64,000 bases of DNA. Origin: Isurus oxyrinchus (Eukaryota). Below, in pieces: positions 1 to 64,000 of this stretch. The stretch is from the NCBI GenBank assembly GCA_026770705.1, contig JANJGN010000012.1, positions 100,006,001 through 100,070,000 on the forward strand, written 5' to 3'. How positions within the stretch are numbered: position 1 is the first letter of the stretch; every line of letters begins with the position of its first letter. Below the pieces are notes generated by a model. It was not told where the DNA came from. It saw nothing but the letters and a program-made list of their open reading frames with translations, and did no database searches. The position numbers and the translations under genes were made by a program.

Positions 1-289
1 ATCAATTTGAGACCTAGATTATTTTACCTCCAATGGGCCCCATTTATATCAGGCTAGCTAACCGCTTGCCCACGGCTAGAGGTGGCTAGCCAGAGGCTGT
101 CTGCTGACTGGGAGGCAAGAAGGAGGAAAAGGAGGTTAGTGGAGCCTTCTGTGCAAAAAATGGGAGTGACCCTAGGGTATCTGGATCCAAGACTTTCCCA
201 AATGAGTTTAGCACCTTGGGGGTCTAAAGCAGCATTCCTGTCTTTCCTGGCACCAGAGAGAAAGTTTAAAACCCACCAAACCACCCAAG

Positions 290-660
290 GGACACCACCA
301 ACCACCTGACCACCGCCCCCTCCCTCCTGACTGACCACCCACCCACTGAACACCCAACCACTTGACTGACCACCCGACCCCCCACTTCCTGATCCACCAA
401 GTAATCAGCTGACCCAACCCCCGCTGACCATCCCCACATCCAAACCAACCCCCCCCGACTGATCCCCCTAAAATGACCCTCCTGACCAACCGACCTCCCC
501 GACCAACTGACACCCACCCGACTGACGACCTCCACTGAAAACCCAACAGCCATAACCCACTGACCAACTGACACCACTCCTCCAGCACCAACCAACCGAC
601 CACCCCACATCCCGCAACCCCAACCCCCCCGATCCTACCCACTTACCTTACTAACTTACC
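290..660. repeat. C/A-rich degenerate tandem repeat (ctgacc/ccacc/ccaacc units) within an interspersed repeat
   Basis: Visible low-complexity run with strong C skew. Followed by 'acttacc...ttaaac...tgtaaaaa', as is the similar array at 40960-41330. Confidence 0.8.
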
Positions 661-879
661 TACTCCCTAGCTTCTGAAATGTACCTTTAAACTTGTCTGC
701 TTTATGACTGCTAGTGCTGTAAAAATAGACGTGTGGTTTCCTTATGTCCGACTCTCCAGCCCTCGACACAAGGCCTCAGTAATGCACTGCTCTAGACTGT
801 TCCTGCCCGGCTTGAGAGTCAGAAGGTCAGGTGAGAAAAAAGAGGCTGGATTTCCAAGAAACTAGTGCAAGGATTTCCC

Positions 880-1577
880 GGTCGGTGAACGGGGGATGGG
901 GTGAGCTCGCTGAAGCATAAAGTGGCGTGGGATGATGTTGGGCGGAACTCTCGATGTCACCCTGCCTCATTTCAATTTTCAGGTCAGTGGGGGCTCAGCC
1001 GAATCAGCTGTGCGCCCGCCGACCTGTCAATGCCCTCAATAGGCCATTGACAAACTCATTAATGTAATTAGTGGACCTGCCCATCCAACCTTAAGGTTGA
1101 TGGGCAGGCCGGGAGACAAGGCAAGCTAAAGAAAAAGAATGAAACCTCATCCAAGGGTGGGATGAGGTTTCATGTAGGTTTTAACATTTTTAATAAAATT
1201 GTCAATGAAAATGATGGGCATGTCCCAACTCATGTGACAATGTCACATGAGGGGACATGTCAGGGAAATTTATTTCTTCTGTTTTTAAAATATTTTTTCA
1301 GACAGGAGCCAATCTCCCTGAGGCAGCACTTGGTCTCAGGGAGATGAGCACGCTCTTTTGCGCGCATGCATGAAGGAGTGCAATCTTGGCTCAGGGAATC
1401 TGCCTCCAATCACACAAGGAGCGCATAGTGCTTCCTTGCTGACGTCACGCTGGACGGGCGTTAATTGGCTCACCCACATAAAATGGCGGCGCGCCCCCAA
1501 TTGGGTGCGCTGATCGAAGGCGCGCCTCCACGCACCCGCTCCTAAACTTCCCCCCCAACGGGGGGACAATTCTGCCC
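880..1577 (+). mobile_element. Non-autonomous Harbinger-type MITE with three internal hairpins (left end approximate)
   Basis: Ends in 'aattctgccc' (TIR-like). Internal inverted repeats at 1076-1108, 1139-1173 and 1219-1259. Homologous to 13433-14030 and 29567-30238. Confidence 0.7.
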
Positions 1578-1614
1578 TAGGAGTGCCACTCCACAGAAGT
1601 TGAGGCCCATCATT

Positions 1615-1985
1615 TAATCTAGTTAGGCCTCATCTGGAGTACTGCATCCAGTTCTGGGTGCCATACTTGTGGAAGGATGTGAAGTGAACATCAAGAACTC
1701 GAGGCCATAGATTCAAAAATAATTGGCAAAAGGAATAAATGTGATGTGAGGAAATTTTTTTTCACCCGGGTGGTGGTTGGAGTCTGGAACAAACTTCCTG
1801 AAAGGGTGGTGGAGGCAGGTTCAGTCGAGGTATTCGAAAGGGAATTGGATTGCTACTTGAAAAGAGAGAATGTGCAAGGTTACGGGGATAAGGCAGGGGA
1901 GTGGGACTAGGTGGAATGCTCTTTCAGAGAGGCAGTGCAGACTTGATGGGCCGAATGGCCTCCTTCTGCACTGTAAAGATATTGT
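1615..1985 (+). mobile_element. CR1-like LINE 3' fragment
   Basis: 'gttaggcctcatctggagtactgcatccagttctgg' ([12 protein letters not shown]), and the tail 'gatgggccgaatggcctccttctg' shared with other CR1 copies in this window. Confidence 0.8.
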
Positions 1986-2339
1986 GATACTATGAATCTA
2001 CAACAGACCAAGACATTAGGTAATGAAAACCCTCCTGGCAGCTCTCCAAGATCCCTGTTGCATCCACAAGATTCCATCCATTGGCAACTGAAGATCCAAA
2101 GTCACCAATTCCTCTCAAAGTGTACAGTGCTTATCATAGGTCAGATTTTAAATTACTCATCTATTGTAGCCCAAAATATTATGTAGGGGAAGGATGAGCT
2201 AAATTACCTCTTTTAGTTATATTCACCTTTGGGATGTTTGTGGTTATACTGTAGTCTACAGGCTACTCTTCCTCTATTTTATTGGCCATAACGTAGGGGC
2301 AGATTACAATGATACTAAACTCCACTTTTTTTTCTCTTT

Positions 2340-3405
2340 CAAGGAGTGTGGGTGTTGCTGGCTAGGCCAGCATTTATTGCCCTTTTCTAACTGCCCTTGT
2401 GAAGGTGGTGGTGAGCCACTGCAGGCCATGTGGTATAGGTACACCCACAATGCTGTGAAGAAGGAAGTTCCATTGAATTTGACCCTAAGATAGTGAAGGA
2501 ACGCTTATATCGATCCAGGTCAGGATGGTGTGTGGCTTGGAGGGAAACTTTCAGGTGGCGCTGTTCCCATGCATCTGCTGCCCTTGTCCTTCTAGGTAGT
2601 AAAGGTCCCGCGTTTGAAAGGTGCTGTCGAAGAAGCCTTGCTGAGTTGCTGCAGTGCACCTTGTAGATGGTACACACTTGCTACTGTGCATCAATGATGG
2701 AGGGAGTGAATATTTAAGGTGGTGGATGGGTGCCAATCAAATGGGCTGCTTTGTCCCTGGATGATGTCCAGTTTCTTGAGTATTGTTGGAGTTGCACTTG
2801 TCACACGCTTACTTGTGCCTTGTAGATGGCTGCAGAATTCCCAGCGCCTGACCTGTTCTTGTAGCCATAGTATTTATATGGCTGGTCCAGTTCTGTTTCT
2901 GGCCAACGGTAACCCCCAGGATGTTGATAGAGGGGACTGAATGTCAAGGGGAGATGGTTAGATTCTCTTTTGTTGGAGATGGTCATTGCCTGGCACTTGT
3001 ATTGTGTGAATGCCACTTATCGGTCCAAGCCCAAATATTGCTCAGGTCTTGCTGCATACAGACACAGACTGCTTCAGTATCTGAGGGGTTGCAAATAGTG
3101 CTGAACATTGTGCAATCATCTGCAAACATCCCCACTTCTGGCCTTATGATGGGGGGAAGGTCATTGATGAAACAACTGAAGATGGTTGGGCCGAGGACAC
3201 TACCCTGAGGAACTGCTGCAGTGATTTTCTGGGGCTGTGATGATTAACCTCAACAACCACAAACATTTTCCTGTGTGCTAAGTATGACTCCAAGCAGTGG
3301 AGAACTTTCCCTTGATTCTCATTGATTCCAGTTTTGCTCAGGATCCTTGATGCCACACTCAGTCAAATACTGCTTTGATGTCAAAGGCAGTCACTCTCAG
3401 CTCAT
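2340..3405 (-). mobile_element. Decayed LINE (CR1/L2 group), RT C-terminal part and 3' tail
   Basis: Minus-strand reading gives an RT 'QGSVLGPTIFSCFINDLP'-like motif near 3150-3210. The tail 'ggcaataaatgctggcctagccagc' is also seen at 57880-57930. Confidence 0.75.
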
Positions 3406-5009
3406 CATTGTAATAAACGTGCCATACTGTGTAGTTAGGAATTATTTGAATTGTGTATTTTTGACTTGATAGTACAGTAGGTTGTGCCCAATCAGTTGCA
3501 GCACTTCTAGCATCAGACCCTCATGTAACCTGGCACAGATACTTGAAGCTCACTGCAGTAATTGCAGTACAAGCACCTAACACTGACTGTGTGCAATGCT
3601 CAGGAAGGCTTGACATTCCTTACAAATTAAGGGGCTCCCCATCAATACGGTTGGGCGATTGAGCAGCTCCCCCGACACCAAAGGCACATCTCCAATGGTG
3701 ACTTCAAGGGAGTCCATGCAAACAATTAAAAATCTTGCACTTGAATTATTACTGGCTCAGATTTTCCTTGGCTTCTAACAGCCAATTCTTGCAAAGTAGA
3801 GCCAGGACCCTTTCAATAGCTGCTGCCCCACAATAAAGCCATCTTTGACTTCCATGCCATGCCAAACACATCATGCCTTGAATGCACAAAAATATTAAAT
3901 GAGCTGACCACACTTTCTTAGATGAGATTAGTTCAAATGTACTGCAGGTGTACACAGTACCTGAGTTGCAGTCTTTTTGATATAGGTGTCCATTATATCT
4001 TTTAAATGTAGCCAGTTCCATATGGCAAGACACTTCTATTAGTTTACAACTATAGTTGGACTAACTTTAGGAAACAATTTTTGATGATTTCACAAGTTAA
4101 TGGTCCTACCCAATGACCAGAGCAATCGTTCCATGCACAATGGCAAGAACTGTTGAATTGTAAATGTTCTAGAATTTATCTTTATGTGTATAGAGTTTTC
4201 TATTATATGAAGTATATATTTAGATATAAGTCTATTCACCTTACTATTCTGCACTTTTTACTATTCTGCACTTTTAACAGTTTAAAACAATGTGTTTAAA
4301 GATGATTTCTACCAGAGGAGCCTCAAGTTAAGGCCAACACAAATCTGATCCACTCATATTCTCTGTTTTGTACATCTTGAATCTTTATAAAAGCAAGTTA
4401 GTTTAGTTTATTTTCCAAATTAGGTCTAGGTTTTCTGAGCTTTGAATGTTATTTACCAACATGACTTTTCCTTTTAATTTTGGATGGAGGAGTTATAATT
4501 TTTGCAAATCTCATAAAAAGTTACAGATTTTTTGAAACTCTTGTTTAATTAATTATCACTGCCATTTTGAGATCAACAGTCAGAATTGTAGTGAAAATAG
4601 TGGAACTAAAAAGTGCGTAAAATATTATTAATCTGTAGAAAGCCGTGTTTCATTTGACCAGAAAGCTTTTGGCTCTTAGAGTAGTTAAATTCATAATTTT
4701 CTTTCATTGCCATGGAGCTAATCATTGGAGATGACATTTTCAGCCCACTTAATAGCTTAAAGAATTTTGGATCAAAACCTTGGGCTATATAAATAACATT
4801 TTTCTTCTGACAAAACAAATGTTCAGTGTTAACTCTCCTGGATAATTTGCCAGAAAACACTGGGAGTGATTGTCACATTAACATTTTAGTGTTCTACAGG
4901 CAAAAATATTGCTGCTCTGTAAACTTTTATTAATGTATTTTTACACACTGCACTGAGCATCAAGAGTTATACAAGAGAAACTTGCATTTATATAGTGTCT
5001 TTGACATAA

Positions 5010-5180
5010 TAAAACACCACAGGAAGCTTTCAGATGTATAATCGGACCAAATGTGACCCCAGTCAAAGGAGGGGGCATTAGGACAGGTGACCAAAAGCTC
5101 AGTTGAAGAGGGCTTTTATGAGGCATTTTATTAAAGGAGGATAGAGAGGTAGATAGACAGAGAGACGGTTTAGGGAAAGT
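5010..5180 (-). mobile_element. L2-like LINE/SINE 3' tail fragment
   Basis: 'ttaggacaggtgaccaaaagct...ttaaaggagg' matches, in reverse, 47440-47520. Confidence 0.5.
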
Positions 5181-6285
5181 CTGGTAGTCAGTTTTTCCCA
5201 TCACACATCTCTCATCTTCCTTCATTCACTTCAGTCTGCTCCAAAGCACCAGGCATAGCTTGATGTCATGGACTGACAGCAATATATCTGCAGTAGAAAA
5301 GGTGGAGTTGCTAATTCACACAGTATCCACCATGTTAAGATGAAATGATATAAAGTTTGAAGTATCTGTTACAGAGTTCACCATATTTTTGAAAAAAGCT
5401 TTCATTGACAAAAGCCTATTCAATACATTTAAATCTCTTCAGTAATTAAGCCCTTATGAAAAAACACATTTATATCTATATCAAAGACTGCTAATCACTT
5501 TATAACCACTTGGACCTGTCAGTCAAACAGTGAGCATACAAGCCCCCACTATGATAAAGATAGGTTGTGGAAGCAGTCAAGCAATACTAATACAATAATG
5601 ATAACCCTCGGGCTATGTCAACAAACATCTAATGAAGTTTTTAAAATTTTTCACTGAGACACACAGCAAGCTATTTTTTTCCCCAAATTTAAAGAGCAGG
5701 GGATTTAAATGACTCACAGTTCTACGGGCCTTAACAATCATGAAGCACACTCCTGTCTCTTAACCATCCCAAAAGGGTACCTGCACTATCCAAAAGGTTA
5801 CCTTGTCCTCTCCAAAAGGATATCTGATCTCTCCAAAGAACTCCAGTAGGTTTAGACATTTTCCTCAAATTTGTGTTTATAAACCTGGCTGACAAAAGTT
5901 GCTTCTGAGTGAAGGCAATTGCACTTTTAAATGTGATGCTGCCTCCATAAACCACAGATGTGTGAAATACATCCCACTTCCAGTCCTCCCCAGTGAAAAT
6001 GGTGGGTGCCAGATACGGGGTGTTATTTGGGGCCAGATCCAGGGCTTCCATGCCATTTTGGTTAAGGCTCAGATCCCTTCCCTCTCCATGAAAATTCAGG
6101 CCAAGTTGCAAAACATAAACAACGCTTCTTAGCTCTGTAAATTACCACAAGATCAAGAATCAAAAATTATAGCATAAGCTAACTTTGACATCAGTTAATA
6201 TTTTGTAAAGTCGATCATTTAATCTGATTGGTTTTTGATGCATCTGAATTTATTTCAAATTATTAATTTCTATTTTTCACTATAG

Positions 6286-6375
6286 GATGTTTTTCCATAT
6301 GACGGTGGCTCATCGAAACAAAGTAATACATCACAAGGTCATGGCTTGAATCCTTGGGCTAACTGGCGCTATTCG
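6286..6375 (+). CDS. Internal coding exon (phase 0/0, 30 aa DVFPYDGGSSKQSNTSQGHGLNPWANWRYS), repeat exon A of a cadherin cytoplasmic tail
   Basis: Acceptor 'tttttcactatag', donor 'gtaaga', 90 nt open in frame 0. Paralogous to exons at 13027 and 15100. Linkage to the terminal exon is inferred from strand and phase. Confidence 0.75.
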
Positions 6376-6952
6376 GTAAGAACAGACCACTGTATGTTCT
6401 AATGTATGTGGCTTTTATAGAGACACATTAATATACTACACAAAGCCTAGAGATAGCAAAGGATGGGACTTTTATTCTTTGCCTTTCTGCATGTACTTAA
6501 CAGTTGTTTGAACCTGTTCCCTCTAGTTGTAACCTTAAACAAAACATAAATTGTCCCTTTGACAACTGTACAGGATGTAAATAGCCCAGAAATACTACTA
6601 GTATGCTAAATATTATGGTTCTGAGCATACCTTGGGTGCTTGCCTAAAAGAGACAGGAAGATAGATTTGAAGAGTGCCTGGTTTGGAGGCTAGAGGCTGG
6701 GTGTCCACTGGAAAGAATTGTTCTTTATTCCCTTGACTCCATTTGTGTTCTTTATCTTTGGGGGCCAGGTCACAACTAGATCCATAGGTAATCCCCACAA
6801 TTGTTAGTTATCAGAGAAGTACACCTGTTCTGCTGAATCCTGTCAAAGGCATAGGCTACCAGAACTCCTAATGCAAAGAAACCCCATTCCTCCCTGTGCC
6901 AATGACAGAGGCCATTGTTCCAAAAAGGTCCACTTGGAAAATCCAATTCTAT

Positions 6953-7745
6953 GGCCGGAATGTTCTGGCCCTGTTGTCATCAGGTGTCATGGTGGTTGTT
7001 GGGGTGGGGGACACAATATGGTGAGAAGGCCAAAAAATCGGTTTTACGCCATCATGAAACTAGTCTGCGATCTTCTGCTCCACCCATCAATGGCGGGCCG
7101 CATTTTCTGCCACTGTAGGTCAGAAACCTAATTTCAATACTTCAGCATCTCATTATAAGCCCTGCAGACCGAAATCATCTCCCTGACACTGGATCATCCA
7201 GGCATACACTGACGTGTTTCACAACTATACATAAGCAACTTGCACCTGTCGAGCTGCATTTCACTTGAGATTTCAAGGTTTGTTTGCCTACCTTGCTTCG
7301 GCAGCACTCACGGTCATCAGGCTTCACAGGCAACACCACATCACTTTTAGGGAGGCTCCCGGCCAGGTCTATACCTACCAGCCATAGGGTGGAGTGGCTT
7401 TTCAACAGCTGCAGGGCTTGGATTTGCTTGGAGAAGGGGGAAAAATGGCCTCATGCAAGGGAAGAGGCTGCAGGGCGAGGGCTGTACTGGGGAAGGAGGG
7501 TATCCCAGGCTGTGTGTGGGGGTACATGTTGTTTTATCCAAGTGGCCTCAAGATGGTGAGGGCTGGGGAGGCAGTCTCCAGAGGAGATGAGGCCAGATGG
7601 AGATGTGAGGGCGTGTGTGAGAGAGTGAGTAGTGATGACCCTTGAGCTGGCAGTGAGTGAGATGCCAGTGAATGTGTGATGGCCTTGTGAATGTGAGAGT
7701 TCAGAGTGATGAGATGGTTGCCTTACCGTGGTGGCACGGATGAGA
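6953..7745. mobile_element. Internally deleted Harbinger derivative: transposase-side terminus fused to a Myb/SANT intron 1 fragment (- strand)
   Basis: 7085-7170 is the reverse-complement homologue of ~40320-40410. 7600-7745 is the reverse-complement homologue of the Myb exon1/intron1 at ~32700-32840. Confidence 0.65.
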
Positions 7746-8029
7746 AGTAAGAAAGGTTAGTCCAAATAAAAGTTAAAAGAATATACAATTAAGTTCTTTG
7801 CTTGTCCATGAGGCATAGAACAATAGAAAAGTTATGACACAGTAATAGGCCATTCAGCCCACCATGTTGGAACTTGCCGGAAAAGAAAAAAGAAAAAACA
7901 GCTGCCCATTCTAATCCCACTTGCAGCACTTTAGATGCCATTTTAATGAGTTGAGGGTTTCTGCCTCCACTACCAAACGAGACAGCAAATTCCAAACACC
8001 CACCACTCTCTGCATGAAGAAGTTTTTCC

Positions 8030-10378
8030 TCAAGTCCCCTCTAATCCTTCTACCAATGACCTTAAATCTGTGCCCTCAGTAATTGACCTCTCCGCTAAGG
8101 GAAACAGGGCATCCCTGTCTACTCTATCTAGGCCCCTCATAATCTTGTACACCTCAATCAGGTCACCCCGAGCCTCCTCGGTTCCAAGGAAAACAACGCC
8201 CAGCCTATCCAATTTTTTCTCATAGCTGCAATTTTCAAGCCCTGGCAACATTCTTGTAAATCTCCTCTGTACCGTCTCCAGATCAATTATGCCCTTCCTG
8301 TAATGTGGCAACCAGAATTGCACACAAAATTCCAGCTGAGGTCTAACCAGTGTTTTATACAATTTTATTATTGCATCCCTGCTTTTGCATTCTTTACCTC
8401 ATCCAATAAATAAAAACATTCCATATGCTTTCTTTACCAACTTAACCACCTGTCCTGCCATCTGCAGGGACCTGTGGACATGTGGTCTCTCAGTTCCTCT
8501 ATCCCTCCCAATATCCTTACATTTGTTATGTATTTCCTATCTCTGCTTGCAGTCCCCAAATGTATTATCACACATTTCTCTGGAGTGAATTCCATCTGCC
8601 ATTTTCTACCCATTTAACCAATCCATTAACATATTTATGGAGACAACAGCTATCCTTTTTACTATCAACTACATGTCTAATTTTTGGCTCTTCTGCAAAT
8701 TTCCCAATCATGCCACCCACATTTAATTCCAAATCATTAATATATACAACGAACAGCAAGGGACCCAATACTGAGCCCTGTGGAACACCACTGGAAACCA
8801 CTTTCCATTCGCAAAAACATCCATCAATCATTACCCTTTATTTCCTGTTGCTGAGCCAATTTTGGATCCAACTCGCTACATTGCCCTGTATCTCATGGGC
8901 TTTTACTTTTCTGATCAGTCTGCCATGTGCGACCTTGTCAAATGCCTTACTAAAATTCATGCAGACAATATCCACTGCACTACCCTCATCAATCCTCCTC
9001 ATTACTTCCTTAAATGATTTGATTAAATTAGTAAGGCACGATCTTCCCCTAACAACACCATGCTGAATACCCCTGATGAATCTGTTCCTTTCTAAGTGAC
9101 AGTTTATCCTGTCTTTGAGAATTGATTTTAATAATTTTCCCACCACCAAAATCAGACTGACCTGCTATAATTTTCTGGCCTATCCCTTGCACACTTTTTA
9201 AATAATGGTATAACATCCGCCGACCTCTAATCCTCTGGGAGCTCACCTGTATCTAGTGAGGATTGTATCTAGGAGCATCCACTATTTCCTCCCTGGCTTC
9301 CTTTAACAGCCTGTGATACAATCCATCTGGTCCTAGTGATTTGTTCACCTTCAAGGATGTCAGTCCCTCTAATTCAACCTCTCTCTCTATGCTTATTGCA
9401 TCTAATATTTCACACTCCTTTTTAACCAGAATATCTACATCATCCCTCTCCTTCATGAAGACAGAGACAAAGTGCTCATTGGGACCCTGCCCACATCTTC
9501 AGCACCAACGCACAAGTTACCATGTACACCTCTGATAGGCCCTACCCTTTCCTTAGTCCTTCTCTTGCTCTTAATTTACTGGTCAAACATCTTTGGGTTT
9601 TCTTTGATTTTACCTGCTAATATATTTTCATATCCTATCTTTGCTTTCTTAATTACCTTTTTCAGTTCACTCCTCTAGGCTTTCTACAGTATTAAATTTT
9701 TTGTGACTGTTGTAAGCTTTTGTTTTCTGCTTTAAATACTTTGCATGCTTCCAGATAACTATGGGGCTCTAGATTTGGCATACCGCCCTTTTTCTTTGTG
9801 GGGACATGTCTACACTGTGCCTGTAGAATCTTTCTTTTCAATGCCTCCCACTGGTCTGTCATGATTTCCCTTCAAGGAGCTGCGACCAGTCCACTTTTGC
9901 TAGATCACCTCTTTCCCCAATTTAGAACTTTCACTCCTGTTCTACCTTTATCCTTTTTCATAATTATGCTAAATCTAGCTGTATTATGGTCACTATCTTC
10001 AAAATGGTCACCCACTGCTTATTCATCTATTTGCTTAGTTTCATTTCCTAAGACTAAATCTAGAATTGCACACTCTCTCATTGGGCTTGTTACATGCTGG
10101 CTTAAAAAAGTTCTTTTGAATGCAGTTCAAGAATTTTGTGCCCTCTGTGCTATTACACTATTTGTATCCCAGTTGATATTAATGTAGCTGACGTTCCCAA
10201 TTATTATTGCCCTATTGTTTTTGCACTCAGGAATTTGTCTACATATTTGCTCTTCTATCTTGCTTTCACTATTTGGGGGCCTATAGTACACTCCCAGTAG
10301 TGTGGCTGCCTTTTTATTTCTGAGCTCAACCCATGTGGCCTCATTTGATGCTGCATTTAGTATATCATCCCTCGTCAC
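8030..10378 (-). pseudogene. CR1 ORF2 (endonuclease-reverse transcriptase), frameshifted
   Basis: ORF-track pieces 10127-10378, 9253-9456, 8838-9149, 8568-8831 and 8030-8362 carry successive EN/RT motifs. Confidence 0.9.
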
Positions 10379-10809
10379 AGCTATAGTTGATTCTTTAACA
10401 AATAATGCCTACACCCCCACCTTTTTTAGCCCCTTCTCTATCCTGCCTGAAAACTCCCTATACATAGGGAGGCTGAGCTGCCTTTTTGCTCCTCTTTAAG
10501 CCAAGTTTCCGCTATAGCAATGATATCATGCTGCCATTTTCTATCTGTGCCCTCAGCTTATCAGCTTTGTTTGCTATTCTCCTTGCATTTAAATAAATAA
10601 CATTTTAACATAGCCAAATTCCTGTGTTGTAAACCTTTCCACCTTTGCTTCTTTCGTCTTTGAGTCACTCAATAATTTTCTGTCTCCTGTTCCTGGTCTG
10701 AACTTGTCCTATCTGAATCTGCCCTCAGGTTCTCATGCCCTTCCAATCTAATTTAAACCCTCCCCAACAACACTAGCAAATCTCCCTGCAAGGACATTCA
10801 TCCAGGTTC

Positions 10810-11660
10810 TAGTCAGGTGTAGATCATCCAGTTTGTATAGATCCCACCTTCCCCAGAACCAGCCCAATGTTGCACAAAATCTGAAGTCCCTCCTCTGCGC
10901 CATATGTCCAGCCATGCATTCATCTGGTGTATTCTCTTACTCCCATACTCACTAGGACCTGGCCTTGGAAATAATCTGGAGATTACTGCCTTTGAGGTCC
11001 CTCTTTCCGAACTCCAAGAATCAGTCTGTAGGACCTCAGCTCTTTTTCTCCTTATATTGCTGGTACCAATTTGAACCACAATCTCTGGCTGTGCACACTC
11101 ATCCTACAGAATGCGCTGAAGCCGCTCGATGATACCCATGACCATTGTACCAGGGAGGAAACATACCACCCTGGAATCATGTCTGTGATCACAAAAGCAC
11201 CTATCTGTTCCCCTAACTATAGAAACTCCTACCACTATTAATCTCCTACCTTTTCTCCTCCATCCCTGCACAGCTAAGCCACCCATGGTGTTCTCGTCAT
11301 GACTCTCGATGCTCTCTCTAGAGGAACGCTTTCCCCTATCTCAGTACCTGTTAGAAAATGGGATGTCCTCAGGGGTCTGCTGCACTACCTGCCTTGTCTT
11401 TCTTGTCTGCCTGATGGCCACCTAGTCCTTCTCTGCCTGCAGGATGACTACTTTCTGAAATGTGCTATCCACGTAGTTCTCATCCTTGCAGATGCTCCTC
11501 AGTGACACCAGCTGCTCCTCGAGTTCCAAGATATGGCACTCAAGGTTTTTCATTTGGTGTTACTTTCTGCACATGTAGTTTTCCAGGGCATGGGTAGCAT
11601 CCTGGAGTCCCCACAGGGTACAGAATGTGCACTCAACAAGTATGAGCAGCCCTGTCATGC
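10810..11660 (-). pseudogene. CR1 ORF1 with SGNH/GDSL esterase-like domain, disrupted
   Basis: 'LIVVGVSIVRGTDR' (GDS block), 'VCFLPG', 'VQIGTSNI' (GxND block) and 'MNAWL' in ORFs 11104-11286 and 10813-11079. Confidence 0.75.
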
Positions 11661-11929
11661 CTCAAATTATTTATTCATTGCATCGAAATTGGAATTTAAG
11701 TAAACACAATAAAATGTTAATTAACTCTCATTCTATCCTCACATCAGTTATTTTTTTAAACCCCTGACTCTTGCTGGAACTCTCACTCTGTCCTCGATGC
11801 TTTCTTTTCACAGCCTGATTCTCACTGGAACTCTTGCTCTATCCTCACGCCAGTTTTATTTTTAAAATCCCCAACTCTCGCTGCAACACTTTTTTTCAAA
11901 TCCCCAACAGCCATTTTTTCCTTCTTGTA

Positions 11930-12715
11930 TTTACCACTTTAAATAGATTACCAGTAGATTGTTGAACATTGTGACCATTTAAAGTTAGCTGATTTCCTTT
12001 AAAATCCTGGAGTTGAATTGAAGTTCAGATAACATGCACTTTGCTGGAGACAACCTTAGCTTCAGAGAAAGAGAGAAAGAGAGAGAGAGAGAGATTCCTT
12101 ACTACTTTCTTCAACAGTTTTCCAGATGACTTTGATGACTTCTTTCTGTTTTTGGCTTAGCAAAATCAGTTCTTAAACCTCCTATCTGTATATTCCAAGA
12201 GAGGAATTTGATTACCATGTCTTGTTGAAGAAGTAATCACATTTTAGATCTTTCACCTAAGAAACTTTAGACATGTTTCAAGATAGTAGAAGCCAACAGG
12301 AGATGGGGCTATTTTGTCCTCCACAGGGGGTTTTGTGTCAGTTGGTTGTATCTGGCTGGTTAACAGTTATCATTGTCTTGATAGAATTACAGTTGATTAA
12401 AGACTGTCACTTTGCATTTTTAATGCCTTCATTTCAAGACCCTCTTTTTGAAGTGGACGTTGATACCTGCAGGTGTGAAATTCCATGCAATATGTCAGGG
12501 CAAGTCTGCAGTGCAATCAATATAGGAACTTTTCAGAAAAGTGGTCAATTTAAAATACCAGACATCAGGTGACTGGTGATAGCCATCTTTGGTCAGTATC
12601 TTTTCTTGTATTTTTTAAAAGAACAGGCCCTCTTTAAACAGTTCAAGGTGCTTTTGGTTAGCTGGTGAAGTTATAGGTAGATCTCACTCAGTCACAATTT
12701 TTCATTGTCGTAACA
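11930..12715 (-). mobile_element. Possible solo LTR-like repeat containing an (AG)n microsatellite (~12064-12093)
   Basis: Right end 'tcgtaaca' reads TGTTACGA on the minus strand, a typical LTR start. No coding evidence. Confidence 0.3.
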
Positions 12716-13026
12716 ATAGAGAAGTTTGAGTGAGGGGCAAGATCCTGCAAGTCAAGATTCAATCAAAGGCAGGTCAGTGTAATCATCCACAAGATGGGTA
12801 TGGATATCAGGGCCTTATTCACAAGGCAACAGACATACTGAAGGTAATGAGAAGGAGGGGGATAATTGCAGAGAGAGCTAGCAAATTAAAAAAATATAAA
12901 TTCGTAGTGAAGAACTAAACTACACATTCACACTTTAGAAAAGAGCATGAGTTTATTTAGCCTGAATACTTTCAGTTTTTGGGACAATTAAATTAATTTA
13001 GATTTCATGATCTATTTTCATTATAG

Positions 13027-13110
13027 GAGACTTCATCGTATGTAGGTGGCCCATCCAGATATCCTTCACACAGTTACGATTCAAAAGCTTGGGACTCCAA
13101 GGGGTATTCG
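13027..13110 (+). CDS. Internal coding exon (phase 0/0, 28 aa ETSSYVGGPSRYPSHSYDSKAWDSKGYS), repeat exon B
   Basis: Acceptor 'ttttcattatag', donor 'gtaagaacag' (identical to exon A donor), 84 nt open in frame 0. Confidence 0.75.
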
Positions 13111-13432
13111 GTAAGAACAGAACTCTGTATGTCACTAACCAAGGCATTCTTCTCACTCAGAATCCCTAATGTAGGAAAGAAAACTCCTTAGATATGAAAA
13201 AAAACGTACAAAATGTGGAACATTACTTTTTTGGTGTGCTTGGCATTTTATAGCTCTTTTTTCAGAATCTGGTGAACTGTTCATTAAGTTTATCATGTAT
13301 TACATTCCTTAGAATTGAATATTGAATAAAAGGGAATAACTTCATTACACTTTAACAATATTATAGTTCAAACTCTGATAGCAAACTCTATCTTAATTGC
13401 TCTGGCAGTGTCAGTCTGTCTCAAACTGATCA

Positions 13433-14030
13433 GGGAGAATTTTCCCCCCCTTTGTGGGGGTTGTGCGGGGACATGCGTGAACCCAATTGGGTCCGCACCG
13501 CCATTTTACATCAACAGGCCAGTTAAGGCTTGTCCAGTGTGATGCACGCCTGGAAACGCTGAGTGTTTCCTGTGCGGGCAGGGGGGGATTCCCTGAGTCG
13601 GGGCCTGTGCTCTTTCGCGCAGAAATTTCCATGAGGGGAGATTAGTTTAAGTTTTAAAAAGCTAAATATAGAAAATAAAAATTTGAAGACATGTCCCCAC
13701 ATGTGACAGTGTCATATGAGCTGGGACATGTCAATGAATTTTTATTTAATTTATAAACGCTTCATGAAACCTCATCCTGCCCGTGAATGAGATTCCATGA
13801 AAAATGCGAAGGCCGCCTGGGCTCTTCGCCTGCCCGCCAACCTTAAGGTTGGACGGCCAGCTCAGTTTATTGCTTTAATTAGGTTTTTTAATGGCCTTAA
13901 TAAGCCTTTGACAGTTTGGCGGGCGCACAGCCGACTCAGCTGCGCGCCCACCTAATTGAAAATCTAAATGACACGTGGTAACATCGAGATGTATACCTGA
14001 CGTCATTCTGGTTGTTAAGGGATTGGGTGC
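13433..14030 (-). mobile_element. Harbinger-type MITE, same family as 880-1577, opposite orientation
   Basis: Begins 'gggagaattttcccc'. The same three hairpins occur in reverse order (gacatgtccc..., atgaaacctcatcc..., ccaaccttaaggttgg). Confidence 0.75.
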
Positions 14031-14834
14031 AATTTTCAGTTTGCATATAAGTTAGGAGAGTGTTGGGCAGAGTCCGCCCAAAAGAATCAGCGTGGCACAC
14101 AATTGAATTTTGTCTGTGGCCTTCCTTATGTGATTGGCCAGTTGCCAGCAGGAATTGTACTACATTGGTAGCTCGCCAATCTCGAAGCATGAGATCTATT
14201 GGTGTAGTAACTTATGAAAGGCTTACATTAGCTCATTAGAGGAGAGGTGTATTTAGTATCAGGAATACAGTGAAACACAACTAGTGGAGCAGGCTACCTG
14301 TGTACAGAACCTACAACATCAACTACATTGTTTTGGAAAGCCTACCAGCATCTTCAAAAGCTTCATTTTGCTTTTTCTGACAGGAGCTGAGGATACCTTT
14401 AATCATCATTGGAAATGGGCACTTCCTGAATTCTACTATTTGGTTGGGCAAGAGCACAACCGAGTGATAGTTTGTGCTCCTGCTCAGAGACAAAAATGGC
14501 ATCATATATTAACTGCATAACTTGACCCTTATTTACATATATTTAGGAGGACCCGTTTCCAACAAGAGCTCCAAAAAAAGGAACAGACATAATGCAACAG
14601 TCAATATTTTTGTTTTATCCTGGCCCAGTTACTACCCTATTTTAAGCATAAATGGGCCACATGTATTGATATTACGACAACAACTACACTTAGAAGTATG
14701 TACTTAATTGGCTGTGAAGCACAAAAGGAGGTCATTAAGAAAATTAACAAGTGCAAGATTTATCTTCTTTCCATCTCTTCTTGACTTTGCCAATTGAAAC
14801 AGTTATAATCACATCAAAAAGGAAGAAGTTAAAT

Positions 14835-14935
14835 ATGCACTTATATAATGCCTTTCATGAGTACAAGATGTCACTAGGTGCTTCAATGCCAATGAAGTAC
14901 TTTTGAAGGGTAGTCACTATTATTATGTAGGAATC
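14835..14935 (-). mobile_element. Deu-type SINE fragment
   Basis: 'gccaatgaagtacttttgaag.gtagtcact..t.atgtagga' is homologous to 41835-41940. Family assignment is from recall. Confidence 0.5.
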
Positions 14936-15099
14936 AGGAAACAAAGATATTAGCAGAAAATTGTACTGAGGGAATAAACTACCCTTAAGGGTATATCATT
15001 ATTTGTAAATTCTCCAGAAATAGTCCTTGGCTTAATTTGATTGCTTTCAGTTTTTTGTGCAAATTCATTTAGGGTTATTTATTTCTCTTTTCACTACAG

Positions 15100-15189
15100 G
15101 AAAGTTTGCCATATGGAGGTAACATATTGAGACCAATCAACAAATTACAAGGACATGGCACAAAAACTTGGGCTCACAGGCAGTATTTG
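15100..15189 (+). CDS. Internal coding exon (phase 0/0, 30 aa ESLPYGGNILRPINKLQGHGTKTWAHRQYL), repeat exon C
   Basis: Acceptor 'cttttcactacag', donor 'gtaagaa', 90 nt open in frame 0. Shares PY-G, QGHG, WA and Y with exon A. Confidence 0.75.
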
Positions 15190-16654
15190 GTAAGAATAAA
15201 CTGAAATTAAATATATTAAAATTAAATGTCAATTACCAGAGCGATATTTTCCTCATAATAAGTGGGTAGAAGTTCTGACTGTACACATCCTCCCAATATA
15301 AGAGCTACAATAGGTATTAAGCTTTTCAGCTGTTCAAACTAGCACAAACATTATCATGCTTAAAAAGACATAGAGAGTACAGCCGAATTTGCCAGTGACA
15401 ACGTAAGTAGATAACTACATTTAGAAATGCTGTCTGATTCACTGTAAGCTGGGAGATTCCTGAGAACTGCTCCCACTCTACTGTTGCAACTTTTGTCATA
15501 ATTTGAATAGAAACCCTGCCTAAATGTGCGAGCACTTTTATTGATGTTATGGCAACAGAGCTCTGAGGAAGTTCTTTGTCTAAGTTAATATATATTAGTC
15601 CCAAAATGGCAAATCAAATTACAAAGTGAAGGGTATATTATCAAATAAGACAAATCAAGAAAAGATCTTTGTGCCTTCAAAACTCATGTCACAGCTGTAA
15701 TTTGTAGTTTGTAAGTATATTTCATAAAATAAATCTATGGATAAATGACAAATACTTTATAAAGCATTAACATAGGAATTACTTTTTCTGAACTCACCAT
15801 ATTGTAAAAAGAGTAGAAAAGATTCAAAAGGATACCAGTAATACTTATAGATTATTGTATGATGAACAGAAACTAAGGGAATTAAATTTATGGGGTTGTT
15901 TTGTTTAGGAGATTAGAAATTTTGTGGAAATTTTATCTAGAAATCTTTCACATATGTACAGATATGATTTAAATCTTTGGTGGAATATCCACTAACAGGA
16001 AAAAACTTCATTTTCCTCTCATGAGTTTTTAAATGTGCCTGCTTCATCTTCAGGCACATTACAAAACTATTCAGCTCATTGGAAAACCGATTTTCATTAT
16101 ATCTGACTGGCACTTTACTTACCTTAATCTGTTATATACATTAGTCTGCATCATACTTAGACTCTGGCAAAAATTAGGAGTTAGGGGCCAATTTCTGGGT
16201 GCAACCTGTTGCACACAATCCACTCTGGAAGTGCCAAATCAGCATTTAAATGATCACATGTGAGTACAGAATTTGAGCTTTGTTGTTTAAAGAGACATGC
16301 TGTCAAAGCTTTTCATCTTGAGTGCAAGACAAAAAGCTTCGATAGTATGTCGTTTTCTTCAGCAATCAGCATTCAATTACTTCCCAAGCTCTCAGGAGGC
16401 CATACCTAAAACAAACCTAGGGCCCCTTGAATATGCTAACCAGAGACCTGTTTTAGAACTCTAAGAGTAAATTCAGAATAAGCTGGCTGGAGCATGCACT
16501 GTGGATGCTTCACTCAGGTTTTCCAGGAACAGAATTTTCCCTTTGTCGTGCGGGGGCGGGCCTCGCACATTCACATATAAAATGACGCGTGGTGACGTCG
16601 GGCAAGCCTTCCGTCATCACCACGCACCATTGCGATATTTCCCTTAGCCTGGAA

Positions 16655-17876
16655 ATGGGAGCTGAACTGTCCACTGGAGGCAGCTCCACTGAGGAGGAAG
16701 GGGGGGGTCGCTAAAAGTGGGAGGAGGCCACATTCAGCCTCCAGGGGAGCTATCTTTGGGAGGACAGACGCAGGTACAAGGGGCGCATGGCCAACAAGAA
16801 GTCCAAGGTGGAAGGGGCCGCAGAAGATGCCACTATCCCACTGCCAGGGTTTACAGGTGGCAAAGCATCTGCCTCAATATGTCTGAGGTGCAGTGCCGAA
16901 GGAGGCTCTGTCTCTCAAGGGAAAGGGTCAACTATATCAGTCAGATGATTGGCCCTGAGATCTCTGCTAACTGTGTGGGTGGACACCCCAAGTTAGTGGC
17001 TCTGAAAGTCACAGCTGCCCTCAACTTCTATGCCTCTAGCTCCTTCCAGGGCTCTGTGGGTGATCTTTCAGTGTTTCCCAATCAGCTGTCCACACTTGTG
17101 TCAAGCTGGTTACAAACGCTCTTTCAGGCATGCATTGACCTTCATCCACTTCTGTTGGGACCAGGCAAGCCAGGCACAGCGAGCCAGAGGCTTCGCGGCC
17201 ATTGCTGGCTTCCATCGTATCCAAGGTGCAATAGACTGTACACATGTGGCCATCAAGGCGCCAGCAGGTGAGCCCGGTGCCTTTGTCAACAGGAAGGGAT
17301 TCCACTCTATGAACGTGCAGATAGTGTGTGATCACAGGATGCAGATTCTACAAGTCTGTGCAAGGTACCCAGGCAGCTCCCATGACGCTGACATCCTCAG
17401 ACACTCCCAAGTGCCGGGGCTCCGGCTTGGCTTGATGGATGGCTGCTGGGTGACAAGGGCTATCCCCTCAGAAGGTGGCTCATGACGCCTCTCCGCCATC
17501 CAAGAACAGAAGCTGAGCAGCGTTACAATAGGAGCCAGGCCTCCACAAGGGCTGTGGTGGAGAGAACCATCGGTCTTCTCAAGATGTGCTTCCAATATCT
17601 GGATTGCTCAGGGAGTGCACTCCTGTACCCCCCAGATTGTGTCCCGGTGATAGTGGTAGCATGCTGATTTCTCCACAATCTTGTGCTGGAAAGGGGGGAC
17701 GCAGTGGACGATGAAGACATCGACGCAGTGGCTGCAGCTGCACACGATCAGTCCAGCAGTGAGTCCGAGGATGAGCACACACACAGGGAAATCCTGAGGG
17801 GGTAGACACTGACCTGGGCATATTCCAGGTAGACAGGGACACCTGGGAGGCTTTAATCCAATGAACCTTCAGCTAG
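16655..17876 (+). pseudogene. Harbinger DDE transposase (HARBI1-like), frameshifted
   Basis: Motifs [76 protein letters not shown], and an acidic C-terminus. Confidence 0.9.
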
Positions 17877-18200
17877 CACACCACAGATGGACCACCAGGA
17901 CAAGCCTGTGCTGTCGGCTCGATACTTGACACCCAAGTGCAAAATCTGCCAGGTCAGCAACAGCAACTAAGGACCTTGTTAATAAAACTGAATGTCCAAC
18001 AAAACACTCATTACAGTTTTGGAAACCATACACATGCAGAAGAAAAGACACACCCTCAGCCATGGTGACATATCTGAATTTAATGTGTCAAGCAAAGCAA
18101 CTTATTACAAAAAAAGATGATAGTGTTACAAATCAAATAAAATCATAAGGGGCTCATCTCGGAACAACACAAAAGCACCAGTGAAAAACCTGTGGTGTGC

Positions 18201-20511
18201 CTAAGGTGCCTTATGCTTTCGTTTCTGGGTGCTACGTCTTGGCGCTGCCCCATTGCTCAAAGTGGCATCTGAGACAGCCTGCTGACACTGCTGTCCTGTT
18301 GGCCTCGATGACCTTGGCGGTTGTCCTCTGGCCTGTGGAGCTTGTGTTGGCTCCGCCTGGGAGGGAGCTGCCAATTCCACAGCTGGCATCTCCCCAGTCA
18401 TCGCAGCCTCATCGGATGAAATGGTCACTGGGAGAGGGGCAGAGAAGCTGCCGCCCTCATCTGGAGCACCCTGAGAGGAGCTCGCAGAGACAACAGGCAG
18501 CTGCTGTGCCGACGTGAGGTCGCTTCAGACCTCCCTGCTCACTGTGGATGGATGGGCGTTGAGCTGGGAAACTTGATGCCCACACCATCTCCCATACTGA
18601 CTATCTGAGGTCAATTTCGATGTGAGGGCTTACTGGTCAGAGCACATCCCCAGAAAGCCCTGATGTGTCTCCTGGAGTAGGCTCTCTATGAGAGTCGCCA
18701 CTCTCTCCATGGAGGATGCCTGGTGCTCGGACATGTGGCTCATTGCTTCAGCGAGCCTCCACGTAGACTTCTCCATCACAGTTACCAAACCAAGTATAGC
18801 CTCATGTATCTCCCCCAGATGTTCCTGCACACCTGGCCGCATTTCCTGCATGTGCTACATCACAGACAACTCCAGAGGCACAGCATCAGGCATCATCTGA
18901 GCGTGTGCCTAATCCCCGGCAGTCCTCCGACTGCTGGTGCCGTGGGCACTCTCTGTCTCTACCAGCTCCTCCAGCGACTGTGAAGTGCCCTCACCGCTGT
19001 GCCCCAGGACACTAGCTGTTGTTCGAATTCCCACCGAGGTGCTAGTATCTGTGCTGGTGCCTGCCTTGCAGAGATGGTGTAATGCTGGTGAGACTTCCGG
19101 CCCCTCAGGTGAGAGGGGCCTCTGCTGCTCCTCCTCCCAGCCCTGCTCCGATGATGCTGAAAGAAAGAACAGAGACAGTAGATCACTGAGTGTGGTGACA
19201 ATGACAAAGTCCACCCCTGTCCTCCGGATCATTATGTGCTCATCCTTCCATAACCAATGGTCAAGCCATGTTGCAAAATTAAATCAGTTAACATTCAGCA
19301 CTGCTATGGCTGTTGGGAGGACAATGCTGACCTCACTGCTGGGCATGCATTCCTGGTCGTGGCACCCCAGCCTTACCAACACCAGTGGAACTTGGTGCAT
19401 GGCACCTCTCCAGATCCAGGGCCTCCTGCTTGAAACGGCTTAGAATGGCGATCTGCGCCAGACCGCTGCCAGCCCTCGCACACTTTGCCGTGTTATGAAC
19501 ATTCTTCTCCTGAAAGTGAGAGACGAGCATTGATTAGTGCAAACTGCGCACAGACTCGCTTTGCACACATCCCACCTCAACCAGAGTGGGACATATCAGG
19601 GCTCCAGTGCCTCCTCACCCCGCTGCTGCTGAGCTCTCACACAAAGATGCTAAGCCTGTTCCCCACCCCCCCACCCCATCCTTGGATACATGCTACCTGC
19701 ATCACATTAGGCACCACATAGTACCACCTCCACCACCTCCTCCCAGGCACGTTTTGTCATGTGGGAGGGCCTCCTCCTCCCATCCTGGGGGACCAACACC
19801 TCCCGACGTGCTGCCACCTCCTTCCACAGCAAGGAGGCCCAAGCAGGTGGAGTGCAGAGCACAGCAGATGGTTTGTTGCCACCCCACTTGAAGCTCCCCT
19901 CCTAGCATGTCGTCATTCTGACTTGGACATGTCCTGCAGTTCAAGCACAGCGCCTAGGTGCAGCTCCTCCAGGTTGCCCCCAAACCAGTCATGTGGGTCT
20001 CATGCTGTGGGGGCAAAACACATTTCTTCACCACCCTCTCAGGCTGACCTCAGCATGGGTAGTACCTGCTGGCCCACCCAACAAAGGACAAATGCCGTCA
20101 ATGATTCAATGCAGGCACAACACTCGGACTTGGGGGTGGTGGGGGGAGCGGGCAGCTGGGGGGTAAGCAGAACTGCTGGGTTAAATGCCCAAGGCCAACA
20201 TAGTACTCATGCTGCCAGAGCGCAACAAGTCTTTGAAGTGCTTTCGGCACTGGATCCAGGTGCACCGCACCACATCGCGGGAGCTCATCACATCCGCCAC
20301 TTCCTCCCAGGCACGTTTCATCATGTGGCCTCCTCCCATTCTGGTGGACCAACACCTCCCGCCGTGCTTCCACTTCCTCTAGGAGGGTAGCAACGTGGTA
20401 ATTGGAAAAACAAGGGGCACACTGGCCCCCCCACCCCGCCCTACCCTCCGGCCAGGCCTGTCCCGCTGACCTACCCTCTGGCCAGGCCTGTCCTGCTGGC
20501 CTACTCTCCAA
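18201..20511 (-). pseudogene. Spliced Harbinger Myb/SANT-like DNA-binding protein gene (NAIF1/MSANTD-like), disrupted
   Basis: 'APCFSNYHVATLLEEVEARREVLV', a later coiled-coil-like segment (18630-18851), and a basic C-terminus 'PRRSTQKRKHKAP*'. Confidence 0.75.
20441..20509. repeat. 30-bp tandem repeat (about 2.3 copies) encoding AGQAWPEGR twice at the Myb N-terminus
   Basis: ctaccctccggccaggcctgtcccgctgac / ctaccctctggccaggcctgtcctgctggc / ctactctcc. Confidence 0.85.
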
Positions 20512-22125
20512 GTTGGCCTGCTCACCATAAACCCTCTGCTGTGGCCTTACATTTGCCAGTGTGAGCAGCCTAGAAAAGGCTGCCAGGCCTTCATTTAAAC
20601 AGGCTGTTGGATCGCCATTGGACCATGCGTGCCCGCTGCTGCCTGCCCACTTCCGCTATCCTTGGTAGTCGAGAAATACACTAGTGGGCCTTAATTGGCC
20701 TACCCGCGTAAAATGGCGGCGCGGACCCGATTGTGGGCGGCGATCGGGTCCGCACCTGCCCGCGCCTGCTTCTGCTTCGCCCCCCACCAACCGGAAAATT
20801 CAGGCCCAGGTCTACAACAGCTTAATCAATGCACTTTAAAGAGACCCCTGAAGGCCACCAGAGAACATATAAGTTTTTGTTTATTTATTAACCTTAATGT
20901 AGAACCAAGAGAGCAGTAATTATGAGGATCATTGCTGGCATGGCACACTTACCTACTCTTGCACTCACACTCCCTTCCCAGGTTCTCATCTCTGAACCAG
21001 CTCGGCAATTCTGGCCAATTCTGAGAAGGTACCAACTGATGGTAAACTTCAGAAAGCCCACTTGGAGTCTGTGAATCACCTGAATTACATAGATGAGCTG
21101 TAAGGTCCAATCTCTGACAAACTTCAGCCTCCATTTTAAAGCACGCCACCTACTTAGTGCAATTCCCAGAGCAAGACCAATTCCATAAGCCTCTGAGTCT
21201 TATATCCTTTTACATTTGCATTACTGACCTGCTCCCTAAAACAATTGATTATTTTTTTACCAAAATTAATTGTTTTGATTTACCTCAGCCTGTGCCTTTC
21301 AGATAACCTCTGCTTATGCCTGAGATAACTTCAAACCGCATCCCTGATCTCTCTCTGTCTTGTCCAGAAGATCTGAGAAACTTGATTGGACAAGGTATAA
21401 GAGACCACTCACTTAAATACCCCCAAAACAGAAGATTTGTCTGTCATTGCTCAAGATTTGCATAAACAACTCAGTAAATTTAACTCCCAAGACCTATTGT
21501 AAGGTGTTAATATACTTGCATTAATGTAGATAAGATTGCTTCTTGTACATACTGGGGAGAATTCTCCTCCAGCATCCTGAAAGAAACTGGGTAGGATTGC
21601 TGCAGAGAATGAGGGAGGATTTGAAGAGTGATCGATGCTTCCTTCCACCTCACCAAACAGGATTTCTCTTCCCCACATCTTCCCACCACTGGCTGCACCT
21701 TCCCCATCTGCAGTATTCAAATAGCTGTGGGGGTGCAGGGGTCCAGGTTGTTAGTAGATTTCCCTCCCATTGCCTCATTTAACAACCTACAAATTGTGGA
21801 TAGACCCCAGGAAATTACAGTAAAGGCTTGCACAATGGAGGGGGGTAGGGGGGAGGGGGTGTTGGGGCCTCTCTCTAAGGCCAAGCTAAAAGCCTTGAGT
21901 GGGAGCCTTGATTCTAAACTTTGTGAAACTTGCCCATTTAAGGTTTCTCACCATCCTATGGCATTTCCATTGCAGTATCACCAGTGTTTACCTTGATTAC
22001 AAACTGGCCCACAAGAACTCTACTGTAAAGAGGAGAAACTCCTCGCTTTTGCTTCAGATCATCAGATCAGTGATTACTGTATACTATCTATGTTAACCAG
22101 TATTGATTCAACTTACTTTTTTTAG

Positions 22126-22308
22126 GAACTGGACATAAATGATCTAGAAGTGAACCATGAGCCACATGTATATAGCTATGAAGAAGATGAGCTACGTGAG
22201 CCATCTCTTGACGCCATCAGCATAGTTGAAAGTAGCAATGCCTCTGACTACTTGAACAACTTGGGGTCAATGTTTGTAACACTTGCAAGAATCTGTCAGG
22301 AGAAGTAA
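22126..22308 (+). CDS. cdh26: Terminal coding exon of a cadherin (Cadherin_C catenin-binding tail), most like cadherin-26: ELDINDLEVNHEPHVYSYEEDELREPSLDAISIVESSNASDYLNNLGSMFVTLARICQEK*
   Basis: Acceptor 'ttactttttttag', 60 codons plus TAA. Motifs PHVYSYE, SLDAISI and YLNNLGSMFVTLARIC fit the cadherin C-terminus. It lacks the desmocollin GSVGCCS motif, so CDH26-like is preferred; orthology is unconfirmed. Confidence 0.8.
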   Translation, partial: ELDINDLEVNHEPHVYSYEEDELREPSLDAISIVESSNASDYLNNLGSMFVTLARICQEK

Positions 22309-22517
22309 CCACTGTAAGCTCAAAAGCACCAGAAAGAAACACTAAACACTAATGACAGCCATTTACAAATTATCCACATTATCTTTGATTACATTTTGAT
22401 TGAAATATTTTTTAAAGTGAATACATCTTTTTTCCCCAAAATTTGTTATTTGGTGTGACTAAATTATAAAATAATTATGCTGTAACCAAATTAATAATTG
22501 GGATAAAAAAAACTTTA

Positions 22518-22596
22518 AATAAAAAAAGGTCAATGTTGCATGTTAAACTGACAAAAAACCATCCTAATTTTTATTCTCTTCTGATTTCTAAATAAA
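22518..22596 (+). terminator. Candidate polyadenylation signals of the cadherin gene
   Basis: AATAAA at 22518-22523 and 22591-22596, about 210-290 nt after the stop, in AT-rich sequence. Confidence 0.45.
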
Positions 22597-24399
22597 TAAC
22601 TTGTGCTACATCCTGTACTTAAGTGGAATAGTTAAAAGATGCAGGGGTTGAATACCTGCCAGAGTTTTCTTCATTGTCTAGTGTAATTTTGGTGGAAGAT
22701 CCAAGAAAACTTTGGAAAAATTGTGTAAATAACCTTTCACTCTAGAGTTTTGTGAATGTCTTATAGCTTCAGCAGAACAATGCCAAGAATCACCATGAAA
22801 ACTGAACTCCACAATATTCTTTTTAATATATCCAAATGAAGACCCAGTGTTGTGCATTTAGTTAAGAATATGCAAATGACAAATGTTCCATTTTTTTTAA
22901 AGCCCCCGACTGAGAAGGACGATTGAAGTATTTTATACTATTATTTGGTTCAGGCTGTACTGTCTCTATTCTTATTTTATTTGAATACTATCACCTAACT
23001 TGTTATAAATATTTTAATATAACAGGCAAATGTTAGGAAAGATATAAAAAAATGCAGAGGTTTTGCAATAGAAAGCATTACCTGCAAAATCTTCTTTTAT
23101 ATAAAGTAACATTCAATTTCAAAAATTACACTTTTTTTGTTCAGGAAATCTCCAGCATTGAAACAGGGCTAGATTTGCCTTTGCCACTCCACCTAAAGCA
23201 AATGGGGTGATGGTGGAAAACAGAGTCAAATTGGTAGTGAGACCAACCACTATGTTCCTGCCCTGACTGCAATTCCTTACCTCCAGACCCTGCTAGGACA
23301 ATCGCAAGTCACCCCTTTCCTACACATTGGATATAGTTTACAGCAGGGGAGTTGGGCCTTGTAAGCCACTCCACTTCCCTGCACTTCACCCCTACTATTG
23401 CTAACCCTGGGGACTGTGAGGAGATGGGAGCTTTTACTTCCTGGAGTGGCACAGGGCCTATAACTGCTCTTTTTGAAGGGAAAGGATATAATAATAGGCG
23501 CCCATCCTTTCGATTTTGCCTTGGCTTCTTACCTTTCTGCACATCGGTGCAGTTAAAGCCCCTAGGTTTCCAAATTTCTCATGGGTCATCAGGTCTCTTT
23601 TGCTACTTTTAAATAGTCCAACAAACTCACCACCAGCTTTTTCTTTTCCATTAGCAGTGGGGTCCCCCTTAGTGAGGGAGTTCACACTAGGAGGCAAACC
23701 TAGGTGCTTGATGACTTGGAGTTATGAAAATAGATTGGGATCACAGTAGGGTCAAACGTTGTGTGGAAGTCCTGCTCCACCAGTATCCCATCAACAAGAG
23801 AAAAATCCAGCTCAGAATTGCTTTGATGAGATTGAAGCAAGATATAAAATGGTAGATTCCACTCTTGGAATTTGAAAATTTTCTGCATTAGTTCTTAGTG
23901 AAGAAGCATTGGATAAGCTGGGATTGATCTATGTATATTCTACTAAAATAGATAGTTAAAAGTAATGTAAAAGATACAATATGAATAATTACCTACTTGA
24001 AGAACAATTCTTTTGGAAAATAGTTACATTTTGAAAGTTGTTATTTTGGCTTTGGTTTTTAAGTTCCTAACCTTGAACATGTTTCCTGACTTAATACTTG
24101 TTTACAAATTATACATTTTATTTACATAAATATGGTGAAATATAAAATGTCCTGTATGTTCATTAATGTCCGGAATGCTGCTGGCTAGTTACTAATGGCA
24201 TAGAGAAACAGTGGTACATCATTTTTTAACTGACTTGGCTTCATCCTCACCAATTTACCTGTCATAGATGTAACTATCCATTAGAGTATTGGTAGGATTG
24301 ATCGCCGCACAGTCCTAATGGACACAAAGTCCTTTTTTTCACACTGAGGACACCCTTCTATTGTGTTGTGTGGCACAGCGACTGTGTGAAATGGAATAG

Positions 24400-24860
24400 A
24401 TTCAGAATGGATCTAGCAGCTCAAAACTCTGCATCCATGAGGTGCTGTGGACCATCACCAGCATCAGAATTGTATTCCACCATAATCTCCAATTTTATGG
24501 ACTAGCATATGCCTCATTCGACCATTATCAGCAAGCCAAACCTGATTCAATAAGGAATGTGGAAGAGCTTGCAAGGAACAGCACCAGGCATATCTGAGAA
24601 TGAGATGCCAGCCTTCCAGAAGGAAAAAACAGCTTGGACCAGTACTCTTATTTCCAAGTTTTACAGGTGTTCCATTTTAAGGTATACTAGACCATTTCAG
24701 TCCAGTATTCTTATTTCCCAGTTTTTACTGTTTTTCTTTTCTGGGCTGGAGAAGCTACAGCATAGGACTATTTGCATGCTAAATAGTGGAAGCAGCATAC
24801 TATAGACAGAGGTAATTAATTCCACAACCAATGATTTAGATCAAAGTTATGCAATCTGTG
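24400..24860 (+). mobile_element. Old LINE ORF2 fragment, probably continuing at ~25920-26110
   Basis: Degenerate EN-RT linker-like sequence. 'aaggctatgggcctgac' near 25990 gives a KAMGPD-like motif. Confidence 0.4.
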
Positions 24861-26189
24861 GGCAGTCATGGGGAGTAGATTTTAGGTTGCTAGAGTTTAA
24901 TTCAGCTTAGCCAATTTTAGGGAATTTTTTATATTGCATTCACATTATACTCAGTGTAATAAACTAGGTCAAGATGTCATTTTGTATTAAGATGTGGTCA
25001 AAGAAGCCATGTTGTGTGATTAACACAGCATTACAATCACACTATCTCATTGACACACTGACACTGTTCAACATCATTGCTATAGATAGTAACCAGCTAG
25101 TAGTTATAAGTAGTAATAATACGTAATTGAAAAGTAAGTCATTACATTTAATTATTAAGGCTGGGTGGTGTGTTAGCATCTTTTAAGTTTTAAGTTTAGT
25201 GCAAGTTAATATTTCACAAGTGTTGCTATTATCTGTAAGGGACAGGAACATTACAGTGCTTCAACCTTGACTGTTTGCAATAGATGTATGAGACATGAAT
25301 GGAAGATTGTACAAAAAGAAGACCCAATTGTCACATTCTCTGAAACATTTTCACAAATATGTAAATCCAATTAAATTGATTTAATGTCACAAACAACCAA
25401 TCAGTTAATCACAACAGACATGAAGTGAGCTGAGGTGATGCAAAAATCAAGGCATAAAGTTGAAGAGTTTCGGAGAAAGAGAGAACCGGCTACTAAGTGT
25501 GATTGATTATCAGGATTTATATTGCAATTGTTCCTGGACAGGTTTTGAGAGATTCATTTCTGAGGCTGTGGAGGGGGAACTTGAGATTTTATGTTTCAGT
25601 TTGGGTGCCAGCGATTGGATGTAAATCGGAATCTGTAAAAGTCAATTCTGTACCTTGATAAGTATACTTTTGTCTTTTTCCTTTTTTTCAATAAACTTTG
25701 ATATTATTTGTTAATTCAGTTGTCTTCATCTTTGCCTGATGGTTAAGTCTCTGTTAAATCTGAAACATTTTTGAAGGGTTTAATTTGGAACTGTATATAG
25801 GCCGTGCTCATCTAAATTAAACAAACCTAAATTATTGAAATACCTTTTTTAAACTCACAAGTCTTCCCGCATCAAATGTGAATTTTCATGGCCTCCTCCT
25901 GATTTCTCCACTATCTCAGACATCATTCTTCAGCCAATTTGATTCACTTCATGTGATATCAAGGAATGGCCGAGCATAATGGATTCATCAAAGGCTATGG
26001 GCCTGACAAACCCCTGTAGTTCTGAAGACTAGTGTTCCAGTACTGGCCATTGTTCCAGAAATGGCCTTTAACCAAATTGTTCCAGCATAGCTCCAACATT
26101 AGCGATCTCAGCTGCATTTTAAGGCACAATGGAGATTGGAGTTATTCATGATGAATACTGCATATAGTGCTAGTGGACATTGGATTGAA

Positions 26190-26355
26190 TGATGCATCAC
26201 TGGATTTACTGCTGGGTGCAGTCAGGTTCATAATGTACCTCAGAAATGAGAAAAAGACACTGGCTGTCATCACCAAGAAGGCATAGGTAGAGATAGCTGA
26301 GGAGGTGAGCGGCAGACCTTATGTGCCCTGGTCTTGGATGCAGTGCAGAAAGTGG
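26190..26355 (+). pseudogene. Relic Harbinger Myb/SANT exon 1
   Basis: Translates as SLDLLLGAVR...KKA*VEIAEEVSGRPYVPWSWMQCRK. Confidence 0.55.
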
Positions 26356-26731
26356 ATTAGTGCCCTCTAATGTCATGAAAAGTGAATGTATTTGCTGGTT
26401 CCGTTATATCTGCTGGGTTAAGCTCCCACCACTTTCTTGCCAAGCATCACTTCATCTCCTCCTGATTTATCCATTCACCACTACCCAAATCTTTATGCAA
26501 TGTGATTCAACTGTCTTATATTCACCCTGACTGAATGCATGCATCAAGTGAATATGTCACCTTCACTCACTCAATCACAGATCTGTTTTTTTCAAGCCCA
26601 TGAAAGCCCCGACAAAGACTGTTCCACCTGGATTTGTTCAGGACCAGACTAGGGCTTTAGTTAAAATAAAAACTGGAAATGAAACGATCAGCAGGTCAGG
26701 CAGCATCTGTGAAGCAAGAAACAGAGTCAAT

Positions 26732-27507
26732 GAGCGAAATTTAATTGAGCCCACCAGGGCGGGCATGATGGTGGGGTGGCCAGGAGAATCGGATGGGAGT
26801 ACCAACATCGGATTCCTGGTGTCCATTAACTTAAGTTGGGGGTGGGAAGGACCTGATGTGGGAGCCTGCCGCTAGTGGTGGCAAGTCCATTAGGCTCATT
26901 AGTGGGCTAATTTATATCAATTATCCCTGAGCCCACCACAATTCAGTGGTGGCTCAGGGATTAAATGGGAGCTTCCCAGCTCTCCTGTGCCTCCTAAGAG
27001 CTGCCACCAAATCCTATTGGGTTTGCCAGCAGCCTCTCAGGGAGTGTGGTGGGGGGGGGATGGCATCATCATATCAGTAACAGTGCCTATCAAGCATTGG
27101 AGGTGTGGGTGGGGGCTACATTAGGAGGAAAAGTCAATCCCTTTCTCTTGCCTCTGACACCAACTCTCATGACTCCCTCCCTGTGACCCACTTCCTGCTC
27201 TGTGGTCCCTTGTTGATCTTGGGCCTCTGGTGGGTGCATTACTGGCAGCTAACACCACTCTTGGTGGCGCTGATGGCAATGAGTAGCTTCCAGCCTCTGA
27301 AAGACTGGCAGCTCTCAATGGGGGTGATTTCCACCCCGGGGTCCTCAAATTCCACAAGAAGGCCCAACCATGGTCAGTTAAGTGCCTGATGGGCTCTTAA
27401 TTCTGTTGGGCAGAATTGACAGAGGCTCCTCGCAGAACTGACAGATGTTCACCACCAGTTTGCTGACTGTTGGGCAAGATCCCATCGGGCCCATTAAATC
27501 CCACCCA
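26732..27507. mobile_element. MITE with imperfect TIRs
   Basis: 'gagcgaaatttaattgagccc' at the left versus 'gggcccattaaatcccaccc' at the right. GC-rich interior with local palindromes. Confidence 0.45.
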
Positions 27508-27511
27508 ACAT

Positions 27512-27905
27512 TTCAGATCAGTGACCTTCCATCAGAACTGGAAAAGGTTAGAGATGTAATAGGCTTAAAAGTGGGAGAGGGTGGGAAAAAGCACAGGATG
27601 GAAGGGTTGTGAGAGGGTGAAAAGCGGGAGAGAATTAATGACAAAAGTGTTGCTGGTGGTGCAAAAGAAAGTGGTAAGGAATATGTAAGGAAACAAAAGA
27701 TGTGTCTTGTGGTGATGTGAATGGCAGAATGATGGACAGCTACTGTCCAAAAACTAAAACAAAAGATGCAAGAGAGAAAAAACAAGATGAGGCAAGAAAA
27801 AGGAAGTAAACTTGGGGCAAAGTTTATGATCTGAAGTAGTTGAACTTAATGTTGAGCCTAGAAGGCTGTAATGTGCCTCAACAAAAATGACGTACTCTTT
27901 CGAGG
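27512..27905 (-). mobile_element. Penelope-like element 3' fragment
   Basis: Purine-rich tract and 'tctgaagtagttgaacttaatgttgag..agaaggctgtaa.gtgcct' are homologous to 45430-45500. Hammerhead-like core at the left end. PLE assignment is from recall. Confidence 0.5.
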
Positions 27906-28260
27906 GAACTGGGACATCAGTTGTAATAAGTAAGGTATTATTCTGAGGGACAATCACAAGTTTAAATGTGGATCAATCTTGTCTACAGTTAGCCTGTATT
28001 GTAAGTTAGGTGGTGCCTCCTGTGACTTGGGCTCTTCTCCTGTGCAGTTCCTTTCTGTGCACCTTTCCACAAGCTCACCACTCTGCTAGGCTCCTCCCCA
28101 CCATGGACCCTTCCCCACTTCGGACTCCCCCTACCCACCCCACCGTGGACTTCCATGCAGACAGCTAATCCCACTAGAGCACTCAGTTGTTACCCTGGAC
28201 TGTGATAATCTTAATCTTCTGATGTGCTGTCAAATATACCCAATGTAGCTCCATCCTGAT

Positions 28261-28646
28261 GAAAGCAAAATACTCCGGATACTGTAAATCAGTCATAGAG
28301 GCAAAGAGTTATACAGCACAGAAAAAGACCCTTTGGCCCATCGTGTCTGTGCCAGCCACCAAGCACCATTCTATTCTAAACCCCTTTTCCAGCACTTGGC
28401 CCGTAGCCCTGTATGCTGTGGCATTTCACGTGCTCATCTAAATACTTACTAAAATCTGAAATAAAAACAAAAAAATGCTGGAAAACTCAGCAGGTCGGGC
28501 AACATCTTTGGAGAGAGAAACAGAGTTAACTTTTTATGTCCGTATGACTCTTCTTCAGAGCTCTGATTTGAAACGTTAACTCTGCTTCTCTCTCCACAGA
28601 TGCTGCCAGACCTGCTGAGTTATTCTAGCATTTTCTGTTTTTATAT
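28261..28646. mobile_element. Hairpin (inverted-repeat) Penelope-derived element with a 12-bp TSD; contains a nested CR1 tail (~28292-28450)
   Basis: Arms 28461-28530 and 28575-28644 are reverse complements. Flanks are ctccatcctgat (28249-28260) and ctccaccctgat (28647-28658). Confidence 0.75.
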
Positions 28647-29566
28647 CTCCACCCTGATCTTGTCAGTTTGAAAGCTTCCAAAGTATTGAGAAAGCTATAT
28701 TCACATAAGAACTTCCTACCAAACATTTGCTAGAGCAAACTGCAGCACCAGCTGTAACCAATGAGGTTTTATTCAGATAATTCACACTTTTAAATACCTA
28801 CCAGAACTGCAGCTCAATCTCACCCACCCCGGCTGGTCAGTTTCCTGGCCTTGGGAAACCTATACGATAGACATAAAAGTTAAACAGTAAAATTCAATTT
28901 AAAAGCAATTCATTAAAGTTTCCTAAGGATATTAATTACAAGGAATAGGTGTCCACCCTCCTGCACTAATTAACACCCTGATTTTGTCAACTAGGTAACA
29001 TATAGGCACCCAAATGTGCCCCTATTAAAGTGGAATGGAATGCGTTGGAAGCAGCTTTCAGTCGAGATCAAAAAATCAACTATTTTAACACCCCACCCTA
29101 GCCCAAGCTATCTGATTTAAGGGTTAAAATTCCCCTCCAGACTTGTTTCTAACTGCTTCTGACAACATCAGACTATGGGAAAGTCATTGATTCCACCAGC
29201 ATCTACCAGCAATAAGTGTTTGTGTTGGACAGGTATGACAATCCTAATGGGGGTACTGTAGTATGTCATCATAATGAATGCAAAGGAGGTGGCAGCATTG
29301 GATGGATCAGAGAGTCAGTTGGCATATAAAGAGGATAGATTCCACCACATGTTACCCCTCATCACTCCCAAAAGAATACATGAGCGGCACAGATCATATG
29401 AGGAAATTACTGAAGAGGTGTGCATATGAAGAATGCACTTCATCACTGAGGCAAAAGGACAGCACTGCCACCTACTGCATGAAAGCCTGCAGCTATGCTT
29501 ATCTGCCTGCATTACTCTTTTTGTGGTTATAAATGTGAGTACTGTACTCAAGTTTTATAACACAGG

Positions 29567-30238
29567 GGGCAGGATTTTACGTCCCGCAGGCGGGCACGCA
29601 CCCCACACCATCGGGTGTAAAATAGCATGTTATGACATTGAGCGAGCGTCCCGACATCATCGTGCACTCGTAATATTTCGGTCGGCCGGCACTCGCTGGT
29701 GTTGGCACTGCGCCCACCGACAATTAAGAGGCCTATTAAGGCCATAAAAGTTTCAATTAACTGCCATTTTTCACTGCCCATCCAACCTTACAATTGGCAG
29801 GTAGGTGAATCGGCCAGGCGACCTTTGGATTTTCTAGGAAACCTCATCCATGGGCAGTTTGAGATTTCTGACATTAATTTTTTAAAAAGTAAAATATTTT
29901 GAGATAATTTTTATTATGTTTATGTTTATGTTCATATGAGTGAGTCCTAGGGAACATTTTTTTCTGATTTTCAAAAGTTTTATTTTTGATTTTAAAATTC
30001 TGCCTTCAGGGAGCTTTCAGTGCTCGCACCCCCACGCATGCGCAGGCTTTTGCGCTTGCACTCCCCTCACTTCGACCCCGGCAGCACTGAGCTTCTCAGC
30101 GCGCCTTTCACGCTGGCTGGCTATTAATTGGCCAGCTAGTGTGAAATCACGTTGGTGCCAATCATGGGTGGCGGGCCGTTTCCCGGCTGCTCCTGGGCCT
30201 GCCAACTGTGCCTGCCCGACAAATCAAAAATCCTGCCC
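29567..30238 (+). mobile_element. Complete Harbinger-type MITE
   Basis: Perfect 12-bp TIR gggcaggatttt / aaaatcctgccc. 3-bp TSD 'agg' at 29564-29566 and 30239-30241. Confidence 0.85.
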
Positions 30239-31214
30239 AGGGTCATTTCAGGAAGCCTTGAGCAACTTTGCAATATCAGCAAGTTGTAGTACGGGCACTT
30301 ATCACATGACTGACACCCTTTACAGGACAGACGGTGAATCCATGACCTGTAGTGTCACAGAAAAGGCAGCAACAGAATATAATCATCTGCTTCAATGGTG
30401 TTGCAAGCTTCTCTAAAGTCCAAAGTACAAAGAATGGTGCCTCAGCTGCTTTGTAGTGTCCCATTGATCACCCTTTAGAGTAAGGGGTTAACATTAGTTA
30501 CACCTAATACCAATGTAACTATTGATGTAACTATGATAAAATGTCGCATGTTTGAATAATAGATCTGGTGGGAAGCAAAAGTACAACCTGATGTAGAGTA
30601 CTGAGATGTACATTGATCTGTAAATACAAATTTTTTTTACGAATAACGGTCTATGGTAACATTCTTAGGGTAACAGGCATCTAGGAAACCCCATCTAGAC
30701 TGCAAACTCAAGACGAAACATACCCCATTAAGTAACTCAGTAGGAATGGCTGTGTGTGGCAACACACAGAAGGTCCTACATGTCAATATCTGATATAAAG
30801 AAATTTCACTACATCTTTCAAAATTCAATCCTCATTGAGGGAAGAAAATGTTTTCAACAGAAGGCCTCTGGTTGCCAAAGCCTTCTCCATGCTTTCATGG
30901 ATACAGGTTCCAGTAAGAATGGTACCAGTAGCAGCAGAGGAACACTGCATGCCTGGACAAGATTTGTGATTGAGTGGAACATCAGCCTCTTTTCTCTTGC
31001 AGAGCAGCTTGGGAGGAGATCTATAGTATGTTTCAGCTCATATGTCAAGTATAATTGTAACATTCACAACTTTACATTAAAGAAGGGTTGGACTCTGACA
31101 TTGCTGGTGAGGAGGCTCTTATGCTATTGGATCCAGAACTACATACAGGAGATAATTTTAATAACCTGCACTCAGAAATCCTAAATGACTTGCTCCAAAC
31201 GGCATCAGATTATA

Positions 31215-32010
31215 TCTGTAGGTACACAGGTATAGGAGTGTAAGGTAATGCACTTGGGGAGGGCTAACAAGGCAAGGCAAGATACTGTGAATGATAGGAC
31301 CCTGGAAAGTACTGAAGATCAGAAGGACCTTGGTATGCATATCCATAGGCCCCTGAAGGTAACAGGGCAGGTAGATAAAGTGGTTAAGAAGGCATATGGG
31401 ATGCTTGCCTTTATTAGCTGAGGCGTAGAATACAAGAGCAGGGAGGTTATGCTGGAACTGTATAAAATACTAGTTAGGCCACAGCTGGAGTATTGCATGC
31501 AGTTCTGGTCACAACATTATAGGAAGGACGTGATTGCACTAGAGAAGGTGCAGAAGAGATTTACCAGGATGTTGCTTGGGCTGGAGGACAGATTGGATAG
31601 ACTGGGGTTGTTTTCTTGGAGCAACAAATGTTGAGAGGGAACCTGATGGAGATGTATAAGATTGTGAGGGACATAGATAGCGTGGACAGGAAGGCATTTT
31701 TTTCGTTAGTAGAGGGATCAATAACCAGGGGATTTAAGGTAAGAGGTAGAAGGTTATGAGGGGAGTTGAGGAGAAATTTTTTCACCCAGAGGGTGGTGGG
31801 AGTCTGGAACTCACTGCTTGAAAGGGTGTTTGAGTTGGAAACTCTCGTAACATTTAAGAAATATTTAGATATTCACTTGCGTTGCCATAGCCTCCAGGAC
31901 TATGGGCCAAACGGTGGAAAATGGGATTAGTGTAGTCAGATCTTTGTTGGCTGGTGCTGACACAATGGGCCGAATAGCCTCCTTCTGTGCTGTAGAGGTC
32001 TATGAATCTA
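31215..32010 (+). mobile_element. CR1-like LINE 3' fragment
   Basis: ORF 31449-31634 reads LYKILVRPQLEYCMQFWSQHYRKDVIALEKVQKRFTRML. Tail ends in tctatga repeats. Confidence 0.85.
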
Positions 32011-32209
32011 TGTGTAGGCCATTCAGCCCCACTGCCCTGAACTTGTTCCATCATTCAATAAAATCATGACTGACCTGCGACCTAACTCTATAATCCTAAC
32101 CCTTTGTCCCATATCCTTTGATACTTCTGGCTAAGAAAAGTTTATCAATCTCAGATTTAAAATTAACATTTGATCTAGTACCAATTCCTGTTTCTGGAAG
32201 AGAATCTTA
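32010..32209 (-). mobile_element. CR1-like 3' tail, split by the Harbinger insertion and continuing at 40514-40740
   Basis: 'gtaggccattcagccc...tttctggaagaga' resumes as 'gtgtggaagtgtttcctaatttcac...' on the far side of the Harbinger. Confidence 0.65.
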
Positions 32210-32479
32210 GGGCGGAATCGTCCCAGGTTTGCACTAGGTGTGGTAGCAGGTAAACCGACATTTTCCTCCTAGCCAGGATGGTAGGTTTTCATGCCGAGTC
32301 ATCGCAAACCCGCCACTTTACTTATGCATTCCCGGGAAACACGGCATTTCCATGGTAGGCGGGCTCTCATTCGCCCACCAGGCCATCACCTCACTGCTTC
32401 ATCACGCCGGGCACCAAATTTAAAGTGCAGCCACACACTCACATCGCAATGTTTCCAGTCCAGGACTACTGCAGGGAAG

Positions 32480-33639
32480 ATGTCCACAAATGGCAAAAAA
32501 AATGCATCCCCCAGGTTTAGCGGCGCATCACTGGAATGTCATTTGGATACCATGGAGGCCCAGCACGATGTCCCCTAGACCCTGCTCTGGGCGTAGGTGG
32601 GCAGCAGCGTGACCAACCAGGCTTGGGAGGCTGTGGCAGTGGTGGTCAATGCCAATGCCCTTCAAAAGAGGACAGCCACCCAGTGCCACAAGAGAATGAA
32701 TGATCTCCTCCATTCTGCCAGGGTAACTCACTTTTCTCATCAGTCTCAACTCACACCCTCACAAACCCATCATACATCCACAGGGCTCTCAGTCACTGCC
32801 AGTGCAAAGGACATCACCATTTACTCCCTCACATACACTTTCATTGTCCTCATCCTGTCCATGGGACTCCTCAATGCCAACACAGGCCAGGCATACTTAT
32901 TATCTGGCCTGGCAGGCAGCCTGCTTACACTCTCTCCATCTCTTTTCATGAAGGACAAGCTGGCACACAACAAGAGGGAGAAGTCACAGACTGGCGGAGG
33001 AATGCCTGAAATCAAGGTCCTCACTGACTTTGAAAACAGAGCCATCCAGTTGGCTGGCAACGATCAGGACCAGTCCAGTGCTGACAGTGAGGTTGGCGCT
33101 GCTGTACCAAGTGAGGGTTCAGCAGTGCAACATCCATCAGACAACCATGCCATGAGTGATGAGTCCTGTTTCACAGGCCACTGCCATGTGCTCATTATCT
33201 CCCCTTGCTTTCGCAGGCACATCTGCCAAACAGCCGATTGAGTCTATGACCCAGGGCCTCCAATCAAGCCCCGAAGAAACCTCTGAAGAGGAATCTGAAG
33301 GTGCCCTCCTTGAAATCCCAAGACAGCGTTCACCCATACCCTGCACCAATGCAGAGACACACACTTCAGTGGGACTTGACTTTAGAATAGTCTCAGGATC
33401 ACAATCTGGTGAATACATCGCACTTTCTGATCCACAGCAGGTGGGACTTCCCAAGTATCCGGCACTCAGAGGACTCCAAAAGCAGGCCGGGACCTTCCAG
33501 ATCTCAGCCCTCTAGAGGACATCCACCAAGGCCATCACAGACAGTGCATTGCAGCCAGCAGGCTGCCTCCACCTTTGCTATGGATGTCTGGGGAGCACCA
33601 AGATGTAGGGGCAGGGTTAGGAAAGTTAAGAAGATGTAA
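32480..33639 (+). pseudogene. Spliced Harbinger Myb/SANT gene of element A
   Basis: MSTNGKKNASPRFSGASLE...AWEAVAVVVNANALQKRTATQCHKRMNDLLHSAR|gt; DKLAHNKREKSQTGGG; ends GAPRCRGRVRKVKKM* at 33639. Confidence 0.8.
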
Positions 33640-33789
33640 CACTTTCGGAGTCAACCAATTAACTAAATTAACAAAATGGGGACAAAGTAAAAGCAGCCCC
33701 TTAAATTAGGGAAACTGCATGAGCCAAAGACAAAATTTAAAGGAAACTTATCAACCTTAAACCAAAATCTGATTAAAGAGGTCAATAAA

Positions 33790-36100
33790 TTACCCCAGTC
33801 CCCATGGTGCCCACCAGGCACAGACACTGCGTGCTCCCTCTCCAGGGACACCTGGCCGCAAATGTAGCCACAGACAAGGGGCAGACTGTCAGCGCGGACG
33901 ATCCCCTCAATCGGCTGCTGCCTGGACATGTTAATGGCCAACTTGGCCAGGCCCAGGAGCAGGTTCACGAGGAGGTCCTCCTCCCTCACTGCCCCCCTCA
34001 CTGGGTGCCTGTAGATCAGAAACGTGGGACTGAAGTGCAAACAAAATATCAGTAAAAGTTTTTTTAATAACAGAAAAGGGGGTCCAGCATCCAGCACCCT
34101 ATGTAAACATTGTGCATGGATTCCACAAGGCCGCAAAAGGCACAAGTATCCTGAGAGTCCGTGAACCGACATCCTGCGGTTATATGGGACTGCTGCGTGC
34201 AACATCCTCCAGCCCAGATCCCTGATAGAAAGTGAGAGGACACCTCCATAGAGGGCCCCTCAACGGGGACCACTGCCGTCGGATGGCAACAAGGCACGCC
34301 AGGGCGTGTCCGGGGGTGTGGGCGAGGACAAGGAAGTGAAGGGTGTGCATCAGCCCATACAGGAAACCCCTCTGCGCCGTGCTAAACGACTCAGAGGGCA
34401 TTTCTGCAAGGTGGCTCAAGTTGCACGTCATCAGCTCCTGAGGGAGGGTTCGGGGCTTGGGGCCGATGTGGAATTCCGTCTGAACAGAGGTACGCTCAAA
34501 CGGAAGGCCACCTACGTCACCTCGAGACTCAGAATGACGTAGGGGTCGAGCACGACCGTCCTAAGGTCTTGAATGGCATTGACTGCGAGCCAGATGTCCA
34601 TGGGCATGCACCAATTCCTGTGGAAGCATCCAGCCCACTCCTCCACCACCCAGCATGTCCCCAATCCTGGTCACCCGGCAGCCACAGCCCTCCTCTCTGC
34701 CGACCACTGTAAAGGGTGGAGGGCTGGATTCCTGAGCAGTGGCTCTCTGACAATAGCTGCTACTCCTGATGGCGGAGAGCTGCATCGCGAGGTGACCATG
34801 TTCCAGACTTTGATCAGGTCCTGATAAAAGACTGGCAATGCCTGCAAGGAGCCACAAAGGCCCCTCAGGTCTACAAGGAGCCTGTACGTCATAATTCAGA
34901 CCGTGCACCTGGTGGAAGAAATACATCACCAGGGCACACCATCTCGGAGGGGGCTCAACATATAGGTATCGCTGCAGGGCCTGAAGACGGAAAGTCACCA
35001 CCTGGGTGCATGGGCACACCAATGCCTGACCACCCTCCCTAAGCAGGAGACTCAGAGCCTCAGCAGTGACCCAGTGCAGCCTTTTGTCCCAGAAGAAGTC
35101 GACAAGCAAACTCCGGGTTTTTGTGACAAAGTCTGGGGGAGGGGGTCAAAATGACCAGCCGGTACCACAGAATGGCAGCAATCAGCTAGTTTATGACCAG
35201 AACTCGACCCTGGTATGACAGCACTCGGAGCCGTCCTGTCCAGCGCCCAGACAAGTGATGACTTTGGTCTCCAGCTCCTGCCGGTTCGCTGGCCAGGATT
35301 CCTCAGCAGGGCAGAGCTGGACCCCTAGGTAGAGGAGGCTGGTCCTGCTCCAGGTGAAAGGCCTGAGCTCCTTGGGTAGGGGATCCACCTGCCATTGACT
35401 GACCAGGAGTCCAGAACATTTACCCCAGTTGATCCTGGCAGAGGACATGGCAGAGTAGACCTCCTGGCACTTGTGCAACCTCCGCAGGTCAGCCGGGTCG
35501 GTGAACATGAGGAGCACATCATCGGCATAACCTGAGAGGACCACCCCAATGCCCGACCTGCGCAGGACCAATGTCGCCAGATGTCCACCAAGTTGAAGGA
35601 CTGGACCAGGTCCCACCACTTACTCACACCTCGCATGCAGTGCTGGGAACCGTGATGGTCCCGGGTCTTGAGGATACAGTTGAAATCCCGCACGAGGACG
35701 ATGCACTCGCCCGTGTCAATGGAGCCCAGAGGAGTGGACACTTCCTCAAAGAAGCTTGCTTGCGGCTGTGCGCCCATGGGAGCGTGCACATTCACAAAGT
35801 GAAGCACCGCGCTCCCTAGGTCCACAGTAAGATGCAGCAGACAGCCTGGCACCGGCTCCTTGATCCTTAAGATCACTGGTTGAAAATGTGGGGCCAACAA
35901 GATAGCCACCCCACCAGAATTGGAGACTAGGTGACTCCTCGCCACTCCAGGAGCCACGCAGCTTTGTCACTCGGAATGGTATGGGTTTCCTGCAGGAAGC
36001 ACACCACATACGTCCCATCCCGGAGGACCGAGAAGTTCTGGAACCTGCGCTGTGCGTCCCTGCTGCCGTGGATGTTGAGGCTGGCTATGGTAGTCTTCAT
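33790..36100 (-). pseudogene. Tx1 ORF2 with most of the RT deleted (junction at 35570/35571)
   Basis: ATG at 36100. EN motifs run to 'LVDIWRH' and join directly to 'VLRRSGIGVVLSGYADDV'. Copy B has about 1.4 kb (61286-62710) between the same points. Confidence 0.8.
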
Positions 36101-36139
36101 TGTCAGAAGTATGTGCTACCATCACCGAGACTAAATAAA

Positions 36140-37938
36140 AGGAGAGACTCTTCTACATCTTCCTCTCCTTCAGGAGCCCAGCGAGAAATGTGTGAACCCT
36201 CCGCCGGGCATTCCTGTCCAACTCAGGGGCCTTGAAAGCCTCGCAGGTGGACAGAACACCAGCAGATACAAATGCCACCAGTCCATAGACAACTGGACCC
36301 TGTCTCGGCGACTGTGATTACTCACCAGAAAATCCTGAAGTTCACCAATGGGGATGAGGGTGGAGTCGACAGTGGGCACCAAAGCCCTCATCACCTCACC
36401 TGGCTCCAACGACTCTAGGTCATTGGTTGTCCTCACTATCGACAACCCAGCTTCCTCTGGGTCGTTGCCTCTGGCTTCTGACTCTTCTCCCACATTGAGT
36501 GCAGGGGCTGTTTTGGAGCCACCAGCTGGCTCTGTCTCTAACCCCCAGGATCAAGGCCAGAGGGGTCCTCTCTGGCCTCCTCTTAGATTTACAGGTCAGA
36601 GGGTGGCAGAGGCTTGGAGACCCGCTCTGCCTCAGGCACCGGGACACCAGGCGTATCCGGAAAAAGTTCCGTGCTCAGAACTGTAGCGCCTGGTGCCAAA
36701 GGCTGAGATGGAGAAGGGAGGCCCTCCTTGCCACCAGCACCCAATGACCCAATCGTTGGGGCCATGAAGGGACTGCCGCAGTCCCCTGGTAAGCCAGATG
36801 AGTGGGGGACGTCTCTTCTGGTGTAGGCTGGGTCTGGGGAGACCTCCATCTGGGAGGCCACTGCCGCCTCGTCTTGTGTTGCCGGGCACTACATCCTCTG
36901 GGGTTTGGGCAGGTCCACCCTTTTTAATAAGACCACCGAGTTGGGGTCGCGCCGGGCCCAGCACATGGCGCTGAGGCACACATGGGCCTGGGAGCATGCG
37001 CGGACAGGTCGCTAGGCATGGATGATGTCTTTCCCCACTAAGCTGGTGTTTTCAGGGGGGATTGTTTGGTGGTGTTGGGGGCTTTGGGGGGTCTGGAGGG
37101 CTGCCCCCAGGTGGCGGGTCTTCCTTTGTACCTTCTTACGGTGCAGGGGCTCTCCCCCTGCCTCACCAGCAATCGGGATGGCGGTGGCAGCTGGCGGCAC
37201 TTCCCTTTGCGGGGAGGAAGATGGAGCGGTGGAGGGGGGGAGGAGTGGCGGTGCCAGCCTCGGCCGCCTGGATGTTGTTGACAGCCTTGGAGGCGGGGCA
37301 GTTCTTCCTCACATGTCCCACCCCCTTACAGGTATGGCACCGCATGCTATCCGCCGAACAAAAGACATTGTAGGTGGCCTCCTGGAGTTCTAAGGTAAAG
37401 GCCCCCTCCAAGCACTCCTCCCAGGCCAGGCGAACAAAACCCGGCGCTGGAAAGAGTACACATGGCAGAGGGCCGAATCCTTGAGGCCGAGCGGGATCTG
37501 TGCAACCTCCAGCCTGATCTCCCCCCAGTTGATGGAAGTTGGGGAGGAGGAGCTCACTGGAGACAAAGAGCGGAACGTTCAAGATTATGATCCTCTGGGC
37601 GGTGGCCTCCAGAGGGTCCACCTCCAGAGAGGTCCCGCCCACAGTGAGCCCCTTTTCCAGGGCCAGGTGCACTGCCCACTTGGACCTCAGGAAAAATATG
37701 GCCTTGCTGTACATCTTTGAGGCGGTGAATATGGCTGAGGAGCCGACAACCCCAGCCATAGCCTTAACGCACGCCTCAATTGTCATATTGGGGTGAGTAT
37801 GGCTCTTTACCCTGAGTTATTTTGTCACAAGTTTAAAGGGTGATGGGGCTGCAGGAGCAGCAGCAGGAGCAGAGGTGCCACTGCCCCTGCATCGGTGACC
37901 TTGGATGGCTCCATCATGGGCGATGACGGTGTCGCCAT
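36140..37938 (-). pseudogene. Tx1 ORF1 (RRM-like region plus CCHC zinc knuckle), disrupted
   Basis: ATG at 37938; ORF 37163-37786 contains 'ASKMYSKAIFFL', 'IIILNVPLFVS' and CX2CX4HX4C. Confidence 0.8.
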
Positions 37939-38657
37939 GGGTTCCTAGAGCTATACTCACCCCCAAAAAATGTAAGTGCAATAGGAAAGCAACGGGGGAG
38001 TTGGTGGCGGCATTGAATCCCCCCCACCCCGCCCCAGGAAAGAATGGGGGAGAGAGAGAGAGGAGGGCACAGTCGGAAGGACAGTGAGGCACAAGATGGA
38101 CAAGTGCCACAGGTGAACGGTGTGTTGTGGGGGGATGGGTGGAGGAGAAGGAGATGATGTCTTGATTCTTGGGTTTTTTCAGACAGAAGGAGGAGAGTAT
38201 CTTCGCCCAAGGCAACTGGAACTGCTGGCATACAGTCTCTCTAACTCTTCACCGGGCAGCCTCAGCAAACCTGCACTTGGGGTGGGGTGAACACACAAAG
38301 GTCTTTCCCAAATATGCCCACACCTCTCAGATGTTCCTCTTCCTTTCCCTCCCCCTGTAAAAACACAAGTCCAATACAGATCTCCCCTCTTGAGTACACA
38401 CCTTTCGTAGCACCACCGGAAATCTTCTCCCTCCTGGTCCACTCCTTTCCTTCTTCTCTCACTGAAGTAAGCCATGAGCCTCAGGTGTTGAGCTGCTGGG
38501 AACCCCCCCCCACCTGCCCCTTGCAGATGGGCAGTCAGCAGCAGCTCAGTCCCAGCCTTCTAATAAAGTTGCAGGCTCCTGCAGAGCTCCAAACACTAGC
38601 AGCCATTACAATAGCAACAGGGTGTGGCAGCAGAATGGAATACCTCCTCCTCCTCCT

Positions 38658-38912
38658 NNNNNNNNNNNNNNNNNNNNNNNNNNNNNNNNNNNNNNNNNNN
38701 NNNNNNNNNNNNNNNNNNNNNNNNNNNNNNNNNNNNNNNNNNNNNNNNNNNNNNNNNNNNNNNNNNNNNNNNNNNNNNNNNNNNNNNNNNNNNNNNNNNN
38801 NNNNNNNNNNNNNNNNNNNNNNNNNNNNNNNNNNNNNNNNNNNNNNNNNNNNNNNNNNNNNNNNNNNNNNNNNNNNNNNNNNNNNNNNNNNNNNNNNNNN
38901 NNNNNNNNNNNN
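38658..38912. other. Assembly gap (255 N)
   Basis: Run of N between the Tx1 5' UTR, which ends in (cct)n, and the Harbinger transposase. Confidence 1.
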
Positions 38913-39225
38913 CCACACCAAAACCCGGGATATCCAGGCATATGCAATCACCTCTGCATCCTGGCTGTTCTGGTCCTGGGCAACAAGCACAAATCTCTGT
39001 ACCCTTTTTGTGGGTGGAGGCTTGTGTTATCCCACGGAGTTCATCTGTGGAGCTCTGGAAGGAGCCACCGGAATAGAAATTGAGCACCACGGTCACTTTC
39101 ACAGCCACTGGCACTGGGTGCCCTCCGTGTCCCCTTGGCACCAGGTCCTGCTGTAAGTGGCAGATGCAAGTGACCAGTTCCCTAGACATGCACAGTCATC
39201 GGTGACACTGGTTCTTGGTTATCTA
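38913..39225 (-). pseudogene. Harbinger transposase N-terminal part (element A)
   Basis: MSRELVTCICHLQQDLVPRGHGGHPVPVAVKVTVVLNFYSGGSFQ, closely similar to 51864-52388. Confidence 0.85.
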
Positions 39226-40959
39226 CAGGACTGAAAGGCAGCATCTATAGAACCCTGGGTCTAGCTATGGGCCGACCAGTGACAACTCGCGTGAATTTCT
39301 AGCAGGGTCTGCGGCCGCCCCAGCCATCTCTTCTTCCTGAGGGTGTTGCTCCTCCCTCTGTGCAGCCAGGTGCCTTAGTCGCTCTTTCCTCAATCATCTT
39401 TGCTCTCTGTACATCACTGGCATACAACTAGATCACCAAGATCCATGATCCTGCTGTGCTCCTCCTGCAGGATGAAAGAGAGAGAGACATATGGGTTAGC
39501 ATGGGTGCACTAAAATCATGCCGGATGGCCAGAGATTAATGCGCTGCATGGCTGCCCAAAATCCCACCCACCTCCGCCCCACTCCACCTGAATAATTGGT
39601 GGCAGATTTGCCCACTGGACTGCATGCTGTGCTCTCAGCTCAGGTGCATGCATTCCCCTAACTTGCAGTGCAAGGCTACACGATGGGGGAGACAGATCCA
39701 AACTGGGATGCTGACAATGCAAGGGGCTGTGAGCGCCTCCAGCAGTGACTGCTCCATGGCCAGCTTTAGCAAGGAGGCAGTACAATGTGTGCAGTCATCC
39801 AGCTGTTCTGCAATCCACTAAAATGCTCATGACTTTGCAGTCTGTGCTCAAGGGGTGAAAATCTCTGGAGAACTTGGTGACACTTTGATGTCTCTGTGTT
39901 GCTTGAGTGGGCAGAGAATCTAGAAGCCCAACTCCAATCATATCAATGTGGCCACATGGCCACTTCCCTTGTCCACCACCAAACCCCGCCCCCCCCCCCC
40001 CGAATACTTGTGCGTTACATTCAGCCACAGGGCAGCCCTAGCTCCCATGCCAAGTCACCACAACCATAGGGCTGCACTTGCCTGCCCCCGAAGTCACTGC
40101 AACTGCAGGGCTGCCCTTGTCCCACCCTTCGATGTTCCTCAAGCTTGAAGTCCAACAAATACCGTGGTGAGCACTATGCAATGTTACTGTGCACTCACCT
40201 CCAAGTTCCCCTCAAAGTGCAGCCCACCAAGTGCATGGCTTTTATATGCTGGTGTGAACATGGCGGTATGCTTTCCCACTGACGTGGGCGGACGATCCAG
40301 TGGGTTGGGGGGACGATGCCGGCGGGCAGGCCTAATAATGATATGCAAATGTATTACAATGAGGTTTCCGATGACCGATGGCGGGAAATGTGGCCCGCCA
40401 TTGGTGGCTGAATGGATGATCACAAACTGGTTTCACACCGCCGTGAAACCGATCGATCCATATTGTCTGCTCAAGCCAGCGAACACGCCCGGCAAGCACA
40501 GAAAATCCTGGCCTCAGTGTGTGGAAGTGTTTCCTAATTTCACTCTAAAATGTCTGGCTATAATTTATTTGACTATATCCCCTAGTCCTAGATTCCTCAA
40601 AAAGCGGCAATAGTTTATTCCTGTCTACCTTGTCTGTTCCCCTTAATATCTTGAAGACATCAGTCAATTCAACACTTAGCCTCTAAAATTCTACGGGTTA
40701 CAACCCTTGTTTGTGTAATCTTTCCCTGTAATATAACCCTGCCTTCTCTTTTATGTAACATGACTTACCTTTGACACCACCACCTTCCTCCATTTCCCCA
40801 TGCCTTCTAATAAAGAGACATTCCTCAATCAACAACCAATCCTACAACATGACAATACATCAACTGTCTTTACCCCAACATTACAACACCACCTAAGTGA
40901 ATAAATTATTACCAAATAAATGCATCTTTTCCTGTATGATTCTAACCTCCATGAATAAC

Positions 40960-41330
40960 AAGCCCAACCACCCAACACCCACCAACCTGACTATCCACCC
41001 CCCCAAGCTGACTACCCAACTCCTGACCCAACTACCCACACCGACTCCTACTGACCTGACTTCCCAACCCCTGACACCCCCAAAACAACCAATTGCCCAG
41101 TCCCCGAACTAACTGCCCACTTGTCCCTGACTACCCACCTATCCACTCACATAACCACCCACCCACTCACTCACCCACCCACCCAGTTACCCACTCACTC
41201 ATCCAGTCACCCACTCACCCAGTCACTCACCCACTCATTCACCCACCCACTCACACACTCACCCATCCATTCACTCGTTCACTTACCCAGTCACTCACCC
41301 ACCCTCTCACACAGTCACTCGCTTACCAAA
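40960..41330. repeat. C/A-rich tandem repeat (cact/cacc 4-mer variants) within an interspersed repeat
   Basis: Visible 'cactcacccacccagtcact' array, with downstream sequence similar to 640-730. Confidence 0.85.
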
Positions 41331-41834
41331 AGCCTTTGAGATCTTTAAACACTTACCTAAATATGGCAACTGATGTTGTAAAAAGGGAGCACGTCCTTTG
41401 TGTTACTCCTGTTTATCGTTGCTTTTGGTGGATGTCTGCACTGAAGCATTGCTTGTGTAGTGGAGCTAGAAAGCTCTGGCTGGAAGGAGGTAAAAAGGTC
41501 AGGATGCAGTGATCTTCATTGTCAACGGGGATCACCACTGACTGGAAGATCAATCATTATACTATTACAGTAATTAAAAACCTACCTATTTACCTCTGTA
41601 TAATCAAAACAATAAAAAATACTTTACCGTTCGCTCTCAGAATACATTAGTCTTTCACAGCTTCTTGCAAGATGAAACACTGCTGAATTCTACAAATCAT
41701 TATTCTCTAAATACATACCTGAATACTGGTACTGATTCTCCTTCACCATGTGCTAGAGACAGGCATCCTTCCTCAGATTAGCAACAATCACATTGAAATG
41801 CAATAAAACAGCTCAATCCGTGTCTTCTAAATAA

Positions 41835-42170
41835 AAGGACTTGCATTCATACAGCAGATTTGACAACCATAATGAGATCCCAAAGTGCTTTCCAGCTAAT
41901 GAAGTACTTATTGAATTATTCTAATCTGAGGAAGCAAGGCTGCCAGTTTACAAACAATAAGCTCCCACAAAGAGAAATGATATAATGAACAGATAATCAG
42001 CTTTAGTGATGTTGGTTGAAGGCTAAAATTGCCAGGATAACAGAAGAACTCTCCTGCTATCCTTTGCATAGTGCTCTGGGATCTTTAATATCCACCTGGA
42101 AGGTAGAAAGGACTTCAGTTTAACATCCAAAAATCAGCACTCTCTCAGTACTGCATTGAAGTATTCAGAA
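41835..42170 (-). mobile_element. Deu-type SINE (SacSINE/AmnSINE-like), degenerate
   Basis: 'acttgcatt.ata.ag...cccaaagtgcttt.cagc.aatgaagtactt...caagctcccacaaa...gtgatgttggttgaagg'. Family assignment is from recall. Confidence 0.6.
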
Positions 42171-44944
42171 GCATTCTGATAGGTTAATTAGCTGAATCTT
42201 TGCCCGTACATCCTGTTACATGGATGGTGCATGCTGCAGAGGTCAACCTTTCTGCTGGTCCCTTCTCTGCTCACTAGTAGATATCCCCACAGTGGCTGCT
42301 CTCCACTGAAAACTGACTTGTCCCTCCAAAGCAGGTTTTGCTGTTGCTGATAGTTATCTTGCTTCAAATTATTAGTTTTGCAAATCGAAAAGAAGCTTAT
42401 TTCAGCTGCCCATGTTCAGTTCTTGATACCAGCCCTTGAAAGAAACCGAAAATCAGAAGTAATGGGGTTGTAGAAATGGCCCAGGATCCAGACTGAAAAA
42501 ATGTGGAGAGGCATTATAACAGCACTTCCACATCATTAGCTTATTATAATGATGTTCCCGCCTATTGCAGATGAAATTTTATGCAACTCTTTCTTTGGCT
42601 TTTAGGAAATGTATGTTCCCTGCAGCACTATGAGTCTTGTTTCTCTTGGCTGTGACACCTCATGATCTAGCTCAACTGGGGTGTCATGATAAACAAGTCT
42701 CCCCCACTGTGTCCAGAGTGCATTTTTCCTACTGTTTCCAACACCTTCTCCCTCTTCTCTCTGTTATGCTATGGGAAAACCCAGGGCAGTTCTACTATCT
42801 CGCTCGAGTCTGATTGTTCATGAGTGAGCATGGACAGTTGGTGTCAACAGACTTCAGTACTTAACTTCAGGGAAGATCATGGCTAAGCTTTATCCTCACA
42901 AATATAAATTCAACAGAGACCACTGGGTAGAGATCAAAAGTGAGAAACTGGTCATTGTTCCCACCTTTGAATGCTCTCTACTGAGCTGTGCTGAATTGGC
43001 ACTGAGGCCAATTGTAGTGTTCCTATTGTTACCCAAGCTGAGAAGAGCTCTGCATGGACCAGTGACCAAACTTGGGACCTTCTAATTTGGATAACTCTGC
43101 TATTTCTTCCTTTAACTAGCTGAGCCATCCAGACCTTGTGTGCCTGAAGTATGTTAAGGTAACAGGATTAAGGAGGACACATGTTTCAATTTAATTTTTA
43201 CGTGGCATTAAATCTTTGAAAAGGAACCAGTTTAAACTAGTGTTTCTGCTTTCTTTAATTGACTGAGAATGACTGCATTGCAAATTTTGAATCTTATCTT
43301 GCTTTGGGACATTATGTGAATCATTCAGCTCTGGAGGCTTTAGAAAGGAACATTCTGTTAGAAAACTATTTGGCAAACACTTCTGTTTGTAAGGAATAGA
43401 GATAAAGAGCATGGAAGGCATATAAAAGATTATGTTGTATGCTTGGAAACAAAAACCCTTTGGCATGGAATTTAAATTATTGGGATCTTCCTTTAAAATC
43501 TCTGCTTCAGCATTTGGCCCCAATTTTCCACAGCATGGTTTAGCTGCTGGTTCCATTTCATATTAAATGGTCTCAAGTGGAGAAGCAGTAATGGGATTAC
43601 AATCCTCAGCCTTTCTGGCCTGTAGCAGTGACTAGACTTCCTTCACCATCTTTCAGAAACTAAGCCTTCCAAGTGGCTGAGGCTAGGCTGAACCTGGGAA
43701 GTATCTGGCCATTTAAATGGCCCAACTTAACCTGTCCAGATGGATCCAAGTCTGGTGAAGTGAGATGAAGCACACTGCAAATGTACAGTGCCTCACTGTT
43801 GTCCAGGCTCAAAAGACACTGGCAAATCAGTCACGATATAATTTCAGTTGGTGATTATCAATTTGAGTGAGGTCAATATGTTGGCATGATCATTTCATAA
43901 CAATATTTACAAAGATCGCATATTGTTTCTTGATGAAGAATCGTCGACCTGAAATGCTAGCTCTGTTTCTCTCTCCAAATGCTGCCTGATCTGCTATTTC
44001 CAGCATTTTCTGTTTTTATTGCAGATTGTGTGCTAGTCCACTTTTGATTTATAACAACATTAAAAAGCCAAATGATAGGTTTTTTACTCTGACAAAATAT
44101 CTCTTTACCAAGACCCTATCAACACAATGACTATGTTATGAATCTGAAGGCAGCTTCCAGGTAGGGAATGTAGGGGAGTAGCATTGTGTGAGGGAAATCC
44201 TGAAGTCAACTGAGTAGGTTGGAACCTGCAAACTCAACTTAATTATACAAGTCATTTTGATTCTGGGCTTTGTGTCTCCAGGCTATGCAATGGGCTTAAT
44301 GCATACCCACAAGATGCAATCTGAGCTTTATTTAATGGGACAGCCTGCAAATGCCAATGCAAATTGGAGGTGTTCCGCATGGATGGTGGAAATAGGGCAA
44401 AAACAACACCCTAAGTTAATGATACCTCAATGAAATTACTGTTAGCTGCAGTCAGGAGGAGGATGGCCAATGTTTCCCCAAAAGCACCAGCTTTCACTTT
44501 TCACCTCTCCAATTGTCCATTCACTGTTAACACTCACCCCAGTCCTTTTGCAAGCTGATTCATCTGTCCCAAAGTCACACTCAGCAAATGAACTGCATCT
44601 AATGGGTGAATCCCTCACTTATACTCATTCACAGGTCTATTTTATCACTTCTTTTAGAAGAGAGTGCAAAATGCAAGAGAGAGGACAGGACTGGAAGTGG
44701 CCTGCCATAAGTGGTACAGCTAACAAGCATAGAGGAGGAGGCCATGGAGATAGGTAAAATATCTATGTCCCTCTCAGTCGGAGATGGAGAGACAGGGAAT
44801 TGGCAGAATGTCTGCATTTAAGAGAGACTCCACCCTGTCTCCACAGAGAGGAAGCGGTAATGAAGGAGGATTAGTAAAAGAGAGGGACATAACTTGAGAA
44901 GAGAGAACCATTAAAGATGTCAGCTAACATGGCAACCAGGAAGG

Positions 44945-45555
44945 GAATAAAAGCAGAAAATGCTGGAAAAACTTAACAGATCTGACAACATCTATGGAGA
45001 GAGAAACAGAATTAATGTTTCAAGTTCGTATGGCTACTTCAGAGCTAAAGAGAAGTAGAAATGTTGAAGAATTTTATGCTGTTTAAGAGGGGGTGGACTA
45101 GGTGGAATGAGATAGAAGGTTAGGGATAGCTGACAGCTAAGGAGAGAGTGCCAAAGATATCATGGACACAAGACAAAGGGAGTGTTAATGGCAGTGGTAA
45201 AAAATAAACATTGTGCCGTAAAGGTAAGATAGAAGGTGTTAATAGCAGAGCAAGGGTCAGCACTCTGTGAAAGCAAAACATAAAAACAAGTAACAGATAG
45301 TCCTGTGGGGGGAGGGAGGGGTGGTTTGGAGAAAAAGGATAAAAAAACATAAATAAAAGGATAAAATTAAATGTAAAAATAAATAAATAAAAGTGGATTT
45401 AAAAGGGGGTCAAAATGGAGAAGTGTTCATGGTCTGAAGTTGTTGAACTCAATGCTAAGACCGGAAGGCTGTAGGGTGCCTAATTAGAAGATGAGGTGTT
45501 GTTCCTCCAGTTTGCATTGGGCTTCACTGGAACATTGCAGCAGGCCAAGGACAGA
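44945..45555 (-). mobile_element. Penelope-like element 3' fragment with the terminal repeat shared by the hairpin elements
   Basis: Starts 'aaaagcagaaaatgctggaaaaac...gagagaaacaga', the same as the hairpin arms. Purine-rich tract; homologous to 27512-27905. Confidence 0.55.
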
Positions 45556-45556
45556 C

Positions 45557-46157
45557 TGGACGACCCTCTCGATTGCCCACTTCCTGGACCTGTTAATGGC
45601 CAACATCGCCAGGCCCAGGAGCAGGTTCACGAGGAGGTCCTCCTCCCTCACTGCCCTGCTCCATACCAGGTGTCAGTAAATCAGGGGTGTGAGACTGAAG
45701 TGCAAACAAAACAACAGTATAAGATTTTTAAAATAACTGAAAAGGGGTGCAGCCTGCAACAATTAACATAGACATGGTCCATGGACTCCACAAGGCCGTA
45801 AAAGGGGCAGGCATCTTGGGAGTCAGTGAACTGACAAACCCTAAGGTTGTATGGGACTGCCGTGTGCAACACCCTCCACCTCAGGTCCCCAGTTGGAAGT
45901 GGGAGGACATCCCTGTAGAGGGACCTCCACTGGGGACCTTTGCTGCCGGACGACAACAAGGCACATCAGGGTGTCCGGGTGGTGGGCGAGGACAAGGAAG
46001 TGAATGGTGTGCAGCAGCAGCCCATACAGGAAACCCCTCTGCGCCATGCTAAAGGGCACGGAGGGCATTTCTACGAGGTGACTCGGATTGCAGGGCACCG
46101 GCTCCCAAGGGAGGGTTCAGGGCTTAGAGCCAATGTGGAATTCCATCCGAACAGGAT
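45557..46157 (-). mobile_element. Tx1 fragment, copy C (ORF2 C-terminal zinc-finger region), truncated at both ends
   Basis: Collinear with ~33895-34485; 'DLRWRVLHTAVPYN...ACPFYGLVESMDHVYVNC'. Confidence 0.85.
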
Positions 46158-46864
46158 CAAACAAATGTATGAGGATCAGTTACCATACTGACATAATCAA
46201 AGATGAAACAAATCATTGAACAATATAATGACATTTTCAATGTGTTGGGAATTACAGCATGGAGTAGGTGTATTTAATTTAGCAGCTTAACTGTGAGAAC
46301 CTAATGGTGATTTTCAAGAGCTATTAGGGGCAGAGCAATGGAGAAGTTGTAGGGTCATTTTGGAAAAAATAGCGTCAATCACAGTAACCAGCCTTCTTAA
46401 TAGCTTTACAGTATTACATCAATTTTCCTGGCCCTTCAAAATTTTGATGCCCATGAGATGTCATGGATTACTTGGGCATCAATCCATTCATACTGATGAC
46501 TTGAAATGTGGAGCATGATCAACGCTGGTTGTGTAATAAGACTCTGGTAGTTTCAGGCCCTACATATTTAAAGGTGGCTCAACAGGCTGGGCATTTTTTA
46601 AACTTTAAATATAAAGATTCAAAGATCATTTAGTGCTAACTATAGTTGCAATTCAGGTTTATGTGTGAGAGGCTTATGAATTTTGTGTATGTGAACCTAA
46701 ATATACCACAGTCTGTGCAATGCTCAAAAGCTGTGGCACTGCTCCCTCCAGAGATCACACAATGTAAAAAGCTGAACTGACTGTGTTTAGATATATTATG
46801 TTACACATATTGGAGGTTAAATTTAATAGCCCCCGAAAACAGGTGTGAACATTGAGATATGCAA

Positions 46865-47300
46865 TTAATCCGCATTGATTGCAGTGCAGGCAGCATGCCA
46901 ACATCTTGACATTTGTTTTGCCAAGTACTGAAGGGCTGTTCCAGAGCGGTCCAGGTATTGGAAGCATTGCTTTGACATTCTAATAGTCTGCTGTATCACA
47001 TGCAGCATGGCTGTCATTCTGTGCAATCTGCACATGTGTGGGTTGTGCACTGGAGTCATTAGCCACCCCATGGTTTTCTGTGCTGGCTTGATTGCAGCTC
47101 ACACAGCAGACTAACACAGGATGAAAATATCATGACTACTGTCCAGATATTGGACATTGACCTGCATGATTGAATGCCTGTGGTCACATACCAGCTGGTC
47201 AGTGAGGGAATGGAATACCTTTCCAGTATAGGGCAGAGTTGATATGTGGCACCCGCAAAGCAATTTGCATGCAGTCAATAACTCCACTTTCCTGCCAGCT
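46865..47300 (-). pseudogene. Old Harbinger transposase fragment
   Basis: 'WLMTPVHNP...IQQTIRMSKQCFQYLDRSGTALQY'. Confidence 0.7.
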
Positions 47301-47779
47301 CCTCATAACTGTTGACTCTCTTATAGGTCAAAAAGTGTCTAGCTCAACCTTGAATATATTCAATGATTCAGCCTCCACTGCTGTAGGGCGTCCAGCATAA
47401 CTCACCTTGCCCTCAACCTCTCTGCTTCTCTACCTTTCTCTCCTTTTTTAGTAGCTCCTTAATAACTCTTTGACCAAGATTTTGGGCACCTGTCTTAATA
47501 TCTTCTTATGTGTCTCAATATCAGATTTGTTTGATAAATCTCATGTAAAGTACCATGTGTCATTTTATTATGTTAAATATGATGTATAAATGAAGTTGTT
47601 GTTGAAAGAGGACTAAAACAATGGAGTGAAACCCTGAATTTCTTGGTAAAGAACAAATATTATAAGTAACTAGCTCATGGCTCATAGTAATATTTTAGAG
47701 GTAATTTTTAGTTCTGGGAAGATTAAAAATTAACTGTAGAAAATGGGATAAATACAACTAAAGCAGCTTGGAGTTTATT

Positions 47780-48695
47780 ATGTTTAAAAGGTTGGGGCCA
47801 CGTTGACCTAAGGGGTTAACAGCTGAAAGGTGTAGCTGGGCAGATTGGAGCTTGGTGAAACACAGGGGCAATGCTCGCCGAGTGAAGCTACCCAGCTATT
47901 AAAGAATTGAAATTGCACCGGTATGTAGAGGTTGGAGTGTCAACTCAGAAATCCACGGGAATGGAGTCTTGGGGGACGAGATTGAAACCCTGGGAGGTGT
48001 GCAGTTGTTGAGGCAATCCAAGTTGGAGAGGCTTTAGGGGAATTCAGAGGTTTGATCTGTGAAAGTGAAAGGTTTGGAGTTCTTCATGATGGAGATAGTT
48101 TCAATGAGATTGAAGCAGAATACTGTGCATGCTGAAAATCTGGAATAAAAACAGAAAATGCTGGAAATGTTCATCAGGTCTGGCTGCATCTGTGGAGAGA
48201 TAAATAGAGTTTACGTTTCGAGTCTGTTTTGAAGAGTTGTATGGACTCCAAACGTAAACTCTGTTCCTCTCTCCACATATGCAGCCAGACCTGATGAACT
48301 GTTCTAGCATCTTCTATTTTTATTTCAATGTGATTGGTTGACTCATAGTGTTTACTGATGTCTGGGTGGGCTGCTGAGAAATTCAGAGGATCTGTCTTGG
48401 TCTCATTTGCTATTTATTGTACAGTGTGGTGTGTTCGACCACACTGTGTTCTTAATTCACATTTACCTCATATTAGCCCTGAATGTTAGAGCATAAGATA
48501 AATATTGTAAATTGTTTTATATTTCTGATCCTACACAGTAAAGTTTATTTTTGTTTATTCAACACCTGTGAAATCTTGTGGCTTTATTCTCTAAGCAGTG
48601 TCTTGAATCTCAAACTTAGTCTACTTTAAACAAAATATCATTGGTCCCTAATTGAATCGTACCAAAAACTTGGGAGTCTGGTCGAGGATCATAAC
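47780..48695 (+). mobile_element. Probable solo LTR-like repeat (left boundary uncertain), interrupted by a hairpin element
   Basis: Ends 'gtctggtcgaggatcataaca', an LTR-like CA terminus. No coding evidence. Confidence 0.35.
48113..48322. mobile_element. Hairpin Penelope-derived element with a 14-bp TSD
   Basis: Arms ~48145-48224 and ~48244-48322 are reverse complements. Flanks are tttcaatgagattg (48099-48112) and tttcaatgtgattg (48323-48336). Confidence 0.8.
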
Positions 48696-49829
48696 ACAAA
48701 GAACTATGAGCTTGACTGAAATAGAATGCCTGATGGTCTTTACTTATTGGGGAGAGAAAAGTATGTATAAGCGTGGTGGAGTGTTAGTAAGATAAAATTT
48801 GAAGTAACTGAAAGGAAGAAATAATGATAATAGTTGCAGAGATGAGGCAAGGTCTACAGAATGATAAGAGATTCTTTCTATTTTAATGTTATGATAATTA
48901 AACAGTAGATTTAGGAAAATAAACCATATAAAACAATATTCTACAAGGGTTTTCAGGAGAACTACATGTGACATCTAGATAAGATGACATTGGAGAGGAG
49001 CCATCTTCTTCTCCCAAGGCAAAGAACTTGTTCAATTCTTTGTCTTGAGTTGTATTTGCTAGAAAAAAGCTTGTATGAAAAGTTATTACTTGCTTTCTGG
49101 CACAAACTTCTGTGCCGTATGTTAAATTCTTTAAAGTTATAAAAATAACTAGAGTGTATTGACAATTCTTAGCCTTTAGTGTTTTGAACTTGAGTGAAAT
49201 CTTATTGGCATAGTACCTGTTTTCAGCTTTTTATAGTGATATATGGATGGTCTTCAGAATAAGTCATTGGGCACAGTGTTCATTAGGTAGTTGATGTGTC
49301 ATTGACCTCAACACACCATTATTAGTTTGATGTTTCAGCATATTGCGGAGCTAGTATAGTATGATGTTAACGGAGAACTCTAAAGTCCAATTAACAGCAG
49401 TCAACGCATGGCAGCAAATTCAGGCCCTATTGAACAATCAGTTTGACTCAGTAATAAACTCTGCCGGGTTTAGAGGAGATGCATGATTAAAGGTTATGAT
49501 TTCTTCTACTCAATTTTAGATAACTCTGTCAACCAATTTACCAATTGGTTGGTAGTGCTGGCTAGACAAGTAGTGAGAAGCAGTTCTGATAGGTTGAATG
49601 ATGCTCAGCATGGTGGTCCTCAGGGGTCAGGGGTGGGCCTTCAGACTGCTCATAATGAATGGCTGCTGGTGAGCCTCAAAGGGAGAAGAAGGACATGTCA
49701 TTAGTTTAACTCATTAGACTGTCAGTGTGCATGGCACCCTGATGAGACAGAGATATGCATCATGGTGGTCTCGTCTTTCCATTATCAATGGAGGTTCCAG
49801 GTTTGAGGTTCACACCAATATAGAGACTA

Positions 49830-50589
49830 CACTGGAATGGTAGCAATTATCGACATTCTTACTTCAGTGTGCTGCATTCTTACCTTTCTCTGGCCCCCCA
49901 ACCTCACCGCTCCGCTTGACCGAGGTGCATGGTGCCTCTCCAAGCTCCAGGGCCTCCTACTCGTAACGTATGATGATGACGAGGTGTGGGGGTCCTCAGC
50001 CAGTCCGTGACCTCTCAGCATTGTTATGGGATGTCTTCTTCTGAAAAGATAGAGGAGCCTTGATTAGTCCACCGTCTACCGGCAGCACCATTGCAGCCTG
50101 GCCAACCCCACCTGAGGAACACCTCGCAGGGCTCAGCTGATTAATGAACCTGGAGCCGCAAGGCATTCAGTCCAAGCAGCCAGGACTCACCCCCTTGGCC
50201 AGCTCCTGCCTTATTGACATTTGACACTCACAGTCTAACACTTCTGAGGTCCACAGGGGAATGGGCAGCTCTTAACTGTTCTGCAAAGTGACCCATGCCA
50301 ACATGGGACTCACCCTTCCCAATCGCAGGAGATCTTTAACGTGCTTCCGGTACTGCATCCATGTGCGCATCACCATGTCATGGCTGTTGACCCTGGATGC
50401 CAGCTCCTCCCAGGTCTTTTTGGTGAGGTGGGTGGGCCTCCTCCTCCTATCCCTGAGGACAAGGGTTCTTCTCCTCGCTGCCACCTCCTCCAGGAGGGCT
50501 GCGAGGTACTCATCCGAAAAACACGGGGCTGACTGCCCTGCTGGCCTGCTGTATCCACCCGCTACAATTTCCATTCGCAACATTTCCAT
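49830..50589 (-). pseudogene. Harbinger Myb/SANT gene 5' exons (family of 18201-20511)
   Basis: 'APCFSDEYLAALLEEVAARRRTLV...KKTWEELASRVNSHDMVMRTWMQYRKHVKDLLRLGR|gtgagt'. Confidence 0.8.
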
Positions 50590-50619
50590 GTCCTTCGGTG
50601 GCAGCCGAAGTGTTTCTCA

Positions 50620-52487
50620 ACAGCATATATAAGGCGTGCACTTGGTGGGCTACACTTTGAGGGGAACTCGGAGGTGAGTGCACAGTAACATTGTGCAGCA
50701 CTTGTGAAGGATGCCTGTTGGACTTGAAGGTTGAGGCACATTGTGGGGGTGGGCAAGGACTATCCTGTGTTTGAGGTGAGTTGGGAGGGGGCCAAGGGCT
50801 ACCCTGCAATTGAGGCAAGTTTGGAGGGGGCAAGGGCTGCCCAACAGTTGAGGCCAGTTGGGGGAGAGGGGCAAGGGCTGACCTGCATTTGAGGTGAGTC
50901 TGGAGGGGCCAACGGCTGCCATGCAGTTGAAGCAAGTTTGGAAGGGGCAAGGGCTTCACTGCAGCTGATGGTGATACACACGCACGTGTGGGGTGGAGGT
51001 TGGGGGGGTCAGGGGGGAAGCGGCCACACATCAGGGGAACATTGTCTAAAGTGACCATTCCTCCACAGCTGAGACAGTTTAGATGCAGCCACATTGACAT
51101 GTTTGGAGTCGGGCCTCTAGCTTATCTGCCCACTCAAGCAACGCAGAGGCACGAAAGTGCTTTTCACCAGTCGGGCACAGACTGCAAAGTAAAGAGCATT
51201 TTAGTGGACTGTAGAACAGTTGGACAGCTGCGCACATTGTACAATCTCCTTGCAAAACCTGGCTATGAAACAGTCACTGTGGAAGTGCTTATGGCCTCTT
51301 GAAATGGCATCATTCCGGTTTGGATTAGTCTCCCCCATGGTTCAAGCTAAAAGTGCAGCCTTGCATTGTGGGTTTGGAGAATGCGTGTGACTGAGCTGAG
51401 AGCACAGCATGCAGTCCAGTTGGCAAAGCTGCCACCAATCGGTCAGGTGGAGTGGGCAGAGGACTATGGGGTTTCAGGCAGCCATGCAGCGTACTAAACT
51501 CTGGCTATCCAATTGGTGGCCAGTACTCTCAGGGATGTGTTAAGGGGCCTTCAGACTTAACTAAAAGAGGTTCTTAGTACACGCATGCTAACCTACACGT
51601 CTCTCTCTTTCATGCTGCAGGATGAGTACATCAGGAGTAAGGAGCCTGGTGAACCAGCTGTATGCCTTGTGGTGTACAAAGAACATTGACGAAGGAGAGG
51701 AAAGTGACGGAGACAGCTGGCTGTACAGAGCGAGGAGCAGCACCCTCAGGAAGAAGGGGTGGCTGGGACTCCCATAAAAGCCGTTGAAGGGCCACAGTGA
51801 GCCATCACCGGTCAGCACCTAGCTAGACCAAGGGTCTGTAGAGGCCACCTTTCATTCCTGCAGATGACCAAGAGCCAGTGTCACCAAAGGCAGTGCATGT
51901 CTAGGGAACTTGTCAGTCACATCAGCCAGCTGTTGCAGGATTTGGTGCCTCAGGGTCATGGAGGGCATCCACTGCCAGTAGCCTTGAAAGTGACCGTGAC
52001 GCTCAATTTTTGCACTGGTAGCTCCTTTCAGGACTCCACAGGTGAGCTCTGTGGGATATCACAAGCCTCCACCCACATATGCATCCATAAAGTCTCAGAC
52101 ATCATCTTTGTGAGGACACACAGCTTTGTGCATTTTGCCCAGGACCAGGAAAGCCAGGATGAAAGAGCAATTGGATTTGCCCAGGTCTTCAGTTTCTCAC
52201 AGTTGCAGGGTACCATCGACTGCACTCACGTGGTGCTCAGATCTCCATGGCAACAAGCAGTCAACTATGTCAACTGCAAGTGCTTCCATTTGTTGAATGT
52301 GCAGCTGGTGTGCAACCACCACAAAAGCATCCTGCAAGCCTGGGCTTGGTTTCCAGGGAGTGTCCATGACATCTACATCCTCAGTTGATCACAGAGCCCT
52401 GATGTCTTTCAGGGTCCACAGAGGGTCCTTGGGGTCAAGGGGATGTGGCTGATGACACCTGTGCAGCAACACAGGTTGCAGCAGCAG
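50620..52487 (+). mobile_element. Harbinger element 'B', 5' part: promoter/leader and transposase N-terminal two-thirds (51864-52487)
   Basis: Reverse-complement homologue of ~38913-40255. TATA-like 'catatataag' at ~50624. Motifs QGTIDCTHV, LNVQLVC, FPGSVHD and WLMTPV. Confidence 0.85.
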
Positions 52488-53043
52488 GTAAGCAGGAAAG
52501 GCTTTTGATCACATAGCTCACTGATATGTGTCAATTTGCCCACTTTTCAAGAATGAATTCCACTGGACCATCTGGCACAGAGAGCTGGAAGAGGGACAAA
52601 GGCAGTGGAACGAAGAACAAAAGAGCTCAAAATGTCATTGAGACTGACCTCCAAACCTAATTGAGGACAGTGAACATAGGAGATAAAGACTTCTGGGTCA
52701 ACACGGGAGGAAATGTTAAGATATTTTTCTCATGTCATGCAGAAGAAGGTTGCACTGCCAGCTATCTTACTGCCAGTCCTGCAGACCAGTACTAAAAGTT
52801 TAATGACCCAACAAGGGCTGGCATGTTAACTCATTGACTGCAGTTCATTTTTCACTTGGGCACTGTGGGCCCTAGTGCACTCTTCACTCTTGAAAATTAA
52901 AAGCTCCACAACTAACCCATCATAGTTTTTGGGTGTTAAAGAGGTCACACAGTTGAGATCCTACAATATGTGTAGCATCTCTCCTAACGGCATTTGTATG
53001 GAGTATCTTAAAACCCTTTCCTCTACTTCAGTAGGGTGATACC

Positions 53044-54315
53044 TGTAGTATAAAGGTCTGGCACATAAAGGGTTAAAGTGGGACTGAGTACAGTACTGCC
53101 CTCACAGTGATGTAAGAGAATACATGACCCGCACCTAGGGGTTAGTGTAGTGTTGGATCGAACAGTGTATAGAAGCAAGCATGGAGACAGCCCCTAGCTT
53201 GGATCTTTATTGTATCTATGTATACAGTTTCTAGTAGTTAATAAATACTTACTGTTAAATTACCTAAGGCTAAGAAGACCTTAATAAGACCTACTGAACA
53301 ACGCCCAATGCCTTACAACACAGCAGCAGCGAATGGAACAACTCAAAGCCTTGCAGAGACTGCAGGAGAAAATTAAAATCCTGGAAAACAGAAGAAAAAA
53401 TCAAAGAAGCATTCTGGCCTGAAGAAAAGTTCAAGAAGTGAAGGTGCGAAAGGAAATTGCCAGAGAAAATGCTTGGAAGCCAAAGGCAGAAATTAAATTC
53501 CTCACTGCAGCAGAAGACTGCATTGAATCCCGTGGAAGCCCAATTTCAATACCCAGATTGTGAAGAGTCAGCAGACCTAGCAGCGCTCAGCTAACAATTT
53601 TAAATTTCTGTACAGCACTGGTCCTGAAAAAAAGTTAAATTTAATAAACGTGTTCAACAGCCAGGAGAACCTGTCAGCGCCTTCATGAACCAGATTTACA
53701 GAATATGATTACGGTGACCTGAAACCTGAGCTAATCAGGGATAGAATAGTTGAATGAGTGGTTGATGACACAGTCTCAGACATGTTTCAAGCGAAAGGAG
53801 ATCCAACCCTTGAAAAAGCCATCAAAGTTGTCAGGCAATCTTAAACCCATTTGTAGCACAGATCCATGTTAAGGGGTGAAAGCAAACTGTGGTGCAAAGT
53901 AAACGCCACTGTCCAGCTAGGGAAAGAGCACAGAAATAGGGACACTCCAGGCCAAGGGAAGTAATACCCTAACAGATCAGTAGAGCAACCATTCCAGTGC
54001 TGTGGAGCAAACTACCCTCACAGACGTGATCAAAGTCAGGCAACTTTAGCCCAATGCTTTCAGTGTGACTGAATAGGACACTTCAGGAAGTTATGCAAAG
54101 CTAAAACTTCAAAACACACAGAAGAACCGAAGAGGGTTTGCAAGGTTGAGACAGCGCACCAAGAGGACACATGCTTCTTGGATGAGATCAAAGTTCCTGG
54201 ATGTTCATTCTGGAATGCAGACAGCTCAGTTAATGGCCATCTCACGAACATTAAGTTGGACACAGGAACCAGTGTTACTGTCCTAACAGACAAAAAACTG
54301 TGGCTGAGAGACCTC
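53044..54315 (+). mobile_element. Truncated Gypsy-type LTR retrotransposon: 5' LTR (53044-53320), gag and protease relics
   Basis: LTR runs TGTAGTA...ACAACA with an internal AATAAA. Gag-like ELIRDRIV and LEKAIKVVRQ, knuckle CFQCD*IGHFRKLC, protease KLDTGTSVTVL. Confidence 0.75.
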
Positions 54316-54319
54316 TGGA

Positions 54320-56597
54320 CCTAAAGACCTAGGAAACAGTGACCGTAACACGGTAGAATTTAGCATTCAGTTTGAGAGTGAGAAATTTGGGTCGGAAAAA
54401 AACTGTGCTAAAGTTAAATAAGGGTAATTACAAAGGAATGAGGGCAGAGTTGGCTGGACTGGACTGGGAAAGGAGTTTAGCAGAAAAGATGGTTGATGAA
54501 CAAAGGTAGACATTTAAGAAAATAGTTCAAGACTCACAACAAGGATATATCTCAGTGAGGAAGAAAGGTTCTAGGAAGGGGATAAACCAACCATGGTTAA
54601 CCAAGGAAGTTAAGGATAATATCAAATCAAAAGAAAAAAACATACAATGTGGCAAAGATTAATGGTAGGCCAGACGATTGGGAAAGTTTTAAAAACCAAC
54701 AAAAGATGACTAATAAATAATAAAGATGGAGAAAATAAACTTTGAGGGTAAACTAGCAAGTAATATAAAAACAGACAGTAAGAGCTTCTTTAAATATATA
54801 AAAAGGAAGAAAGAGGCCAATGTGAACATAGGCCCCTTAGAGAATGAGGCTGGGGAAATAATAATGGGGAACCAGGAAATGGCAGAGGAGTTGAATAAAT
54901 ACTTTGCATCAATCTTCACGGTAGAAAACACCAATAGCATTACAAAAATACAAAATAATCAAGGGGCAAAAGCCGGGGAGGAAATAAATACAATAACTAT
55001 CATTAGAGAAAAAGTATTATGGAAATTAATGGGGCTAAAGACCAATACGTCACCCAGGCCTGATGGGTTGCATCCTAGGATATTAAAGGAAGTAACTACA
55101 CAAATAGTGGATGCACTGGTAGTAATCTTCCAAGAATCCTTAGATTCTGGAAAAGCCCCAGAAGACTGGAAAACTGCCACTGTAATGCCCTTATTCAAAA
55201 AGGGAGGGAGACAAAAAACATGTAACTATAGGCCAGTTGGCTTAACATCTGTAATTGTGAAAATGTTGAAGTCTATTATAAAGGATGTAATAGCAGAACA
55301 TTTAGGAATGCATAATCCAATCAAGCAGAGTCAGCATGGCTTCATGAAGGGGAAATCATGCCTGACAAATTTATTGGAATTCTCTGAGGATGTATGAAGC
55401 AGGATAGATAAAAGGGAACCAGTAGATGTAATATATTTGGATTTCCAAAGGTGTTTGATAAGGTACCGCACATAAGGCTACTTAATAAGATAAGAGCCTG
55501 TAGTGTTGGGGGTAGTATGTTAGTATGGATAGAGGATTAGCTAACTAATAGAAGACAGAGGGATGCAATAAGAGGGACATTTTCAGGATGGCAACCTGTA
55601 ACTAGTGGAGTGCCACAGGAATCAGTGCTGGGGCCAGAATTATTTATGATATATATTAATGACTTAGATGAGGAAAGTGAATGTAATATCGCCAAGTTTG
55701 TAGATAACACAAAAATAGGTGGGAAGGCAAGTGGTGAGGATGACACAAAGAGTCTAAAGAAGGACATAGACATGTTAAGTAATTGGGAAAAAAATTGACA
55801 GATGGAATATAATGTGGGAAAATGTGAGGCTTAAATAGAGAAAGACTGCAGAAAGCTGCAGCACAGAGGGATTTGGGAGTCCTTGTGCATGAATCCCAAA
55901 AAGCTAACATACAAGTTCAGCAGGTAATAGAGAAGACAAATGGAAAGTTGGCCTTTATTTCAAGGGGAATGGAGTATAAAAATAGGAAGTCTTGCTAAAA
56001 CTACACAAGGCACTAGTTAGACCACATCTAGAATACTGTGAACAGTTTTGGACCCCTTATCTAAGGAAAGATATACTGGCATTGGAGGCAGTCCAGAGAA
56101 GGTTCACAAGGTTGATCTTGGGGATGGGGGAGGATTTTCTTATGAGGAGCGGTTGAGCAGGTTGGGTATGTACACTTTGAAGTTTAGAAGAATGAGAGGC
56201 GAATATTATTGAACATATAAGATTCTTAGGGGGCTTGACAGGATAGATGCTGAGAGGTTGTTTTTCCTTGTTGGAGAGTCTAGGGCCAGAAGGCATAATC
56301 TCAGATTAAGGGGTCATCCATTTAAGACAGGAATGAGGAAGAATTTCTTCTCTCAGAGGGTACTGAATCTGTGGAACTCTTTACCACAGAGGGCTGTAGA
56401 GGCTGGGTCATTAAGTATGTTCAAGGCTGCAATAGACAGATTTTTAATCAGTAAGGGAATCAAGGGTTATAGGGAAAAGGCAGGAAAGTGAAGTTAAGGA
56501 TTATCAGATCAGCCATGATCTCATTGAATGGTGGAGCAGACTCAATGGACCAAATAGCTTACTTCTGCTCCTATGCCTTATGGTCTTATGGTCTTGT
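54320..56597 (+). mobile_element. 5'-truncated CR1-type LINE (ORF2 RT) with a cttatggt tandem tail
   Basis: ORF 54726-55397 (SPRPDGLHPRILKE, NYRPVGLTS, QHGFMKGKSCLTNL) and 55610-55798 (PQESVLGP, KFVDNTK). Tail 'cttatggtcttatggtctt'. Confidence 0.9.
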
Positions 56598-57730
56598 GGC
56601 AGCCTCAGAATGCAACAGAGCGAAGGTATAATGAGAGTCATGCAGCAGCTCACAACTTGGTGAAGCAGGCCATTGGGATGCTAAAAATGAGGTTACAGTG
56701 CCAGGACTGGTCTGGTGGAGCCCTGCAATACAGTCCACAGAGGGTGTCACACATCGCTGACGCCTGCTGTGTCCTTTACAACCTGGCACTGAAATGGGGA
56801 GAGGAGCTGGCTGAGGAGGAGATGCAGGAGCTGGAGGTCTCCTCAGATGAGGAGGACACCGATGGGGATGAGGGTAATGAGATCCTTGAAAGTGACGATG
56901 ATGGGAATGAGGCCATCGCACTGGCCAGATGAGGCAGGTTCACTCGGGAGGCCCTCATAGTTGCTAGGCTGTGGGGGATGATGACAACATGCAGTGAGGA
57001 GGCACCATAGATCCTCACATCGCATCTGTGAAGGTTTGACTCCAGTCTGGCTTATGGCAGATAACATACCCTCCGTGATAAATCTCCTGTCATGGAGATG
57101 TAGTGGAGGCCCTAATAGTTGCTCGATTCCGGAGGATGATGATGACATGCAGTGAGGACATTCCACAGCTCTTCACATAGCCTCTGTGAATGTCTGAATC
57201 ATGTCCTGCTGAGGGCAGCTCACTTGCGCTCTGTGATCAGGGGCATGTCTTGGAGACCCAGCCGTGAAATTTTAAATGCACCAGACCCTTTTGTCAGCCT
57301 TCAGCACCTGACCCCTTCAGGAGCACAGCTTCACTGGTCACAGATGCTGATGAGATGGGGGCCAAATCTGCCTTAAAGGTGCTGAGAGCACACAGAAAGA
57401 ATGACAGAACTCTGTGACACCTTCCAACTACATTCTGGCAGCAATGACAAACAATGTCAAGGTGCAAGCATCAGCAATGTGGCCAGGGATTGTGAAGCCA
57501 GACCATCATGTTGGTCTCAAGGCTGCACAAAGCACAGGGAAGAGGCCCTGGACTGAGACATCTGCCTTTATCTTGTGCAGGAACCAAGGTTTCACATCTG
57601 AGTGACATAAACGCCGCTCATCAGAACAAGGAGCCATAGGCAAGGAGGCATTTTTGGGAGTTTATTGACAATAGTGAACATTATGTGCAAGTGATAACAC
57701 CCGCGCACTGGCTGCACAAATTACAGCTTC
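56598..57730 (+). mobile_element. Harbinger element 'B', 3' part: transposase C-terminus, intergenic region, and 3' UTR/stop of the convergent Myb gene
   Basis: 'ERRYNESHAAAHNLVKQAIGMLKMRLQCQDWSGGALQYSPQRV' plus an acidic tail. The minus strand at 57730-57661 reads gaagctgTAA...gtcAATAAA. Confidence 0.8.
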
Positions 57731-57797
57731 CTGGTTGGACACAGGTACAGCTTGCTGCTGCTGCTGCTACAGTTGTGTGCTGGCAGTGTTGCTGGCC

Positions 57798-57936
57798 CCT
57801 CCCTTTAGGGGAGGAAATCTGCCATCTTTACCTGGTCTGGCCAATACGTGATTCCAGACCCACAGCAACCAACCTCTGAACAAGGGTAATAAATGCAGTC
57901 CTAGCCAGTGACACCCATATCCCATGAATGAATAAT
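57798..57936 (+). mobile_element. SINE 3' fragment nested in the Tx1 5' UTR
   Basis: 'ggaggaaatctgccatc.ttacctggtctggcc...aataaatgc.gtcctagccagtgacaccca.atcccatgaatgaataa' shares its tail with the LINE at 2340-2400. Confidence 0.6.
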
Positions 57937-60758
57937 CAAAGCTGTGTTGCTGGCTGCTGTTTGCTGCTCCTGTTTTTGCTCCTGTTCCTGTGGATTGCTG
58001 CTGTTTGCTCCTGTCGTTGTGAGTTTCAGCTATTGATGCTGCTGCTGTTGCTTGGAGAGCTGTAATTGGCTTGCAAGCTGAGACCTGAAGACCTGTAGTG
58101 AGGTGCTGTTTTCTGATCCAACACCTGTGGGAGGGCAGGCCTGCAGCTCAAGGTCTGAGGCTTTCAGGCCTACATTGAAGAGAGAGGAGGGAGAGGAGTG
58201 GACCTGGAGGGAGAAAACTTTCCACTATGGACATTCAGAGGTGTGTGCTTTGAGACATGAGTGGGGGGGTTTGAATTGGACTGTGTTGCGATAGTGGAGG
58301 GAGAAGTGGAGGAAAAACGGCCGAGCGGTGTGCATGTGTTTGGATTGCGACATACTCTTCCGTTGTCTGGTATCCACCCCATCCCTCTTCTTCCCAGTTT
58401 CGGAGTCCGTGCTAGCTGGGGTTGCCTGGTTAAGAGCAACTGTACCAGCTTCCATGTGCCAGGCAGTCCCAGCTACCTGGTGAAGACATTGCCCTCCCCT
58501 ATTGGAAGAGCAACCTGACCCCTCACAATGTTCCCCCACCCCCCACCACCCTTTGCACCTCTGTCACTTATTCATGCTGGGCCTTCTTGACGTCCTCCTG
58601 TGCCTTCCTCTCTCTTTGCCTCTCTCTCCCTCTCTGAACACCTGGGGGGGAAGATCATTTCAGTCCCTTTATCTACCGCTCTCTTTCCCTTGCCAACATA
58701 CTTTTCTCGGGGTGGGTGTAGCTTGACTACTGCGTGGCAACATCTTTGTCACTGGTGGCGGGGCCTTCCAAAGCCATCCACGCAGGGGCAGTGGCCTGCT
58801 CAGCTGCTGCTGCTGTCCCTGTGGCCCCATCACCCTTTTGGCTGATGACAAAACAACTCGGGGTGAAAAGCTACACCCATCCCGACATGACCATTGTTGA
58901 CCCACCAGCCACAGTTGCTGCCTCCAAGATGTACAGAAAAGCCGTAATTTTCCTGAGGTCAAAGCGGGTGGTACACCTGGCCCTTGAAAAGGGGCTCACT
59001 GTGGGTGGGACCTTTCTAGCGGTGGACCCTTTGGAGGCCACCGCCCAGAGGATCATAATCTCCAATGTGCTGCTCTTTGTCTCCAGTGAGCTCCTCCTCC
59101 CCCACCACCATCAAGTGGGGGAGGTTAGGTCAGGGGTTGCATCGATTCCGCTCAGCCTCAAGGATGCGGCCCTCCGCCACATGTACTCCTTCCGTTTTCA
59201 TCCGCCTGGTCCGGGAGGAGTGCGTGAAGGGGGTTTTAATGTGGAATCTTCTGGACTGTGGATGGCGTGCGGTGCTATGCCTGCAAGGAGGTGGGGCATG
59301 TCCATAAGAACTGACCCGCCTCCAAGACCGCCAGCACCATCCAGACGGCTGTGGCTGGCACCACGGCTCCTCCCCCTTCCACCCCTCCATCTTTCTCCCA
59401 GCAAGGGGAGGTGCTGCTGGCAGCCATCGGCATCTTGGATGGCGGCAAGGTGGGGCGAGACCCTGCGCCGTAAGAAAGCACGGAAGAAGACCCGCCACCT
59501 GGAGGCAGCCCCCCAGACCCCCAAACCCGCCCTGATCCCCAGACCCCTGAAAATACCGGCTCGGAGGTAAATACGTCATCTGGCCCTGGCGACGTGTCTG
59601 TGCTTGATCCCGTGCCTGTGAGCCTTAGCGCCATGTGCTGGGCCTGGCGTTGTGCCTGCGCAAATTCCCGGGTCTGGTGATGATGGGGTGTGTGGCCCTG
59701 AGCCGGTGGTTATTCTCAAATAGATTGACCTGTCCAAATCCCAAGGGGCGGAGCGTCAGGGAGTTGCTGGAGGAGGCAGAGGGCGCCTTGAAGATGAAGG
59801 TCTCCCCAGCCCCCAGCCTACCCTAGAAGCAACGCCACCCCTCAGAGGGGGAGGACCTCGTGACTTGTGAGGTTGAATGTGTCCCCTCTCCCAATGACGA
59901 GGTGATGGCGTCTCTGTCCCACAATTCCTCGCTCTGCCTTCTGGCGGCTGCTCAAACCCCCGTTCCCTTGCTGTGGTCCCCAGGGCAGGACCACTTGGGG
60001 ATCGGTGGGGGTACCAACCTTGCAGGGTGCCCAACCCCGACCCACCATGTACCTCCGAGATGCCATCTGGCCTATAAGGGAGCTGCAGCCATCCATTCAT
60101 GGCTCCGATTGCTGTGTCATTGGGTGGCGGTGGCGAGGAGAGTATCCCTGCTCCGTTTCAGCCTTTGGCGCCGGGCACTATTGTTTTGGGCCCGGAACTC
60201 TGGATTCGCCTGGTGACCCAGTGCCTGGGAGCGGGTCTCTGAGCTGCTGCCACCCTCCAACCCACAGCCCCGAGAGAGGACCAGAGAGGACCCCTCTAGC
60301 CATGATTCTTGGGGTGGGATTGAAGCAGGGGTAGAGTCAGCTGGCAGCTCCGAATCATCCCCCACACTCAATGCGGAGGAGGGTCGGAAGCCAGAGATGA
60401 CAACCCGGAGGAGGATCGGGTGTTGATAGCAAGGATCTTCGATATCCTTAAGCCGTTGGAGCCAGGGTGAGGTGAGGGGGGCTTTGTTGCCCACTGTCGA
60501 CTCCTCCTTCATCCCCATTGAGGAACTCTAGGATTTTTTGGTGAGTAATTGTGGTCACCGAGACAGGGTCCAGTTGGCCTTGGACCAGTGGCATTTGTTT
60601 CTGGTCCACCCATGAGGACCTAAAGGCTCCCAGGCAGAACGGGAATGCCTGGTGAAGTGTCTATACATTCCACGCCAGGCTCCTGAAGGAGAGGAGGACT
60701 TAAAATAGTCCTCTCCTCCTTACGTTAAGAATGGTGATGGTAGCACATACTTCTGACA

Positions 60759-63700
60759 ACGAAGACTACCATAGCCAGCCTCAACATCTACAGCAGCAGG
60801 GACGCACAATGCAGGTTCCAGAACTTCTTGGTCTTCAGGAATGGGAAGTAAGTGGTGTACTTCCTACAGGAAACCCATACTATTCCGAGAGATAAAGCTA
60901 TGTGACTCCTGGAGCTGTGAGGGGGTGGGGGGGTTCTACATGGTGGGGTGGCTATCTTGTTGGCCCCACATTTTCAGCCTGAGATCTTGGGGTCAAGGAG
61001 CCTGTGCCAGGCTGGTTGCTGCACCTTACTGTGCGCCTGGGGGCGCGGCACTTCACTTTGTGAATGTGTACACTCCCCTGGATGCACAGCAGCAAGCAAG
61101 CTTCTTTGAGGAAGTGTCCACTCCTCTGGGCTCCATCGACACAGGCGAGTGCATCGTCCTCAGGGAGGATTTCAACTGTACCCTCGAGGCCCAGGACTGT
61201 CATGGTGCCCAGCACCGCATGCTAGGTGTGAGTAAGTTGCAGGACCTGGTTGGGTCCTTCGACTTGGTGGACATCTGGCGACATCTCCATCCTGACACCA
61301 GCATTTTCACTTTCGTGTCACCTGGAGTTGGAGGGTCCAGACTCGACCGCCTTTATGTTTCTAAGGTTTTCGTGTCCTGCATTCCATCAGATTCTGTGCA
61401 GTGGGTGTCGTGCACGGACCACCGTCTGGTGTGGGCAGAGCTCGCTCCGTTCTGCGCTCAGACGGGGTCCGCGTACTGGCACTTTAACAACCTGCTCTGG
61501 AGGATGAGGGAATCCTGGACTCATTCCGTTGTTTCTGGGCCGGCTGGAGAAGGAAGCAGGGAGGCCTCCCCTCCTTGAGGTTACGGTGAGATGTGGGCAA
61601 GGCTCACATCTGTGTTTTCTGTCAGGAGTAAATGAGGGGGTCGACAAAGAGGTGGAAATCCAGGGTCAAGGAGTTGGAGAAGGAGGTGCTCAACCTAGAG
61701 GCATGTCTCTGTCAGCCTGATTCGAACCCAGCCCTGCGGTTGGTGTATGAAGAGAAAAAGGGCGTGCTGCGGGACCTGCAACTCGTCGGGTCCCGTGGTG
61801 CATATGTCAGGTCGCGGATCCGGTTCCTCCAGGACCTTGGCTGCGGCTCCCCTTTCTTCTACTCACTGGAAAAAAGGCACGGGGTCTGTCAGCAACTCCT
61901 TACACTGCTGGCTGACGATGGATCCCTTGTCTCAGATCCAGAGGGCATCAAGGGCATTGTCAAAACTTACTATACTACTATACTGCCCTGTTCTCTTTGG
62001 AGAGGATGCTTGCAGAGTTTTGTGGGAGAACCTGCTGCAGGTCGGCCCAGAGGGCCCCAGAAAGCTTGACTCCCCTATAAGTCTGGGAGAGCTGACCAGC
62101 CCCCTCAACAACCTCTCCAGGGGCAATTCCCCAGGGCTGGACGGGCTGACCGTGGAGTTCTTCAGGCCATTCTGGGATGTCCTGGGAAGTGACTACACGG
62201 GGGTCTTGGGGGAGAGTATTGCTACCAGGGAGTTGCCCCTCCTATGGCACAGGGCGGTCATTAGAGAACTTAAGAAATGGCGCCCGGTCTCCCTCCTCAG
62301 CACAAATTACAAGATCTTTGCCAGGGCAATATCTTCTTGCCTTGGCACTGTGCTGGACCACATGGTCCACCCTGACCAGTCCTACATGGTCCCGGACTGA
62401 ACCATCTTTGATAACATCCATCTGGTCCAGGACATCATCCACTTTTCCCAAAGGACTGGTCTCTTGACAAGGAGAAAGCATTTGACAGAGTGGATCTCGA
62501 ATATTTATTTGGGACTCAGAGCATTTGGGATCGGGACGCATTTCCTCACCCAGCTCCAACTTCTGCAATCTGCTGCAGTGTCTAGTTAAAATCCTGATGA
62601 TGCCCCTTCGCTTTGGGAGAGGAGTGTGCCAGGGCTGCCCCTGTCTGGCCAATTGTATTCTATCTGCGTGGAGCCTTTCCTGCGCCTCTTACAGAGTAGG
62701 TTGTCGGGATTCGTTCTGCGCGTGCCGGGTTCCTCATGTTCACTGGCTGGCCTGCAGAGGATGCGTGAGTGCCAGGTGGTTTACTCTGCCGCATCGTCTG
62801 CCAGGATCAACTGGGGTAAATGTTCTGGACTCCTGGTTGGTCAATGGCAGGTAGATCCCCTACCCGAGGAGCTCAGGCCTTTCACCTGGAGAAGGACCAA
62901 CCTGCTCTATCTGGGGGTCCACCTCTGCCCTGCTGAGGAATCCTGGCTGGTGAACTGGTAGGAGCTGGAGACCAAAGTCACCACTTGCCTGCGGCATTGG
63001 ACAGGACGGCTCCGAGTGCTGTCTTACTGGAGTCGAGCTCTCGTCATAATCCAGCTGATTGCCACCATGTTGTGGTGCTGGCTGGTCACTTTGACCCCTC
63101 CCCTGGATTTTGTCACAAAAACCCAGAGAATGCTCATGGACTTCTTCTGGGACAAAAGGCTGCATTGGGTCGCTGCTGAAGTTCTGAGTCTCCTGCTTAG
63201 GGAGGGTGGTCAGACGCTGGTGTGCCCATGCACCCAGGTGGTGACTTTCCACCTTCAGGCCCTGCAGCGATACCTTTACGTGAAGCCCCCTCCAAGATGG
63301 TGTGCCCTAGTGACGTATTTCTTCTGCCAGGTGCATGGCCTGAATTATGACATACAGGCTCCTGTTTGTAGACTGAGGGGCCTTCGTGGCTCCTTGCAGG
63401 CGTTGCCCACTTTTTACCAGGACCTGATCAAAGTCTGGAACATGGTCACCTCACGATGCAGCTCTCCCCCGTCAGGAGTAGCGGCTATCGTCAGAGAGTT
63501 GCGGCTCAGGAATCCGTCTCTCCACCCTTTTCAGTGGCTGGCGGAGAGGAGGGCTGTGGCTGCCGGGGTGACCAGGATCGGGGACATGCTGGGCGGTGGA
63601 GGAGTGGGCTGGATGCTCCCGCAGGAGTTGGTGCATCCGTGGACATCCGGCTTGCAGCCAATACTATTCATGACCTTAGGCCAGTCTTGCTTGGCCCTGA

Positions 63701-64000
63701 CATCATTCTGGGTCTCAAACTGGCACAGGTGCATGGAGGTCTTCCATCTGACCGTATCCCTGTTCGGATGGAATTCCACATTGATTCCAAGCCCCGAACG
63801 CTCCCTTGGGAGCCGATGCCCCGCAATCTGATTCACCTCACGAAAATCCCTCAGTGTCCTTTAGCACGGTGTGGAGGGGTTTCCTGTATGGGCTGCTGCT
63901 GCACACCCTTCACTTCCTTGCCCCCGCCCACCTCCCAGACATGTCGTGGTGTGCCTTGATGCCATCTGGCAGCAGAGATCCTCAGTGGGGGGCCCTGTAT
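60759..64000 (+). pseudogene. Tx1 ORF2 (APE endonuclease plus RT), disrupted, YADD motif deleted
   Basis: ORF-track pieces 60841-61578, 61632-62069, 61747-62400, 62626-62961 and 63016-63831. 'gccggg|ttcctcatgttcac' at ~62729 lacks the GVVLSGYADDV segment present in copy A. Confidence 0.85.

What the first reader, a model, noticed from the sequence alone, without database searches (positions are those of the whole stretch)
6230..15210. Cadherin cytoplasmic tail built from duplicated symmetric micro-exons
Seen: three 84-90 nt phase-0 exons share the pattern [DE]xx[PS]YxG...(QGHG)...W....Y[SL]. Their acceptors (tttca[ct]ta[ct]ag), donors (gtaagaa[ct]a) and nearby intron sequence are also homologous (e.g. 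gtaagaacagaccactgtatgt vs gtaagaacagaactctgtatgt). All frames are open, and the 6-nt length difference preserves frame while surrounding TEs are decayed, which suggests selection. Established: classical cadherin tails lack such repeats, whereas desmogleins have ~29-aa repeat-unit domains located after the catenin-binding segment. Inference: this is an independently evolved Tyr/Trp-containing repeat upstream of the catenin-binding site. It could be constitutive, cassette or mutually exclusive, tuning tail length or phospho-Tyr sites. More copies may lie upstream of the window.
Basis: partly seen in the sequence, partly recalled or inferred. Interest (0 to 1): 0.8.

Follow-up and report, generated by a model that had tools for sequence, protein, structure and literature searches.

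The report
Copied tail exons in shark cadherin-26
Three short look-alike exons in a shark's cadherin-26 cell-adhesion gene are real and are spliced together into its message; they lengthen a predicted floppy spacer in the protein's inner tail and likely arose by old exon copying, a known process, in a gene whose public models already include them.

Summary
Exons 6286-6375, 13027-13110 and 15100-15189 are homologous, phase 0-0, and single contigs from three studies splice all three to the last exon at the predicted junctions; no skipping joint was listed. The gene is not a type I classical cadherin but cadherin-26 (CDH26): intact, 797 of 823 residues identical to white shark XP_041059718, whose model already holds these exons. 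The unit occurs across sharks and rays in 0-6 copies; a decayed fourth copy sits at 4646-4786. They are neither micro-exons, nor mutually exclusive, nor desmoglein-like repeats. Unrelated repeats recur in the same tail region of frog, marsupial, gar and herring CDH26. Best reading: birth and death of a frame-neutral exon in a tolerant spacer. I found no paper describing it; the mechanism is known (PMC3632108). The scan noted the same kind of tail growth in another ray gene (e1-8168540), not in CDH26.

The parts
4646..4786 (+). E0: decayed fourth copy of the unit with its upstream intron flank (pseudo-exon); acceptor AG and donor GT lost, 1-nt loss, stop downstream; skipped in transcripts
   Evidence: nhmmer with a profile of E1-E3: E 2.4e-5, 21.1 bits, against best scores of 2.2-12.0 in 5 locally shuffled copies of the 264 kb; alignment; X4 and X5 contigs join the upstream exon directly to 6286
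6286..6375 (+). E1: CDH26 tail exon, 90 nt, phase 0-0, unit class 1
   Evidence: 29 of 29 residues match white shark model; spliced in X1, X4, X5
13027..13110 (+). E2: CDH26 tail exon, 84 nt, phase 0-0, unit class 2
15100..15189 (+). E3: CDH26 tail exon, 90 nt, phase 0-0, unit class 3
22126..22308 (+). Last coding exon of CDH26: 60 residues, catenin-binding-like terminal segment
   Evidence: 97% identical to white shark CDH26; Pfam PF01049 at 20.2 bits, below the cut-off of 24; 32% over 41 aa to a type I last exon, 33% over 48 aa to a desmoglein-like one
22309..22700 (+). 3' untranslated region (at least this far; end not determined)
   Evidence: contiguous with the last exon in X4 and X5 contigs up to the end of the stretch laid

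Best explanation
These are three spliced, in-frame coding exons of shark cadherin-26 that descend from one exon, likely copied in tandem before sharks and rays split, and they form a predicted disordered spacer between the membrane-proximal motif and the terminal catenin-binding-like segment. Mechanism: the slot between those two parts is flanked by phase-0 introns in CDH26 and in type I cadherins alike (shown), so any exon of 3n bases with its splice flanks can be copied or lost without shifting the last exon out of frame (follows from the phases). Copies are gained and lost lineage by lineage (shown as 0-6 units in gene models, recent near-identical pairs, and one dead copy here). Selection likely keeps frame and splice sites and only loosely the sequence (inferred). 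All three are included together in the main transcript (shown); the product likely acts as a long flexible tether rather than as a set of tuned signalling motifs (inferred).
For: Whole gene: 16 exons from -70 kb to +22 kb, all AG/GT, no stop, 797 of 823 residues identical to XP_041059718 (names). Splicing E1-E2-E3-last in single contigs of X1 (depth 5.1), X4 (11.8), X5 (899), three studies; none of the 13 listed joints skips a unit. All tail exons of this gene are phase 0-0; the four of the upstream paralogue read the same from their borders; three type I genes of this genome have one 0-0 middle exon of 141-165 nt in the same slot. 52 units from 17 species group mostly by position, with classes 1 and 2 holding both sharks and rays. 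Identity to white shark: units 30-64% in horn, bamboo, zebra and smooth-hound sharks against 71-78% for the ectodomain and 58-72% for the last exon. Paralogous dN/dS 0.67, 0.82, 1.42. pLDDT below 50 over residues 644-847. Dead copy E0. Tail repeats of other sequence in 3 of 26 bony-fish and 5 of 18 tetrapod CDH26 and 14 of 70 further CDH26; 1 of 16 among type I/II cadherins and desmocollins, a desmocollin.
Against: W24 is invariant in class 2 (8 of 8) and class 3 (10 of 10) and present in 36 of 52 units; a few other columns are invariant per class, so some sequence constraint exists. 14 of 20 measured orthologues keep a spacing of 141-152 residues, more order than free drift suggests, though relatives share ancestry. 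dN/dS rests on 28-30 codons per pair. Low pLDDT also results from a shallow alignment (20 rows) and covers the terminal segment too. Contigs drop rare forms, so minor skipping is not excluded; a smooth-hound model skips three of four units. Tree support on 30-residue units is modest (class 2: 53-75). Unit borders in other species come from protein models, not DNA.
Confidence: 0.72

Rival explanations
1. Length-tuned spacer: selection holds the tail spacer near three units (about 145 residues) and different lineages reached that length with different copies.
For: Four different unit make-ups give three units and 141-152 residues: 1,2,3 in most galeomorph sharks (with E0 dead here); two copies of one unit plus 3 in Scyliorhinus canicula; 0,1,2 in sawfish and stingrays; 1,2,2' in skates.
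Against: 6 of 20 measured orthologues fall outside (52, 59, 88, 116, 179, 186), some perhaps incomplete models; across other vertebrates the spacing runs from 40 to 188; most three-unit species inherited the state; the closest sister of S. canicula has two units.
Confidence: 0.15
2. Motif array: each unit carries an aromatic motif (Trp, Tyr/His) that binds a partner, is phosphorylated or promotes clustering, so copy number sets avidity.
For: W24 in 36 of 52 units, R11 in 34 of 52, His or Tyr at position 19 in 39 of 52; units are 11% aromatic and 38% G/S/N/Q; several unrelated repeats in frogs and marsupials also hold Tyr or Trp.
Confidence: 0.09
3. Regulated cassette set: the units are alternatively included or mutually exclusive and tune the tail per tissue.
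For: Symmetric exons allow it; RefSeq models skip units in smooth-hound (X2 lacks three of four) and skip tail exons of the neighbouring paralogue in white and basking shark.
Against: All three exons in one contig in 3 of 3 runs, no skip joint among 13 listed, one contig unbroken at depth 899; both white shark models of this gene keep all three; catshark isoforms do not differ in the tail. Mutual exclusion is ruled out as the main form.
Confidence: 0.04

Closest known systems
Cadherin-26 (CDH26; RefSeq 'cadherin-like protein 26', e.g. white shark XP_041059718.1)
   Same: This is that gene: five cadherin domains, one membrane helix, multi-exon tail; the RefSeq model already contains all three exons. 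Human CDH26 is called atypical, with 18 exons in variant A and a six-exon variant B resembling the cytoplasmic domain (PMC5809386, passages read).
   Different: The 28-30-residue unit family is confined to the shark-and-ray paralogue here called A; no match above 5.7 bits in other CDH26 proteins, including two elephant shark paralogues. Catenin binding is reported for human CDH26 in one study (via review PMC8703627, passages) and not found in another (PMC5809386); untested for the shark protein.
Disordered regions built from consecutive symmetric exons by tandem duplication (Schad, Kalmar, Tompa 2013, PMC3632108; author names recalled; passages read)
   Same: Consecutive phase 0-0 exons, similar to each other, coding a predicted disordered region. 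The paper reports similarity among consecutive symmetric exons in 7.8% versus 2.6% for random ones.
   Different: That study is on human genes and does not mention cadherins (0 occurrences); here the turnover can be followed across a clade and a dead copy is visible.
Type I classical cadherin tail (CDH1/CDH2-like genes of this genome)
   Same: Same three-part layout; the juxtamembrane exon ends at the same place and phase; the middle slot is phase 0-0.
   Different: One conserved middle exon and a spacing of 77-84 residues (5 of 8 measured), against four exons and about 150 residues here; no similarity of the units to the middle exon.
Desmoglein repeat unit domains
   Same: Repeats of roughly 25-30 residues in a cadherin tail.
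   Different: In this genome they lie after the catenin-binding-like segment inside one open frame of 331-360 residues; the unit profile gives no positive score there and at most 1.9 bits on 12 named desmogleins.

Membership tests
CDH26 | Sequence grouping with proteins named cadherin-like protein 26 | tested here: met
   797 of 823 identical to XP_041059718; shark-and-ray clade A has support 1.0 and lies apart from CDH1/CDH2 in an ectodomain tree of 42 proteins
CDH26 | Five cadherin domains, one membrane helix, cytoplasmic tail, intact frame | tested here: met
CDH26 | Position next to CDH4 (recalled from the human locus) | tested here: inconclusive
   A type I cadherin of the CDH2/CDH4 kind ends 2.76 Mb downstream on the same strand; that it is CDH4 was not tested
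CDH26 | Binding of catenins or integrins | not testable with these tools
   literature divided
Type I classical cadherin | Tail from three exons with one conserved middle exon | tested here: not met
   four middle exons here against one in three type I genes
Type I classical cadherin | Conserved juxtamembrane and catenin-binding segments | tested here: not met
   no BLASTP alignment of the juxtamembrane exons; last exon 32% over 41 aa; PF01049 below cut-off
Desmoglein repeat unit domain | Repeats after the catenin-binding-like segment, within one long last exon | tested here: not met
   units lie before it, one exon each
Desmoglein repeat unit domain | Sequence similarity to the repeat | tested here: not met
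   unit profile at most 1.9 bits on 12 named desmogleins, none positive on two desmoglein-like loci of this genome
Micro-exons | Length at most 30 or 51 nt | tested here: not met
   84-90 nt; limits from abstracts in a search listing (PMC8042270; 10.64898/2026.05.13.725022)
Mutually exclusive exon cluster | One copy per transcript | tested here: not met
   all three in one contig in 3 of 3 runs
Tandemly duplicated symmetric exons in disordered regions | Consecutive exons of one symmetric phase | tested here: met
Tandemly duplicated symmetric exons in disordered regions | Homology between the exons, including intron flanks | tested here: met
Tandemly duplicated symmetric exons in disordered regions | Disordered product | tested here: inconclusive
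   predicted only: pLDDT block means 22-29 over the spacer, no secondary structure
Dispersed repeat family | Copies elsewhere in the genome | tested here: not met
   DNA and protein searches of G000 with E3 return only E3; these missed E1 too, so only close copies are excluded

The most novel reading that the evidence does not exclude
The CDH26 tail is a recurrent exon birth-and-death hot spot across jawed vertebrates in which selection acts on spacer length, not sequence: sharks and rays reached three units by at least four different routes, and frogs, marsupials, gar and herrings grew unrelated repeats in the same slot. CDH26 would then be a natural experiment on how far apart a cadherin's two cytoplasmic binding segments need to be.
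Probability: 0.2. Interest if true: 0.55.

Novelty: new member of a known kind. Interest (0 to 1): 0.3.

Why it matters
CDH26 is a poorly understood epithelial cadherin tied to allergic inflammation and airway polarity in people (PMC5809386, PMC8703627) and proposed in salinity adaptation (PMC11447269, where a primate stop codon removes the whole tail). This locus shows why its tail is so unlike other cadherins: a frame-neutral slot that keeps gaining and losing exons. It is a clean, datable case of exon birth and death, with a dead copy next to live ones. It does not show a new mechanism, and the exons are already in public gene models.

Tried and rejected
More intact copies upstream: none in 200 kb. 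Dispersed repeat or retrocopy: no close copy elsewhere in G000 (low sensitivity). Pseudogene: frame intact, transcripts spliced. Upstream exon A as another unit: no hit in the DNA or protein profile. Class of E0: unresolved; exon-only it is closest to E3 (0 of 1000 shuffles; 17 and 41 of 1000 for E1 and E2), tree support 57. Dating with elephant shark: two paralogues found, neither in clade A, so the origin is dated only to before the shark-ray split. Profile search of 1.84 billion representatives was swamped by giant cadherins; no unit hit above 0.5 bits in 149 new proteins. ESM Atlas: no usable feature hit, structure hits TM at most 0.37. The look-up of sequencing runs listed no run on record as RNA; the runs used are guessed RNA, and their GT-AG joins are the evidence. 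First laying at 88% likeness was swamped by repeats; X2 and X3 showed only last-exon or UTR pieces there. Orthologous dN/dS could not be computed (no orthologous DNA). Papers not held: Caldwell 2017 and a review id recalled from memory. Literature searches listed no paper on repeats or exon duplication in the CDH26 tail; I saw listings and abstract starts only, subscription papers on cadherin evolution are not held, and supplements were not read, so prior description is not excluded. No complex was predicted.
Full report
Observation. The quoted acceptor and donor patterns occur three times each in the window. Homology is far above chance with flanks (scores 89-137 against shuffle maxima of 40-45, 500 shuffles per pair) and holds for exons alone (0, 0 and 3 of 1000 shuffles).

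The gene. The exon at 22126-22308 finds three proteins, all named cadherin-like protein 26, the best from white shark at 97%. That model already contains E1, E2 and E3. Mapping it on the window plus 200 kb of upstream DNA gives 16 exons with AG/GT borders, no stop, and 797 of 823 residues identical; a first exon maps at about -79 kb. A tandem paralogue ends 120 kb upstream. An ectodomain tree of 42 proteins places this gene in a shark-and-ray clade (A, support 1.0), beside two other chondrichthyan CDH26 clades, and apart from CDH1 and CDH2. The organism is a shark close to the white shark.

Transcripts. No run is on record as RNA. Of five runs laid in two calls, the informative laying (three runs from three studies, 97% likeness) shows one contig per run that joins E1, E2, E3 and the last exon at the predicted places: X1 683 nt, depth 5.1, two differing letters; X4 1211 nt, depth 11.8; X5 3876 nt, depth 899. 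None of the 13 listed joints skips a unit. In X4 and X5 the letters before 6286 match the end of the upstream exon A. Contigs drop rare forms, so this shows joint inclusion as the main form, not the absence of skipping. Automatic models show skipping in smooth-hound (one isoform lacks three of four units) and in tail exons of the paralogue; both white shark models of this gene keep all three.

A fourth, dead copy. A DNA profile of E1-E3 with flanks finds one more place in 264 kb: 4646-4786, same strand, in the intron before E1, E 2.4e-5, 21.1 bits; five locally shuffled copies gave at most 12.0. It is also the only further hit of a protein profile in six frames, though weak (-0.3 bits). It has lost the acceptor AG and the donor and carries a 1-nt loss. 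Which class it came from is unresolved.

History. I cut 52 units from 17 species, using protein models and borders inferred from this gene. They group mostly by position; classes 1 and 2 hold sharks and rays, so the first copying predates their split (inferred; support modest). Counts differ: three in most, six in sevengill shark (a two-unit block repeated), four in smooth-hound, two near-identical copies in small-spotted catshark and in a skate, one in an electric ray, none in the sawshark model. Some low counts may be incomplete models; the whale shark model has one unit and also lacks exon A. The unit profile scores above 10 bits only in clade A proteins among 156 and 90 further proteins; this is circular for the members but not for the misses, whose best scores are 4.4 and 5.7.

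Why this slot. Three type I cadherin genes of this genome have a single phase 0-0 middle exon of 141-165 nt after a juxtamembrane exon that ends at the same position as in CDH26. In CDH26-A the slot holds four 0-0 exons, in the paralogue four others. Any 3n exon there can be copied or lost without shifting the last exon. Type I spacing is 77-84 residues (5 of 8 measured); CDH26 spacing runs from 40 to 188 (84 of 121 measured). Internal repeats of unrelated sequence were flagged in 1 of 7 other chondrichthyan paralogues, 3 of 26 bony fish and 5 of 18 tetrapod CDH26 tails and in 14 of 70 further CDH26 tails (13 non-CDH26, fused or clade A rows left out beforehand, 7 without a measurable tail), against 1 of 16 type I/II cadherins and desmocollins. 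That those repeats are exon copies is inferred from their sizes, not tested.

Constraint. Against white shark, the units are 30-64% identical in horn, bamboo, zebra and smooth-hound sharks, the ectodomain 71-78% and the last exon 58-72%. Paralogous dN/dS is 0.67, 0.82 and 1.42 on 28-30 codons. The model shows no structure over the spacer. Against pure drift: 14 of 20 measured orthologues keep 141-152 residues, reached with four different unit make-ups. This is the basis of the length-selection rival.

Comparison. Desmoglein-like repeats of this genome lie after the terminal segment in one long frame and do not match. Micro-exons are defined as at most 30 or 51 nt (abstracts). On human CDH26 I read passages of PMC5809386, PMC8703627 and PMC11447269; they differ on catenin binding and none of the passages mentions tail repeats. 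Seven searches listed no paper on this feature; coverage of subscription literature is missing. A sequence look-up in this scan's notes found nothing.

Verdict. Real, expressed, already modelled, and explained by a known process; the new details are the unit family's turnover, the dead copy and the repeated expansion of the same slot in other vertebrates. Interest 0.3.

Noticed in passing
L013-L020 (G000:C12 about 99,806,001-99,886,005; window -200 kb to -120 kb): Tandem paralogue CDH26-B. Its tail has four small phase-0 exons spread over about 79 kb, unrelated to the units; white and basking shark models skip two of them.
   Followed up: partly
L001, window -981 to -877: Exon A is 105 nt here and lacks five codons present in the white shark model; X4 and X5 contigs show the longer form's letters. 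Another frame-keeping change in the spacer.
   Followed up: partly
window 22306-22317: The stop codon comes three codons earlier than in most other sharks; the two following codons and a second stop are still in place. Shared with the white shark model, not with basking shark.
   Followed up: partly
L021-L026 (G000:C12 102,751,971-102,792,091): Type I cadherin of the CDH2/CDH4 kind 2.76 Mb downstream, same strand; likely CDH4 by recalled synteny, not tested.
   Followed up: partly
L035, L036 (G000:C5 13.07 and 13.16 Mb): Two desmoglein-like last exons with repeat units in open frames of 360 and 331 residues.
   Followed up: partly
proteins P0045, P0059, P0051, P0149, P0060, P0062, P0069, P0330, P0392, P0315, P0378, P0383: Independent tail repeats of 14-35 residues in CDH26 of marsupials, gar, herrings, frogs, coelacanth and the shark/ray paralogue B; exon structure not checked.
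   Followed up: partly
window 22700-64000: No Pfam family in 10 of 11 long open frames tested across the window; one fragment at 54717-55397 matches reverse transcriptase below the cut-off. Two frames near the N stretch (38245-39156) were not tested.
   Followed up: partly
protein P0017: The sawshark clade A model lacks all units, and the sevengill shark model appears to lack exon A while holding six units; real loss or model error not checked.
   Followed up: no

What the first reader, a model, noticed from the sequence alone, without database searches (positions are those of the whole stretch)
33600..57760. Two Tx1 retrotransposons sit at apparently the same site, the Myb-gene stop codon, of the same Harbinger family
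Seen: copy A's 3' end abuts 'gaagatgTAA' (33630-33639), the stop of the Harbinger Myb/SANT ORF. Copy B's 5' end abuts 'ttacagcttc' (57721-57730), whose reverse complement 'gaagctgTAA' is a 9/10 match and is followed on that strand by AATAAA about 55 nt later, as expected for the Myb 3' UTR. Both hosts have closely similar transposases, and both Tx1 copies are sense to the transposase and antisense to Myb. Established: Tx1-clade elements are often target-specific (Xenopus Tx1L inserts in the DNA transposon Tx1D; Keno in U2 snRNA genes; Kibi/Koshi in microsatellites). Inference: the 10-mer is the target-site duplication of a Harbinger-specific Tx1 family. The insertion would leave both Harbinger ORFs intact. 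Only one junction per copy is visible (A's 5' junction is in the gap, B's 3' end is outside the window). I cannot confirm that this is undescribed.
Basis: partly seen in the sequence, partly recalled or inferred. Interest (0 to 1): 0.9.

Follow-up and report, generated by a model that had tools for sequence, protein, structure and literature searches.

The report
Shark Tx1-like LINE homing into Harbinger
Two decayed copies of a Tx1-like jumping gene sit at what looks like the same spot, the end of the Myb gene, in two related Harbinger DNA transposons of a shark; this habit is already described for Tx1 elements in frogs and crocodilians.

Summary
Partly confirmed. Copy A (minus strand, 33640 to the gap) abuts GAAGATGTAA. 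Its TAA is the true Myb stop: a Mustelus Myb protein and a third, uninterrupted Harbinger in the window both support this.

In copy B the 9/10 10-mer (57721-57730) and an AATAAA 54 nt beyond it are present. What starts 8 nt to its right is a 108-nt fragment resembling the element's own RT region, not a clean full-length 5' end. Collinear A/B 5'UTR begins only at 58029. That fragment still places an independent Tx1 boundary next to the 10-mer, which makes the match meaningful.

No copy shows both junctions, so a target-site duplication is not shown. The two sides of the N gap are not continuous: about 1.7 kb would be expected, against 255 N.

Reads from two shark labels show a multi-copy Tx1-Myb junction.

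Both Harbinger genes are broken in these copies.

Kojima (2015) already reports Tx1 families targeting Mariner and Harbinger transposons. This scan has also noted the same pattern at least 13 times on other DNA of this genome.

Verdict: a new member of a known kind, of modest interest.

The parts
32207..33639 (+). Harbinger A, arm with the degraded Myb/SANT-like gene; stop TAA at 33637-33639. The left end is approximate.
   Evidence: Pfam Myb_DNA-bind_4 is weak. Shark homologues P0008 (74%), P0010 (67%) and P0009 came, were read and named; P0009 scores Myb_DNA-bind_5 at 3.6e-10. In-frame stops and frame changes are seen. Read depth rises from about 32302.
33630..33639 (+). 10-mer GAAGATGTAA: last codons and stop of Myb; proposed target and 3' copy of the duplication.
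   Evidence: In the third Harbinger the stop lies at the same place, 11 residues after the shared G-A-(A)-P-R.
33640..38657 (-). Tx1-like copy A, from its 3' end to the gap. It is decayed, and about 1.45 kb of RT core is deleted (breakpoint about 35513/35571).
   Evidence: Collinear with B at 63-84% identity. zf-CCHC in ORF1 and RVT_1. The ORF2 C-terminus aligns with P0004-6 and P0025, with an ORF stop at 33663-33665.
38658..38912 (.). Assembly gap (255 N). It hides A's 5' junction; its two sides are not continuous.
   Evidence: Not filled.
38913..40513 (-). Harbinger A, arm with the transposase N-terminus (39189 down to 38913) and upstream region. The right end is approximate.
   Evidence: 72-73% identical to B 50614-52181. 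44 of 60 residues identical to B's transposase.
50614..52580 (+). Harbinger B, upstream region and N-terminal two thirds of the transposase.
   Evidence: DDE_Tnp_4 at 3.2e-07; translation.
52581..56632 (.). Nested foreign insertion or insertions splitting transposase B: a gag-like stretch and another LINE RT (54726-55397).
   Evidence: Boundaries are approximate, taken from the translation.
56633..56932 (+). Harbinger B transposase C-terminus.
   Evidence: Peptide positions.
56933..57720 (.). Presumed Harbinger B intergenic region and 3'UTRs. It contains a tandem duplication (56947-57256) and a minus-strand AATAAA (57661-57666).
   Evidence: No similarity to Tx1 and none to the third Harbinger's spacer (129 of 300 shuffles reach the score). 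Assigning it to Harbinger is an inference.
57721..57730 (-). 10-mer GAAGCTGTAA (read on the minus strand), a 9/10 match to A's.
57739..57846 (+). Tx1-derived fragment resembling B's own RT region 62548-62654.
   Evidence: Local-alignment score 24.5 against shuffle mean 13.0 and maximum 18.0; 0 of 200 shuffles reach it. It is the best non-self blastn hit in the whole window, E 0.001. No Pfam hit for the 39-aa translation.
57847..58028 (.). Unassigned CTG-rich stretch between the fragment and the collinear 5'UTR.
   Evidence: only weak, low-complexity matches.
58029..64000 (+). Tx1-like copy B: 5'UTR, ORF1, ORF2 (endonuclease, RT). It runs off the window about 600 nt before its 3' end.
45558..46154 (-). 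Third Tx1 fragment, cut at both ends; uninformative for junctions.
   Evidence: 79.4% identity over 601 columns to A 33896-34487; alignment.

Best explanation
A Tx1-like (L1-group) non-LTR retrotransposon family of a shark homes to one short site at the end of the Myb/SANT gene of a very abundant PIF/Harbinger family.

Inferred mechanism: the element's apurinic-type endonuclease nicks the Myb-sense strand just after the stop codon. Reverse transcription is primed there, so the LINE ends up antisense to Myb and sense to the transposase. A second nick about 10 nt away would duplicate GAAG(A/C)TGTAA.

Copies A and B are two separate insertions into two roughly 72%-identical Harbinger copies. At B the junction is complex: an RT-derived fragment precedes the full-length element. 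This could be an earlier truncated insertion partly deleted when B arrived.

Shown: the positions, orientations, homologies and the multi-copy junction. Inferred: the nick positions, the duplication and the order of events.
For: 1. A's Tx1 ends within 23 nt of, and most simply at, the Myb stop. Myb homology runs to 33639. The 'RPGPSRSQPSRGHPPR' stretch matches P0009. The third Harbinger's stop lies 11 residues after the shared motif, as in A. The ORF2 frame stops at 33663-33665.
2. At B, Tx1-derived sequence begins 8 nt from a 9/10 copy of the same 10-mer in the expected orientation. By my arithmetic, chance of such a match within +/-10 nt is about 21 x 31/4^10, or 6e-4.
3. Both copies have the same orientation relative to the Harbinger genes.
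4. A and B differ unevenly: 63% (5'UTR), 72%, 78% and 84% (3' ORF2) identity, against 72-73% for the hosts. In ORF 63016-63831 the mismatches by codon position are 28/31/57 (p 0.0014). This argues for separate source elements.
5. Reads: at 33641, 588 of 620 raw reads of run X22 and 102-106 contigs per run of X1, X2 and X4 carry the same letter, which differs from the window. Contigs reach 40-61 letters past that position. Depth there is 10-15% of the Myb-end depth (33575) and 32-40% of the Tx1 3' depth (33751).
6. Precedent: Tx1 families targeting piggyBac, Mariner and Harbinger transposons (PMC4494074).
Against: - No copy shows both junctions, so no duplication is seen.
- B's Myb gene and 3' junction are outside the window, and A's 5' junction is in the gap.
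- The stretch left of B's 10-mer is assigned to Harbinger only by position.
- B's junction is not a clean 5' end.
- The codon-position test is neutral in two of three segments: ORF1 59/52/68 (p 0.34) and endonuclease 27/23/24 (p 0.84).
- The loose-end table shows 24 rows and withholds 9,552. I therefore could not count how many Tx1 3' ends have other flanks or see an empty site of this family.
- A weak similarity of 57747-57821 to Myb antisense (4 of 300 and 7 of 500 shuffles) is not fully excluded.
Confidence: 0.68

Rival explanations
1. There was one ancestral insertion. A Harbinger already carrying the Tx1 was copied as a unit, by DNA transposition or by an inverted segmental duplication, so A and B are not independent events.
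For: A and B lie 12-18 kb apart in inverted orientation. Host and LINE identities overlap (72% in both Harbinger and the ORF1 region). Two of three coding segments show neutral codon-position patterns. A multi-copy junction would also arise this way.
Against: Identity ranges from 63% to 84% along the LINE, rather than being uniform. There is third-position excess in the 3' ORF2 segment. The structures differ: RT-core deletion in A only, RT fragment at B's junction only. No homology extends beyond the Harbinger ends.
Confidence: 0.12
2. The LINE merely prefers the open or AT-rich spacer between the two Harbinger genes, or lands in the very abundant Harbinger by chance. In that case the 10-mer match at B is a coincidence.
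For: 10-mer matches with at most 1 mismatch are at chance frequency window-wide: 6 against 4.55 expected. The Harbinger is extremely abundant: X22 depth is about 4,000 from 3% of the run.
Against: The match sits 8 nt from an independently located Tx1 boundary in the right orientation. The junction letter at 33641 is shared by about 100 contigs per run.
Confidence: 0.12
3. Tx1 B lies inside the Myb coding region. Sequence right of the 10-mer (57747-57860) is Myb antisense, so B's site differs from A's, or B made a duplication of more than 100 nt.
For: Local alignment to A 33498-33566 scores 15, reached by 4 of 300 and 7 of 500 shuffles. A 'WNHVLAR' match to P0007 has E 2.1.
Against: The same stretch matches the Tx1 RT region much better: 24.5, reached by 0 of 200 shuffles. 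Against the third Harbinger the score is reached by 50 of 500 shuffles. No protein-level hit passes.
Confidence: 0.08

Closest known systems
Tx1-9_AMi of Alligator mississippiensis (Kojima 2015, PMC4494074)
   Same: A Tx1 non-LTR retrotransposon preferentially inserted into Harbinger DNA transposons (passage read).
   Different: Its site is about 300 bp from the 5' end of three Harbinger families, not the Myb stop. The host is a crocodilian, not a shark. The target figure is in a supplement I could not open.
Tx1-Mar families and SINEU of crocodilians (same paper)
   Same: [quoted passage not shown]
   Different: The target superfamily and sequence differ. No stack or SINE is seen in this window; earlier scan notes report them elsewhere in this genome, but I did not check them.
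Xenopus laevis Tx1 (Tx1L) in Tx1D
   Same: The founding case of a LINE living inside a DNA transposon, as cited in PMC4494074.
   Different: Tx1D is a non-autonomous piggyBac element. Here the host carries two genes, and the site is a stop codon.
Keno, Kibi and Koshi (Tx1 clade; Kojima and Fujiwara 2004, as cited)
   Same: Sequence-specific Tx1-clade elements.
   Different: Their targets are U2 snRNA genes and microsatellites.

Membership tests
Tx1 clade of L1-group non-LTR retrotransposons | ORF2 with an N-terminal apurinic-type endonuclease | tested here: met
   B 60841-61575 has 3 hits among 295 candidates, all carrying PF03372. P0001 and P0003 score Exo_endo_phos. Atlas hits are endonuclease clusters.
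Tx1 clade of L1-group non-LTR retrotransposons | Reverse transcriptase domain | tested here: met
   RVT_1 at B 61747-62397 (weak, 0.0038) and at A 35194-35619 (6.4e-06). Both are below Pfam's cut-off, as expected for fragments.
Tx1 clade of L1-group non-LTR retrotransposons | ORF1 of the RRM/CCHC zinc-knuckle kind rather than the Transposase_22 kind (PMC5203782; passages read) | tested here: inconclusive
   zf-CCHC at E 0.0017, below cut-off, in A 37166-37786 only. There is no Transposase_22 hit in any ORF1 piece. B's knuckle is decayed.
Tx1 clade of L1-group non-LTR retrotransposons | RT groups with Tx1 reference sequences in a tree | not testable with these tools
   No reference Tx1 or L1 sequences are on hand. 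Database hits carry no clade names.
Target-specific LINE (Kojima's criterion: one kind of sequence in more than 20% of flanks) | Most or many 3' ends are joined to the same target | tested here: inconclusive
   In the window, 1 of 1 visible 3' junctions and 1 of 1 visible 5' boundaries lie at the 10-mer. Read depth at the junction is 32-40% of the Tx1 3' depth, but clipped and crossing reads could not be told apart.
Target-specific LINE | Target-site duplication flanking one copy | tested here: not met
   No copy in the window has both junctions visible: A's 5' junction is in the gap and B's 3' junction lies beyond 64000.
PIF/Harbinger DNA transposon | DDE_Tnp_4 transposase plus a Myb/SANT-like second gene | tested here: met
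   DDE_Tnp_4 at 3.2e-07. Myb homologues were found and named. P0009 scores Myb_DNA-bind_5.
PIF/Harbinger DNA transposon | Terminal inverted repeats and a 3-bp duplication | tested here: inconclusive
   Only 8-13 nt inverted matches were found near 32272 and 40512. GGCGGG-rich motifs near both ends were seen by eye in the sequence printed by that call and were not scored. No clear duplication was found.

The most novel reading that the evidence does not exclude
A shark-lineage Tx1 family, with thousands of copies, has evolved single-nucleotide homing to the stop codon of its host transposon's Myb gene. The site spares both host reading frames. This would be a parasite-on-parasite relationship not yet in print for cartilaginous fishes, and it would offer a natural endonuclease of defined specificity to study.
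Probability: 0.45. Interest if true: 0.45.

Novelty: new member of a known kind. Interest (0 to 1): 0.33.

Why it matters
It adds a cartilaginous-fish example, with a new target (a stop codon inside a two-gene Harbinger), to the known habit of Tx1 elements of living inside DNA transposons. If the specificity holds genome-wide, it gives a datable record of LINE and transposon co-evolution in sharks and a candidate sequence-specific endonuclease. It does not change the current picture of how such elements work.

Tried and rejected
- Fetching other copies by protein. The Myb ORF gave no hit among 430 candidates. The endonuclease and ORF2-tail pieces gave 3 hits each.
- Metagenome scans. A 21-mer at the Myb end found nothing. 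A protein-profile scan matched 177 stretches, none confirmed.
- Atlas look-ups gave no clade name.
- The idea of a 16-nt 'mini-insertion' between two copies of TACAGCTT (57722 and 57746) was dropped, because the second copy lies inside the RT-like fragment.
- The reading that 57747-57860 is Myb antisense was tested and judged weaker than the RT reading.
- The third Tx1 fragment is cut before its 3' end.
The two flanks match the same repeat in opposite orientations.
- could not show an empty site, because only 24 loose-end rows were printed.
- Literature. Five searches found no paper on a shark Tx1 targeting Harbinger. This covers only the held library, and Repbase or Dfam entries could not be checked. 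Supplementary figures S3-S5 of PMC4494074 were not opened.
Full report
LAYOUT

The window is repeat-rich vertebrate DNA with one N run at 38658-38912. The best matches of the Myb-like gene are uncharacterised proteins of sharks. These are Cetorhinus maximus (P0008 at 74% and P0010 at 67% identity over the matched stretches) and Mustelus asterias (P0009, 572 aa). They came (17 proteins with E up to 0.001) and were named. The genome is therefore a shark's.

Self-comparison and Pfam give two related composite units in opposite orientation.

Unit A:
- Myb/SANT-like gene on the plus strand, ending at 33639.
- Tx1-like LINE on the minus strand, from 33640 to the gap.
- Harbinger transposase N-terminus on the minus strand, 39189 down to 38913.

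Unit B:
- Transposase on the plus strand from 51864. It is split by about 4 kb of foreign insertions and resumes at 56633-56932.
- About 790 nt of spacer.
- The 10-mer at 57721-57730.
- LINE sequence on the plus strand to the window's end.

The hosts are 72-73% identical in DNA. Their transposase N-termini share 44 of 60 residues.

THE GAP, TESTED FIRST

Left of the N run, A is Tx1 5'UTR (38615 matches B 58029). Right of it, A is transposase coding sequence (38937 matches B 52181). In B these two points are 5.8 kb apart. About 4 kb of that is nested insertion, so about 1.7 kb of Harbinger plus LINE 5' end is unaccounted for in A, against 255 N. The two sides are not continuous or in frame. Either the gap is much longer than written, or A carries a deletion. 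I did not fill it.

COPY A'S JUNCTION

The frame ending ...RGRVRKVKKM* (TAA at 33637-33639) is genuine Myb coding sequence.
- 35 codons upstream it reads RPGPSRSQPSRGHPPR, against RPGPSRSRPSRGRPPR near the C-terminus of P0009. P0009 scores Myb_DNA-bind_5 at 3.6e-10.
- A third Harbinger of another family (16717-20511) is uninterrupted. It aligns with A's Myb end: blastn E 0.002, and a local score of 27 reached by 0 of 500 shuffles.
- That third Harbinger stops 11 residues after the shared G-A-(A)-P-R, exactly as A does. One alignment with other gap settings shifts this by 10 nt.

On the LINE side, the ORF2 tail aligns with four related proteins, and its frame stops at 33663-33665. The switch from Harbinger to LINE therefore lies within 33640-33662. 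No poly(A) or simple-repeat tail is present.

The Myb gene itself is dead, with in-frame stops and frame changes. Copy A lacks about 1.45 kb of RT core that is present in B.

COPY B'S JUNCTION

The 10-mer and the AATAAA 54 nt beyond it are there. On its own the 10-mer is not remarkable: 6 matches with at most 1 mismatch in the window against 4.55 expected.

Two readings of the intervening 300 nt were tested.

1. A similarity of 57747-57821 to Myb antisense is weak. The score is 15, reached by 4 of 300 mononucleotide shuffles and 7 of 500 dinucleotide shuffles. Against the third Harbinger the score is reached by 50 of 500 shuffles. Nothing passes at protein level.
2. By contrast, 57739-57846 matches B's own RT region 62548-62654 in the same orientation.
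   - The score is 24.5, against a shuffle mean of 13.0 and maximum of 18.0; 0 of 200 shuffles reach it. The antisense control scores 16.0.
   - It is the best non-self hit in the whole window (E 0.001).
   - Pfam sees nothing in the 39-aa translation.

LINE-derived sequence therefore starts 8 nt from the 10-mer, while the stretch to its left has no LINE similarity. With the boundary fixed this way, a 9/10 match in the right orientation within +/-10 nt has a chance of about 6e-4 (my arithmetic). The junction is thus real but complex: an RT fragment, then 180 unassigned CTG-rich nt, then the full-length element. A simple account is an older 5'-truncated insertion at the site that was largely deleted when B arrived. 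This is inference.

INDEPENDENCE OF A AND B

Identity between the two LINE copies is 63.0% (5'UTR, 902 columns), 72.4% (1,043), 78.3% (1,247) and 83.9% (1,281). The hosts are 72.0-73.5% identical.

Mismatches by codon position:
- 28/31/57 in ORF 63016-63831 (p 0.0014).
- 59/52/68 in ORF1 (p 0.34).
- 27/23/24 in the endonuclease, in the frame set by P0001-3 (p 0.84).

The uneven identity and one of three codon tests favour separate source elements. The other two tests are neutral, so a single ancestral composite is not excluded.

READS

One search listed 24 runs under two coded organism labels. I laid 3 contig runs of one sample (X1, X2, X4) and one raw-read run of the other label (X22) on 32100-35100.
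- Both repeats are very abundant. X22 depth is about 4,000-4,700 in the Myb region and about 900-2,200 in the LINE, from 3% of the run.
- Depth falls from 4,068 at 33575 to 620 at 33641, and is 1,611 at 33751.
- At 33641, 588 of 620 reads and 102-106 contigs per run carry T where the window has A. Contigs reach 40-61 letters beyond that position, so the Tx1-Myb junction exists in many copies.
- Depth at the junction is 10-15% of the Myb-end depth and 32-40% of the LINE 3' depth.
- One X4 contig joins 33626 to 33684 with 25 other letters in between.
- Only 24 loose-end rows were printed and 9,552 were withheld. I could therefore not count other flanks or read an empty site of this family.

COMPARISON WITH WHAT IS KNOWN

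Kojima 2015 (PMC4494074; abstract and passages read) states the following:
- Xenopus Tx1 inserts into the piggyBac element Tx1D.
- Keno inserts into U2 snRNA genes, and Kibi and Koshi into microsatellites.
- The crocodilian Tx1-Mar families and SINEU insert into Mariner-N4_AMi, with tandem copies sandwiching a duplication.
- Tx1-9_AMi inserts about 300 bp from the 5' end of three Harbinger families.
- A family counts as target-specific when more than 20% of its flanks are of one kind.

Ivancevic 2016 (PMC5203782; passages read) links RRM/CCHC ORF1 variants to the Tx1 clade. A's ORF1 has a weak CCHC hit and no Transposase_22 hit. Clade membership by RT tree could not be tested.

Five literature searches found no description of a shark Tx1 at a Harbinger Myb stop. 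Supplements and Repbase were not available.

EARLIER NOTES OF THIS SCAN

13 notes in this same genome hold 'Tx1' and 'Harbinger'. Two follow-ups report stacks of truncated Tx1 copies and a SINE at one 15-base site at the end of the Myb gene. I could not see their sequences, so they are leads, not support. A note on my own stretch (s1-897592) proposed that the A unit sits in one CR1 fragment. The flanks 31651-31736 and 40574-40661 are instead inverted copies of one repeat.

VERDICT

The most likely reading is a target-specific Tx1-like family homing to the Myb stop region of a Harbinger family (confidence about 0.68). This is a new member of a known kind. The duplication, B's 3' junction and A's 5' junction remain unseen.

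Noticed in passing
window 16717-20511: A third, uninterrupted Harbinger of another family: transposase on plus, Myb on minus, convergent, with about 340 nt between the stops. Its last 10 nt before and including the stop (GGCACCTTAG) share only 3 of 10 letters with A's 10-mer by my own count, and it carries no Tx1.
   Followed up: partly
window 49900-50560 (minus strand): The N-terminal half of a Myb/SANT-like gene, closer to the third Harbinger's family. It abuts the left end of Harbinger B, suggesting one Harbinger inserted beside or into another.
   Followed up: partly
window 52581-56632: About 4 kb of nested insertion splits transposase B. It contains a gag-like stretch and a different LINE reverse transcriptase (ORF 54726-55397; RVT_1 at 2.1e-06).
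   Followed up: no
window 56947-57098 and 57105-57256: A tandem duplication of about 152 nt (73.7% identical) just after the transposase B C-terminus.
   Followed up: no
window 31651-31736 and 40574-40661: The two flanks of unit A are inverted copies of one repeat, which is also at 7942-8320. They are not two halves of one split element.
   Followed up: partly
window 33784-33789: An AATAAA in Myb sense lies 144 nt after the Myb stop, inside the antisense Tx1 3' region. It could serve as a substitute polyadenylation signal for an interrupted Myb gene, or be chance.
   Followed up: no
window 35513/35571 compared with 61285-62730: Copy A has lost about 1.45 kb of RT core that copy B retains.
   Followed up: yes
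window 32302-35100 (reads): Both the Myb-bearing Harbinger segment and the Tx1 3' region are present at very high depth in runs under two organism labels. One raw read differs from the window only at 33641, so the second label is the same species or a very close one.
   Followed up: partly
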